Notes under the pieces: model-generated | Databases searched by the model: none | What the model saw: the letters and a program-made list of their open reading frames with translations, nothing else | What the model was told of the DNA's origin: nothing | Shown: positions 1 to 64,000 of the stretch, in pieces | Position numbering within the stretch: position 1 is the first letter of the stretch | Layout of the letters: the number at the start of each line of letters is the position of its first letter | Origin: Hyaloraphidium curvatum SAG 235-1 | Taxonomy: Eukaryota; Fungi; Monoblepharomycota | NCBI GenBank assembly: GCA_025558095.1 | Contig: JAIVFI010000027.1 | Coordinates: 248,001 to 312,000 of the forward strand | Direction of reading: 5' to 3' | Length of the DNA: 64,000 nt | Position numbers and translations under genes: made by a program

Positions 1-458
1 ACGGATGCTCCGGTCTTCAGCCGCCAAGTTTGCCGTCGAGCCGCCTTCGCCGTCTCCCACGCCTGTGGTCAGCTCTAGGTCGGGAGGCTTGATGGCTCGA
101 TCGATGGCGCTCCCGCCCCCGCCCAAGCTCCGGCTCAACTTCCTGTCGTTCCCATAACATATCTCTGAACTCTGGCTACGTATCGTTAGTTAGGTCCTAT
201 TGATGTATCTGGTTGACTAGGTTGACTAAAGTGTCTATGCTGCAAGGTGTGCAGCTGCATCCGCAATCCACAAGCTGGATTACGATCGCCGGTACTCTCA
301 AGAGCTATTGCACTTAGCTTTCATTCGGGTTGTCTTCCATTCAGTAGTCCAGGCCGGAGTCAGAGGAGGGCAAGGTCGTGCCTGGGTCGCGCTCGTCGCC
401 ACATTTCCGAGACCCCGAAAAGGCATCCTCCGCTGCCCGAATCGCGCCTGGTGGCACC

Positions 459-3296
459 ATGAGGCAGAAAACTAAGCCGACGCGAGCCGCGGACAACCTC
501 GGCGTCGTGTCGCCGACGGCGCCGGCAGCGGCCGAGGTCCCGGACGTTGCCCGACAGCCGGTGAGCCTCTGCCGCTTTTCGTATCCCACCGGGGTGACTA
601 ACTGTCCATCGCGGCCGCCGCGGCGCAGGATGCGAAGCGAGTGCACGGGTTGTCTGAGAATGTCCCGGCGACGCCCACCGTGACGGACCACTCGGACGAG
701 GACGGGGGACCAAACAAGCGACCGCGCACGGACGAGGCCGCTCCCGGCAGCGCCGCGATGGCATCGCTGGACCGCGTCTCCATGCGAATCGATTTCGATG
801 CCATCGCGTCGCCATCGGCCATCAAGATGGAGTCCCCCGCCGGCGCGATGTCGGCTCCGTATGAGGGGAAGGAGGTCCCGTCAACCCAGTCGTTCCGCGA
901 CAACCCCGAGATGCCCGGCCGGACCTCGCGCTACCGGGAGGATGTGCCCTTCAAGCCGCAGTTCTATCCGCCGAGCTACGATTTGAAGCAGGCGGAAGCC
1001 CGGAGCAGGGTCTTCGGTATCGAGCACGTGCCGGTTCTGCGCCCCACGGTGGAGCAGTTCAACGATCCTCTTTCGTACATCGAGAGCCTTCGGGAGATTG
1101 GCGAGCGATATGGTGCAGTCAAAATTGTTCCCCCTCCTGGTTGGTCGCCTCCGTGTGCCATCGATCCCGAGGTACTGTCAACTCGCCACTACCGTTTCGA
1201 GCTTGCGCTCATTTTGGCTGCCCATGTTTCAGAAATTTCGGGTGGCAACTCGCCTGCAGCGTCTGAACCAGATGAACGGCCGCACCCGGTCCACCGTGAA
1301 CTACATGGAGTCTCTGATGACCTTCCACGAACAGCAGGGACAGGTCTTCACCGACCTGCCGAGCATCAACCAGCGCCCGATTGACCTGTTCAAGCTGAAG
1401 AAGGAAGTCGCTGGCATGGGTGGATTCGATGCCGTAACCCAAGACAAACGTTGGGGCGACATCGGCGCCAAGCTGGGCTTCAACCACTCCCACGCTCCGT
1501 CCCTGGCGAATCAGGTCAAGACTGCGTACCGGAAATGGATTCTGCCTTTCGAGGAGCACATTCAGCGGAGCTTGGCCAATGCCGCGCGAAAGAAGAAGGC
1601 TGCAGAGCAGCAGCGCAGCCAGCGGAGGGAGCGCCGGGCGCGCGACGATGATTCCGACACCGAGCAACCCGCTGATTCTGCAAAGGGGCAATCCGTCGAG
1701 GGCACGCTGTGCAGCGTCTGCGAAGAGGCGTGTGTGGAGACCGGTGCTGCGAGGGATGACACGATCACCTGTGACTGCTGCTCCGGGGTTTACCACATTG
1801 CGTGCCTCGATCCGCCGCCGAAGGTTTGGAGGCAGGACTGGTTCTGCGCAAAGTGTCTTGCCGATAGCGTCGAGAACTTTGGCTTCGAGGACGGTGGCGA
1901 ATACTCTCTTCTCGAGTTTGCGCACACCGCCAACCGCTGGAAGGAGCACTACTTCGACATGGACTTGCCCGGCGGTGGGCCTGCGGGCGTCTCGGAGGAC
2001 GATGTCGAGAGGGAGTTTTGGCGTCTGGTCGAGGATCCGTACAACGAGGTGGAGGTGGAATATGGCGCCGACCTGCACGCGACCATCCACGGAAGCGCGT
2101 TTCCCACGCTCGACAAGCAACCGGACTCTCCCTATGCCAGCCATCCTTTCAACCTCAACAACTTGCCCACCATTGCCCCGTCTCTGCTGTCGCATCTCAA
2201 CGTCAACATCTCCGGCATGATGGTCCCTTGGGTCTACGTGGGACACTGCTTCTCCACGTTCTGCTGGCACGTCGAGGACCACTGGGCCTACGCCGTCAAC
2301 TATGTCCACCTTGGCGAGACCAAGACCTGGTACATTGTTCCGGAATGGGGTGCCGACATGTTTGAGGCCGCAATGCGCCGCGCTGTGCCGGAGCTTTTCG
2401 GTAAGTTTTATTTTGACTGTCTCGCAGCATTTCTGACTTCGTCGACAGAGAAAACTCCGGATCTCCTCTTCCACCTGACGACGATGCTTTCTCCCCAATT
2501 TCTTAAGAAGGAGGGGGTCCCGGTCTACGCAATCGACCAGCGTGCCGGCGAGTTCACGGTGACCTGGCCCCGCGCGTACCACTGCGGATTCAACCACGGG
2601 TTCAACGTTGCCGAGGCCGTCAACTTCGCCCCTCCAGACTGGCTGCCTGCGGGTCGGAAGTGCGTGGAGCGGTACCGCGACTACCAACGCACGCCGGTCT
2701 TCTGCCACGACGAGCTGGTCATCCGCGTGGCCCTGAAGGATTCGCAAGCGTCCGGCATGGACAAGGCCACCTTCAAGTACCTCCAGGCCGAGCTTCAGGC
2801 CGTGCTGAAGAAGGAAGTCGCCCTTCGCAAGATTGTGCAGCAGTGTTATCCGGACGTCCACAGCGAGGAGGATAACCCCTGGGACTCGACGTCTGCCGCC
2901 GTGCGGAAGAAGTCGACCGACGACGACGAAGCCATTCGATGCCACGAATGCCGCTCCTACGTTTACCTGAGCTACGTCGTCTGCGGCAAGGGGCAGCGCT
3001 GCCCGTCCTCTGCCGGTACCGCTCCGGTAACGGCTGTCAAGAAGGAAGGCGACGACCAGAAGGAGAGCAAGCCTCGATATGGGGCTGGTCGTGTTGGACT
3101 CGTGTCTGCGGATCAGATGGCGTCGCAGCGCAAGGTGTGCCTGTCCTGCATTGACAAGGTGCAGTTTGTCCTAGCTTCCTCGTCGCTCTCGTGCTGACAA
3201 GCTTCTGTTCAGCTGTGCTCGTGCCACGTACCCGTGCTCCACATGGCCCTTTCTAACCGCCAGATCACGGCTCTATCGAAGAAGTTCGGGCTGTGA
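459..3296 (+). CDS. KDM5: KDM5/JARID1-family H3K4 demethylase (JmjN-ARID-PHD-JmjC-C5HC2), spliced
   Basis: ATG 459; intron 561-628 (gtgagc...gactaac...cag) joins in frame to ORF 641. JmjN (VPVLRPTVEQFNDPLSYIESL..YGAVKIVPP), ARID (IDLFKLKKEV..GGFDAV..KRW), PHD (CSVC..CDCC..YHIAC..WFCAKC), JmjC with Fe ligands WHVEDH/YHCG, C5HC2 finger. Last exon 3213-3296. Confidence 0.95.
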
Positions 3297-3454
3297 GACG
3301 GAGACGGGTAAGGGAACTCTCTATTCCCGAGTTGGAGTGAAGTGTGCTCGCGTCTTCGCGTGCTCTGTGTCGATTTAGCAGCCGTAGTTCTAGCCTACAC
3401 TTATGTCTATGAGAGCAAAGATTCAGGATCCTCGTTGCACTTTCGATCTCTTGC

Positions 3455-4162
3455 CTACTCGGGAGCGGCTGCGCTACTAGCGCTCCCATCTAGCTCAAAC
3501 CCAAGCCAATCCAATTTTCCATTGGCATCGGCGTCCGCAATCCACCCCGGGAGATGTTCCGTCTCGAACGTTTGCGCCGACCAATCGTCCGGCAAAAGCT
3601 CGACGCTGTCGTCCAAAATCCAGACATACGTGATCGCCTCGATCGGATCTGATCCGGAAACGTCCACGACAACCGTTCGTCGTTCATACTCCTGCGTTTG
3701 ACGATCACTCCCTGTCCTGACTTGCCAACGCGGACAAGGCCCACGCACCACTTCTTCCCAGTCGTCCAACCAGAACATGTGGCTCTCCGGAACCCATCGC
3801 AACACCCCTTCCACGGATCTAGGATTTGCATTCGCTCTGTCCACGATCAAGGCAGGGTACTTTCGATCTCGAACACAGCAGCGGCGGTATCCTCGAAGAA
3901 CCGCCTTCTGTGATCGCGGCACCTCCGTGACCTTCACTGCACCCTGGGACACGACTCTAAGATAAACTGCGGGTGCGTCGGGAAGGCAGAATGGTGGAAA
4001 CGAGCGTCAGAATGGGTGCTCTGGGGCTCATTGCAGATTCACCACTGTCGAACATCAGCGTGCCGTCTGGGGTGCGAATCGCGGTGTCAGAACGGCTTCG
4101 AATGGAGCAATGAGCGTAGAAAGCTCACAGAAAAAGCAAGGGAGTAGCACGTCTTCCGCCAT
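3455..4162 (-). CDS. AIG2-like / gamma-glutamylcyclotransferase family protein
   Basis: Spliced N-terminus MAEDVLLPCFF|YGTLMFDS|VYLRVV gives the FFYGTLM motif; also AVLRGYRR..YPAL, VEGVL, LDDWE..EYER, AITYVW. Confidence 0.88.
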
Positions 4163-4345
4163 GTCGCAGTTGCAAGTCGCGTTGTTGACCACGGCGGGAA
4201 TTAACAATGGACGATCTTGACGAGCGCTCTCACAAGAGGCCCATGCAATTCTCGCTGGACCGGCATCCCAGCTCGATGCAGGCAGCATGAAGCACATTCA
4301 TTGAGACGGACGCAGATTGGCGTTTTCCGGGGTGCGCTGGTGGCG

Positions 4346-7300
4346 ATGGGCGATGCGGGGCCCAGCAGACTTGCGTTGCCGGTCGAAGGACACAGGAGAG
4401 ATACGCGGCCGTCGCACAGGCTGCCTTCACTCCTGCCGGCAACGTTCTCTCGTTCTGCATTGTCCTTGCGACCGCCCAATATGGGCAGGTCGGCATCGTA
4501 TTTGGACCACGACACGTCTGCCTGGCCGCCATGGAAGGAACGCTGGCTTGTCTTCGACTCGGACGCCCAGGAAGACGAGTACCGCGCGAACAGGATGGTT
4601 CCTGCGTACTATAAGCTCTTTGGGATTGGGAGTCTAATGACTGGGCTGGTCATCTGCATCGACGTCGGCAGGGAATGGAGCTTGGGACGTGCCTCCGTCG
4701 CGAGGATAACCGTGTCCCTGCTGGCGATCGTGGCCTATCTCGCCGTTGTGCTCCACGTATCTCTGACTAGTCCCGAGTCTTTTTCAAAGCTGGGGCATAA
4801 GGGCAGAAGGCAGCGGTTCCTGTTCCGGCACGCGCTCGGCATTTGGCTCGGCGTAGCGATGCTCCTCCAGTGCTTACGTACGTTGGGATTTCCGGGTGCC
4901 TTCGCGTCGGGGCAACAAGTCTGAGGCTGCCGTGCTTCCGCAGCCGAGTATCTGAATTCAGCAAAGTCGCATATGCCCGGCGGCTCGACGATCCCATCCA
5001 CCTTGGGCGGCTACATGCCATCGTTCTTCATCCTAGTTATAGCAGACTATACCGGTAACTCCTCTTCGGCTCATCTCGGAGTGCCACTAATAGCTTCTTT
5101 CAGGCAACGGCCTGCTTCTTCCGTGGAATGTGCTACTCGGTGGAGTTGCGCTCGTTCTTTCACTCGGCTTTTCATTGTGGACGGGCAACGGGAGCTTTTG
5201 GGAAAGTGAGCTCCGTCCTACCGCGTTTTCTGGTCTTTCTCATTGCGCCTTTGTCCAGCATTTGTGCATTTGTCACCCACGATATCCGCAGTCATTATCG
5301 CCTGGCCGTCGTACTACACCAATGACCGGCTGCAGCGACTCACTTACCTGAACTGGATCAAGCTGGAGCTGAAGCGGACGGAGTCCGTGGAGGCGAAGAG
5401 CCGGCTGGACAACCAACTGACTCTCATGTTCCCTCCGGCGATCCTCCCAGCGCTTCGCGCGGATTTTGAGTCGGTTCGTGGCGTTGCTCGAGCGCCCCTT
5501 TGTCCCGTTGAGCTCACACCTTCTGCTAGGGCAATCACGGCGTCATAGCCAAAAGCATCAAGTCTGCAGCCGTCATGTTTGTCGAGTTTGGGTCGAAGCA
5601 GCTCAAGAACATCATGCTCTCCTCCAACGTCGACGAGGCCGCGCGTGCCGTCAAGATTCTGAATTGCGTGTTCAGCGAAGGTTCGCACGACGATTTCTCC
5701 ACTACCTTTGATACTGACGGAAGCTATTCTAAGTTGATAGCCTCCTGATGCAACCCGAGTTCCAGCAGGTCCACAAGATAAAGACCCTCGGCTCGAAGTT
5801 GCTACTCGCCGGCGGACTCTTTTCCTCCTGGACCAAGGGGAGCAACGAGCCCCGCCCCGTCTCGCGGCGCGACTCTGTGCGATCGAGCACGGTGCCGGAC
5901 CTCGTCAAGTGCCTCCACGCTCTGTACATAAGGCTCTACAGCAAGAACGTCGAGATCGTCGACCTGCTCGACGTCAGGGCGGGCATGCACGTCGGCCCGC
6001 TCGTGGTGGGCATCGTGGGCAACACGAGGTTTTACTTCGACGTCTATGGAGGTAGGTCGTCGTTCCACGCCATATTCGATCCTGCTAACCGCTCTGATGC
6101 AGATACGATCAATGTTTCCGCGCGGCTGCTGGATCTGACCAAGCCGGGAGAGTTGGCTTTCGGGGAAGCCGTGTATGGCCTGCTGCAGCCGCTCTTCTTG
6201 GAGTCTCGTTGTTTAGGCGTGCAGCAGATCAAGGGCAAGGGGCAGATGGAGGTGAGAGATTCGTTTCTGACGCGCCAGTGCCTTCTAAGTTTCTCAACGC
6301 CAGATTTATGTTTCGGACATTGAGAGCCAGGGGCGAAAGCCTTCGTTGGCATTGACTTTGGACCCGGAACCGGAGCAGGGCCTCCGAATCGGTAACGTGA
6401 CCGCATTCGGGGATGACGTCGCCTTTTGCGACTTTTCCATCTTCGAGTTTGCCGGTAAGCTGCGATCGCGCACCGTGGGTCTCCCAGCCCGGCTCGCCAG
6501 CCGCATCCGCGTGCTCGGCTGGAGCGCCCTGCGCCGCCTCCGCAAGGTGGTTTCTGGGGGCGGGTCGACCTGGGCCGACTCCAAGTCGGCCTACACCCGC
6601 GACACCATCCTCACCATGCCCGCCGAGCAGTACATCGGCCACCTGGGGAGCTACCTGCGCCGGATCCCCGCGGCCGAGGTGCGGCCGGTGTTGCTGGGGG
6701 AGATGAGCGGGTGGCTGCTCAAGTTCCGCAACTCGGACCTGGAGGGCATCTACTGCTCGGCAAAGATCCACGCCTCGCACCGGTCTGTGCTGCTGACGGC
6801 GCTGCTGGGCCTGCTGGCGTCGGCAAACCAGGTGTTTGCGGCGTTTTGCCACCTCGTGTCGGACGGGCGGACGCTCGAGTCGATTTTGGCGTCCGTCGAG
6901 GGCGGCGTGTTCACCGTGGAGGAGCTGGCCGTCATCTGGGTGGTGCTCGGGGTGGGTCTGCAGCTCCTCGGGCTCTTTTGGATCTGGATCGGGGCGCACC
7001 TCGGGACGGAAGCGCCGGCCGCCCTCTCGGGGAACAACGTCTGCGATCTGTCACGTCGACCGGACGACTGGAGCCCCGCCGGAGCCGGGAGCCCCCGATC
7101 GCCGGAAGCGCAGGCCGCCGCCGCCGCGCGCGCCAAAAAGGAGCAGCGAATGATGTCCCTCGTGCGCACGCTGGTGCTCGTCTGCTCCGGGTTGGGCTTT
7201 GCGCTCGTCCACATGGGTTCCCTCTCCTTCGCCGACCTCGACACCAACTACGGCTACCTGGCGGCCACCATGCAGCTCGTCGCCTTCTTCTGCGTCACCA

Positions 7301-8520
7301 TCCCCATGGCCGGCGGCATCGTCTTTGGCGAGTGGCAGTGCGTGCTCGCGTACCTGCTCGTGGTCGGGTGCCTGGCCTGGGCGGCGGCGGTGGGGCGGTG
7401 CAACGCGTTCGAGGGGATGCAGGCGGCGCTGCTGGCCAGCGTGTCGGTGGTCACGTCGGCCATCAACAAGCGCGTGGAGAGGGAGGATTTCCTGATGCAG
7501 GTGGTGTCGGCCAAGCATTCGATCATGACGTCGGCGGAGAACGAGAGGTCGCTGAGGTTTCTCGAGTGCCTGGTGCCGGCGCACGTCGTGCCGAGCCTGC
7601 TCTCGGTGCCGCGCAAGGACGTGGTGGAGAGGCTGGACAACGAGACGGTCATTTTCATGGTGGGTCGTTCTGTTCGCGGGCCTTGAAGGCTAACGACAGC
7701 AAACAAAATCAAACGTACATCCCGACACTCTGCTGCTTTCAGGATATTTGCGGTGGGCATTTGCTTGTCGCGGAGTTTCTTTCACCCTCTGACTTTGGAT
7801 TGCAGGCTTCACGAAGCTGTCGTCGATGATGGAGCCCTACGCCGTCATCCGCATGCTCAACGCCATCTTCTACGAGTTCGACCAGATCATACAGCAGGCC
7901 GGCTGCCACATGCAGAAGATCACCACGATCGGTGGGTCTTTCCGTGCATCCGCACTTGGGTTTGCGATCGATCTCTGGCCGCAGGCGATGCGTACGTGGC
8001 GTGCACGCTGACCAAGCCCGGAGCTCCCGAAACCGGCGGCGATTCTGACGGCGACGCCACCGCCGGCATCCATGCCGTCCGGAGCGCCGCCGAATCTGCC
8101 CTCCTGTGCGCGCGCACTGCGCTGGCGATGCAGGACAAGCTCGCGGAGCTGCACACCTTTTCCTGGTTCGTCAACCTGCTCCGCGGCAACACTGTGATGA
8201 TCCGGATGGGCCTGCACACGGCCGACGTGCTGGGCACGGTGCTGGGCAGCCGGTACGAGCTGGTGGGCACTGGGGTGGCGGTCGCCGAGAAGGTGCAGGA
8301 GGGGTGCAGCCCCGGCGGGGTGGCGGTCTCGGAGCGGACGTGGGAGCTGCTGCTGTCGCTGGGCGAGGGGGAGCTGCGCAGGAGGGGAGTACAGGGGCGG
8401 GCGAGCGGGAGGTTCGTGGCGACGGGGGGGGCGATCCGGGTGGTGGGGGAGCGGGCCGAGGGGGAGCCGTGCCTGGAGTGCTTCGAACTCACGCGGACGA
8501 GGGGCGGCGAGTACTACTGA
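4346..8520 (+). CDS. Membrane class III nucleotide cyclase with two TM clusters and two catalytic domains (probable adenylyl cyclase); start codon uncertain
   Basis: Hydrophobic blocks at ~4600-5300 and ~6780-7460. Cyclase domain 1: HKIKTLGSKLLLAGGL..RAGMHVGPLVVGIVG..FDVYG|DTINVSAR..IKGKGQME. Domain 2: IFM|DICG|FTKLSS..KITTI|GDAY..RMGLHTADVLG. Confidence 0.88.
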
Positions 8521-8647
8521 ATGTCTGTGTCGCGGATCGGTGGTCGTGCAGGGAATGAAGCTTGATTCGAGGTTGGCAGGTGCTGATTATAGCGGCCTCG
8601 ACGGAACCGCTAGGCAAACACGACCTTGCACCCCGAATTGCCCGGCG

Positions 8648-10028
8648 ATGGCGGAGACACCTGCCCCGGCCCGAGGCGGCGCGTTCTCGCTCGTCGAGAC
8701 GCCGCCGACGTACAATCTGCGGAACCGGCTTGCGCCGCGCGAGGACCCACTTGTCGGCGACACGCCGACGTACAACCTGCGGTCGCGCACGGTCGCGCGC
8801 GACTCGCCGACGCTCGGCAGCCGGCTCGCCGAGATCGCGGCCGAGGGCGACGACGGGCCGGAGGGAACGGGCGCTGAGAGCCGGGCGCAGTGGGCGCGCG
8901 CGCGGTGGGCGGACGCCGCGGCGGCGGCCGGCCCGGTGCTGCGCCGCGTCCGCGACGAGGGCAAGCGCGCCGCCCGCCGCTTTGCGCGCTGGTGGGCCGC
9001 CACCGGCTGGGCGCTCAAGGCCGCCGTAGCGTGCTGGGCCGTCGCGCTGCTGCTCGCGCTGTTTGCCGCAGACGCCCCAAAGAAGCAGCCAGACCTGCTC
9101 GGCCGCCTGAAGGAGGTCGACGCCGCCCGCGCCGTGCCCGACGTGGTGCTGCAGTGCGACGCGCCCGGCGACGGAAGAGTGCAGCTGCAGGTCGTTGACG
9201 CCGCGCCGGCCGCGGATGTCGGCGGGGAGCTGCTGCTGGTGGCCGTCAAGAACGCTTCCAAGCCGGACGCCGCGGCTGCCTCCCCCTTGGGCCAGATCGC
9301 CGTGCCGGTCGCCCAGATGCCCGAGGAGCAGTTTTACGATGCCGCAGAGCACCCCGCAGAGGACCTGCCGGCCACCAACTCGACCGCCACGCAGACGAAG
9401 CCCCTGCCCGTCCCGCGCACGCCCCTGGACCAGACGCTCTGGACCGTCGTGGACGCCAGCCAATCCTCCCAGACCTTCCACCTGCGCCCGCCCGGCTTCT
9501 TCTCCGGCTGGATGGCGAAGCTGCTCGAGTGGGCGACCGGGGACGGCCTGACGGTTGCTACGGGCGGCGAGCCCGACACCGTCGTCGCGCCCCTCGACGA
9601 ATCGGCACCGCAGTGCTGGGCCATGGCAGGTGGGCATCCTCCCTCGTCAATCCCGTCGCGACGACCTAACCGCGCTCCCCTGGTTCGCAGGAGACAAGGG
9701 CCGCGTCACTTTCCGCCTCGCCAAGCCCCTCCTGGTCTCCTCCTTCTCGGTCCGCCACCGGCCCCCCGCATCGCACGGCAAGCGTTCCCTCCCCCGCATC
9801 GTCTCGTTCCACCGCGCCCGCGCGCCCGGCGCTGCCGAGTCCGAGGGCGACTTCCTCGCCTCGGCGCACCTGGACCCCGACGCCCAGGGCGAAGCAACAG
9901 TGCTCGAGGCGCGCAACAACGCGACGGCGCTGGACGGGTTCGAGATGCGGGTGCATGCAAACTGGGGAAACCCCAGCTACACCTGCGTGTACCAGGTGCA
10001 GGTGTGGGGCGTCGAGGCCGATGCCTAG
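8648..10028 (+). CDS. Divergent SUN-domain (Sad1/UNC-84) protein
   Basis: One TM segment (WALKAAVACWAVALLLALFAA). C-terminal QCWAMA|GDKGRVTFRLAKPL..FSVRH..MRVHANWGNPSYTCVYQVQVWG is the SUN signature. Intron ~9630-9690. Confidence 0.85.
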
Positions 10029-10197
10029 TGCGTGGCGGATGAGCTAGGCGGACCGTGCGTCAGAGAGAGGCCAGAGGACACAAATTCGAGATACCGGACC
10101 CGCGAGGGCAAACCAGATCAGCGCGATTGTTTTTCGTCTTCGTGTCATACAAAGCACGCGGCCCGGCGCCGCGATCATACCGTTCCCGCCCGTTCCC

Positions 10198-12604
10198 TCA
10201 GTGCTCCGCCCCGTGCACCCGCAGCCGGTACACGCACGTGTACTCCGGGTTCCCCCAGTTGCTCGCGATCCGGAACCGCACCCACCGCGCCCCCCTGCTC
10301 CCCACGCGCTTCAGCTCCGCATGCAGCCTCTCGAGCGCATCTGCATCGGCCTCGAACGTCTTGCGCACGCCGTCCGCGCCGGGATCGTACTCGGTCCGCG
10401 CGAGCAGCACCGCGCCCTCGGTCGAGGACGGGTCGGAGCGCAGCCCGGCGCGCAGGGCGGCGAGGTCGTACACGGCGTAGGCCTCGATCGAGCGGGGGGT
10501 GGAGCGGGAGCTGCGTTCCCAGCCCACGGCGACGTCGCGCGGGACGTTGTCGACGGTGAAGGCGGTCGGCACGATCGGGGCCGCGAGGGTGATGGTGATG
10601 TACCCGCTCGATCCTATGACGGGGGGTAAGCGCGCTTGTCGATCACACTTTGCAGAAGGAGCCTACCGTTCATGGCCCAGCACTCGCCCATCCCGTTGCC
10701 CTTGCTGATGGCCTCGGTCGGCGGCCTGCCCTCGGCGATGCCGACGCCCAGCAGACGCGACAGCAGCCCGCTGACGGGCTTGCTCGGCGTCCGCTCGTAC
10801 GACGGCGACGTCAGGTCGTGCAGCACCTTGGCCCCCGCCGACGCGAGCGCGTAGTCGGCCCGGCCGATCCCGTCCGCGGCAAAGGTGCGCAGCTTCTCGT
10901 CCACCAGCCGCGCCAGCTCCTCGGCCGATGCCGCGGGAGCGCCGCCGGCCGCGGAACCGGGGGAGCCGGCGAACCGTGCGAGCTCCTCGCGCACGAGCTC
11001 GAGGACCTCCTCGCGGCCGAGCACCGCGGCTCCGCGTGCCGCACGCACGTCCGACGAGGCGTCGGCCACCGCGCGGCGCACGTAGTCCTGCAGCGCGATC
11101 TCGTTGGCCTCGAGGAACTGCTCCCAGTTTGCCGGGGCGGCCGATTCCGCCCCCTCGGCGCCGGCCGGCTGCGAGCCCGCAGGGCCCGACACGGCCAGCC
11201 GGTCCCTGATGGCCTTGATCAGCCTCGGGTTGACCGATATCTCCCCCGTCGCGGGATCCCGCTTGGCCGCCAGCATGGGCGGCACCAGCTCTTCCACCGC
11301 GCGCCGCACGATCCCGTCCACGTCCGAGCGCAGCGACGCCACGGACCCCCTCACGCCGCGGATCGTCGCATCCGCCGCGTCCTCCCGCGCCGCGAGCGTT
11401 TTCAGCGCCGCCTGGAGCTTGCCCAGCTCCTCCAGCACCCCGGCCAGTTCCTCCCGCGACGCCGCCTCGCCCTTGAGCCGCTCCTCGAGCTCGGCGAGCC
11501 TCGCCGACGCATCCGAGGGGGCCAGGGACGCCAGCGCCGCGCCCAGAGAGCCGCGGGCGGCGCCCAGCGCGTCGACCGATGCCTTCCACGCGCGTTCGGC
11601 GGCGTCCCGCGCGCCGCCGGCGGCGCCCGCCGCGCCCTCCTTGGCCGCGCCATACGCCCCCGCGGCGCGCTCGGCGGCGGCGGACGAGAGCTCCGCCGCG
11701 CGCAAGGACGCGGATTCCCATCCCCCGCGGAGCGACGCCGCGGCCGCGTCCCACGATTTGGACGCGCGCTCAGCGTAGGGGGAGAGGTCGGGGAGGTTCA
11801 CGTCCGGGAGGGCCACCTCGGGCATGCGCGAGCGCAGGTCCGCGGTGAACGCAGAGAGGGCCTCGGGGTGGGCGTGCTGCGCGTACATGTAGCCGGAGCC
11901 GAGGCCGAGGGCGGTCAGGGTGAGGAGGGCCAGGGGGAGGGGGGAGCGGCGGGCGGGGGCTTTGCCTGTGCGTTCAATAATCGACCTCAACGCTCAGAAA
12001 CATTGCTTTCCGAGCAAGCGCCGCCTGCAACGCACCTTTGCCCTTTGTTGGCTTGGCTTTCTCGGCCGCGATCTTGGGCCCCTCGACGACGGGCACGGCC
12101 GGCCTGGCGACCACTTCCTCCACGTCCACCTCCTCGACCAGCTCCTCGACGATCACGCCGTCGTCCTCGTCGTCGTCCGCGTCTTCAAAGATGAGCTGCG
12201 GCGCCGGCTTGGCGGGCGCCTTGGCCGGGGAGCGGCGCGGCGAGGGTGCCGAGGGGCGCGGGCCGCCAGCGGGCGGCGGGAGCGAGTCGGAGCCGTCCTT
12301 TTCGCTCAGCTCGGCCTGATCGAAAGATAAGGATCCGAGGATCGGGATCGCCGGCGAATTAATCCTTTGCGTGCTCGGGCCTTGGTTGGGGACGCACCAT
12401 GAGCTCGGTGTTTAGGAACTGCCTGGGCTGCTTGCGCCGCGGCGGCTCGTCGTCGTCGAGGGGCACCACCGACGAGGTGACCGAGGCCACGGACGGCGTG
12501 GCCGAGCCCTCGCGTGCCGAGCGGCGCGCGCGCGGAGCCGGCTTGGGCGCGTCGGCCGGCTCGCGGGACCGCGCGGGGCGGCGCGGGGCGGGCGCCGTCG
12601 ACAT
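10198..12604 (-). CDS. Canonical Sad1/UNC-84 SUN-domain protein
   Basis: Basic N-terminus, TM (LPLALLTLTALGLGSGYMY), coiled coil, then DYALASAGAKV..TSPSY..GECWAMNG..FTVDNVP..RFRIASNWGNPEYTCVYRLRVHG. Confidence 0.93.
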
Positions 12605-12860
12605 CTCCGGACCTCGGATAGCGAGGAAAGGGAGACTCTCTAGGTGTCTAGCCCGAAAACAGTATCAGCAGGACGGTGTTGACTGAGCGAAGAACAGGCA
12701 CCGTGCGGCGGAAGAAGTCCTGCAGAGGAAACCAGCGCGAACCAGCGCGCCCGATTCGACTTCGCCTGCCCGTCGCCGTCGCCGCAGCCCGCCTGCCGCC
12801 GCCTCAGACCTCCCAGCAACCCGTCCCGCCCCGCGCCCCGCGCCGCCGCCCCCCGCCGCG

Positions 12861-14156
12861 ATGCTTTCCCCCGCCGAGACGCCCGTCCCGGCTGCCGCCC
12901 CCGCTCCCGATGCCCCCGCCGCGCCCGGGAAGCCGGTCGAGCCGCTGCTGGTCGCCGACCCGAACCGCTTCTCGCTGTTCCCCATCCAGTATCACGAGGT
13001 GGGCTGCCCTTCCCGTGTCCCGGGGCCCCTTCCGAGCCGTACCTGACCGCCCGTCCCGCCCCGACTGCAGGTCTGGCAGATGTACAAGAAGGCCGAGGCG
13101 TCCTTCTGGACCGCGGAGGAGGTGGACCTGGGCAAGGACGTGCACGACTGGGAAAACAGGCTCAACGACGACGAGCGCTTCTTCATCTCCATGGTCCTGG
13201 CCTTCTTCGCCGCCTCGGACGGGATCGTGCTCGAGAACCTGATGGAGCGGTTCTCGCAGGAGGTGAAGCGCTGCATGCTCGCTCGAGTGGTCCTTGTGTT
13301 GAACCCCGTGTTCCCCCTTTGTTCGTCAGATCCAGATCCCCGAGGGCAAGTGCTTCTACGCCTTCCAGGCGCAGATCGAAAACATCCACAACGAGATGTA
13401 CTGCCTGCTCATCGACACCTACATCAAGGACCCGCAGGAGCGCGACTTTCTCTTCAACGCCATCGAGAACGGTGCGTTGACCTGCGGCGCCCCCACGGCT
13501 CTCACTTCCATGCTCACCCATGTCCTCGCCCTCCAGTTCCCAGCATCCGCAAAAAGGCCGAGTGGGCGCTCAAGTGGATCTCGGACCGCGACTCGTCCTA
13601 CGCGCAGCGCCTGGCCGCCTTTGCCGCCATCGAGGGCATCTTCTTCTCTGGCGCCTTCGCCTCCATCTTCTGGCTCAAGAAGCGCGGCCTCATGCCCGGT
13701 CTGACCTTCTCCAACGAGCTCATCTCGCGCGACGAGGGGCTGCACACGGACTTTGCCTGCCTGCTGTTTTCCATGGTCAAGGACAAGCCCGACCCGAAGG
13801 TCACCCGCGCCGTCATCACCGAGGCCGTCGCCATCGAGCAGCACTTCTGGTCCGAGGCCATCCCGTGCGCGCTGATCGGCATGAACGTCGAGCTGATGAA
13901 GCAGTACGTCGAGTTCGTGGCGGACAGGCTGCTCGTCGCCCTGGGGCTGGAAAAGTACTACTTTTCCGAGAACCCGTTCGACTTCATGGACCTCATCTCG
14001 CTTCAGGTGGGACTCCGCCGTCTCCTGCGATCGCAACGGCAGCTGACGTCCTCGCAGGGCAAGACCAACTTCTTCGAGAAGCGCGTGGGCGAGTACCAAA
14101 AGTCGGGCATCCTCACCGGCAACTCGGACGTCTTCACGACCGAGGAGGAATTCTAG
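12861..14156 (+). CDS. RNR2: Ribonucleotide reductase small subunit
   Basis: [15 protein letters not shown]|[37 protein letters not shown] (radical Tyr), [25 protein letters not shown]-terminal EEEF; 4 introns. Confidence 0.97.
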
Positions 14157-14299
14157 ACCCTGCGTCGCGGCGCGGCATACCCGGATACCGGAACCGATAG
14201 TGTACCATACGTAGATCTCCGATCTTTTGGCACGAATATACCACTTGGACACGAATGCTCGCGCCGCACGCTCTCTCCACTCTCCACAGGCCCGCAGTC

Positions 14300-14830
14300 C
14301 TATGCCTCGTACTCCTTGGCAGCCCCCTTGATCCACCGCTCGCCGGCATTGACTGCAGAGGTGTCAGCATGTTACCCGAACCGGACGCCCGGAGCGAGCT
14401 ACCTTTGCCGCCGCAGCACGCGCCCCACACTGCCGCCGGAATCAGACGGCGCCCCGCGATCGGCAAACGGGAACCCACTGTTGGCGTACTCGAGCCTCCG
14501 GTCCTCGAAGAAGGCGTCCACGTCCTCGGCCGCGAGCTTGCGGACCACGGGCTTGAACGTGTCCAGCTCCACCTCGTGCACGTAGGCCGCCCCGGCCTCG
14601 TCCGGCATCTCGAACGCCAGTATATGTCCTGAAGTAAACGTGCTTGTTTTGGAGACGGGACGTCAGAAGGGACGCCGGCCAGGAGGGAGGAGGACGTACT
14701 CGACGTCGCGGACCAGTTTCCCGACCGACTTGAGATTCTCCTCCGCGTCGTGGCCCACGTAGGCGAAACCGTTGGACTCCATCGAGACGATGGAGTCCTC
14801 CCCGAGGGCAGAGGCGGCGAGAGATGGCAT
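14300..14830 (-). CDS. Small hypothetical protein (~125 aa, 3 introns)
   Basis: Manual splice model with GT-AG introns gives a continuous frame MPSLAASALGEDS..GHILAFEMPDEAG..YANMWGACCGGKVNAGERWIKGAAKEYEA*; no recognisable domain. Confidence 0.45.
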
Positions 14831-15066
14831 TTTGGAGAGGGAGTGTTTGATGTCGCCCCTCGCCACAGCCAACAGCATCCGCCGCGATGCGAATACATGT
14901 GCGTCTCCCAAAGTCTGGAGTGAGAAGCCGCAAAACCTGTTGGATCGTAAGAAATCTCGTGATGTAAAGGATGATATGCTTCAGCAATGAATGAACCCGC
15001 ATTGGATGAATCAGGTGCAGTAGGCTGTGTCAAAATTCAGCTCGTACAAGAGTCTGTAGAGGAGAT

Positions 15067-16971
15067 CTAGATGTCAAAGATCTTGCTTGTGCTCGAGCTC
15101 AGGTCCTGGAACAGCTTGCGGCCGAACGCCCCCACAACGGACCCTCCGGTCACCAGGGCCGACGACCCGGTGGCCAGCACCGAGGTCACCGAGGAAGCCA
15201 CCGCGTCCGCCCCCGAAACCACGGCCGACCCCACGCTCGCCGCCGCCACCGCCGCCGCCGCCGTCGCCGCCTCGGCCGTCTGCGCCCAGAAATCCTCCCC
15301 CGCGCGCCTGGCCTCGTCCGCGATCCCGTCGACGATCCCCAATAGCCGATCCAGCTGCAGCGCGCAGTCCTCCTTGCGCATCACCCGCGCCTGCAGCTCA
15401 CCCAGAGCGGCGTCGAGTTCCCCGCCCGCGGGGGCGGACGCAGACCCGCGCATCCACCACGCGGAACGGAGCTCCTCGACCTCGCGGCGGAACTCTTCCA
15501 CGCCCGCGTGGATGTTCTCGGCCTTGCCATGTGCGAGCTTGGCCTGCAGGGATCGGTAGGCTCGGTGTAGCTTTTCGATCCCGGCCTCGAGCTCGGCGGC
15601 ATTGGGTGCGCCCGAAGGTAGGTCCGTCGCGGGGGAAGACCGTTTGGGCGCTCGGAGCAGGACCTTTTCCAGCCGCGCTGTGCGTCCCCTTCCGCAGCCG
15701 ACAATCGTATCTGGCTCGAAAGCCTGAATCAGCTTCTTGGCAAGGCCACGGGCGTTGTGCTCGTCTTCCAGAGAGTCGAGCCGCGTGACCAGGAGAGCGA
15801 ACTCGGCGCGGTCTTTGAACAAGGACCGCACAGCGGCGATCGCCTGTTCCAGCTCCGGCCGCACACGCTGCGACCCGGGCACGCAAAAAAGCACCCGCGA
15901 GACCCGGATGCAGGCTTTGCGCAGGAACTGCACCGTGGGGTCCAGCTTGTGTTCCGATCCCGAAGGCATTTCCGGGATCGCCGGCGTGTCGAGGAGGTGG
16001 ACGACCGTCCCCGAGAGCGTCGCCGCATAGAGGTTCGGATCCAACGTGTCGACGCCGCCGGTGTTGCGGACCGGCCGGTGGCCCTGCAGCAGCCGGATCA
16101 CCGAGGTCTTGCCGCTGCCGGCGAGCCCGAAAAGAACCGTGCATTCCGACACCGGGAAACGGGAGGCCCTCACTGAAAGGAGGTCAATTTTGTGCTCTGC
16201 AGTTTGAAAGCTAGCCCACCTCGACCAAAGTCCTCCGGAACGGCTTCTGCTTGGACTTTTGCGGGCAGAGAAGCAGTTTCAAGGACCTTCGATGCGGGCA
16301 GGAACAAGTGCTCCGCCAAAGCCCCCACGCGGTCCTCCCCGGTAATCACAAAGCTCCGAATCTGCAGCCTGTCTTTCAAAACTGCCGCAAGCGCCTTGGC
16401 CCTCAGCTCCTGCCTCTCGGTGTCGGCTTGGGTGAGGACAAGTACGAGTTCCGTCCGATTCCGAAGCGTCCGGAGCAGGGGCCCCGCCAAATGTTCCACA
16501 TCCGCTGCCAGGAAAGAGGGATCGTCCGAGCGGAGGCAGAGGTAGGCGCAGGAGACGTTGCGGGAACAGCGGCGGAGGAAGTCCAGAGCCGCGGTCGCGT
16601 GCACGTCCCGCTCTGCCGAATCGGCCATCGGATCGGGGCCGGGAAGGTCCGCAACATGGAGAACACCTGATGGGAGGAGCGTCTTGAAATTGTGTAGCGG
16701 TGGGAGTCCCGGCGGTCCGGCACCGACCGACTCGCTCCAGCCTGGGCTCCCCGGGCGCTCCGCCAACAGCCTGCTCGAGAGGCAGTTCCCCTCCACGCAG
16801 CATCTGCAGCAACGCCGACTTGCCCGTCCCGCGCGGTCCGAACAGAACTCGGCATTCGTCGACGGGGAACGCGGAGGGGTCGACTGCGGTCCGTCAGCGT
16901 GGCCCCGCGCGGACGCCGTAGAACCCACCCGGCGAGAGCTCCGGCTCGCTACTCCCGCGGGTCGTGAGCAT
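15067..16971 (-). CDS. Protein with two tandem P-loop GTPase-like domains (AIG1/GIMAP-like) and a helical, Ala/Ser-rich C-terminus
   Basis: Three introns join the frames. Domain 1: FPVDECRVLFGPRGTGKS..VADLPG..VLTQAD. Domain 2: FPVSECTVLFGLAGSGKT..LLDTPA..LVTRLD. Confidence 0.75.
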
Positions 16972-17169
16972 CCTGCCGCCCTGCCGCCCACCGCCGGGTC
17001 CGCCCGGCAGAATCCGTCTGTGTGGTCCGGTTTGCTTTGGAGCGCCGATTGCGCAGGGACGCGACCAACCGGTTCATCTAATTCATGACAACTCGAAGAC
17101 GAACAGATCAAAAGAAGTATAATGAAATGCTATGTACAGAGCTCATCCGCGAGCATTGCCAGTTCAGTC

Positions 17170-17685
17170 TCACACCTCATCCCCCTCATAGTCGCTGCCA
17201 TAGTCTCCGTAGCATTCGCAGTCGCACAATCCCGCTGCAGCAAGCGGGCATCCACCCTCGTAGGCGATAGCAGGGGCCGTCGGCCTACGATGGCTGTAGA
17301 TGCCCCTGCGGTGATCGGCCTTCTGCGCCTCGGTCCAAGACGGCGGGTACGAGTGCTTGTACTTGCAAAAGCCAAACTCCTGCTCGTCGCAGACCCCGTC
17401 GTCGAGCCACGAGAAGCAGTAGCCGTAGTCCCCGTGCGCAAAGTGATCCGACACCCAGCCCGTAGCCCAGGCATCGACCTCGGGTATCCCGGTCGGATGC
17501 GCGAGCCTAACCTGGCCGCCCTCGTCCTGGCCGAGCCAGCGGCGGAACAGGTTGACGTCCAAGCCCGCGGGCACGAACCAGCGCTTCCGGGTCGGATTTC
17601 ACCACGCGCCTAGCGCCTTGGCTTGATTTTTCTCGCGGTACGGGCAGTAAAGGTAGACGTCGCGGGTTTCGATGCGACGCTGTGC
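17170..17685 (-). pseudogene. DUF5710-like domain plus CCCH-like zinc finger, interrupted by an in-frame TGA (5' end unresolved)
   Basis: Frame reads VYLYCPYREKNQAKALGAW*NPTRKRWFVPAGLDVNLFRRWL (TGA at 17599-17601), then CFSWLDDGVCDEQEFGFCKYKH. Confidence 0.6.
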
Positions 17686-18415
17686 CTGCGGGGCCGGAAC
17701 CGCGGCGCGGTGCGCATCAGGCGAGGCCGGCGGGGAGGGCAGGACGTTGCGCTGTGCAACGTGCTGCACCGGCACGCCTTCTGTGACCAGGGCAACATCT
17801 GCTGCGGATCCGGGGCCTCCTTGCGACGGCGATTCTCCGGCGGGCTCTCCCGTTCGGCAGCGGCGCCGGCCCTCCGCGGCTTGGGCGCAGGCCGCTTCGC
17901 GCGCGGCCGTAAAGTCCTCTTTGCACCACCCGCATCAGATTCTGGTAGCGCGACCTCATTTGATCGTTTGTGATTTAAGTTGCGTGTGGGCCAAAGGGCA
18001 CGGAGCCGGAGCTCCCGACGTCTCCCAAGAGCGATTTCACGTGCACTTAGCGAATCGCACCGGAGGTCAAATGGTATGGGCAGAAGAATGGGGATACTGC
18101 CTCATCTACGTTTAGTCGGGGTGGGGTCAGACCGGGCGCGCTTTTGTAGCCCAGAGCAGATTGGTTTACATCAATCAGAGTGTATAGTAGAGGCGGCACG
18201 GCCTCGACAGAGCAGGAGATGCAGTACAGACACATATCTCAAAACCGGTGCGCGAAACAGGTTCGGGTTCTTTCACGCTGTCGTAAGCCATTACCAAACG
18301 TGCGGTGGGTGCGGTGCTGGTGACGTCAAAAAGGCGGGTCAACACGCGACATTCGCGCCTGACAATCGCCCGACCGTCCACCGGCCATCGACCTCTCCAT
18401 CCGGTCAATTCCGCC

Positions 18416-19773
18416 ATGTCGACCATGCAGGGTACTTTCCTCCCACTTGTCCGTGGCGGAAACGCGTCCTGACTGCCGCCCAGCCGTCGTTCTCACCGAG
18501 AAGGGCATGTCCCATTTCGAGGTCGAAGCGACGCCGAAGCCCGACGCGCCCACGGGGAAGCAGATCCTGATCAAGAACAAGGCGACCGCGCTCAACCCGT
18601 GGGCATTTCGCGGGGCGTGTCGGGAGGGTTCTGACGCGCGGGAGACAGGGTCGACTGGAAGATGGCCGACTATGGACTTTTCATCAAGTCTTTCCCCATT
18701 GTTCTGGGCTGGTTCGTGTCTCATTCGCGTGGGCGTGCTCCGCTGGCTCACGGACGGCGCGTCGCAGTGATGTCGGCGGGGTCGTCGAGGCCGTGGGGCC
18801 CGAGGTTACGCGGATCAAGGCGGGAGACAGGGTCCTCGTGATGCCGCCGCTCGGCACGCCCGGGGCGGGCACTTTCGCAGAGTACTCCCTGGGGCGGGAG
18901 GAGCTTGCGCTCAAGGTGGGGTCGACATTGTGCTTGTCGGACGTGGGAGCGTACTTCATACTCATGGTCGTCACGCTGTAATTGACCCGACAGATTCCCG
19001 ATTCCATGGACTTTGGCGACGCGTCTACAGTGCCTGGTGCGTATCACGGCCGTTGTGTGATTCCGACGTGGCGCTTATTCTTCCCAAGTCGGGTGCTACA
19101 CGGCCGTCCTCGGCCTCTTCTACAAGGACTACCTCGGCATCGCCCCACCCTCGCAGTCCTCCGAGAACTCCAAGGTCAAGCTGCTCATCTGGGGCGCCTC
19201 TTCCAGCGTCGGCACGTTCGCGGTCCAACTGGCCGCCGCGGCCGGTTTCGGCACGATCGTCGCGGTGTGCTCCGAGGCCAACTTTGACGTGGGCGACAGA
19301 CATTCCTGCGCTCTTCCTCCTGCTGCGATCGAACTGATCAACCATCCTCCAAACAGTACGTCAAGGGCCTCGGCGCTACCCACGTCATCTCTCGCAAGAC
19401 CCCAATCCCCGAGATCCTGAAGGCGCACCCGGACCTCACCCACGTGCTCGACGCTGTGGGGGAGCAGACCTCCGCGGCCGCGCTGGAACTGCTCAAGCCC
19501 GGGGGGAAGCTGGTCAGCAGCGCCGGGCTGCCCAAGACGGGCAAGGAGGGCGTGCCGATGGCCTTCATCATGCTCGGCGACGTGTACCACGTCCCGCCCA
19601 AGCTCGCGTGGCTCTCGGAGTTTCTCGAGAAGGAGCTCGCCCCGCTCTTCGGGTCCAAGGTCGTCCCGTCGCCGCCCAAGGAGGTCGTTCCGGGCGGGCT
19701 TGCCGGGGTGGTCCCGGGGTTGGAGAAGCTCAAGGGCGGTGTGAGCGCGACGAAGCTGGTGGTGGAGCTCTGA
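18416..19773 (+). CDS. MDR-family NAD(P)-dependent oxidoreductase (enoyl reductase/quinone oxidoreductase-like)
   Basis: ILIKNKATALNP|VDWKM..VLG|CDVGGVVEAVGPEVTRIKAGDRV..GTFAEY, LLIWGASSSVGTFAVQLA, VKGLGATHVI, VSATKLVV; multiple introns. Confidence 0.92.
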
Positions 19774-19932
19774 CTTGGACTCGGGAATACAGCTACGTTG
19801 TAATGACATGGCATTGCACTTTCATTTCCCCTGGCTAGATCGATTTTCCTGCCTTTGGGACCGTCAAGGGCCCATGAACGGCGAATCCGCACCGATCAGG
19901 TCCAAAACCTGGTCAAACGACGCTGGTGGACG

Positions 19933-21027
19933 CTAAGGGCCGGGTGACTTCGCTGGAGACGGCTTCGGACCTCCCGGAGGCAGTGACTGGTGCCTCGGCG
20001 GGAAACCTTTGGCGGCCTCCGAGGCGCCCTCGATAAAGCGCATCGCGTCGTCGATTTTGACCTCGGGAGTGGGCGGCACCTTGGTTGGCTGCGTGGATGC
20101 GGACGGCGGATGCGCGCTGGGCGCATGGGGCACCACCTTCCCGCAGCCCGGACATGCGTTGGCGGCGTTGGAGATTCCCTCCACGAGACCCATGGCGTCG
20201 TCGATCTTGATCTCCGGCCCCGAGGGTTGGTGTGCCGGCGCGGATGCAGGCGTGCGGGCTGCCTCCGACACCCCTTGGGCAAATGAGAGAGCGTCATCGA
20301 CTTTGATTTCTGGTCCGGGCCGCGCTGCCTCGGTGACGCCCTGCGCCAGGTTCATGACGTCATCAATCTTGATCTCTGGGGCTGCCTGTGGCGCTCCACC
20401 AGGTGCCGGGAGCGGCTTGGCTGCCGCGGTAGCAGCGGCAACGGCACCGGGGGCGGCGTGAGAGGCGACCACGGCCGCGATGCCGATGCCCGCGGCGACG
20501 GCGGCGGCACCGACTGCCATCGCAATGCCGACCACTGCGCCGGGGGAGAGCGGGGCTGCAGACTGGGCGGTCGGCGCCTGCGCGGGCGGCACGACGACCT
20601 CCCCGAGCGGCGGGCACTGCGCGGCCTCCAGCACGACGTTGATCGAGCCGGCCATGGTGAATGCGAGGAAGGCGCAGATCGCCTCCGATTCCTTGTCGGC
20701 CGTCGCAGTGCTGCTCAGCCCGCGCACCGACTCGCAGTACTCGGCGAACGCCGCCGCGGCGGTCGTCTCGAGGCCGCCGGCGCGCAGCGTCTCCGTCGCC
20801 GCCGGGTCCGCGTCCAGCCTCGCGCCGCACGCAGCGCCCGACGCGGTGCAGGCGCACGTCTCCAGCGCGGCGCCGCAGCCCGCGCCGCCGTTCCATTTCC
20901 CCCAGGCGGCGCGGCACTCGTCCGCCCACGCGCCGCACGCCCCGGCGCACCCGGCTGCAGCCGCACGCCCGGCCAACAGCAGCATCAGCGCAGACGGTAG
21001 GAGCGCTCTTGTTTCCGTTACTTTCAT
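19933..21027 (-). CDS. Predicted type I membrane protein: signal peptide, Cys-rich ectodomain, TM, repeat-containing tail
   Basis: MKVTETRALLPSALMLLLAG signal-like segment, multiple Cys, TM GAVVGIAMAVGAAAVAAGIGIAAVV, four PE(I/V)K(I/V)DD repeats; intronless. Confidence 0.65.
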   Translation of the reverse strand: MKVTETRALLPSALMLLLAGRAAAAGCAGACGAWADECRAAWGKWNGGAGCGAALETCACTASGAACGARLDADPAATETLRAGGLETTAAAAFAEYCESVRGLSSTATADKESEAICAFLAFTMAGSINVVLEAAQCPPLGEVVVPPAQAPTAQSAAPLSPGAVVGIAMAVGAAAVAAGIGIAAVVASHAAPGAVAAATAAAKPLPAPGGAPQAAPEIKIDDVMNLAQGVTEAARPGPEIKVDDALSFAQGVSEAARTPASAPAHQPSGPEIKIDDAMGLVEGISNAANACPGCGKVVPHAPSAHPPSASTQPTKVPPTPEVKIDDAMRFIEGASEAAKGFPPRHQSLPPGGPKPSPAKSPGP

Positions 21028-21357
21028 CGTCGCTTCGAAGTTCGTTTGTGTTTGTGACTCGAGGTGACGTCGGGGATCCCGGCGCTGCGTCCTTGAGGCT
21101 GACCGATCCCGACAGCGAGACATGCACTTATCCGGCCAGGGGTGCATGGTATCTGTCAGATATAGCCGGTTCGTGCCATCTGAATGTCCCGCACTCGTCG
21201 ACCGCCCTATGGTGGGCTCAGGCGGCTCCCCGCATGCGGTTGCTCTCTGGCGCAAGTCCAGCATCCGCAAAGTCCGATCCTATTCCATCTGGGTAGAAAG
21301 GCGATGCATCTATCAAATGTAGCGAAGAGCTTTGCAGTTAGGACCTTCAGATATTGA

Positions 21358-21886
21358 AACGCCGGCCCGTATGACGAGGACGCCACCCCGAACCCCCTTT
21401 CTGCCTACGGCCGCGCCAAGCTCGAGTCGGAGGCCGCCGCGCTGGCCGTCCCCGGCAACCTCGTCGTGCGCACCGCGTGGGTGTGGGGAACAGACAGGGG
21501 CGGCAAGAAGAGCTTCACCGACTTTGTGCGGGAGACTTTGGCTGCGGGGAAGGGTTCGCGCATCGTCATTGACCAGTGGAGCAACCCCACCTTGGCAGAG
21601 ATTTGGCGGGGGCCATCTGGGCCTTGATTGGGGCTGGTTGTTCCGGGCCGGGCTGTACCATGCGGCTGGATCGGACTGGGTCAGCCGCCTCGAATGGGCC
21701 GATCGGGTTGCGACCATCTTCGGGCTCGACGCGGGCCTCATCGAGCAGGTCACCACCGCGGCCTTGAACCTTCCTGCACACCGGCCGCTGAAATCGGGGC
21801 TGTCGAGCGCCAAGCTGGAGCGCGACACGGGGTTCCGCATGCGAGGGCTCGACGCGCAGCTGGATGCGATCCAGGACCAGGGCTGA
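21358..21886 (+). pseudogene. RmlD-like (dTDP-4-dehydrorhamnose reductase / extended SDR) pseudogene fragment
   Basis: GPYDEDATPNPLSAYGRAKLESE (YxxxK)..VVRTAWVWG..DQWSNPT; frameshift ~21598; DLAGAIWALI; CCGGG duplication 21643-21652; then GLYHAAG..SRLEWA..RPLKSGL. The N-terminal Rossmann fold is absent. Confidence 0.85.
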
Positions 21887-22024
21887 CGCGCGAATGGTGG
21901 TCTCCTTCGCGCGGCTCTCCCCAGCACTGTGAATCATTCGCGTCTCGGACCCGCCCTGCCCGCGACCAGCGCCTTGCTGTGCGGATTTGTGCCTGCCTTG
22001 CGAGCCAGGATCTCCCACGCTTGT

Positions 22025-22761
22025 GGAGTGAATGGCACGGAGGGACACATTCCGGATTGCGCAGGGGGGCTCGCGGCCGCCAGCAGATTCCCGATCGCGG
22101 CTTGGCGGAGAGAAGGGCAGCGGTGACGGCGAAGTCCCGGAGGCGCCGCTTAGAAGAGAGCGAGAGCAACTTGACACCGTGCCCTCAGAACTCAGAAGTG
22201 TAGATGAGAGTCCGGGAATCGACGACTGCCGGGCACAGTGACGCCGATCGATCATCCCCCGCGGCTGCAACGGATGGAACAGCGCGTTGAGCGGGGTGCC
22301 TGCCAGGCGGTCGGACCGTACCGAGGAGCGGAAGGGCACGGCAGAAGAGCACCGAGCCGGAATGCGACCCAGTGACGGAGGTCGCAGAAGCTGCCCTAGT
22401 GCGGTCCCGGGGACGGGAAGGGCGGCGGTGCGCGCAGGCCGGGCGAGGCGTCCGGACGGGGAGGGCGAGGGCCACAAAGCGCCCGATCTCGGCGATCTGG
22501 ATGAGCTTATCTGGGCGTCGATGGTTAAGGGGCATAATAACGCCGACCAATCGCCCGCCGTGGTGGACCAGGTGCGATTTCGGGACGGGAAGGGCAGCGC
22601 TGCCGGCAAGCCGGGCGAGGCGTCCGGACGGGGAGGGCGAGGGCCACAAGGCGCCCGATCTCGGCGATCTGGATGAGCTTACTTCGCGTCGATGGTTAAG
22701 GGGCATAATTAACGCCTCCCAAATCGCTCCCGAAATGGCGATCGCGTTAGTCCCGGGTTCG
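22025..22761 (+). repeat. Inverted repeat IR1, left arm (pairs with 31086-31809)
   Basis: ggagtgaatggcacggagggacac...gttagtcccgggttcg matches the reverse complement of 31086-31809 with a few substitutions and one ~12-bp indel. Confidence 0.95.
22410..22720 (+). repeat. ~172-bp tandem duplication of tRNA-Gly 5' flank plus tRNA 5' half
   Basis: gggacgggaagggc...gatgagctta...gcgtcgatggttaaggggcataat starts at 22410 and again at 22582; a more decayed copy starts ~22111. Confidence 0.9.
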
Positions 22762-22777
22762 AGTCCCGGTCGACGCA
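22686..22777 (+). tRNA. tRNA-Gly(CCC) with 21-nt intron
   Basis: Acceptor GCGTCGA/TCGACGC+A, D-stem GTTA/TAAT, anticodon stem AACGC/GCGTT with loop CT-CCC-A[intron]C, T-arm CCGGG-TTCGAGT-CCCGG, TTTT downstream; 71 nt mature. Confidence 0.9.
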
Positions 22778-24314
22778 GCGATATTTTGCTCGATCGAACC
22801 CCCCAGTGTTTCCCTTTTGCTGCTCTGGTGTCGTGGGCGCGGTTTGGGGGCAGTTTCGGAGGTGTAGCGGCTCCAGGCCGCCTGGAGCCGCTCTGGGGCC
22901 CGTGGAGCGTAGATCAGCCGGAACATATCCCAAAACGACCGCGGCACACTTGCTTACGACAGTTTACGGTGAAATTTTTGTCCGATCTGTCGCTTTTAGC
23001 GATGTGCAAGAGGTGGGGCGGCCGACAGTCGGCAAAGCCGCCGGCGTCGCTTGCCGCGTTCGCCGGCGGCTGGAGACAACCGCAAAACCTCTCGGGCCTG
23101 CTCTTCCGCCAGCGCCTCGCTTCCTGTCTCCCTCATTTCGGGCCTGATGCTGATTTGCTGGCTGCCCGGGACCGAGCTGTGCCCGCAGCTGCTCACCTGG
23201 ACGCGGAGGGTGGACTCGAAACGCGTCCGCGGACAATGTCTCCCCCGGGGCCCGGGCTGATGAAACCGGCTAGGCGCACCTGCGGGGTATCCGTACTGTC
23301 CTATTTCGCCTGCCCCTTCGCGGTACCGTTTCACTGCTGGCGCCGGAGGAGCTCCTCCGGCCAGCACACCTCTGAAGCTCACCGGCGTCGGGAGGCTTTG
23401 GGATTCCTCCTTCGCCGGCCTTAAAGCTGCCGATTGGCATTGTGGTTGCCTCGAACGATGCGCTCGCCGTGACCTGTCGAAGCGTCGAGGTTTGGGCACG
23501 AGTTCAGGAGCTTGACGTTTCGTCGGTACCGGAAAGAAGGAGATCGACTGAACGCCAGTGCTGTCCGGGGATCAAAGTTCGGATACTAGGAGGACTTAGG
23601 ATGTTTCGATGTGTTCCGCTCCACCAGCATTGGAATGTTCTGGGCGGACCCGAGAGACCCGGAGAGACCCGGAGCGGGGACTCGGCGGCGGAGCCCTCGT
23701 TCGGACCTTTGCCCTATTCTGCCTGCCGTATGTTTTGAGCGAAAGTTGCCAATTCTACCTGTTGAACGTTTCTTGGAGGGTCTGGGAGCCACGAGTCGGT
23801 GCTGGACAGGGTCTCGGGGTATGAACAGTCCCTGTCGCCGATGCCGCGTGGTCAGTGTGCCGAAGCTCTGGACGATGTTCCTTCTATCATGCCGCGAGCT
23901 ATGTGATCAACATTCGCTGATTTGAGTGAAGATTGGCGGCTCCGCCAACCTTTTGGCATCCGATCAGTCTCCGGGCCTTTTCCGACACGTCGACGCCGAC
24001 GGGACATGCCTTCCCCTCAGCTTCTCCTATCCTCGTCGTCATTTCTGCTCGATTCTTTGCTCCTCTCTTTGATTATGGCGGCCTTTTCGCCGACGAACGG
24101 CCGATCGCTGGTGCTTGGTCGTGCAGCTGAGCTAGCCCATCGGAGCTCGAGTAGACCAACGACCACCTCGTGCAATAGAAGCCAAAGCCTTCCATCCAAT
24201 AGATTACCATTCTTGCGGTCCATTGTGTTGTCGATCACACCAGCGCGCGATGGAGGGCATGGGACCGCCGCCCCCATTTTCTTTCCCAGAATTCTAAAGC
24301 CAATCGCGGGCACG

Positions 24315-27182
24315 ATGGCGTCCAATCCGTTTGACGACCCTCGTCTGCGGCCTCGAATTCTGCAGTATGAGAGAGAGAGAGGTTTCCGGACGGGCATCTT
24401 TCAGGAGGCGTTCGAAATCGCGTTTTCGCATTGCGGTCTCCGCGTGAACTTCGGCTCCACGCCTCCGGAAATCGTCATCGAGGGAGTTTTTGAGCCGGGA
24501 AAAGGCGATGATTGTCTGGACTACACGCGCGTGTTCAAGGGGAGCCTCTACGACTGGCATCCGGAAACGAGGACCCTGCGCCTCCGGGGCGGCTGCTACT
24601 TCGGCGACACCAGTCAGGACATGGAGGGCCGTGACAGGACGAAACAGGACTATCTGGAAGAGGCGATCCAGAAAGGTATGCTCGCTGTGACGGTTTTGAT
24701 CGCGCGTCTGACTTTTCCCCGCCCGTAGCCGGCGACGAGTACAAAGCGTTCGCCGTCCAAGTCCCCGACCGCCGCAAGCGGTCCATGATCGAGATCGCAA
24801 AAATGGCGCTGGGCAAGATCCTGTACTCGGACGGACCGAACCCGATCCTCAACCGGTCCTGCTTCGGTGTGCTGAGGCACGAGCAGCTGCGCGAGTGGGA
24901 GCACGAGGGTGTAGAGCTCGACCTCGTCCTCGAAATCGCAGGCGCGGCTCCTGGGCGCGTGCAGCAAGCCAAAAGGCTGCACATCGTCGACCTGCAGCGG
25001 GAATCGGCGCTCTCTGCGTCCGCTGCGTTCCATTTCGCCCGGGAGAACACTGACCTGGCGAACTTGTTCTGGGACTTCGAGTCGGCTGACTTGAAGAAGC
25101 AGCTAGCGCAACTGACTCGCGCCGAGCTCTTGGCTCACGAAGATCAGATCAAAGCTTTCGCCATCGAAAAGAGGAAGCGGATCCTGGTCTTCGCCGGTGA
25201 ATTCGGTCCCCTGTCAATCATTACCAAGCCGGCGGGACCCTTCCTCGACACGCTCGCAATGTCCTGGGTCATCCGGCTCTCCGACGACGTGTTTGCGATC
25301 GGCACCACCCGTTGCGATTTCGGTGTCTTCCGTTTCCACAACGACGAGGTGACCAGGGCGCTGAACGACCTCCACGATTTCAAGAAGACGCTGCTGGTCC
25401 GGGCGCACAGGTTCCTCGAGGCCCTTCCGCCGGACGAACTCGATCTCGAGGCGACCTACGTCCGCATTAAGGAGGAGATCCTGGATGCGGAGTCCGAGAA
25501 GCTCCGGGGCCTGATCGCCGTCGTCAAAAACGCTTTGGACAAGGAGAGAAAGCGATCCGCCGCAACGAACCCAGCCAAGAGCAAAGGCAAAGGTGCGTCG
25601 AAAGATGATCCAGCACGCAGCCGTTTCTGCAGCACCTGACGCCGAGGTCCGTGCAGGAGCCGAGAAGCAGCCGCCCGAATGGCGATCCAGCGTACCCGAC
25701 GCAGCCCTCAACGATCCGCAGGTCAATGCCAAGGTGCGGCAGCTCGATCGCGGCGGAGTGCTCGGGATCGCGAAGGTTGAAGCCGCCGGAGCCATCGATT
25801 CGGAGCATCCGAGCGGGGCCGCAGCCGAAGAGCCGAGCGATCCCGAGGAGCCGAACGATCTCGCGGACACACTAGAGGTTCCTGGGCCAACCGACGACGA
25901 CGGCTTTGCGGAAGAAGACGGGGTTTTCGACGCCGCCATCTCGGAGCAGGAGCTGGAGGAGAAGGCCATCAAGGACAAGGCTTTCGCGACCTGGCTCAGT
26001 CGAAAGCTGGCGGCGTCCAATCCGCGGTTCGACGCGATGACGGAGCGTCAGAAAGAGATGGAGCGCACAAAGCTCGCAAAGGAAGCGATCCGTCGTCTCG
26101 ATCTCTTGAAGGTCCTCAAGCACTACTTCCGCGGCAAGATCACGGAGAAGCAGCTCTTGACCCTCAGCGAGGAAGAGCTCATCGCCCTTGGCCGCCGGTG
26201 GTCCTACATCCTGATCAGCCAGACACCGGCCAGCGCGAAGGCCGAGGAGATCAGGCCTGTCTGCTGCGAGAACCTGATGCCGAAAGCCCAGGGCCTCGAC
26301 GAGACAAAGTTCCTGACCTGTCTCCACTGCAAGCACCAGTTTCACACGGAGCACAAGTGCGCCAAGATGTTCCGAGTCGTCGAGCGCCAGCAGGCCGCCC
26401 GGAAGGCCGCCGAGACCGAGGGACCGAGCGGGCCGAGGACCAGGAGCGGTTCGAGTGCTACTCCTTCGTCCTCTTCGGCGCTGGCGGACCCTCCCACGGA
26501 CTACTTCGCAGTCCTGATGGGCCGTGGTCGGCCGGCGTCGGGAAAGAGGAAGCGCCCCGCCGACGACGACGAGTTCGAGCCGGAGCCCAACGCCGACGAT
26601 GAACCCGACGAGAACGACGCCGTCGAGAAGTTCGCTGCGCCGGAGAAGAGCTGGAAGATGCAGTACCCGTGCGACTACGTCATCGTTCCCGGCATGACGC
26701 AGGAGCAGCACCGTTTGCTCGTGAAGAACCACGTCTTTCGCCGCGTCGTTCGCCGCTTCATCGAGAACGAAAGCCTGCCCCTCGTGATCAACAAAATCCA
26801 GATCGACGCAATGGTGGCGAAGGAGGTGCTCGACACGCCCGACGACGTGCATTCGGCGACCTTTATCCAGTTCTACGGCATCGACTTCCTGACCAAGAAG
26901 CTCAACTGCGAGAAGGCCGGAAAGGGCGACCGCCGCGTCGCCGCCCTTGCGAACTCGTACGGCCAGACCGTTGAGAACCGCGTCCTCGAGTACGCCATGG
27001 TTCACGGATTCACGATCACCCAGTCGGAAAGGCCGCGGGTGAAGAACGAGAGGGACAGGAGCGGCATTAACACGCCGATCCCGCTCTACTGCTTCTCCAA
27101 TGCGGAGCACCCGGCGCCGAAGAAGTTCGCGCAGCTGGAGCGGAAGGAGCTGCTCCGTTACAAGCACCTCATGGGCATCTGA
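24315..27182 (+). CDS. Orphan ~916-aa protein with putative GIY-YIG-like motifs and a Cys/His cluster
   Basis: Exons 24315-24675, 24729-25592 and 25657-27182 join in frame via canonical introns. GSLY..CYFGDTSQDMEGR..SMIE..NPILNR; CLHCKHQFHTEHKC; KRKR NLS-like. Gene model well supported, domain call weak. Confidence 0.75.
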
Positions 27183-27943
27183 TAGAGGCTGTAGACATTT
27201 CAAAGCATTGGCTTCTGCACCCTTGAGGCTCCTATTTCCTTCGCTTTGTCCTCGGTCGACGCGTTCCGAGTTTCCGACCGTCCCAGACTGTTGCCCCGGT
27301 CCAATCGCCGCAAGGATCCTCTCCTCAAGCTTCCATTGACATTTGAAGCCCGTTGATAGTTTGATCCGTGTTCATCGGCGGCGGAAGGTGACGCAAGAGA
27401 GAACGAACGTGCGCCCAAGTCGCGGCGGGTCGCGGATGGTGGTGCGTGTCACCCATTCAAGCGCGTACTTCGCCTTGAGGGAAGCCGTCTCCACGGTGTC
27501 CTTTCTGCCACAAAGCAGCGAGTTCCGGTTCAACCAATGATAGGTTCAAAGGTTCTTTTGCTCCGGGGACGGTCTGGGGAGGTGGAGGAGTGGAGGCGCG
27601 CGGCGGGCCTGCGGCCCGCCCGCCGCTTTCGCCCGATCCTCCCGGAAAACCTAATCCAAGCGGGCGGATACGTATCGCTTGCCGGATTTAGAACCTTCTG
27701 GTCTGATCATCCATCTTGATCTGCGTCCTTGATGCTGGTTGGGCGGTGCGGAGCCGAGCTACGTAGGTGAAACTCCGCCCGACGTCGCCCAATCCCAATC
27801 GCTTCCGCACGGAAATGGCCCGAGCGGCAACCGAATCTCGTCCTCCGCATTGACTTTATGCAATCTTTGGAGTTTGACTGGCTTTGACTAGGATCCTTGC
27901 CGCGAATCGGACCGGACCTCGCACCTGCCTCCGCACCGGACCG

Positions 27944-28477
27944 ATGCCGACCCCCCTGACGCGCTCCGCCTCCTCCCGCCCCTCTGCCCCCGGCATCCCC
28001 ACCCGCCCGCCACCGGACGCCAACCGCGCTCGCGCCCTGCGTCTCGTGAGCATGTACCGCTCGCTCATCGCCGACGAGGTGCCCCGGCGCTTCGGCGTCG
28101 TCTTTGCCCTCACGGACCGCGTTAACGGCCCCATGCTCCGCGAATGCGGGCTGCTCACACTGCGTACGGGCGGCAGGGAGCCGGGGAAGTTCAGGGCCAC
28201 GTACGGGGACTTGTTTGGGCTGGCGCCGGGGACCAAGGACTGGAAGCTGGACGGGGAGGCGATCGAGCGGACGCTGAGGGCCGCGCAGAGGCTGCAGGAG
28301 CTGGCGATGGGATTTGATGCAAAGTGGGGCGCCAGGGCGTCGCTACTCCTGCTGGACGCGGTACCCGTGGCGTTTGCCGTCGAGGCCGACGACGAGGCCT
28401 GGGCAAAGGCCGTCGAGTTTGCCAGGAAGAAGGGGCACGACATCATCAGGGGCGACAGGGTCGTCTTCGAGCCTTGA
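27944..28477 (+). CDS. Hypothetical protein (~177 aa)
   Basis: Intronless ORF with host-like GC3 bias and globular composition; no domain recognised. Confidence 0.55.
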   Translation: MPTPLTRSASSRPSAPGIPTRPPPDANRARALRLVSMYRSLIADEVPRRFGVVFALTDRVNGPMLRECGLLTLRTGGREPGKFRATYGDLFGLAPGTKDWKLDGEAIERTLRAAQRLQELAMGFDAKWGARASLLLLDAVPVAFAVEADDEAWAKAVEFARKKGHDIIRGDRVVFEP

Positions 28478-28675
28478 TGTTGCTCTGGTCTGGAGACTTG
28501 ATGGTGCGAAGGCGCCGACCAGACGTCCAAAGGAGAGATATCGTCCGAGGTCGGAGTTCCGTGGCCGTCCATCCTCCATCTCCGTCCACAAGCAAACACA
28601 TCCCACATCCCGTGGACAGCGGAAGGCCGAGGTCGGCAATGTACACCGGTGGCATTCACCGTCAGAGTGGTACAT

Positions 28676-29579
28676 CTACTCGTGGTGGCCGCCGCGGCGC
28701 TGCTCGGCGATGATGCCGGAGAGCTCGTCGATCTTGGTCTTTGCCCGCCGCATCGTGCCAAGCTGCAGAGGGAATGGGGGTTAAATGGTGTCCACAAATC
28801 GGTGCCGACCATATGCCCAGGTCCAAGGAACGGGGCCGCCGTCGCCTGCCCGGCAGACCACCGACGGCATCACGTCCGGCCGCTCCCCGCTGCCGCCCCC
28901 ATCTCCACCAGTGCAAGTCTCCAGCAAAGAGGTGCAAGACGCTGCGTCCGAACGGGCCGCACAGCCCGCATCCGTCCGCCGTCCCGCTTTCCTCGTTGCC
29001 ATGCGAGCCCGAGAAGGAACCTCACCTTCCGCTTCGCCAGCTTCTTCGCCCTCTTGTCCTTCGAGTTCCTCAGCAATTCCATGACCCTCCGCTCGTACGG
29101 CGCGAAGCCGGCGACCTCCCGGATGAGCTCGCGAACGTGCTTGACACGCTTGGAAACGTGCTGCGGGAGGCGGGCGTGAGCTTCCGGTTTGGGGAGAGAA
29201 CGACCGAGGGAGCGCCAAGGAGATGGGAACCCGATGGTGCGGCACAGCAGAGGGTCGGCCAGGCGGGGCGAGGGAGTCCGGCGAGGAGCGGACGACTGGC
29301 AATCCAGGCGAGCGCCCTCTGCCCCTCGAGCTCCACCCATCGCCCGCCCCACCCGGCCACCACGAGCAGGTCCAGCAGTCCAACTGCACTCCTCTGCCCT
29401 GCCGCCGCAGCACAGCGTCCCCATCTCCAGCGCCCGCCGCCGCGTCCGGCCGAAACACTGACCCCTTTCCGCGACACCGGCTTGGGCTTCAGCACCCGCG
29501 GGGTCACGACGTGACCGGCGTTAACGCCGGCAGCGATGCCGGTCTTCTGCACCGGCGTCCGCTCGATCGATTTCGTCAT
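28676..29579 (-). CDS. RPL36: 60S ribosomal protein eL36
   Basis: Exons 29463-29579, 29026-29160, 28676-28762: [45 protein letters not shown]|[14 protein letters not shown]. Confidence 0.97.
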
Positions 29580-29824
29580 CTCGGCGGAGGAGGAGAGAGG
29601 ACAGGAGGAGGTGTGGTGGCCGGGGTCTGGATGCGAAATTGTTGGGTTAGCGTGACCCAGCTGGACCGAAATTCCAACCGCAACTCTCCGCTCGAATTAG
29701 GCCCCGCCCGAGCCCCAAGGCGGGAACGAGGGCCGGAGCGAGGGTCGGCTGCCCGCACTACAGCGGGCGAGACCACCGGACAGCCCGCGTCTGCCCGGCA
29801 CCCCACGAGGGCGGCCCGAGCACC

Positions 29825-30894
29825 ATGCTCGCGGCGGGCGCGGCTCGGCCGCTGGCGGCCACCAAGGCCGAGCCGTACTACATCGGCATGTCGCTCGGCA
29901 CGTTTCTCTCGCAGGAGCTGCCGCCGCTCGCCCCAGAAAGCGGGGGAGGCCCCCGCCACGTCGTGTCGCGCGGCTCATCGGGCGAGGTCTCCGTGTCGGA
30001 AGGCGGCCGCGCCAACCGAGCCTCTGTCTACGCGATCCCGCCGCTGGTCATGGAGCGCGTCGACTCGTACGCGAGCCCGGCCCCGGCTGGCGCCTCGGCC
30101 AGCGACAAGACGCGCTACAGGCAGTCGATCGTCGAGCTGTCGGGCGCATGGGGCACATCCTTTTCCTCGGCGTCGGCGTCGGTCTTTTCCACGAGCTCCA
30201 ATGTGGGTCTTCATCCGGGGCCGCCGACGGTGCACGACTCATCTCCGGCCCTCCGCTGCCTGATGTTCAGACACCTCGCCCCGCTTCGCCGTCCGGCGAG
30301 CCAGCCATCGGCGGCCTCGCTTCGTCCCGCACCCGCGACCAGGACCTCCCCGAGCCCGAGGACCTCCTCATGATGCTAGCACACCGCCTGGCCCGCATGC
30401 ACGGGGTGTGGCGCATCCACGCGCCCGAGGAGCACCACGCCTACCCTCCCGAGGAGCTCGACATGCCCCTCCCCGTGGGCCCGCTCATCACCGCCGTGCA
30501 CGAGGTGCTCGCCGTCATGCGTGCGCTGTCCCTGCAGGGCATGCCCGGCGACGACGGCGGCGCGCTGTCCCGCGTGGTGCGGGACCACGCCGTAAGGGTC
30601 ATCGCCGTGGTGCGGTCGCTCGACTCGGAAAACAGGGTTGAGTGGTACCACCGCGCCCTCAAGGAGGGCACGGCAACGCACAGGCCCGTGTGCTTGGGGG
30701 ACCTGGTGAGCGGAGGGAAGCAGGGCATCGTGTGCGAGTTTGGGAGCGCCGTGGCGGACCTGTTCCTTCGGGAGGACGACGAGGACTACGACGGCGAGGA
30801 GTACGACGGCGAGGAGTACGACGGCGAAAACTACGAGGACGGGGAATACGAAGACCGGGACGACGGCGATGTTGCGTCGGATGGCGAGCAGTAG
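29825..30894 (+). CDS. Hypothetical protein with acidic YDGEE-repeat tail
   Basis: Two exons joined by an intron at ~30203-30270; 15-bp tandem repeat (tacgacggcgaggag) at ~30787-30835. Confidence 0.6.
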
Positions 30895-31085
30895 GAGGCT
30901 GGGAAGAGTCGAGTCGTAGCAGGTCTCGGGCGCCGGTCGGCTGCTGTGTGCAGCGCCCAGTGGAATCGCATACCAGTAGGACAATATCCGTGCTCTAGAT
31001 TAAATGATGTTTTGGAAGTACTGCCGCCCGAGCACCCCTTGGTCGCGAAACTCGATCGCCCCACAGCGCCACGCACCTCCCCCCA

Positions 31086-31161
31086 CGAACCCGGGACTAA
31101 CGCGATCGCCATTTCGGGAGCGATTTGGGAGGCGTTAATTATGCCCCTTAACCATCGACGC
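31086..31161 (-). pseudogene. 3'-truncated tRNA-Gly(CCC)
   Basis: Matches 22686-22761 but breaks in the T-loop (GGTTCG|tggggg) and lacks AGTCCCGGTCGACGCA. Confidence 0.88.
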
Positions 31162-31809
31162 GAAGATAAGCTCATCCAGATCGCCGAGATCGGGCGCTTT
31201 GTGGCCCTCGCCCTCCCCGTCCGGACGCCTCGCCCGGCTTGCCCGCAGCGCTGCCCTTCCCGTCCCGAAATCGCACCTGGTCCACCACGGCGGGCGATTG
31301 GTCGGCGTTATTATGCCCCTTAACCATCGACGCCCAGATAAGCTCATCCAGATCGCCGAGATCGGGCGCTTTGTGGCCCTCGCCCTCCCCGTCCGGACGC
31401 CTCGCCCGGCCTGCGCGCACCGCCGCCCTTCCCGTCCCCGGGACCGCACTAGGGCAGCTTCTGCGACCTCCGTCACTGGGTCGCATTCCGGCTCGGTGCT
31501 CTTCTGCCGTGCCCTTCCGCTCCTCGGTACGGTCCGACCGCCTGGCAGGCACCCCGCTCAACGCGCTGTTCCATCCGTTACAGCCGCGGGAGATGATCGG
31601 TCGGCGTCACTGCCCGGCAGCCGTCGATTCCTGGACTCTCATCTACACTTCTGAGTTCTGAGGGCACGGTGTCAAGTTGCTCTCGCTCTCTTCTAAGCGG
31701 CGCCTCCGGGACTTCGCCGTCACCGCCGCCAAGCCGCGATCGGGAATCTGCTGGCGGCCGCGAGCCCCCCTGCGCAATCCGGAATGTGTCCCTCCGTGCC
31801 ATTCACTCC
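31086..31809 (-). repeat. Inverted repeat IR1, right arm
   Basis: Reverse complement of 22025-22761, including both tandem units. Confidence 0.95.
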
Positions 31810-31885
31810 GCTGGTGGGATATGTTGTGGTAGAGCCCGGACAGAAGGGTTGTGCAGGAAGCGGCGCACCAGCATCCCAACCCTGA

Positions 31886-33469
31886 TCAGGATATTTGGAG
31901 TTCAGCCATGACAGCCAGCTCACTCGGATCCATTCGCGGTTGGCGAAAAGCAGGGGAGCTTGAAAGAGACCGAGTCCGCCTGCCTGGTCTCGAAAGTGTG
32001 GGACTCCGTTCGGCAACGTCGCCCTGCTCCGTTTCCTCGCTTGCTACACGCTTCCGGGACCTCAGGTCCAGCAGCTTCTTCTTCAACGATTGGACTTGCT
32101 CCCTCAGCACCTCTTTTGGCAAGTCCTTTCCGCTGAGGTGGTTGACTGGCCGGCCTCGCACCGCCGCCTCCCCGATCGCTTTATTCGTTTCGAGCCTGTT
32201 TGCAAGCTTCGCATTCGCTGACTTCAAATCATCGAGCTCCTTGATCTTTAGCGCCAACAGCTCCCGGAGCCCGGAAATGGTGCCAGAGCTCGTCCCTTTT
32301 GTCGAACTGCTCAAAGCACCGACTGTCGGCCAGGATTCCGGCCCGTTGCCAACGATAGCTTCGAGAGCCTGAAGCCTCCGTTGCTCCTCCTTCACGAGCA
32401 TCACCTTGCCTCTCAGTTCGTCCAGGCGCTCGTCCAGGCGATCCTTCATGAACTCCACTTCGCGCAACGATGCAATGGATTCGTCCTTCCTGCGCTGCAC
32501 GTCCAGGAGCTGCGATTCGGCGGTCATGCGACGCCTCTCCATGTCTGCACGGGAAACAATGCGTTCGTCGAGCACAGATTCAGCATCTCTAACGCGCGTC
32601 TCTGCACTTGAGAGCTCGTCCCGTTGGCTCCTGATCTGGAGCCCCAGGTCGTCAAGTTCGGCCGTCTTAAGGGCCCGCACAGTCTCCAGATCTTCCAAGC
32701 GGTGTTTTGCCAGTACAGCCTGCCTGTCCAGGTCCTCGAGCGCGGTTTTCAGGGTGCCAGCCTCGTTGCGGACGAGCTTCAGCCGGGTTTTCGCAATGCG
32801 GGCTTCCTCGTGCTCCATGATCTCGCTGTTCTTGCAGCGCTCGAGTGCGGTGCTGGCGCGCTCATACGCCTCGCCCTGGCTCTGGATGGAGGCCTTCACC
32901 ACGGCCAGGCGCTCCTCCAGCTCCTTCATGCGCTCCTTGCGAGTCCGCAGAACGTCGAGCTGCGCACGATAGCGCATCTGCTCCCGCTGGAGGTCGTGAG
33001 ACAGCCTCTGCGTGGCCTGGACGGCCACTTGCACGCCGGCGCGCAGCCGAGAAGTCTCCGCAGCCAGCTCCGACTTTCGGAGCGCCGCGGCGCCTAGCCT
33101 TCTCTCTAGTTCATCCGCACGTTCCTTGTACTGGTCCTCCGCGGCATTCTTCGCCGCAAGCTGCTTCTCCAGAGCGAGAAGGCGCGCTGCCGCGGTGGAA
33201 GCTTCCGCCTCGAGGCCTTCCAGTTCCGCGTCCAGAAGACGAAGTTCGGTCTCCTGTTCCTTCTCCTGGCGATGCAGGAGATCCAGCTTGGCCTTGACAT
33301 GGTCGCGCTTGTTGACTAGGCGGTGACGGGCGTCCTTCTCGCGGCGAGCGTTCCGTTGCGATTGGGCGCCCACTGCTCCGCCGTCGCCCGGCGACGCGTC
33401 CGCCGGCTCGGGACATCCAGGCGCGGCACTATTGGAACTGCATGATGAGGATTCCGAGGTCTGGTTCAT
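31886..33469 (-). CDS. Long coiled-coil protein
   Basis: Intronless ORF from MNQTSESS; heptad-like E/K/R/L/A-rich over ~400 aa. Confidence 0.75.
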   Translation of the reverse strand: MNQTSESSSCSSNSAAPGCPEPADASPGDGGAVGAQSQRNARREKDARHRLVNKRDHVKAKLDLLHRQEKEQETELRLLDAELEGLEAEASTAAARLLALEKQLAAKNAAEDQYKERADELERRLGAAALRKSELAAETSRLRAGVQVAVQATQRLSHDLQREQMRYRAQLDVLRTRKERMKELEERLAVVKASIQSQGEAYERASTALERCKNSEIMEHEEARIAKTRLKLVRNEAGTLKTALEDLDRQAVLAKHRLEDLETVRALKTAELDDLGLQIRSQRDELSSAETRVRDAESVLDERIVSRADMERRRMTAESQLLDVQRRKDESIASLREVEFMKDRLDERLDELRGKVMLVKEEQRRLQALEAIVGNGPESWPTVGALSSSTKGTSSGTISGLRELLALKIKELDDLKSANAKLANRLETNKAIGEAAVRGRPVNHLSGKDLPKEVLREQVQSLKKKLLDLRSRKRVASEETEQGDVAERSPTLSRPGRRTRSLSSSPAFRQPRMDPSELAVMAELQIS

Positions 33470-33675
33470 TCGTCGCTCAGAAGATGCCGCGGAATTGACC
33501 GGGGAGCGAGTTTGAAACCATCGGACTAGTGCCGCAATCCGAGGCACTCTCACGCGGCGAATCGAGACAAACAGAGAGGCGGGTATCATCTGGTGTTGCC
33601 AAAACATTACACTTCGGTGTCTATACCCCCACCCGGGTGTGCGGCGCCGTGGCAATAGTTCATGTGCGAGCCCAG

Positions 33676-36600
33676 CTACGCGAGCAATTTATCGAGGTCG
33701 TCGTCGTCCACGGGCTCGCCGCCGGTGGCGCTGAATGCGTCCGTGCCAGCGTAGGACGACAGATCGTCAAAGTCCGGGTCACCCTGGCCAGTGCGAGATC
33801 GGTGAGCGGCAGCTTCGGCACGGGACTGCGACAGATCGCCCACCTTCAGCGAGCCCGTTCCCGTCGTGTTCACCTCCATGCTCATGTGGCTCATGTTCTC
33901 GCTCATGTTGTCCATGAGATCGCCCTCCCCGGCATCCCCGATGACGCTGAGGTGGGCCTGTGACGGCCCGCTCGATGCGGGGGAGGTCGAAACCGGCAAG
34001 GAAAAGGCCACAGAACCGGCACCCGGCCGAGTCTGCTGGACCGGAGAAACAGTTGTTACCGAGGTCGTCGGCGACGCGTTGCTCGGTGGCCGCGACGACT
34101 GCAACGAATCGGAGTCAGAGAAAGAGGAGCAAAAAGCGAACTTCGCAACGCACCTGGATGCCGTTCGTCTTCTTCTCCACAGGCTCGGGATCCGCAACCG
34201 GCGACGACTTTGGCGCCTCCTCCTCCGCCTCCACCGGATCGTCGAATTCACCAGCATCGTCCCCGACATCGTTGTCGGCCCCCTCATCCTCCTCGAAGTC
34301 CGGCTTCGACGTCCCGTTGGTCGTCGCCGGATTGTCCTTGACCGCCTGGAGCAGGTCCCAGTGCAGGCTGTCCTTCAGCTCAAGGTACTTGGTCGCGGGC
34401 ACGGCGCGCTCCCTGATCCCCTTGTACCGCTCCTCGGCCTGGATCGCGTACTTGAGGTCCGGGAAAAGGTTCTCATACTCGGCGGGGTCCGCAAGGGCCT
34501 CGCCCGCCTTTTTCTTGCCCTGCGTCTGGAGATCCTCCTTCCAGAGCGAGACGAGGGCCGACATGTTGCTGCGTGAAAAGGACCATGTCAGGTCGACGAA
34601 CCGGGCGCGAAAAATCCGACCCACCTCGGAAGATAAGTCCGCGCCAGAAAGGCAGCTTCCGGTGTCCGTTCCGTGTTGACGAGGATGTCGATGCAGCGCT
34701 CCAAGTCGCCGGCGATGTAGGCGCACAGGAACGAGATGTTGTTCTTGCCCGCGGCCGCCGCGATCTCGCCGAGCTGCTCGATCCCCTTCCGGTTCCCGCT
34801 CGCCTGGTAGAAAAGCAGCAGGCCCTCCATGTCCTTGGCGCGGCGGAGGCACTCCTCGGCCAGGTTAAACTGCCAAGCCGCGAGGGCCGACTCGGCCAAG
34901 GTCTTCCACTTGTCCTCCTTGTCCGCCTGCCGCGCGATTTCGACCGCGACATCGAGCTTGCCGAGCTGCGTGGCCAGCTCGAAGCGGTGCTCGATGTCCG
35001 TGGAAACCTCGAGTGCCAGCTCCTTCAGTTCTGGCGGCACAGAGGCAGGTGAGCTTCCGAAATCAGTGAGGTAGCGACGGACTCACCTTGGCCCTCCAAG
35101 AACCGCGCCAGCCGGTTCCACTGGTCGCGGGGCACGGCCGGCAGGAGCTTCTCCGCGAGATCCAGGTCCCCGCGCAGCACCGCGGTCTGGTACTCGATCA
35201 CGCTCAGCGGGAGCGCGAAGCTGTACACGGTCAGGTCCTTGTCGCAGAGGTAGATGCGGTTGTCGCGGGGGATGTAGCCGAGGAGGTAGATGTTGTGGTC
35301 GAAGTGGCTGATGGTCGAGACCTGGCCGCCGACGACGTAGTTGAGGCGGTTGAGCGTGGACGTGTAGATGAAACAGTCGCCGATCCACGCGCCCGTCTTG
35401 ACACTGGGAACGAACGTCAGTGAGCGATGCCTTGAAGCATTGGACCAGCAACCCACGTCTCCGAAATCTCGCTGACGAAATCGAAGGCCGACTCCACGCC
35501 CTCCTCCGTGACGCTGTTGGCGCCGTTGCGGTCCAGGTACTGCTGGTACGCGACCCGGTTGAACTTGAGGATGTAGAAGCTCTCGTCGCCGGCGATGCAG
35601 ACGAGGTCGGTCTCGGACCAGTAGACCTGCATTCGTCCCCGTCAGCGCCATCCCCAACACGGCGGCGGGCGGCGACCCACCTGACGCGCCGCAACCTCGA
35701 CGCGGCGGACCGGGGCCCCGGTATCCCAGTCGTAGAAGTTGAGGAAGCTGCTGCTGCGCACGCCGAGCAGGGTGCCGCCGTAGATGCCCTCGGCGCTGTA
35801 CCCGGGCTTGATGTTGACGCCCGGCTTCTCCTTGAAGCTCTTGTAGACCTTGATCCGGGAGTTGGACTCGCGGACGGCGTACCTGCGGGGCGAGTCAGCG
35901 GGGACCGGGAGCGGGCCGGGTCGAAACGCACTCGTTCGAGTCCTGGGCCCAGACGAACTCGAGCGCGCTGCCGAAGCTCTTGTTGCGCCAGGCGAGGGCG
36001 GTGTAGATGATGTACTCGCCGTCGCCGCACACGACCACGAAGCTGCGATCGACAGATTAGTTTGGGAAGCCAAAGAGCAAGTCATGGCCGCTCACCGTCC
36101 GTTGGGGCTGTGCTGGAGCGTCTGGGGGTAAACCTCGCACGATCCGAGCTCCTTGATCGAAAGCGGGAGCCGCTCTCCATCCTTGATGTTCTCCTCTGCG
36201 GCGTTTCCGGGATCAGCAAGGCCGCCGCGACCCCGCCCGCTCGGGTCCTCCCACCGGTAGAGCTCTTGACGCTCGCCGTCAGGATCTCGTTGTGCTTGGC
36301 CCAGATGATCTTGCCGCCGCTGTCCATCGAAACCGCGGGCTCCTCCCGGCCGAGCTGCACCGACGCGTGAGTCTCCGGACCGCGCCAGCGCGCGGGACCC
36401 GACGGACCTTGATCGCGATGGTCCCCTCGTCGTACCCGATCGCGACGTCGTTCGAGCCCCTCAGGTACGCGATCGCCCACACGCGCTCCATCCCGTAGTT
36501 GAGCGTGTTCTCGAGGCGGTACGTGTTGGAGTGCCATATCCGCACCGTGCCGTCCTCGCTACCGGTGATGATGATGGGGAGCTCCGGGTGGAAGCAGGTC

Positions 36601-37619
36601 ACGCTGACGTTCTGCGAGTGGCCCTCGAGGGTCTGGACGCAGCTCTTGTTCTGGTAGTCCCAGACCTTGACGAGCCTTGGAGGTGCGCAGGTTCAGAAGG
36701 ACGAGCGCGCGCAAGCCTGCGGCGGACCCACTTGTCGTCCGCGCCCGAAACCAGGTACGGTTTATCGCCGCCGTGGTAGTAGTCCACCGTGTTGACGCCC
36801 TTCTCGTGGCCCTCGAGGGTGTAGTTGGGCACTGTGGACCCGAGCGACCAGACCTGCCCGCGGAGGTCAGCACTCCGGCGGGAACGCGCGTCGCCGGCCC
36901 GCGCACCTTGATCGTCCGGTCCAGCGACGCCGAAGCGAACGTGTTGGCATCCTTGGGGTTGAAGACGACCTGCATCACGTAGTGCGTGTGCCCTTCAAAC
37001 ACCTGGTCCGGACGGCGCCCCCGTGAGCCCCGCATCCCCGCCGCGCGCCCGGATCCGACGGACCATGACGTTCCTCCACGCCTTTTCCCAGTCCCACAGC
37101 TTGATCAGCATGTCGTCCGAGCTCGTGAGCACGTAGGGCTGGGTGGGGTGCACCGCGATGCTCCGGATGTAGTCCGAGTGCGCCTCGAAGGCGATGACCT
37201 TTTCCAGCGTGTTGTAGTTGAACACGCGCAGCTGCATGTCGTCCGAGCCGGTGATGACCCAGGACTTGCGCGGCACGAACTTTGCGGCGCGCACGGGGAG
37301 GTCCGTGACCTCGAAGGTCTTGACGAGCACCTGAAAGCGGGCGTCAGGGGGCGCTTCCCGCGCCTCTGCAACGTGCCCGCCTGGTTCTCATAGTTCCAGA
37401 TGTACACGTTGCCGTTGTACAGCGAGGCGAGCAGCCACGGCTCGGTCGGGTGGAAGTCGACCGACTTGACGCGCTCCGACCGCGCGGTCAGCTTGCGCTG
37501 CGGGGGCGTCAGCGGGCGCGGCGGATGGCGCCTCCCGGCAAACCTTGATTTCCAGGCGCAGCGGCTGCGGGGTGCGGGCGGTCAGCGCGGCCGACGCGGC
37601 GCGCGGGTTCGCCCACCAT
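33676..37619 (-). CDS. SEC27: Coatomer subunit beta'
   Basis: M|PLRLEIK|[84 protein letters not shown]; many introns. Confidence 0.97.
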
Positions 37620-38007
37620 TGGCGCGGCACGGCGGGCGGCGGGCGCGGCGCGCGCGGGGAATCGGCGCCGTCCGCGCGGCGGCGGGGGGCGGCGCGGCGG
37701 GGAGCGGGAATGCGCCGCGGCGGGCGGGGGGGGAGTCGTGCGTGGTGAGGACTCGCGAACGAAGTCAAGGCGGGCAACACGCAGTCAGGCGAGGCGCCAG
37801 CGAGCGTCCCCGCTCGCAACAACGGGCCGCGACCTGCGCCTCGGCCGGCAAAAGAACAACGGCACGCATTTCCAAATCATCTATGGTCGCGGAATAGCCC
37901 CGTCCAACGCCAACAGTGCACGCCGACCCTCCTCATCCTGCCGGCCCGATCCACTGCACCCGCCACGCCCGCGCGCGCGGCCCACTCCTCCGAATCCAAC
38001 CGGGCGA

Positions 38008-39028
38008 TCAGCGGTCGTAGCACTTTTTCCTGTATGCGGGACGGGCGGTCAGAATGGATTTCGGGGGGCGGGCATTACGGGAGCGCGATCCGAATCGGAA
38101 AGCAGCCTTCCCGTGCTCCCGAAAAGCAAATGATACGCACTGGTTCGCCTTCAATCGACGGACAAATGTCAGAACATCACTTTTGTGCGCGCGGACTCGC
38201 CGCAATTCAAACCCACCTTGGTGTTGAGGATGAGCGACACGATGAGCCCGTAGAGGCCCAGCACCTCGGCGAAAATCAGGATGAGCACCATGCCGACGAA
38301 CACGCGGGACTGGTAGGAGTAGTCCCGCACGCCGGCGTCTCCGGCGTGGCCTGGTGGCGCGACGAAAGGGGGAGATGGCGGGGAGTGCGGCAGGTGCGCC
38401 ACGGGGCACGGGGGGGCAGGCAGCGTCCAGGAGCGGGCACGAACAACGTCAGCAAACCACTTCGAACGTTTCCGAAAGCGGCGCCGGCCGACCCACCGAT
38501 CGCGTACCCCGCCGCGACGCCCGCGAACCCGGTCGATATCCCCGCGGCCAGGTGCACGAACGAGTCGAACGCCGAGTAGCCGAGGTCCGGCGCCACGTTC
38601 CCCGAGATGAGCACCGACACCACGAGGCCGTACACGCAGATGATACCGGCCATGACGACTGCGGGGCGGGTGGCGCGCGCGGGGGGTTGCGCGGCGGGGG
38701 GCGCACGGGCGGGCGGGCGGGCGGGCGGTCAGCGCGCGCCCGGGGCAGATGCAGCAGCGAGGAAAGGCCCACCGGGAATGAGCGACTTCATGATGAGGTC
38801 GGGCTTGTACTGCCCCATGCCCGCGATGCCCATGCCCGCGAGCGCGGTGCCGTAGCCGGCGCCGACGGACGAGAAGATCATCGACATGCTGACGCCCATC
38901 ATCCCGAAGAACGGCGGCCAGAACGGGCACGGCGGGTCCGAGATGGCGATGTAGTAGTTGTAGCCCTGCGTCTGCACGAACGAGTTGGTGTGGTTCCAGT
39001 TGCGCGCATCCTCGGCCGGCGTGGACAT
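38008..39028 (-). CDS. VMA11: V-ATPase proteolipid subunit c/c' (VMA11-like)
   Basis: [29 protein letters not shown]|[47 protein letters not shown]; the 3' end probably uses an 8-nt exon (GCGAACCA) to end ..KKCYDR*. Confidence 0.9.
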
Positions 39029-39234
39029 GGCTGCCGGCGGGGGCGGTCAGGGCCGTTGCAAAGGAGAGCTAGGTACGGCGGGGAGGCCAGCGGACACATA
39101 CTGGGGCGGTAGAAGTGGGGGGGAAGTGCCGGGTGGCGTGCGCGGTAGCAGCGCCTGGAAGATAGGGCGCGCCCTGACCACTCACGCCTCCCCCATTTCG
39201 AGGCACAGATCGACGCCAGATCTCTTCTTTCCTT

Positions 39235-40221
39235 CTAGCCCTCGTCCGATCCGCCCTCTTCTTCCACCTCCACGTACTCCACGACCTCCTCGACCTCCTC
39301 CTCCCCCTCCTCCCCCTCCTCCCCTTCCCCGTCCTCTCCCTCGCCGTCCCCGTGCCCCTCTTCCTCCCCGTGGCCCTCTTCCTCCCCGTGCTCCGTGCCC
39401 TCGTCCTTCCCGGCGGTAGGTGCGGTCCGATTCCCCGTGGGGGTCCCCACGTACCCCCGGAAATCCAGCGGCGCCCCCCTCCCGCTCACCGCCCGCGAAT
39501 ACAGCAGGCCCACCGTCGGCATCGCGTTCCAGTGCAGTGCCAGGCGCCCTTTCAGTTCGCTGCGGGGGACGATCGGGGTCAGCGGATGCGGGCCGGGGAC
39601 GGCGGGGGACCGACGAAAGGGAGGGGCCGATGTCGGTCATCGGGTACTCTGCGCGCACGCCGCGGAGGTCCAGCACGGCCGAGGAGGGGGAGGGCACGAT
39701 GCGGTCCCATATCACGACGTGGTTGGTGTCCTGTCGCCAACGGCAACGGTGAGCGGCGGTAACCGTCGGCGGCGCAGGCGGGCCCACGTGGGAGGGCGTC
39801 TCGTACTCCACGGCGAGGTAGACAAAGAGCTGCTTGGTGTTCCATTTGAAGAGGTTGGTGAGGTCTTGCGGGCATGCGGGTGGTCAGCGGCGACACTGGG
39901 AGGCGGGATCGCGGGACCCACCGGCCTTGAGGTCGAACGTGAGGAAGGCCATCTCGGTCACGGGCTGCGGAGGCCCCTGGTACGAAGGCTGCCGTCCCTT
40001 TTTCCTGCCCGGCACGGCAACCGCCTCCGATCAGCCCTCTGACGCGTCCCGCGCCCCGCAAGGCAGACTCACACGACCACCTCCCTGACGCGGATCTCCA
40101 CGGGCGGGTCCTCCCCCCGCAGCACAAACGGCGACACCACCGCGACGGCGACGGCGATGCCGAGGCAGACGGTGACGAAGAAGGCAAAGACGGAGTTGGC
40201 GCGCTGGGTGATGGAGTACAT
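39235..40221 (-). CDS. SPC3: Signal peptidase complex subunit SPC22/23
   Basis: MYSITQRANSVFAF..AFLTFDLKA|DLTNLFKWNTKQLFVYLAVEY..NHVVIWDRIV..LHWNAMPTVGLL; acidic C-tail. Confidence 0.93.
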
Positions 40222-40529
40222 TGCGGGGACGGCGCGTTCCGGCGCGTCCGGGGGGCCCAGGGAGGGATTTGTGGCCGGCGATTGGGGGAGAGGGATCCAA
40301 GGGAGGGGTTCACGGTCTCGGATTGCGCATGGCGGGCCCAGCAGGTCTCCGGAAGGTGTCGCGTTGGCGGGAATCGGAGCTTAGGAGTTGCCTAGGTGTC
40401 GGGCCCGGGTAAGGCGCGTTGTTAGGGCCGCGATCGAGTGCGGTTGGACCAAACCGAAGTCCGCGACAAATCGCCGCGAAGCGCACTGCGCTGCACCCCC
40501 CCAGCGCGCACGCCCCGCCGCCGCGCGCG

Positions 40530-42120
40530 ATGGAGGAGGAAATCGAGGAGCAGCCGCAGCGGCCGCTGGGCGCGGCGCGGGGCGATGGGCGCGGCGAGCG
40601 GCCGCGGGCGCGGCGGGCGCACCCCCCGCCGGCACGCGGCGCCGCAGCGAGGGCGGCCGGGGCGCCGCGCGCCGCCGAGGCGCCGAGGGCCGCCGACCGC
40701 CGCGGGGCCGATGGCGGCGCCCCCGCGAAGCCCGCGCGCCGCCCGCCCAACCCGCCGCCGCGCCGCACAAAGAGCGCGGCAACGGACCCGCGGCTGCTCA
40801 GGCGGCTGGCGCACTCGGCCGCCGCGGCCGCGCGGGGCAGGGAGCCCGGGACCCCCGCGGCGCCCGCGGACAGGCTGCGCAGGGACGCGCCCGGCACACG
40901 CTCCACGCCGGCCCCCGCAGGCGGCCGCGGCAGGGACCCGCCGCGCAGGGGGACGCCCAAGGCGGGGGCCGCCGGCGGCGGGGGCAAGCGCAAGGCGCCG
41001 CGCCGCGGCTCGGACGCGGACGACTCGGACGCCGCACCCGCGCGCAAGCGCCGCAAGGCCGACGACGCATCCGCGGACGGCGAGAGGCTGGCGCTGCCAG
41101 AGGGCCTGGAAAGGGTGCTGGTCGAGGCGTCGCTGGCGTTCGACGGCATCGCAGAGGACGTCAAGGAGCTCAACTCAAAGTGCGTGCATGCATCGCATGC
41201 TCGGCCCCCTGCCCGGCTGACGTGCGCTCCCCGCCCCGCTTCGCAGGCTCCGCGACGTCCAGATCCAGATCCTCGACCAGGAGGAGCACCTGCACTCGCT
41301 CGACATCCACCCGGACTACATCCGCCGCCTGACCGAGATGGAGGACAAGCACCGGCGCAAGATGTCGGCCATGAACGAGCGCCGCCGCCTCGAAAAGGCC
41401 CGCGTCAAGGAGATGGCCCGCATGGAGCGCGAGGAGACCACGCGGTGGTTCCTCGAAAAGAAGCGCGCGGTGCGCAAGGAGGTCCTCGCGGAGCTGGTAG
41501 CATCCATCGACGCCATCAAGCTCGAGCGCAAGATCCTGCGCGAGCTGGACCGCGCCTCCTCCGCCGCCCCCGCGCGCACCGCATGGTCGCTCCCCGATCC
41601 GCCCCCCGATGCGGACAAGGCGGCGCACCTCCTCCGCCCGCTGGCCCCGCTGGACCCCCTCGACGCGCGCACGGACCTCGGCCTGCTCCGCATGCTCACG
41701 GCCACCACCCCCCGCGGCCATCCCCGCGAACCGAGGGGGATGTTCCCCCTCTCGCAGCCCTCGGCGTGGGAGATGCTCGGCCCCCTCGAGGCCAGCGTGG
41801 GCCGGCTGCCGGTGCTGGGCGACGCGCTGGAGGACGTGGATCCCGCGGACAAGGAGGACGAGGTGGAGAGGGCGGTGCTGGAGATGGAGGGCCGCGAGCT
41901 GGCGGCGGTGAGGGGGATGCTGGCGGCGCGGGGCGAGGTTGAGGTGGAAGAGGACGAGGGGTACGGGACGGAGAGGTCCGCGACGCCGGAGCTGGTGGAG
42001 GGGATCGATCTGTCGGCGTGGGAGGAGAGGTGGAAGGGGAAGGAGAGGGCGGAGCCGGTGCGGGGATGGGAGGGGGAGGGCGTGGAGGCGCCGATGGAGG
42101 TGGAGGCGACGGCGTCGTAG
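40530..42120 (+). CDS. Sds3-like (Sin3/Rpd3L-associated) coiled-coil protein
   Basis: After an intron at ~41180-41246: LRDVQIQILDQEE..IHPDYIRRLTEMEDKHRRK.., which resembles the Sds3 HPEY coiled coil. Confidence 0.65.
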
Positions 42121-42258
42121 GCGCCCGATGGATGCGGGACATCTTCTTCAGCTTGGGCACGGCAGCGGCACGGCGGAACTCGGGCACGGACAAGGCACGG
42201 AGAAAGAGTAGGCTATAGAATCCTAATCGATGGCAGCTCCTACACCCGCATCTGCCCT

Positions 42259-43742
42259 TCACTTGGTCCCCTCCACGACCCGCCGGATCACGTCGACGAC
42301 GACCTGGGTCGTCGGCGCGGCGGCGGTCTCGAGGTTGAGCGCGTAGGGCATGGGGATGTCGGCGCCGGTGACGCGGGCCAGGGGCGCGTCGAGGTAGTCG
42401 AACGCCTCGGCTGCAACGGAACGGTCAGCCCGGATCGACGAGAAGGGGCGCTTCCAGCGGCCCGCGAGGAGCATTCCGCGCGACGACACCCACACTCCAT
42501 CAGGATCCCCGCGATCTCCGCGCCCACGCCGTACGCCGGCCAGCCGTGCTCCACGCTCACGATCTTGTTCGTCTTCTTGACGCTCTTGACGATCGCGTCC
42601 ACGTCCAGCGGCCGGATGGACCGCAGGTTGATCACCTCGGCCGAGATGCCCGCCTTGGCCAGCTCGTCGGCGGCCTCCATCACGGGGGTCAGCGAGCGCG
42701 AGAAGGAGACCACGGTCACGTCGGTGCCCTCGCGCTCGATCTTGGCCTTGCCGATCGGGATGAGGAAGTCCTTGTCCAGCGCGGCCTTGGGGACGGGGAA
42801 GGACATGCCGTACATGAACTCGGACTCGAGGACGCAGACGGGGTTGCCGTCGCGGATGGCGGACTGCGGCAACAGGGGGCTGTCAGCGACCGGTCGCGCC
42901 CACGCGGGAGCCGCACCCAGCCCCGCGACGCACCTTGATCAGCCCCCTCGCGTCCTCCGAGTTCCACGGCGCGACGACCTTGAGCCCGGGCACCATCCCC
43001 AGCCACGCCGCGAAGCACTGCGTGTGCTGCGCCGCCACGCCGGGCGCGACCCCGTTCGGCCCGCGGAACACGATGGGCACCTCGGCCGCGCCGGCGGACA
43101 TGTAGTGCGTCTTGGCGGCCGAGTTGATGACGTGGTCGATGGCCTGGAGGGCAAAGTTCCAGGTCATGAACTCGCACACCGGGCGCAGGCCGGCAAAGGC
43201 CGCGCCGACGGCGATGCCGGCGAAGCCCATCTCGGTGATGGGCGTGTCGATCATGCGCTTCTCGCCGTACTTGTCGAGCAGGCCCTTGGTGACCTGTTCT
43301 CCGGGGGAACGCGGTCAGCGGGGGCTATTGTGAGGAAGAGGCTCCACAGAGTCCGGGAACGCGATCCGACCTTGTAGGCCCCGTTATACTGCGCCACCTC
43401 CTCGCCGAGAATGAACACGCGGTCGTCGCGCGCCATCTCCTCGTCCAGCGACGAGTTGAGCGCCTCGCGGACCGTCATCTGCCTCCGTGTCAGCCCCCAA
43501 CAAAATGGATCCACAAGCCACGTGCCTGGACCACATCGCCTCCCGGAGCGGCGGCCGTCGCGAACGGGCGCAGCGGGCGCGCGGGCCGCGGGACGGAGAG
43601 CGTCGACCGCGCGCGGCGCGCGGCGTGGCGGAGCGCTGCGGGGCGTCAGGCGGCGCGGCGGACGCGCGGCGGGCGGCGCACCTGGCGCGGGCGCCGCGGC
43701 GCGGCGGAGGCACGCCGCGATGGCCGGCGCGGCGCTGGCCAT
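42259..43742 (-). CDS. PDB1: Pyruvate dehydrogenase E1 beta, mitochondrial
   Basis: [84 protein letters not shown]. Confidence 0.97.
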
Positions 43743-43961
43743 GGCGGTGGACGACGCGTGTGGGGAGACCCTGATATCAGGTCGCGTTGAGGGGCAAAAC
43801 AGCTCCGCTTCGTCCCGAGCGCAACAGGACCGGCAAACCCTGGCGAGTCTTACTCGGATCTTACCATCAGCTTGGCGAGAATATGTGTCGAGACCTAGGC
43901 ATGCTTTGGGAGGGTTTCCGGCTCGCGGATCGGACGAGAAGCCCAAGCTGCGAGGCAAGTA

Positions 43962-44655
43962 GGGGTCTGTAGCTGCTTACTGCCCCGTCCTGGCTGCCCT
44001 CTCGGATGCTGGCGGGCACCGGAACCATATCAACCATACCAGACATGCTCGGTGTTGCTCCGACGTTTGATCGGTGTAATCGGTGGGCGAGATCAGGCGT
44101 CTCGAGGCGCCCACGGCAGCGCTTCGTTCACCAGCAGCAACCTACAGTCCAAAGGCCGCTCGATGGACCCAATCAGCAAACGATCCGCGGATGGCGGTCG
44201 CTGGCATCGCGTGCCCGCCCGGCGTTTCGTCCGTGGGGCGCAGAGCAAGGGACAAGGAGGCGCCGGCCTACCCCGAGCCTCCGACCCCTCCAGGTCCCCA
44301 GAATCAGCTAGAGCTCCGATCCGCCGGGCATGAAGCCTGGTGGCAAGCATACGTCCGGCATTGCGTGCCGGGCTCGAAGGGAGAGGCAACGGCCGGGTTG
44401 GGAGGCGCCAGCCTGGCCAACAGCAACCAAGCCGTCAAGAGCCCCAACTCCAGCTAGAACTTTGATTGGGAAGGGCATGTGGTGTAGTGGCAGCGTATCT
44501 CCGCTTTGCTTGCCGTGTTCGAAGGGGAGAGGGAGCAGATGGTGGAGGCGGCCGCCTGGTTCCCAGCACCCTACCCTTCCAGGTTCCCAGAATCAGCTAG
44601 AACTTCGATCAAAGTTGGGCATGTGGTGTAGTGGCATCATACTCACGTTCGGGTT
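43962..44655 (+). repeat. Inverted repeat IR2, left arm (pairs with 52954-53519)
   Basis: ggggtctgtagctgc...catcatactcacgttcgggtt matches the reverse complement of 52954-53519; more diverged than IR1 and has one extra tandem unit. Confidence 0.92.
44617..44655 (+). pseudogene. tRNA-Pro 5' half truncated just after the anticodon (further decayed copies at 44473 and 44326)
   Basis: GGGCATGTGGTGTAGTGGCATCATACTCACGTTCGGGTT followed by unrelated sequence; no T-arm. Confidence 0.85.
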
Positions 44656-44920
44656 ACGCTAGCGTCTGGGACCTGGAGAGTGGCGTGAATAAGATGCGTC
44701 CGGTCCTGATGCTGGGGTTGTCCCAGGTATCGAAGGATCCATCACTGTTATGAAAGAGGGCATGCATAGCAAGCAACAAAGAGAAAGCTTCGCCGAAGCA
44801 TCTATACCATCAATCTCCGAGCGTTGACGACGATGCGCGGCGATTCCATCGATCGTCCGATCGCGCACCCACCTTTATCGGCGTGCTCGGCTTGACGCGT
44901 TCCCCCTCACCGAGGCCAAT

Positions 44921-46444
44921 ATGGGCTCCCTGGAAATTGATCCAACTTTGCTGGACATTGAGACGATCCGCGCCGGGCTGGCCTCGGGCGCCATGACCGC
45001 CGAGGCCCTCGCGGCGGCCCACATCGCCCGCGCGGACCTGCTGGAGCCTCGGCTTCGCGCGCTGACGTTCCGGAACCACGCCGCCTTGGATGACGCCAAG
45101 GCAATTGATGCCAAACTGGCCCGCGGGGAGGATTTGGGGCCGCTGGCCGGCGTGCCGGTCATCGTGAAGGAGGCCATCGACATGGCTGGGTTCGCATCCA
45201 CCGCTGGATGGGCGCCGTACGCCGAATCGCGGGCGATGGTGCCCTCCCGCGACGCCCCCGTCGTGCAGAGGCTCCGAAAAGCGGGAGCCGTTATCATCGG
45301 CAAGTCCAACATACCTCCCTTCTCCTACGACGATTGCCGGACGGCTGGATCGTGGCGAGGCCTTACCGTCAACGCGGCGCACCCGGCTTCTGCCCCCGGT
45401 GCTTCTTCGAGCGGCACCGCCGCGGCTATTGTGGCTGGATACGGGGTCGTCGGGCTCGCCGAAGAGACCGGAGGGAGCATCCAGAACCCGGCTTCGGCCA
45501 TGTCGCTCTACAGCGTGAAGCCGACCTTTGGCCTCGTGCCGAACGCAGGCGTGGTGCCGATTGCGGGGTCCACTCGCGACGTTGTAGGACCGCATGCGCG
45601 GAGCGTCAGGGACGCCGCCATCCTGCTCGACGTTTTGGCGGGCTACCATCCCGAGGACCCAAAGACGGTGGCCTCGATCGGCAACGTCCCCGAGGGCGGC
45701 TACACCTCGCTGCTTTCGGATTCGGCGCTTGCAAGTGCGCGCCTGGGCACGTATGGACCTGGTTGGCGGACCCAGTCTCTGGACGAAGAGACAGCGGCAC
45801 TGTACGGCGCTGCGCTGGACCGGATCGCCTCGCGGGGAGCAACCATCGTCGCCGACCCCTTTGCTGGCACCGGCTTTGCCTCTTTCCGCCGTGTGGACAA
45901 GAACGGATTCGACGAGCGTGGCTGCGAGTCGATCGTCTACGACTTTGCGGCATACCTTCGTCGGCTCGGCCCCGGCAACCCAAAGACCCTTGCCGAACTG
46001 GATGCCAAGGCCAGAAAACCAGCATTTGCCCCCGATACCGTGCTGTCGCATTGGCTCGAGCATCCGGTGTCGAAAGCCAGCCTCGCGGATCCAGATGCCG
46101 TGCCTGACCTCTCGGAGTTTCTCTCCGTGCGCATCCAGCACCTGGCGCTCTTCAACAAGACCATGGACGCGCACGGACTGGACGCCCTCGTGTTTCCGCA
46201 GACGTTTAGGAAGCTCCCGGCGGCGGACGGCACCGATGCCTGGCCTGCAACCACGGTCGACGAGATCAACATCGCCGGGGTCCCCTTGGTAACGGTGCCG
46301 GCGGGTGCTTACGCTGACGGAGCGCCGTTTGGCCTGGTGGTTGTCGGGCGGATGTGGTCGGAGGCCAAGCTGCTGGCCTTGGCGAACGATTACGAGCAGG
46401 CTTTCGGCGGTAGAGTGGGGCTTGCCAAGGAGTTGATGAGCTAG
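44921..46444 (+). CDS. Amidase-signature family enzyme, intronless
   Basis: GPLAGVPVIVKEAID (catalytic Lys), PGASSSGTAAA, ETGGSIQNPA (Ser nucleophile), KPTFGLVP, TRDVVGPHARSVRDAA. Confidence 0.93.
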   Translation: MGSLEIDPTLLDIETIRAGLASGAMTAEALAAAHIARADLLEPRLRALTFRNHAALDDAKAIDAKLARGEDLGPLAGVPVIVKEAIDMAGFASTAGWAPYAESRAMVPSRDAPVVQRLRKAGAVIIGKSNIPPFSYDDCRTAGSWRGLTVNAAHPASAPGASSSGTAAAIVAGYGVVGLAEETGGSIQNPASAMSLYSVKPTFGLVPNAGVVPIAGSTRDVVGPHARSVRDAAILLDVLAGYHPEDPKTVASIGNVPEGGYTSLLSDSALASARLGTYGPGWRTQSLDEETAALYGAALDRIASRGATIVADPFAGTGFASFRRVDKNGFDERGCESIVYDFAAYLRRLGPGNPKTLAELDAKARKPAFAPDTVLSHWLEHPVSKASLADPDAVPDLSEFLSVRIQHLALFNKTMDAHGLDALVFPQTFRKLPAADGTDAWPATTVDEINIAGVPLVTVPAGAYADGAPFGLVVVGRMWSEAKLLALANDYEQAFGGRVGLAKELMS

Positions 46445-47064
46445 CATTTAGAGTTAGAACAGCGTATGTTGTTCGCGAAGGCAGAGTACTCTTTTAGTGG
46501 CGGCTGCATAGAAGTAGTCGACAATTGAAGCGGTGCCTGGCCCGTGCTCTTTATTGGGCGGAGTTTGGCGACAATCACGGAATCCAGAAAAGATGGCCAC
46601 AAAGCCGAACCATGCAGGTTCCAATGCATATTATGAGCCTCTGAGGGACGATAATGCTGCCTTGTGGCCATTTGGCCGTTATGGGTGGGCCTCGTGTACT
46701 TGCACAATCTACTGATCCCAGCCGGAATTGACTTCACCTCCCAAACGACCTATTTCGATCCAAGGGCCACAAACTTGCAGCTCTTTGATGCTTCCTTTGT
46801 GCGGCGCTTTGCGCCGCGGCCCAAAAGGGCGGCGGCCGCAGGCCGCCTCCACCCCGCTCCTCCACATCTCCCACCGACAAAAACGATCTCGGCTTTGAAG
46901 CGACGCTGCTATAGTAATAATCCCGTCAATTGACTGATTTTGACAAAGCATCTACACCTGACCAACATGGATAGAACCAACCCAACGACATCGCGCTCCA
47001 CATCCACGATCACTCGGCCGGCGCCCTGCTGCGCGCCGCCTCACGCCCCGCCTCCCGCGCGAGG
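46374..47064 (+). repeat. Direct repeat A (copy at 52047-52562); near-identical 284-bp core 46781-47064
   Basis: Core differs from 52279-52562 at ~3 positions; the outer part (amidase 3' end and flank) is visibly more diverged. Confidence 0.93.
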
Positions 47065-50000
47065 TCGATCAGCCAGACCGGCTGCGTTCCAGGCGGCCTT
47101 TGCTCGCAGTCCTTGGGGGAACCGGTACGGCACATCCGGCAAGGGCCAGGCATGCCAGGAGGAGGAACGAACATCTTGTGGAAGCCACGGCAGCAGCAGC
47201 AGCCGCACTGGACGAGCCAGTCGGCGCGTTCCGTACGCACGGTCTTGGTCGGGTGCTTCGGGTCCTGCACGTGCCACATCCGAACGAGCTTGCCCTCCAG
47301 ATCCCGGAGAAGGCCGTCGGCGGGCATCGCCTTGTCCTTGCCCTTGAGCTAGCGGTTGAGCTTGAACTCGCGGTAGCCCTGGGCCAGGCGGAGGTTGTAG
47401 CCCGAGGCGTCGAAATCCGGGGTGTGTGCTTCGACGGGCACCGGCCACATCGCGCACTGATTCATTGCCCGCTTGCCCGCGTGGTTCTCGCACATCGTGC
47501 AAAGGAGCGGCGGGGCGAGACTGGCCAAAGCAATAGAAGGTCAGCACACCCAATCCCCGCACCATGCAGGCCGAAACCCACTCTCGGCAAGGGCAGCAGC
47601 GCCCGTTGCACTTGTCGTCCGCCGTTTCATCCCTGTGCGTGCTCCCATCCTTGCCTCCGCTCCGCAGCCGCTCCCGTGCCGCCTCCTCGCCCTTCCTCTG
47701 TGCGATCCAGGCCACGGCACAGAGGTACGGTCGGCGGTCGGGGTTCTCGGGGTCGCACTTGCCGCACCACAATCCCTCAGCCTGCCGGGACCGAAGGAGA
47801 TGAGCAAAGGCAGCACAGAGAGCAACGATCGGGCCCTCACTCCGCGACCGGAGTCGATGCAACAGTAGATGCAGTCGGAGTGGCCTTGACGACGGAACTT
47901 GCCGTCCTGGGTCAGGCCGACGCCGCGCTCGAAGAGGGCGATCGCGTCGACGGCGGCGGTCGCCTTGGGAAACTCGTTCTTGAATATGCTGCTTTTGCGA
48001 TAGCTGAAGTAGGCGGCAAAGAAGAGGGTGGTGAGTAGTGCGGCCTAGACAGGTACTGTGAATAATGGTCCCACGTTGCGGCATCATAGGCATGGTGACA
48101 GCCTTCGTGCATCACGGTCCTTGTGTCTTGCATTTTGCGGAGCTCGTCCAACAGGAAGCGGGCATCTCCCGGAGACGGAGGGTTTCGACCGTAAAGAACT
48201 TGCCGAACTGCCTCCCGGAAGACGCTCTCATGCATGGCGTAACCCGGGCGAAGACTCCTGTCCAGGTAGAATGCCCATCGCGGGATTTCGGGAAACTTGA
48301 TGACGAGGTCGTCGTAGTGCGGACGATAGGAGCCCTGCTCATGACGGCGTAATGAGCAACAGCATCACAGACGGCAGAACCAACGACCCACATCACCTGC
48401 CCTTGTGGCGGCGGCAGGGGATGTTTCAAAAGGATCCTGATGAGGCAAGGGCTATCAATCGCGGCCGTCGGCGGAAAGGTCAGCAATCCTACCTCGCCCT
48501 CGATCAGACCGGAAGCAGAAGCCAACAGCTGGTCAAAGTTCACTCCGGCAAAGAAGGCCCCGGCGCCGAACTCCTCGGGCGGCTGCCAGCCCCGGTAAGC
48601 TCGGCCATACTTGCCCGGGTTGTCCTCGCCGTCCTCGGGATCCGAAGCATAGGCGTACGCGGCCGGTCCGTCTTCTTGCCATGGGTCATCGCGGCCCTTC
48701 CACGGGCAGTTGACCGACTCGCAACCGCGGCGAAGCTTCTTCTGCGCCGACTCGAGGTTGACGGAATCAAGCTCGTCCAGAGTGCCTTCCTCGAGCCGCT
48801 CGCCGTACATAGCGTTGTGCTTGCCACGGTTCGTGTCCAAAGCGGTCGCATTGTGGGTCACGCAGACGGGGCCCACGGGCAGCTGCATTTCCTGTACCAT
48901 GGCCACGCGGTCGGCGACAGTGCCATTCGGCAGCGTCTGCGACAAGTTGACGCCCTTGATTCCCGTCTCGTTGCCTTCATGCGGGCTCGTGCCGTGGCCC
49001 ACGTGGAGGTGAGCGCCGAAGCCGTCTGCCCACGTGACGGGGCAGCCGGGGGCGGAGCAAGCCAAGCCCTCCGGAGGCACAACGTTCAGCTTCTGCAAAT
49101 GGACCACAAATCAGCGTGGCACACAACGTTGATCGCGAGAAGCACCTGGCCCATCTTCTGGGTGATATAGGACTTCTGGAAGTCCTTGATGATCATGGCA
49201 CGCAGCAGCTTGAGGCGCGCGTCGTACCCGTCCTTGCCCCCGGCTGGCTGCTCGAGCCAGGCCTTGGTCTCCGGATACCGGTTGAGGACGACGATCAGAG
49301 CTTCCGACAGGATGGTGTCCGTCGGCTGAAGCCGCGAGTCCATGTAGCCTTGGAACGTCGAGAAGGGTCCGGCCGGGACGCTGTCGAATTTCTCGAGTGC
49401 CCTTCGGATCTGGTTGTCCTCCGTCGCCTCTGCAAATGCGAGACGAAATCAGGCTTGCCATGGCGCTAAGCTCGAGACGACAGACGTACCACGCCTCGCG
49501 CGTTCCCGGCGTGCCTTGGCGTTGATGAGTTGACCTTCCTTGAGCTGCTTCTTGAGCTTCTCCGCACAGCCGACGGTGCACGTCCACATCCTGTTGCCGC
49601 TTGGTAGCTGAACCCCTTTGTCGGCTCCGAAGCCCGGGCAGCCCGGAAGCGCACACTGGAAGAACGGAAAGGCAGCCTAACGTGAGGAATGGCTGCATCT
49701 AAAGCGGCATGAACACGTACGGGCTTCCTTGTGGACAAAACAAGGGCCGAGTCGGTAGACGCCTCGTCGTCGGGCTCGACAACCTCGATCATGCCGTCCT
49801 GCGGACGGCTTTGAGCCAGGTATGGGCAAAGGAAGCGCTGGAGGCACGCACCACTTGAGCTTCCGCGCCGGCAAAGAGCACCCTGGGGACGCTTGCGGCG
49901 CGCTTCTTCTTGACCTTGCCCGCCTTGGTCTCCGGTTTGCTGGATGTTTCCTGAACGGGGAATCAGTGCCGTGAACGGCGACGTCAGGCGATCGCGCGTT

Positions 50001-50529
50001 TGCCGACCTCCGTCTTGGCTTCTGGCGACGCAGCTCCGATCTTGACGTCGAGTTTGCTGGATGCCTTGCCCTTCTTCTTCCTCACGTTCGGCGAGAGTGG
50101 TCCTGAAGAACAACAAGAACAACGGGAAGCATTAGGTCAGAAACACGGACCACGAGCAATCCACGTGCCTTTGATCAAGTTCTCCTCCCGCTCGGAATCC
50201 TCCGACGACGACGTTTCGACGGCACGCCGGTTCTTCCTCTTCTTGCTCTGGAAGCTGTGCTCGAACGGGTCGTAGTCGTCATCTACACGCGGGCCGCGGT
50301 CAGCTTCCGGGCAGATACGGCGAACGTGGCTTGAGTACGCACCCGACGAGTCCCGTTTGGCGGCTCGAACACGTTTGCTCTGTTTCGACTGGCCGTGGAC
50401 GGTCTTGCCCTTGCGCGGCAGGTCGTCGTCCGAATCCTGCGGCGGCCCACCGCCGGGCAGGCGGAGGATCTTTGATTCGCGCACCTCGGCCCTCGTGGGC
50501 CGCGGCGCGGCAGCGTCCGAGTCTCCCAT
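47010..50529 (-). CDS. Large orphan multi-exon Cys/His-rich protein with HNH-like motif(s); in-frame TAG at 47349-47351 (possible pseudogene)
   Basis: Coherent exons separated by GT-AG introns; basic N-terminus; CALPGC..CTVGC, CSAPGC..AHLHVGH..PVCVTHN, CESVNC..VMHEGCHH, CIYCC, CGKC, CTMC, CGCCCC..CRMC. FKLNR*LKGKDK is in frame with ORF 47010-47327. Confidence 0.65.
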
Positions 50530-52046
50530 GGCTGCGTGGTGTCCCGAGCCCAGCAGCGGCGCAGGAAGGTGCCCGCCGGTGCCGCGGTCCGGCGCTGCCC
50601 CGCCCGGCTTGGGGCGCTCGGGGGCGGTCGCAGGCGTGCGCCGAGGCCGGGAAAAGGGCGAAGTTTCGGGAAACGCGTCCGCGCGACGTTCTGCGCCGCG
50701 AAAGTGCGGGGCAGAAGGGGTGTCCGTCCGCGGGGCGAGTTGCGATTCGAAAGGAGTTCGCAGGGGCGCCGCCGGTCCCTCAAAACCCAACCAATCGCGG
50801 CGCGACCAACTCGCCGCCAAACCGGGCGGAGCACTCCAAATCCGTCGCAAAACAGCCAATGACGACGCCTGCCGCAGACGGGCGGGGGGATTCCCCCTCC
50901 CAGGCGCGTCGCGGCCAGCCGTGATCACGTTGGTGCGACGGCCAACGAGTCCCGCCCGACTGCCCTCGAGTGGCGTTGCCGCACGCGTCTAGGCCTCCAA
51001 TCGGGCGTCATGATCGACTGTCCTTCCGCTGGCGGCGTGTTGGCCGTTCAGATGGCCTCCTCGGCGAGCGGAGGGGGCGACGGGCTGCGCACAGTCAGCG
51101 TCTCTTTGCCCCGCGTCGCCCGCCTCGGTCGGCCTCTGGAGGCCCCTTCTGCGGGTTCATCTTGCTCCAGGAGGGTGGGAAACTTTTCCGGCATCGAGCC
51201 TTGGAGCCTCGGTCATCGCCGGGCGTCGGATTCCGAACGGTCGCTCGGGGCAACTCCGGTTCGCGTGCCCGCCGAGGATTCCGCCGGCGACAACCAGTGG
51301 GCCCCAATCTCGACCGCCTATCCATGGGAACACACGGTCACCGAGATGGAGACTTGGAGGCGTGGTGGAGAGCGGCAGTCGGTCCCCCGTGAAGTGGGCG
51401 TCGGGTCGGCGGGTCTCCCAGCTCGAACCGGCCAGCTTCTCCATGCTCGGCATGTTCATCGGTGTTTTGAGGTGCCCACCATCGTCCCGGCCGTCTCGAA
51501 GGACGACGGCATCTTCCCGACAAGCGTGGATCACGTGGGACGGCGGTCAGGGGGACGGCGCGCCCTCGGCTGCCTCGGGCGACGGCGCCGGCGGGAATGC
51601 CCCGGATCCGACCTCCCTTTCGAACTCAGAGGAGGATCTCGGAGGTTGGCGGCACTCTGCAGGCAGAGCGGGGGGAATGCGATGCGGGTGGCGGGAGCGC
51701 GCCTTCCGCTCGAGGGATATCGTGCCTGCCCCCTGAACAGCGGCGACCTTCAAGCAACCCGAGGGCCCGTGCGGGAGACTGAATCCGAAAGAAGGCAATC
51801 AACGGAATCGTACCTGATCGTTCTTTTGCAGGATCGCGCCAAGCCGTCGGATCAGATACCGTCCGTGAACGCCTATAGCCACCAAATTCTCCGACCGCTT
51901 GCCAGGTTCATTAGCCGGCCAAATATGATACAACAAAAATTAGATTCGATTAGCTGGGGAGCAAGCGACGGCATGCGGGTGTCGCAGAAGGCCTTTCCCC
52001 GCACCTCCGACACCTCCAAAACGCCCCACCAACAGCAAAAGGCGGA

Positions 52047-52562
52047 TGGCCTTGGCGTATGATTACGAGCAGGCTTTCGGCGGGAGAGTGGGGCTTGCCA
52101 AGGAGTTGATGAGCTAGCATTCAAACTTAGAAGAGCAATTTTTGTTCGCGAAGACAGAGTAGTTTGAAATGGCGGCTAAATGAAGTAGTCGACGGGCTGG
52201 CCCAAATCTGCCGATCCGACCCGGTATCTACTCCACTTCCCAAAAGACCGACTTCTATCCGAGCGCGACGGAAATTTCCTCTTTGATGCTTCCTTTGTGC
52301 GGCGCTTTGCGCCGCGGCCCAGAAGGGCGGCGGCCGCAGGCCGCCTCCACCCCGCTCCTCCACATCCCCCACCGACAAAAACGATCTCGGCTTTGAAGCG
52401 ACGCTGCTATCGTAATAATCCCGTCAATTGACTGATTTTGACAAAGCATCTACACCTGACCAACATGGATAGAACCAACCCAACGACATCGCGCTCCACA
52501 TCCACGATCACTCGGCCGGCGCCCTGCTGCGCGCCGCCTCACGCCCCGCCTCCCGCGCGAGG
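52047..52562 (+). repeat. Direct repeat B (duplicated 3' ends of the amidase and the orphan gene)
   Basis: Contains gattacgagcaggctttcggcgg..gagctag (amidase end) and, on the minus strand, LAREAGREAARSRAPAE* (orphan gene end). Confidence 0.93.
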
Positions 52563-52585
52563 CCGCTGCCAAAGGATCCAACCGA

Positions 52586-52648
52586 GGGGCAACGGAACGG
52601 TCCACGGGGCAACGGAATGGTCCACGAGGCACCGGATGGGTCCACGGG
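52586..52648 (+). repeat. 20-bp tandem repeat x3
   Basis: ggggcaacggaacggtccac / ggggcaacggaatggtccac / gaggcaccggatgggtccac. Confidence 0.85.
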
Positions 52649-52904
52649 TGCGGATCTGATCACCCACCACGGCCCCAGCCGGACACCAGCCCCAACCGCG
52701 CCGGCGTTCAGGGAACGAAAACGCGGACGTGCCAGCACGAGCGAGGAGTGGAAAACGAGCGATGGAGTGAAGAACCGGCGAGGAGTGCGCTTGTTGGGTC
52801 TTGGTGGCGCCTCCCTCCCTCCGTGCGCTCCCTGCCCCCCCCCCCTACTCAAAATCCTAAACTCACTTCACCAAAAACTCACTTCACCAAAAACTCGACG
52901 TAAG

Positions 52905-52991
52905 GGGGCAAGCTGGGATTTGAACCCAGGGCCACTCCGAACTCCGAGACGGAAACCCGAACGGAGTATGATGCCACTACACCACATGCCC
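52905..52991 (-). tRNA. tRNA-Pro(CGG) with 15-nt intron
   Basis: GGGCATG TG GTGTAGTGGCATCAT A CTCCG TT-CGG-G[TTTCCGTCTCGGAGT]T CGGAG TGGCC CTGGG TTCAAAT CCCAG CTTGCCC C; 72 nt mature; T5 terminator downstream. Confidence 0.92.
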
Positions 52992-53519
52992 AATTTTGAT
53001 CGAAGTTCTAGATGATTCTGGGGAGCTGGAAGGCTAGGGCACTGGGAACGAGGCGGGGGCCTCCACAACCCGCTCCCTCTCCTTTCAAGCGCCGCTGAAA
53101 AAAACAGAGATTCGATGCCACTGAACCACATGCCCCCACCAATCGAGGTTCTAGCCGGTTCTGGGGACCTGGAGGGGTCGGAGGCTCGGGGGTAGGCCGT
53201 GTACGGCCCGGCGCCGCCTGACTTGTCCCTTGCTCTGCGCCCCACAGACGAAACGCCGGGCGGGCACGCGATGCCAGCGACCGCCATCCGCGGATCGTTC
53301 GCCGATTGGGTCCATCGAGTGGCCTTTGGACTGTAGGTTGCTGCTGGTGACCGAAGCGCTGCCGTGGGCGCCTCGAGAAGCCTGATCTCGCCCGCCGATT
53401 ACACCGATCAAACGTCAGAACAGCACCGAACATGTCTGGTATGGTTGATTCACAGCTTCGGTGCCCGTCAGCATCCGAGAGGGCAGCCGGGACGGGGCAG
53501 TGAGGCAGCTACAGACCCC
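52954..53519 (-). repeat. Inverted repeat IR2, right arm
   Basis: Reverse complement of 43962-44655; includes a decayed tRNA-Pro 5' half at ~53105-53135. Confidence 0.92.
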
Positions 53520-54064
53520 GTAGAAGAGTGCTCTAGCTGCGGCATGCGGGCATTTTCAGGTCCATTGATGGCCTAAGCACTCTAGAATAGCGGCGTAGCG
53601 AATATCCTCGATGGGTGCTCGTTGATGTTTAGTCGTCGGCGACCCGCCAAGGTCCTTGTGCGGTCACTTCGGAACTGACATTGGAGCCATCCGGGCTCGC
53701 TGGTTGCAAAAATGATGTATCTCCCACTAGACTTTTGTTTCCTCCGGATTGGGGATAGCGGCGTGCAAGTAGCAGATCGACGTTGCGGTCCGGCGCGCCG
53801 CGAATGGCCAGCCCTGTGGGATGGAATTGGGCAGAATCGCGATTCATCTTGTCCATTTCATCCTTTTGATTGCTCTCCCGCAATTGGGAATCGCCAAGAC
53901 TTTCGCTTTCCGGAAGGTTGGGGAAGGCCGTGGAGATCTCTGCGCGCGTTTTGCCGCTTTCCCGACCTGTTGACCCGACCGCACCGCTTCCCGGACAGTC
54001 GGACAGTCTCCCGTTGGGCCTGTGACGCCATCGCGGACCGTCTGGACGCTCTCGATATTCTGCA

Positions 54065-55151
54065 ATGGCGTTCCAGCATGACTCGCTGTACGCCGGCAAG
54101 TTCGAGGGCCAGCTCGGCGTCTTTGTCCGCCCGGGCTCGGAGGACGTGCCCGCCGAGACGGTCGTCATCCGCGCGCCGCCGCTGCTCGCCGAGAAGGACG
54201 CTTCTTTGGACCCCCTGCGCCGCTGCATGAAGCTGGCGCTGGGCCTGCGCTCCGCCGACCCCGCCGTGGTCGAGGCCCTGTACCCGCGCGAGCAGGAGTT
54301 CGAGGAGGAGTTGGTGGACAGGAAGGCCGTCACGGAAGCGGCCGAGAAGCTCATGGAGGAGCAGCCCAAGTGGGAGGAAGAGGGCGTCGATTTCTCGGCC
54401 ATGGAGCCGGAGGAGCGGAAAAAGATCGTCTGGCTCTTCGAGAAGGCCTACAACAACGTCCTCTACACCGCTCAGGGCAGCATCATCTTTGGCGGCATGG
54501 CGCACTACCTCAACCACTCGTGCATGCCCAACGCCGTGTGGAAGGTCGATTCGGAGACTGGGGAGCTGATTGTCAAGACCGTCAAGAATGTCGAGGCTAA
54601 CGAGGAGATCACCATCGGCTACTTTGCCATCCGGGACAGCAAGGTGGGGTTCCCTCGCGGCTTTGGTCCATCATCGGCTCATTCTCGACGTTCCACGCCG
54701 CCATCGTCGAAAACGCTTGCCGCTCGCCCGCGATCACGGACTCCAGGTCGACCTCTTCTCGGAGCTCGGCGAGTACTACGGTTTCACGTGCCACTGCGAC
54801 CCCTGCATGATGGTGTACCGCATCATCGATCCGGACCGCTTCCCGCCGCCGGACGAGGAGCGCAAGATCACCATCGAGAAGCCGCTGCGCCTCAGCCAGA
54901 TGCCGTACCTGCTGAACTGGTACCAGAACACCTGCACCTGGTGCGGCAAGCGGCCGGAGAAGCTCCTCACGTGCTCCCGGTGCCAGGCGGCAAAGTTCTG
55001 CAACCGGGATTGCCAGGCTGCCGACTGGGCGGCCCTCCACAAGGGGTTCTGCCCCACGATGAAGGAATGGCGCGAGACGGGCGTGATCGTCACCCCGAAG
55101 CCCGTGGCCAAGCCGGAGGAAGCGGCGGCGCCCGTCGTGGAAGCCGACTGA
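54065..55151 (+). CDS. SET-domain protein with post-SET Cys motif and C-terminal MYND finger
   Basis: YLNHSCMPNA, EEITIGY, YGFTCHCDPC, CTWC..CSRC..FCNRDCQAADW..HKGFC; one intron. Confidence 0.9.
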
Positions 55152-55295
55152 AGGTTACGCGGAGTTGAGCGGAGCAATCTTGGCTTGTAGCCCGGCAATC
55201 GAAAGAGCTTCCCTGGTGATCGTGTTGGAAATTGCAGCGAGACAGCACCAAAACCAGCCTCCGTCTTTTCACGCCGGCTGGCCTCTCCCGGCACG

Positions 55296-55954
55296 ATGTC
55301 GTCTTTCGACGCGTCGCTGCTGCCCGGCACGGACCCGCAGTACCTCCCCGGCGCCGCGGGCCTCGTCGAAGTCGTCGACAGTGCGTCCGCGGGCGACTTC
55401 CCCCTGAACGGCCCTGACGCCGCCCGTTCCCGCCGCATCGCGCCCACGGTCCATTGTTTCCCGCAGAGAAACTCCTCGTTATCCTCCGCGACGGCCGCAA
55501 GGTCGTCGGCATCCTCCGGTCGTACGACCAGTACGCCAACCTGGTCCTGCAGGACGCGGTGGAGCGGATCATCGTGGACGGGCGGTACGGGGACATCCCG
55601 CGAGGCGTGTTCGTCATCCGAGGGGAGAACGTGGTGCTGCTGGGAGAGATTGTGGGTTCCAGGCCGCGGGCCGCGGTCCGGGAAGAGGACTGACGCGCTG
55701 CCGCGTGGGAAGGACGAGACAAAGGACGAGACGCCGGGGCTGAAGCAGGTGCCCATCGCGGAGATTCTGGCGGCGCAGAAGAAGGAGAACGAGGCGCGGC
55801 GGCATCGGGAACTGTTAAAGCAGAAGGTGGGTGGTCTCTTCGACGCTTCAGAAGAGCTGTCTAACTGCTCTCCGGGCGCCGTCCGTCTTTCGTGCGGCCA
55901 AATCAGGCTCTCGGCGTGAGCTACGAGGTGTCCGAGGGCATGGACAACTACTAG
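55296..55954 (+). CDS. LSM1: Sm-like protein Lsm1
   Basis: LVEVVD|[52 protein letters not shown]; last exon 55907-55954. Confidence 0.95.
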
Positions 55955-56220
55955 CCTCCTCGAGGAATGCCCCCGCGCCCCCTCCTCCCCCTCCTTCCCT
56001 CTCTTGCGATACCTGCCTCGGCCGCCGGTCTAGACCGCCATACCCGCGATACCCGGACGCCATAATGTAGCAACGGCACGGAATGGTGCCAACACGATGT
56101 TTGGCACCGAAAGCTGGCGGCCACCGAGATCGCAGGCCCACATCCGGATCGCACATGCCCATGTTCCCAAAACCGGGATTACAAGCAATCTCCACGCCCC
56201 GCTAAGCATCCGAATCCGCC

Positions 56221-57736
56221 CTACGCAAACGCGCCGACGATGGCCTTGGTGAACTCGGTCGTCTTTGCGCTCCCGCCCAGGTCCGGCGTGCGCACGGCGC
56301 CCTGCGCGATGACCTTGTGCAGCGCGCTCGAGATGCGGTTCGCGTGCTCGTCCAGGCCCAGGTGGCGGAGCATCCAGCATGCGGAGAGGATCATGGCGGT
56401 GGGGTTGGCAACGTTTTGGTGCTGCGGGGAACAAAGCTCAGCGGAAGGCATATCGGCGACGGGGGGGCGACGGACCTCGATGTCCTTGCCGACGTGCCGG
56501 CAGCCGGGCTCAAAGACGGCGTACTGCGAGCCGATGTTGCTGCCGGGGATGATGCCGGGGCCGCCGACGAGGGCGGCGCCGATGTTGGAGAGGATGTTGC
56601 CGTAGAGGTTGCCGCACACGACCACGTCGAACTGCTGCGGCTTGGCAACCATCTGCGGTTCAGGAGTTGCGATCAGTTATTGTCCCCAGGCAGGCACGTT
56701 CTGTGCGCAAGAAGACGGACCTGCATCGAGGCGTTGTCGACAATCATGTCCGAGAACTTGATGCCCACGTTCTCGTACTGCTTGGCCACCTCGCGGCAGA
56801 CGGAGAGGAAGAGACCGTCCGAAAGCTTCCTAGTGGGCCGGGGCAAGCAACACGTCAACACTGGGGAAGGCAAGTGCCTGGCGCCGAAACCAACATGATG
56901 TTGGCCTTGTGGATGGCCGTGACCTTCTTCCGGCCGTTCTTGAGCGCGAAATCAAAGGCAAACTTTGCTATCCGCTCCGTCTTTGCCCGGCTGACGATCT
57001 TGAGCGACTCGATGACCCCGGGAACCGGCTGCCGAGATTCGCGCCCTGAGTTCCACAATGACGCGTTGCGCAACAAGAAAAGCAGCACCTGGTGTTCCAG
57101 CCCGCTGTATTCGCCCTCGGTGTTCTCGCGGATGATGGCAAAGTCGACGCCGCCGTGCCGGGTCGGGAAGCCCTCAAGGTTCCGGATGTGCGACAGCGAC
57201 GCGAAGATGTCCAGGTCCCGCCGCAGCATGACGTTGAACGACACGTGCCCCAGGCGCGCCGTGGGCGTGAACAAGATGCCTGGAATGGGGAATGCTCGAC
57301 CGGGGCGGCTCCGGAGCCGGGGGTGCGGCCCACCTTTCAGGCCGACCTTGTTCCTGCGCAGACTGACCAGGGCCGCCTCCAGCAGGCCCCTGTCCTGCTT
57401 GTCCGCGTAGCCCGACACGTTGTACTGCTCCCACTCGACCGGCACGCCCGACGCCTTGAAGATTGCCTTGACCGAGTCGGTCAGCTCGGAGCCGATGCCG
57501 TCGCCGGGCAGCAGCGTGACGGTGTACGTGCCGCCGTAGACGGTGCCCTCGAACGGGCCCGCGTTGACGGTCGGCAGCTCCTCGATCGACGTCGCGTAGC
57601 CGCGGCGCGGCGTCGGGCGCGCGCGGGGCGGCGCGCGGGGGGCCGCCACGCCCAGCGGCGCCAGCACGGGGCCGCCGGCGGACAGCGCGCCGCGCAGGCA
57701 GCGCGTCGGCCGCGCGATGGCGGCGAGCGGGTTCAT
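56221..57736 (-). CDS. IDH1: NAD-dependent isocitrate dehydrogenase regulatory subunit 1
   Basis: YGGTYTVTLLPGDGIG, IIRENTEGEYSGLEH, HKANIM|KLSDGLF, IVDNASMQ, NLYGNILSNIGAALVGGPG (Asn in place of catalytic Asp marks the IDH1 type). Confidence 0.95.
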
Positions 57737-57888
57737 GGCCGGTGGTATCGCGGCGTGACGCGGAGGGTGGCGTCGACCTCAGACCCTGGCTTCGATCCAC
57801 TCCGCGTGCTCCAAATCCAGGACACGCCTTCGCAGCCTTGTGACCCGCAAACACCGCTACGCCCACACGAAACCATGCAATTCAGATC

Positions 57889-59910
57889 TTACACGAAGCG
57901 GCGCTCCACCTCGTCGTCCCACTCCCGGCGGAACACCTCCAGATTGCCGTCCCAGGCAACAAGCTTCGCCCTCATCCGCAGCTGGCCCAAGGTCGCCGTC
58001 ATCTCAGCCTCGGCCCTCGTTCTGATCCTCCACTCGCCCCTGGACCGCTCCTGCTCCCAGACGTGCACCACCCGCGCCGACAGCGGGTCGTCGGGCGCGA
58101 TCTCCCACCGCTCCGTCGACCGCTCGCCGCCGACGAGCTTGTGCGAAGCGTCCTCGTAGATGCCCTCGTCGGACTCGACGACCAGCGCGGCGGTGCCTCG
58201 GATGAGGTCCCGCTCGATCCTGCGGGCGGCCGTCCCGGGCCGCAGCGTCCGCGCCTCCCACGGCCGAGCGTGCTCCGGCAGTAGAGGCGTCCATGCGTCC
58301 TCCGTCCCACCTACATGCACGGGCAGCGTCAGCATTCCGCTCCCAAGGGTGAGCTTCGCGCGCTGGGGTGACGGCCACAAGAGGGGCCAGTAGGTGTTGG
58401 ACAGGGCCAGCCTCAGCCTGTGCCCGGTCGACAGCCGGTATCCGGCCATGTCCAGCACCACCTCGACCTCCATCATCTCGCCCGGGATGACGGGCGCCGG
58501 CGAGCCCATCCCCGCGCGGTGGCAGAGGTTCAACACCCCGTGCGTGATCCGCGCGCTCTTGCCGTCCGGAGCCACGTCGCACAGGCGCGCGACGACAAAG
58601 GCGTGCGGCCTGTCCGAGGCGAGCCGGAGCCGGACCACGGGCCCGCCGAGCAGGGTCAGAGGTTCGGAGAAGGGAAGGCCGTCGAAGCAGACCGATAGCG
58701 CGTCGTCCTCAGCCTGGTCCCCGGGCATCTCGGCGTTCAGGCCCATCGGGAAGAACTCGCCAGCGAACATGCCAAGGTGCTGGGGAGTGCATATCGTCGT
58801 CCGGAGCTCACCCGAGAGCGTGTCCTCAACTAGGCGCCCGATCCTGCCATCCTGAGCGGGATGCAGATGCAAGATGGCGTCCGAAACCCGAGGCGACGGC
58901 CAGCTCGCTTCCGCGATCCAATGTCCCGGCTTGAACGAGGCACAGGCATCCGGCAGCGCCGAATGCAGGATGTACGCCCTCAATGCTGCATCGCGCTCGA
59001 CCCCGTTGTCCGCCCCCTTGAGCCATCGGTCCCACCACCGCAGCGCCTCCTGCAGGAACCCGATCTGCGGCCCCGGCACGGCCGTGTGCGGGTACTGGTG
59101 CACCCACGGCCCCACGATGCCCCTGCACGGCGCCCGCACCCCGCGGAGCAGCGCGTCGACCGCGTTGACGTAGCCGTCGGCCCAGCCGCCCACGATCATG
59201 GTCGGCACCGCGATCCGTGAGTAGGCCTCGCACACGGAGCCGTGCTTCCAGTAATCGTCCCTCGCCTGGTGCGATGCCCAGCGCGGGGCGAGCCAGGGAT
59301 TCGCTTCGAGCCTGCGGAGCCAGTCGTCCCGCCAGTCGGGCCGGAGCAGGGGGTCCGCGGGTCGCGAAGAGTACGAGAGCATGACGGCGGCCCAGCCAAA
59401 GTTCTCGCCCATCAAGCAGCCGCCCTTGAAATGGATGTCGTCGGCGTACCGGTCCGCCGTCGCGCAGACGGCGATGACCGCACGCAGGGCGGGCGGGCGG
59501 TTGAAGGCAGCCTGCAGACTGTTGAAGCCGCCCCAGCTTTTGCCCATCATCCCCACGGCCCCGGTGCACCAGGGCTGCCGCGCCAGCCAGCTGATGACCT
59601 CGACCACGTCGTCCATCTCCTGCTGCGTGTACTCGTCCTCCATGATCCCCCCGGAATCCCCGTTGCCCCGCATGTCGACCCGGACGCACGCGAACCCATG
59701 CCCGGCAAGGTACGGGTGCATGAGCGCGTCCCGCGCCACGGTCCCGTCGCGTTTGCGGTACGGAATCATCTCCAGCACCGCCGGCACGGGGTCTTCCACG
59801 GCGTCCTCGGGAATCCACGCGCGGGCGGAAAGTCGGACGCCGTCCGGCATCGGGATGCCCATGTCCTCCTCCTCGACGACCCGCCGCGGGAACGCGGTCA
59901 CGATGGACAT
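57889..59910 (-). CDS. CocE/NonD-family (peptidase S15) serine hydrolase, intronless
   Basis: IPMPDGVRLSAR..PAVLEMIPYRKRD..RVDMRGNGDSGG..GKSWGG (nucleophile)..GGWADGY..GPWVH, plus the C-terminal PepX_C-like region. Confidence 0.93.
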   Translation of the reverse strand: MSIVTAFPRRVVEEEDMGIPMPDGVRLSARAWIPEDAVEDPVPAVLEMIPYRKRDGTVARDALMHPYLAGHGFACVRVDMRGNGDSGGIMEDEYTQQEMDDVVEVISWLARQPWCTGAVGMMGKSWGGFNSLQAAFNRPPALRAVIAVCATADRYADDIHFKGGCLMGENFGWAAVMLSYSSRPADPLLRPDWRDDWLRRLEANPWLAPRWASHQARDDYWKHGSVCEAYSRIAVPTMIVGGWADGYVNAVDALLRGVRAPCRGIVGPWVHQYPHTAVPGPQIGFLQEALRWWDRWLKGADNGVERDAALRAYILHSALPDACASFKPGHWIAEASWPSPRVSDAILHLHPAQDGRIGRLVEDTLSGELRTTICTPQHLGMFAGEFFPMGLNAEMPGDQAEDDALSVCFDGLPFSEPLTLLGGPVVRLRLASDRPHAFVVARLCDVAPDGKSARITHGVLNLCHRAGMGSPAPVIPGEMMEVEVVLDMAGYRLSTGHRLRLALSNTYWPLLWPSPQRAKLTLGSGMLTLPVHVGGTEDAWTPLLPEHARPWEARTLRPGTAARRIERDLIRGTAALVVESDEGIYEDASHKLVGGERSTERWEIAPDDPLSARVVHVWEQERSRGEWRIRTRAEAEMTATLGQLRMRAKLVAWDGNLEVFRREWDDEVERRFV

Positions 59911-60168
59911 CGCGATCAGCCGCGCGTCGTGCTCGGCGTTTTGGACGCGTCTTCCGCGAGCGATGATTCGGCTCGACGCGACCGATCGCCCCGCCAGACG
60001 CGATGTTTGCTTGTTCCCGCTTCGCTCCTCGAATCTCTTCCATCTCCCAAGCATCGGAGGCAGGGACTTGGAGAAGACGCGTAATGCACACTTTCCACGA
60101 ATCAATGTTGACAAAACCACCATGCACACAGTTCGATGAACCAAGCTCCCTCTCCCTCCTACAACCGC

Positions 60169-61908
60169 TCACGCCTTCACCTCGACCAGCTTCACCCACA
60201 CGCCGTTCTTGGCCGAGATCGCGCCCGTCTGCAGCGGCTCGAAGACGTAGTTCCCGCGCACGACGTCGTACTTGGAGCACAGCGCCGAGAGCACCATGCG
60301 CATCTCGGCCAGCGCGAGGCGCTCGCCGAGGCAGCGCCGTGCGCCGTTGCCGAAGGGTCCGTAGGCGTAGAGGTGCTTGGCGCCGCCGCTCGCGTCCTCG
60401 AGGAAGCGCGTGGGGTCGAAGGCGTCCGCGTCGCGAGGCCAGTAGTCAGGGTGGCGCTGCCTTCCGTAGATGAAGTCCACGACAACGTCGCCTGGGGCAA
60501 AGAAAGTCAGCCCAAAGATCAGTGATGGAGCCCTGCGCAGAACCCACCCTTGCGGAGAACGATTCGGTTCTCCCGCCCCGAGTCGTCCTTGTACCTGAAG
60601 TCCATGTCCTCCGCCATCGTCCTTCCGGCACCGTGGGGTGCCGCGGGCATCAGGCGCAGCGTCTCCTTGATCACGGCGTTGAGCACAGGCAGCTGCTCCA
60701 GGGTCTCGGGGAGGAGGAACACGTCGGGCCCGCCGCCCTTGCCGGCGACCTCGTCGCGGATGCGCTTCTGCCTATGAAGCGGCAATGCATCAGATGAGTC
60801 GGCGCATGCGCATGGAAGCTACCAACCATTCGGGGTTCTCGGCGAGGAAGTGGATGGCCATGGCGGTCGTGCCGGCGGTCGTGTCGTGGCCCGCGAAAAG
60901 CAAAGTCGCCATGTGCTTGCGGAACTCCTCCATGTCCTTGAGCGATTCCGGCAGCTTCTCGCTGCGCAGCGAGTCGTCCAGGATGGATGTGCGCCCGTCG
61001 TCGTGGTTGCGGTGGCGCGCGATGTTGGCGTCGATCATGCCGTTGATGACGTCGAGCGAGCCCTGCCACGCGGCCACGAGCTTCTTGGAAACCTTTTTCC
61101 ATGCGCCGGGGAACAGGAGCAGGTCCAAGGAAGCGGCCGTCATGATGCTGGCGAGGAGGTGCTCCCACGTCGACATGAGCTGCTTGCCCTGCTGCGTGGT
61201 CTGCACGTTGAGGTTCTCCCCGAACGAGAGGCGGGAAATGACGTCGAACGTCAGCCGGGAGACGTAGGGCTGGATGTCGAACTCGGCGCCGCGGTTGGTC
61301 GCAATCTGGTCCATGAACACGTTGCGCAGGTCGTTCAGCAGAGGAGTGCATTGCCGGATGGCGGCGGTGGAGAAGGTCCGATCGAAGAAGTAACGGATCT
61401 CGCGCCACTTGGCGTCGTTCGGCATCGCGACCGTCTGGGCAATGGGCATGACTGCCTCTTGGTACGGCAGAGGCCGCTCGAACTTGGTCCAGGAGTTGCC
61501 CACGTAGATCTCCCGCGAGAGGTTCGCATCGCAGCAAAGGATCACCCGGCGCGTGGGGACCAGGGGGTGAACTGCGGGGTTGCGGTGCATGAGTCCACAT
61601 GTGACGAGAGTGTGAGAAGGTTTGGCCCACCGAAACGGAGGACCCTCTTGCCGCCCGCCTTCTTGACCCAGTCAGCGTCGACGAGGAGCCTTTGCTGCAA
61701 GCGCTTGAAGTCGGGGCGGTTCCAGAGCCTGCGAGCGAAACGATTGTCAGCAGAAGTCGGAACGAGACAGCTTGCGGTCTTACGGAGCAGCGAGGTAGGT
61801 GGCGACGGTGTCCTCGTCTCCGAAGGCGAGGAAGGAGCGCCGGTATAGCTCGGCGAGCAAGAACAGAACGGCTGCCGCGAGGGCAGGGACGAGGACGGCT
61901 TCAAGCAT
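60169..61908 (-). CDS. Cytochrome P450
   Basis: N-terminal anchor MLEAVLVPALAAAVLFLL, I-helix AGHDTT, KETLR (ExxR), FDPTRF, PFGNGARRCLG heme motif. Confidence 0.95.
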
Positions 61909-62045
61909 GGCGGCGATTTGCTGGAAGGATGGAGAGGGGTGGGTTCCTGGCCCGCCTTTTGTTCGGGCAGGACTGTTCTGCGTTCCGGTCTTCTGGGTGG
62001 AAGCGGAAGGTTCGAGTGTTCGACTACGGCTGGTGACCCCGACTG

Positions 62046-62563
62046 ACGTCACCCTTGCCACAAACCGTCGGCCGGCCCGGAAGTGAGGGCGATATCCCGG
62101 CTACGAAGGCATCGCGGTCCAAAGGGGACCGGGCCCGTGCGGCCGCTGCTTCGGGCGACGCGTCGTCCTCGGGCGGCCGCGCGCGCAGTGGCCGGGCGGG
62201 GAACACCGGGAGGGAGACCGGGAAGAGGGCGAGCCACGCAGCGTCCGAGAACGTCGGCTCCGCTGATTCCGCGTCCGAGAATGTCGGCTCCGCAGAGGGA
62301 GCGTCCTTGACGTCGGGATTTGCGTCGGAGGGCGACATGGCCAAATGAACGGGCGGAAAAGGGAAGACGTCCAACTTCCGAGGGGGCCGGATGCCAAAAG
62401 GTCGCCGGGGACGGACTCTAATTTCCATACGTCCTGCCGCCATTCCATATCTAGTGCTTCGCTGCTTGAACGAAAATGTGCTGGGTGCAGTTGATGTTAC
62501 TACAGCTGGTTTACCCCCCGTTTCACTTCCGGGCCGGCCGACGGTTTGTGGCAAGGGTGACGT
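62046..62563. repeat. 41-bp perfect inverted repeat pair (62046-62086 / 62523-62563)
   Basis: acgtcacccttgccacaaaccgtcggccggcccggaagtga versus tcacttccgggccggccgacggtttgtggcaagggtgacgt. Confidence 0.93.
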
Positions 62564-62581
62564 TCGTCGCTGCTCGCGGGC

Positions 62582-64000
62582 ATGTTCCAGCTCGAGGAGT
62601 TCAACGCCCCCTTCGGGCGCGCGCCCATTCCTGCGCTCGTCCGCGTCGTGTACGACGGGCTAAGAGCGGCTCTCTTCACAATGGTGTGGCCTGAAAACGA
62701 CGGACGATTTTCCTACAGGCAGCTTGCCGTTGGTACCGCCGCGCACACAGTTTTCCAGGTCACCTGGACTTTGCCCATTCTGGCCACCGGGATCATGAAA
62801 GGGAACGTCCGATTACAGGGGAGAGAGCTCGACGGGGAGGAGCAAAGCCGGGGCGGGCAAACACCGTTCGACTTCCACGTGCTCACACCCTTGGTGCGCT
62901 ACAACCAGCTCGTCCGTCGGCCGTTGGACGTTGGGATGTGCGATGGGGACGCGGATCGGGTGGCGGACTGCCTGCTGCTCGAACACGACCCCAAGGACCA
63001 GCTTTGTCCCTGTCCTGCCCCATCGTGCGTAGGCGACATCCTGCGCAGGACCGGCCGATTGCAGGCTGCGGGCACCGCCGTCTCATGGATCGGGGGCAAC
63101 GCGATATGGTGCCTATTGGTCATGATTACGCCACTCATCACCTTTGGTGCCTCGACGTGGGGCACATGGTGGCGAGCGCTGATTGCAGTTGTCACACGTG
63201 GGTTCTTGGTTTCGGAACCGCAGTGTTCGCCGGCCCTGATTCCAGCTCCAGTGGTCGTCACAATCTTGACTAGCTTTCAGGGATGGGCAGCCATCTCCTT
63301 CCAGTTTCTCACGATTCTTCCCATCCTTGACCTCCAGCTCCGCCTTCACAATCGCGCCTTGTCGATTGCGCTGTCGCACACCGTCTCGTATTGCGAGCGC
63401 GTACTCCAAGTTGCCGGCAACCCCAAAGTCTTGGACCGCGCGGGCGTATCCCCGCTCTACGCGCGCCTGCACTCCTCGTTTGCCGCTGCATGGCGCTCCC
63501 GCCTCTCCGGCTTCCACACATACCGGCTCCTGCTATTCATGTTGCTCGTCGGGGAGGTGATCTCCGCCACAATCAACATCGTGGGTGGATGCAGATTGAA
63601 GATGCTGTCTACTGACGTGAATGCCGGTAGGCTGGAGCAAGCTGCATCACGGCCTACCAGCTCGGCAGCATCCTGTGGATTGTGGGTGAGCTGCTCAGGG
63701 GCTTGGTGGAGACTGCCGCCGCAAACTCCGAGATCACGACCATCGCCTCGGCCTGCCGCCGCGCCGCGTCGGACCTGCGCCTCCTGCTCGTCTCGTACCC
63801 GCGTGGGCATCCCGCCGCGGTCGAGGAGGCGCGGCGGCACGAGCGTGTGGTCGAGGGGTTCGTCGAGATGCCAGGGCTCCGCGCGCGGTTCCTCGGGTTC
63901 GAGGTGACGTACGCGGTTGTGCGGGGCGTTGCGCTCACGGCGTTCACGGTCGCCGTTGGGTTGTGGAGCATCGCAAGGGGGACGTCGCTCAGCCTGGTCT
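62582..64000 (+). CDS. Multi-pass membrane protein (runs off the window; 5' end apparently disrupted by an inversion)
   Basis: Several hydrophobic segments, LLEHDPKDQLCPCPAPSC; introns at ~63198-63280 and 63581-63630; last exon ..AAANSEI..ARFLGFEVTYAVVRGVALTAFTVAVGLWSI. Confidence 0.7.

Follow-up and report, generated by a model that had tools for sequence, protein, structure and literature searches.

Why should two unrelated tRNA genes in one fungal genome each be enclosed by inverted copies of themselves, and each be followed by a large orphan gene? The question is raised by a 64,000-nucleotide stretch of DNA (the window) from the pond fungus Hyaloraphidium curvatum, a chytrid, whose genome carries both islands, one at tRNA-Gly(CCC) (22025-31809) and one at tRNA-Pro(CGG) (43962-53519). 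On balance, we favor the reading that such loci are free-standing, isotype-specific genes for predicted endonucleases that cut tRNA genes in a SegB-like manner, the arms and stacked tRNA halves being scars of repair.

Two inverted-repeat islands

The Gly-CCC island contains the following features.

22025..22761, + strand: left Gly arm, comprising upstream flank, one dead 5' half and tRNA-Gly as far as the T-loop
22410..22581, + strand: 172-nt tandem unit, a 100-nt flank plus a scarred tRNA-Gly 5' half (lacking 1 nt at position 24/25, its anticodon loop altered)
22686..22777, + strand: intact tRNA-Gly(CCC) with a 21-nt intron
22753..24314, + strand: leader that runs from the tRNA T-stem up to where gene 1 starts, marking the 5' edge of the shared unit (85-93% identity over aligned positions to the DNA behind tRNA-Gly(TCC), C27:357231)
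24315..24675, + strand: gene 1 exon 1, with invariant Y70, Y95-x-G97 and R106 (dN/dS 0.16; NCBI model P0001 omits it, paralog model P0003 includes it)
24729..25592, + strand: gene 1 exon 2, with E142 and N162, both invariant (numbered as in P0003), and a middle domain that is conserved (dN/dS 0.26-0.31)
25657..27182, + strand: gene 1 exon 3, with an acidic linker, helical domain, Cys/His cluster and conserved C-terminal domain (dN/dS 0.54-0.66)
27585..27635, + strand: GC-rich hairpin (z -3.3), resembling the hairpin behind gene 2 and not conserved in the gene-1 paralogs
28750..29579, - strand: host RPL36, trapped between the arms (lower end approximate)
29825..30894, + strand: unannotated gene between the Gly arms, without a Pfam match
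31086..31809, - strand: right Gly arm, its tRNA truncated in the T-loop; both junctions occur in independent short-read contigs

The two Gly arms align with 716 matches, 7 mismatches and 3 indels, and the right tRNA-Gly copy ends in the T-loop after 76 nt. A 2.2-kb contig of short-read run X1 joins right-arm variants to the right outer flank, and a contig of run X2 spans the T-loop junction of the same arm. With both right-arm junctions recovered in two studies, the Gly arms are most unlikely to be an assembly artefact. The two runs, either of which may be the source strain, were assembled independently and their reads compared with the Gly island only; the left Gly inner junction is not bridged among the short-read contigs listed. 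Contig depth was set aside as an expression signal because the deep contig continues into RPL36.

The Pro-CGG island has a comparable layout.

43962..44655, + strand: left Pro arm, comprising flank, older 5' halves at 44327 and 44473, and a further copy at 44617 that has gained 1 nt after position 28 and breaks off where the intron begins
44921..46444, + strand: intronless amidase, a trapped host gene (PF01425, E 1e-65)
46369..47067, + strand: direct repeat copy A, the amidase tail plus a 287-nt block that overlaps gene 2 at its last codons and 3' region
47010..50529, - strand: gene 2, a multi-exon Cys/His-rich orphan with HNH-like CxxxxC..HxGH..VC motifs in the 48532-49107 exon
50482..51745, - strand: gene-2 leader (it shares 97% identity with a fragment at C27:352.5-353.7k and 78% with the Pro-AGG copy)
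52042..52565, + strand: direct repeat copy B, which duplicates part of the gene-2 end, lacks its 5' portion and lies between the full gene and the tRNA (against copy A, 99% over 287 nt and 88% over the amidase tail)
52905..52991, - strand: intact tRNA-Pro(CGG) with an intron (Rfam 47 bits; mislabeled as Gly by ARAGORN)
52992..53519, - strand: right Pro arm, made up of upstream flank and a single dead 5' half (53116-53135)

Here the arms (43962-44644 and ~52949-53519) are ~92% identical in their outer part and ~85% in the inner unit. Gene 2 carries an in-frame TAG at 47349-47351, where its paralog reads through.

Much of the architecture originally described was borne out. Both inverted-repeat structures, at Gly and at Pro, are real, and each arm pair holds one intact and one truncated tRNA. 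Stacked tRNA 5' halves are present as the 172-nt unit in each Gly arm and as ~145-nt units at Pro, two extra on the left and one extra on the right. A co-oriented orphan gene lies downstream of each intact tRNA, gene 1 at 1.54 kb and gene 2 at ~2.4 kb, and no transposase, integrase or reverse transcriptase (RT) is recognizable in either. The arms are also compatible with inversions, by staggered breaks or template switching, in which host genes became trapped.

The conserved unit and its linkage to tRNA genes

The conserved unit is the tRNA 3' end together with the downstream orphan gene, not the 9.7-kb island. When the Gly-CCC and Gly-TCC copies are compared, homology sets in at the tRNA T-stem and extends over the downstream gene only, and arm geometry varies; the idea of an element 9.6-9.8 kb long and bounded by inverted repeats therefore had to be given up. 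An inverted truncated tRNA copy occurs at four of the five Gly/Pro loci: the Gly-TCC arms point outward and lie ~17 kb apart, those of Pro-AGG come without flank, and Gly-GCC has the orphan gene without arms or scars. A TIR-bounded transposon with the island as its unit was rejected, the arms being locus-specific tRNA flanks that differ in geometry and content. The hairpins behind genes 1 and 2 do resemble each other (local score 43 versus a shuffle maximum of 33), as had been claimed, but the resemblance is unremarkable against real genomic background and no such hairpin follows either gene-1 paralog or either external homolog. As a shared terminus it was rejected, since it is not common to the gene-1 paralogs.

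Linkage of the orphan genes to tRNA genes holds genome-wide and is amino-acid specific (Gly, 3/3; Pro, 2/2). The gene-1 paralogs, at C27:359-361.6k and C11:297-300.8k, lie ~1.5 kb downstream of tRNA-Gly(TCC) and of tRNA-Gly(GCC), respectively, the sole gene-2 paralog in the genome lies behind tRNA-Pro(AGG), and no further genomic copies of either gene were found. A site picked at random has a ~0.5% chance of falling in the 3 kb that follow a tRNA. The two genes, first taken to mark a single family of loci, are two unrelated families. Neighborhood DNA was read at nine tRNA loci. A third tRNA-linked orphan family occurs at C21:454.6-457.3k, between tRNA-Leu 3'-end arrays; its matches lie 2.5, 5.3, 6.4 and 14 kb from tRNAs, and another lies 7 kb from an array. 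At tRNA-Leu(TAA), a 3'-end duplicate adjoins a single-copy orphan without a paralog. Families 1 and 3 are colinear at a score that is not significant (15 of 100 shuffles reach it), so we do not claim that they are related.

The 916-residue gene-1 protein is under purifying selection, with the lowest dN/dS in exon 1, and has two full-length distant external homologs (22-30% identical); their contigs, which cover 0.9-1.4 kb upstream, show no tRNA beside them. Between the Gly-CCC and Gly-TCC copies, leader and exon 1 are closer (dS 0.51) than exon 2 (dS 1.36), a mosaic such as would be expected of conversion tracts starting at the tRNA. GT-AG sites, conserved intron positions and NCBI models lead us to infer that the orphan genes are spliced, as previously supposed, but the two short-read runs examined contain no spliced junction of these genes. 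Spliced models were searched exon by exon or via proteins P0001-P0003, and gene 2 in exon pieces. A protein search with gene 2, within a limited length window, gave no match, nor did tblastn against phages or scans of metagenome and viral contigs. P0006 (6,679 aa, E 3e-9) was not placed and is probably a repeat-rich chance match.

Conserved residues suggestive of nucleases

The original prediction regarded the orphan proteins as nuclease-like, a view that profile and fold searches did not sustain: they gave no nuclease match, and the models are of low confidence. Both genes are without a match in Pfam, PHROGs, NCBIfam, PDB sequences and the ESM Atlas, a search of the organism's own genome with PF01541 did not recover them, and hhalign of gene 1 against seven T4 GIY-YIG domains gave no significant result, with 44 of 150 shuffles scoring at least as high. 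AlphaFold models from shallow alignments reach pLDDT 45 for gene 1 (weak) and 33 for gene 2 (unusable); the top fold matches were common helical bundles and were rejected. No RT match appeared in any exon piece or paralog scanned.

What points to nucleases is the pattern of conservation. Across the gene-1 family, the 22-30% identical homologs included, 49 of 395 columns are invariant. Among them Y70, Y95-x-G97, R106, E142 and N162 stand in GIY-YIG order (family definition, PMC1564403), with a column-shuffle p of ~5e-5 for a post hoc spacing that was fixed after the sequence was seen, and with exon-1 ends of the distant homologs that align differently in other alignments. The Y-to-YxG gap is 25 aa versus the usual 10-11, the predicted strand-strand-helix-strand-helix order fits GIY-YIG loosely, and residues 57-132 have pLDDT below 50 and no fold match. 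From these residues we infer that gene 1 may encode a divergent GIY-YIG endonuclease. The two copies of gene 2 share C, C, GH, H, GN, VC and N, an HNH-type set drawn from two sequences only with a model of pLDDT 33, which suggests a putative Zn-binding, HNH-like endonuclease.

Scars at tRNA genes and a proposed mechanism

In dead copies of four different tRNAs, the first indels fall at positions 24-30 (p ~0.01-0.02, post hoc), and one arm stops at the T-loop rather than at positions 24-30. The predicted endonucleases would have the tRNA gene itself as their target, from genes situated 1.5-2.4 kb downstream of intact tRNA genes and outside introns and inteins. We propose that each locus is a free-standing selfish gene parked directly downstream of a tRNA gene, and that C-terminal DNA-binding parts of each enzyme would read its own tRNA type. 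The enzyme would break tRNA-gene DNA near the D-stem/anticodon-stem junction (positions 24-30) and may have another hot spot at the T-loop. During crosses, the break would copy the gene into the empty allele (intronless homing), and the shared T-arm would permit a jump to a sister isoacceptor locus. The self-cut tRNA appears to be low-copy, such that only cells rebuilding an intact copy would survive. Repair might leave a scarred 5' half stacked ahead of the intact gene, or might produce an inversion with the flank duplicated in reverse, trapping neighbors such as RPL36 and the amidase. The arms would then be scars rather than element ends.

The closest parallel is SegB of phages T4 and T6, a free-standing GIY-YIG homing endonuclease of 221 aa that is encoded among tRNA genes and cuts tRNA-containing DNA (PMC2988022, PMC13096335); in T4 it drives tandem amplification of tRNA segments (PMC13096335). 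Both systems have a stand-alone gene beside tRNA genes and tandem tRNA-segment repeats, and here N-terminal catalytic residues and C-terminal DNA-binding parts are likewise predicted. The H. curvatum genes differ in being nuclear, apparently spliced and ~900-1100 aa long, without detectable sequence homology to SegB. Moreover, each family keeps to a single amino-acid isotype at loci that are dispersed and non-allelic, the same niche also holds an unrelated second family, rich in Cys/His, and the scars are inverted as well as tandem.

Alternative explanations

Among the alternatives, the one that survives best, though we judge it improbable, is that the loci are site-specific transposons or integrative elements of novel chemistry. 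These would insert at and rebuild the tRNA 3' end in an att-like manner through an unrecognized recombinase located in either the middle or the C-terminal conserved domain, and aberrant transposition would account for the rearrangements. The sharp homology edge at the T-stem between the CCC and TCC copies speaks for it, as do the identical Gly-TCC and Gly-GCC 3' ends (~24 nt), chimera-like in combination with a 1:72 mismatch in the TCC copy, the partial tandem copy of the gene-2 end, and weak fold matches to tyrosine-recombinase core-binding bundles (Z below 4.5). Those matches are nonetheless at noise level, and no displaced tRNA 3' end was found on the distal side within 30 kb. Target duplication is absent at Gly and amounts to a 3-nt match at Pro, no common terminus was found among the paralogs, the invariant gene-1 columns include no DDE or R-H-R-Y set, and only 2-3 copies exist.

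Known elements were compared with the same features. Dada DNA transposons are eukaryotic, spliced and zinc-finger-bearing, use one tRNA isotype per family with target sites near the A box/anticodon arm, and insert inside the tRNA with 6-7 bp duplications and a DDE transposase (PMC3706591, PMC8869645). Isotype specificity, apparently spliced eukaryotic genes, predicted zinc-binding parts and a proposed target near the anticodon arm are shared, but identity was rejected on the intact upstream tRNA and the lack of a 3' half at the far end, of a 6-7 bp duplication and of a DDE with a C/DxxH set. Starships are fungal, carry host-like cargo and in some cases target Pol III genes (5S rDNA) (PMC11162782). 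A Starship or other tRNA-integrating tyrosine-recombinase element was also rejected, there being no DUF3435 captain or Int (Pfam blank) and no attR-like 3' end; the cargo here is instead local host DNA trapped by inversion and different at every locus. Penelope-like elements combine a GIY-YIG endonuclease, introns and RT, with a partial tandem 3'-end copy before the full copy. Gene 2 has a similar partial copy preceding the full gene, but no copy contains an RT, the repeat flanks an HNH-like rather than a GIY-YIG-like gene, copies are few, and linkage is to tRNAs, so this identity too was rejected. The wtf drivers adjoin 5S rDNA in fission yeasts, and Ty3 and TRE elements adjoin tRNAs. These resemble our loci as selfish genes dispersed beside Pol III genes; the orphan genes differ in lacking membrane toxin features, RT and integrase, and in their isotype-specific linkage.

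Scarcely more or less credible, and similarly improbable in our estimate, is that tRNA genes in this genome are intrinsically fragile hubs of ectopic recombination, and that the orphan genes are passengers spread via tRNA homology rather than makers of breaks. Many loci do have repeats of tRNA halves, among them Leu-TAA and another Leu locus (C21:665-670k), isoacceptor similarity alone could yield isotype specificity, and the orphan proteins have no nuclease match. Yet the Tyr and Phe loci examined have ordinary neighbors and no tRNA halves nearby, and fragility leaves unexplained the indel cluster at 24-30, the catalytic-type conserved residues and the three unrelated orphan families in one niche.

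An RNA-level toxin-antidote system, in which transcripts of tRNA-Gly or tRNA-Pro are attacked by the orphan protein while the divergent tRNA linked to it serves as a resistant antidote, seems quite unlikely. The linked tRNAs are isotype-matched and deviate from the consensus through compensated changes (D-loops are altered, Gly-TCC has A15:U48, and stems are changed in Pro-CGG), but DNA scars go unexplained, the RNase motifs HEPN and PIN were not found in the orphan proteins, and three different Gly tRNAs would all have to escape a single toxin. That the arms are assembly artefacts is least credible of all and largely refuted for the Gly island, since the arms differ by substitutions and indels and the independently assembled X1 and X2 contigs contain the junctions of the right arm, even though long-read assemblies can contain palindromic chimeras and one inner junction is unbridged.

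Implications

Homing endonucleases of eukaryotic nuclei are known in rDNA group I introns and in inteins, and a limited literature search found no free-standing ones beside nuclear tRNA genes. Extending the endonuclease reading, we suggest tentatively, and with less conviction, that early-diverging fungi may harbor a class of nuclear, intron-containing, free-standing endonuclease genes of at least 2-3 unrelated families. Each would recognize one tRNA isotype at the DNA level and spread by homing and isoacceptor jumps, with the divergent linked tRNA protecting its carrier as a natural cut-and-rescue system, and the class would be one of the main causes of the genome's inversions and tRNA-half satellites.

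If true, this would extend intronless homing to eukaryotic chromosomes, provide new sequence-specific nucleases whose three Gly and two Pro variants form a natural series of specificities, and offer a concrete explanation of how tRNA-half satellites and tRNA-associated inversions arise. H. curvatum is in culture and the proposal is therefore testable. Should the proteins turn out not to be nucleases, the pairing of orphan families with tRNA genes by isotype would still be a solid, unexplained pattern.

The orphan genes follow tRNA genes across the genome

A genome-wide search of the eukaryotic 31.9-Mb assembly (55 contigs; the window is contig 27, 248001-312000) returned exactly two paralogs of gene 1, the orphan behind the window tRNA-Gly(CCC), and exactly one full paralog of gene 2, the orphan behind tRNA-Pro(CGG), with an additional 5' fragment of gene 2 at C27:352-354k (C denotes assembly contigs).

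C27:357154, tRNA-Gly(TCC): gene-1 paralog starting ~1.6 kb behind the tRNA, co-oriented
C11:302400, tRNA-Gly(GCC): gene-1 paralog starting ~1.5 kb behind the tRNA, co-oriented
C27:342617, tRNA-Pro(AGG): gene-2 paralog behind the tRNA

The amino acid of the adjoining tRNA matches at 3/3 new loci, and the chance that a random site lies no more than 3 kb downstream of a tRNA is ~0.5%. Homologs of the orphan genes are thus tRNA-linked elsewhere, as the original prediction anticipated, and this genome-wide linkage is the main new result. The tRNA gene number of H. curvatum seems low, with 31 Rfam matches among 63 scored candidates in the assembly plus a few extra found by pattern; nine tRNA loci were read in detail.

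The tRNA-Gly(TCC) at C27:357154 (stretch L018:5154-5256) carries a T1:C72 mismatch and an A15:U48 pair; if it is not a chimera whose 3' end is of GCC type, it is a candidate for 5' editing, a process known for the mitochondrial tRNAs of H. curvatum. Directly upstream of tRNA-Gly(GCC), a short minus-strand ORF (C11:302450-302800; L023:2450-2800) resembles by eye the end of an integrase-core domain. C11 also holds a 210-nt direct repeat at 313.4k and 317.2k (L024, C11:309.5-310k, upstream side). Right after the Pro-AGG gene-2 copy lies a Tc1/IS630-type transposase (DDE_3, E 4e-8; C27:349.3-350.4k; L017:7300-8400), probably an independent insertion.

Inverted arms and the extent of the shared unit

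Features of the window

22025-22761 and 31086-31809: Gly arms; 716 matching positions, 7 mismatches, 3 indels
43962-44644 and about 52949-53519: Pro arms; outer part ~92% identical, inner unit 85%
1098-3197: KDM5-type JmjC demethylase, ordinary host gene
54065-55168: SET-domain protein, ordinary host gene
57889-60144: S15 peptidase, ordinary host gene
31886-33655, minus: 589-aa orphan ORF without a Pfam match; its end is 77 nt from the right Gly arm
62040-62569: MITE-like 47-nt inverted repeat, arms 96% complementary, spacing 436 nt

Alignment confirms both tRNA-anchored inverted-repeat structures. In each arm pair one tRNA is intact and contains an intron, the other copy is truncated, and additional 5' halves are stacked upstream. 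The Pro arms are older than the Gly arms, and the islands enclose the host genes RPL36 and amidase. For the right Gly arm an assembly artefact can be dismissed, because in contigs from two public runs the arm shows its own variants and continues into its outer flank, and its inner T-loop junction is present as well.

The ~9.6-9.8 kb island bounded by these repeats had been proposed as the unit, a view that fails on comparison between loci. The Gly-CCC and Gly-TCC loci become homologous at the tRNA T-stem and remain so through the gene; upstream of the T-stem they share no DNA. The arms point inward at Gly-CCC and Pro-CGG and outward, ~17 kb apart, at Gly-TCC; Pro-AGG has a bare inverted half 13.8 kb distant, and Gly-GCC has no inverted arm. 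Since the arms are inconstant, and neither a target duplication nor a displaced tRNA 3' end was found at the loci checked, the island is better regarded as a by-product than as the element. All three flanked cases could be fitted by a single two-break inversion scheme, in which the tRNA and a point some kilobases away would both be broken, and repair would invert the interval and copy the tRNA flank, the truncated copy marking the tRNA's original site.

Between the CCC and TCC copies, dS is 0.51 for the leader and exon 1 and 1.36 for exon 2; in exon 2 the CCC copy is nearer to the GCC copy (dS 0.65). This pattern, with leader and exon 1 nearer TCC and exon 2 nearer GCC, suggests conversion tracts with the tRNA as their anchor.

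tRNA scars and tRNA-Leu arrays

Four different tRNAs have dead copies (truncated or indel-bearing duplicates) whose first indel lies in one seven-base stretch where the D-stem meets the anticodon stem (post hoc p about 0.01-0.02, uniform model).

First indel in dead tRNA copies

Gly-CCC: minus 1
Gly-TCC: plus 2
Pro-CGG: plus 1
Pro-AGG: minus 3

Homology of the older Pro halves fades there too; the exception, one Gly arm, terminates in the T-loop. At two Leu loci, the tRNA 3' copies have each lost the two T-loop T residues.

C21:452645-461911, minus (L025-L026): tRNA-Leu, then two 3'-end plus terminator arrays (22 extra copies)

These arrays bracket 6.7 kb containing a third orphan, which carries a YxGQ..KR..H motif, along with fragments judged by eye to be ABC-transporter-like and UTP20-like. 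Five further matches to this orphan lie on C9, C14 and C21, four at 2.5-14 kb from a scored tRNA and one at 7 kb from an array. By coordinates only, the first 34 nt of a second tRNA-Leu (C21:665245-670431) recur exactly 5,080 bp upstream of it. A co-oriented single-copy orphan ORF of 370 aa (C27:229-230k, minus; L012:980-2089), possibly a fourth family, lies 2 kb behind tRNA-Leu(TAA); 130 nt downstream of this tRNA is a mutated duplicate of its 3' end.

The encoded proteins

Gene 1 encodes 916 aa in three exons, the first absent from the NCBI model; its product is on file for the monoblepharid chytrid Hyaloraphidium curvatum as a hypothetical protein. Purifying selection acts on the gene, most strongly on exon 1. 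An exhaustive search recovered two distant full-length homologs (22-30% identical) in Logan contigs from other samples, with the first two introns at matching places and every domain kept. Their contigs start 0.9-1.4 kb before the start codon and contain no tRNA there; as the spacing here is 1.5 kb, this says nothing for or against linkage.

Among the N-terminal columns of the family, 49/395 are invariant, including Y70, Y95-x-G97, R106, E142 and N162. The order Y, YxG, R, E, N is that defining GIY-YIG domains (PMC1564403); column shuffling gives p about 5e-5 for this order, with the spacing picked after inspection. The residue order therefore favors the nuclease-like character originally proposed, but other comparisons do not: spliced models queried per exon or as retrieved proteins matched no family library, profile alignment to seven T4 GIY-YIG domains was not significant, and the predicted model, unreliable across the GIY-YIG-like stretch, matched no fold. 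We lean towards gene 1 encoding a GIY-YIG domain protein. Its Gly-GCC copy (protein model P0002; L023, C11:300.6k) bears a frameshifting exon-1 deletion just before the YxG motif; Gly-GCC is also the sole gene-1/gene-2 locus without tRNA scars.

Gene 2 and its paralog share Cys/His motifs of HNH type (dN/dS 0.46), the one line of support for a nuclease-like product, and its assignment as an HNH-type protein is tentative. In the window copy, an in-frame stop lies 112 codons short of the end. A second copy of a 287-nt repeat that begins within the last codons of gene 2 sits between tRNA and gene, together with a copy of the amidase tail. The hairpins noted behind the two genes do resemble each other, yet the other gene-1 copies lack such a hairpin.

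A putative homing mechanism

The pattern is real and unusual, solid for linkage and scars and putative in its enzymology. Most economically, each orphan would be a free-standing gene for an endonuclease whose target is the cognate tRNA gene. Such a gene would spread by being copied into cut empty alleles and would occasionally move to a sister isoacceptor via the shared T-arm. The enzyme would sometimes cut its own locus, and because tRNA genes seem to be few, survivors would have to rebuild an intact copy, leaving exactly one intact gene and scarred halves.

Membership among Dada, Starship, Penelope-like or TIR elements was considered by the criteria of each, and the loci fit none. A working precedent is phage SegB, whose gene is situated among tRNA genes, homes without an intron (PMC2988022) and drives tandem amplification of tRNA segments (PMC13096335). 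On this reading, the gene-1 and gene-2 loci of H. curvatum would work like SegB, yet belong to no family tested.
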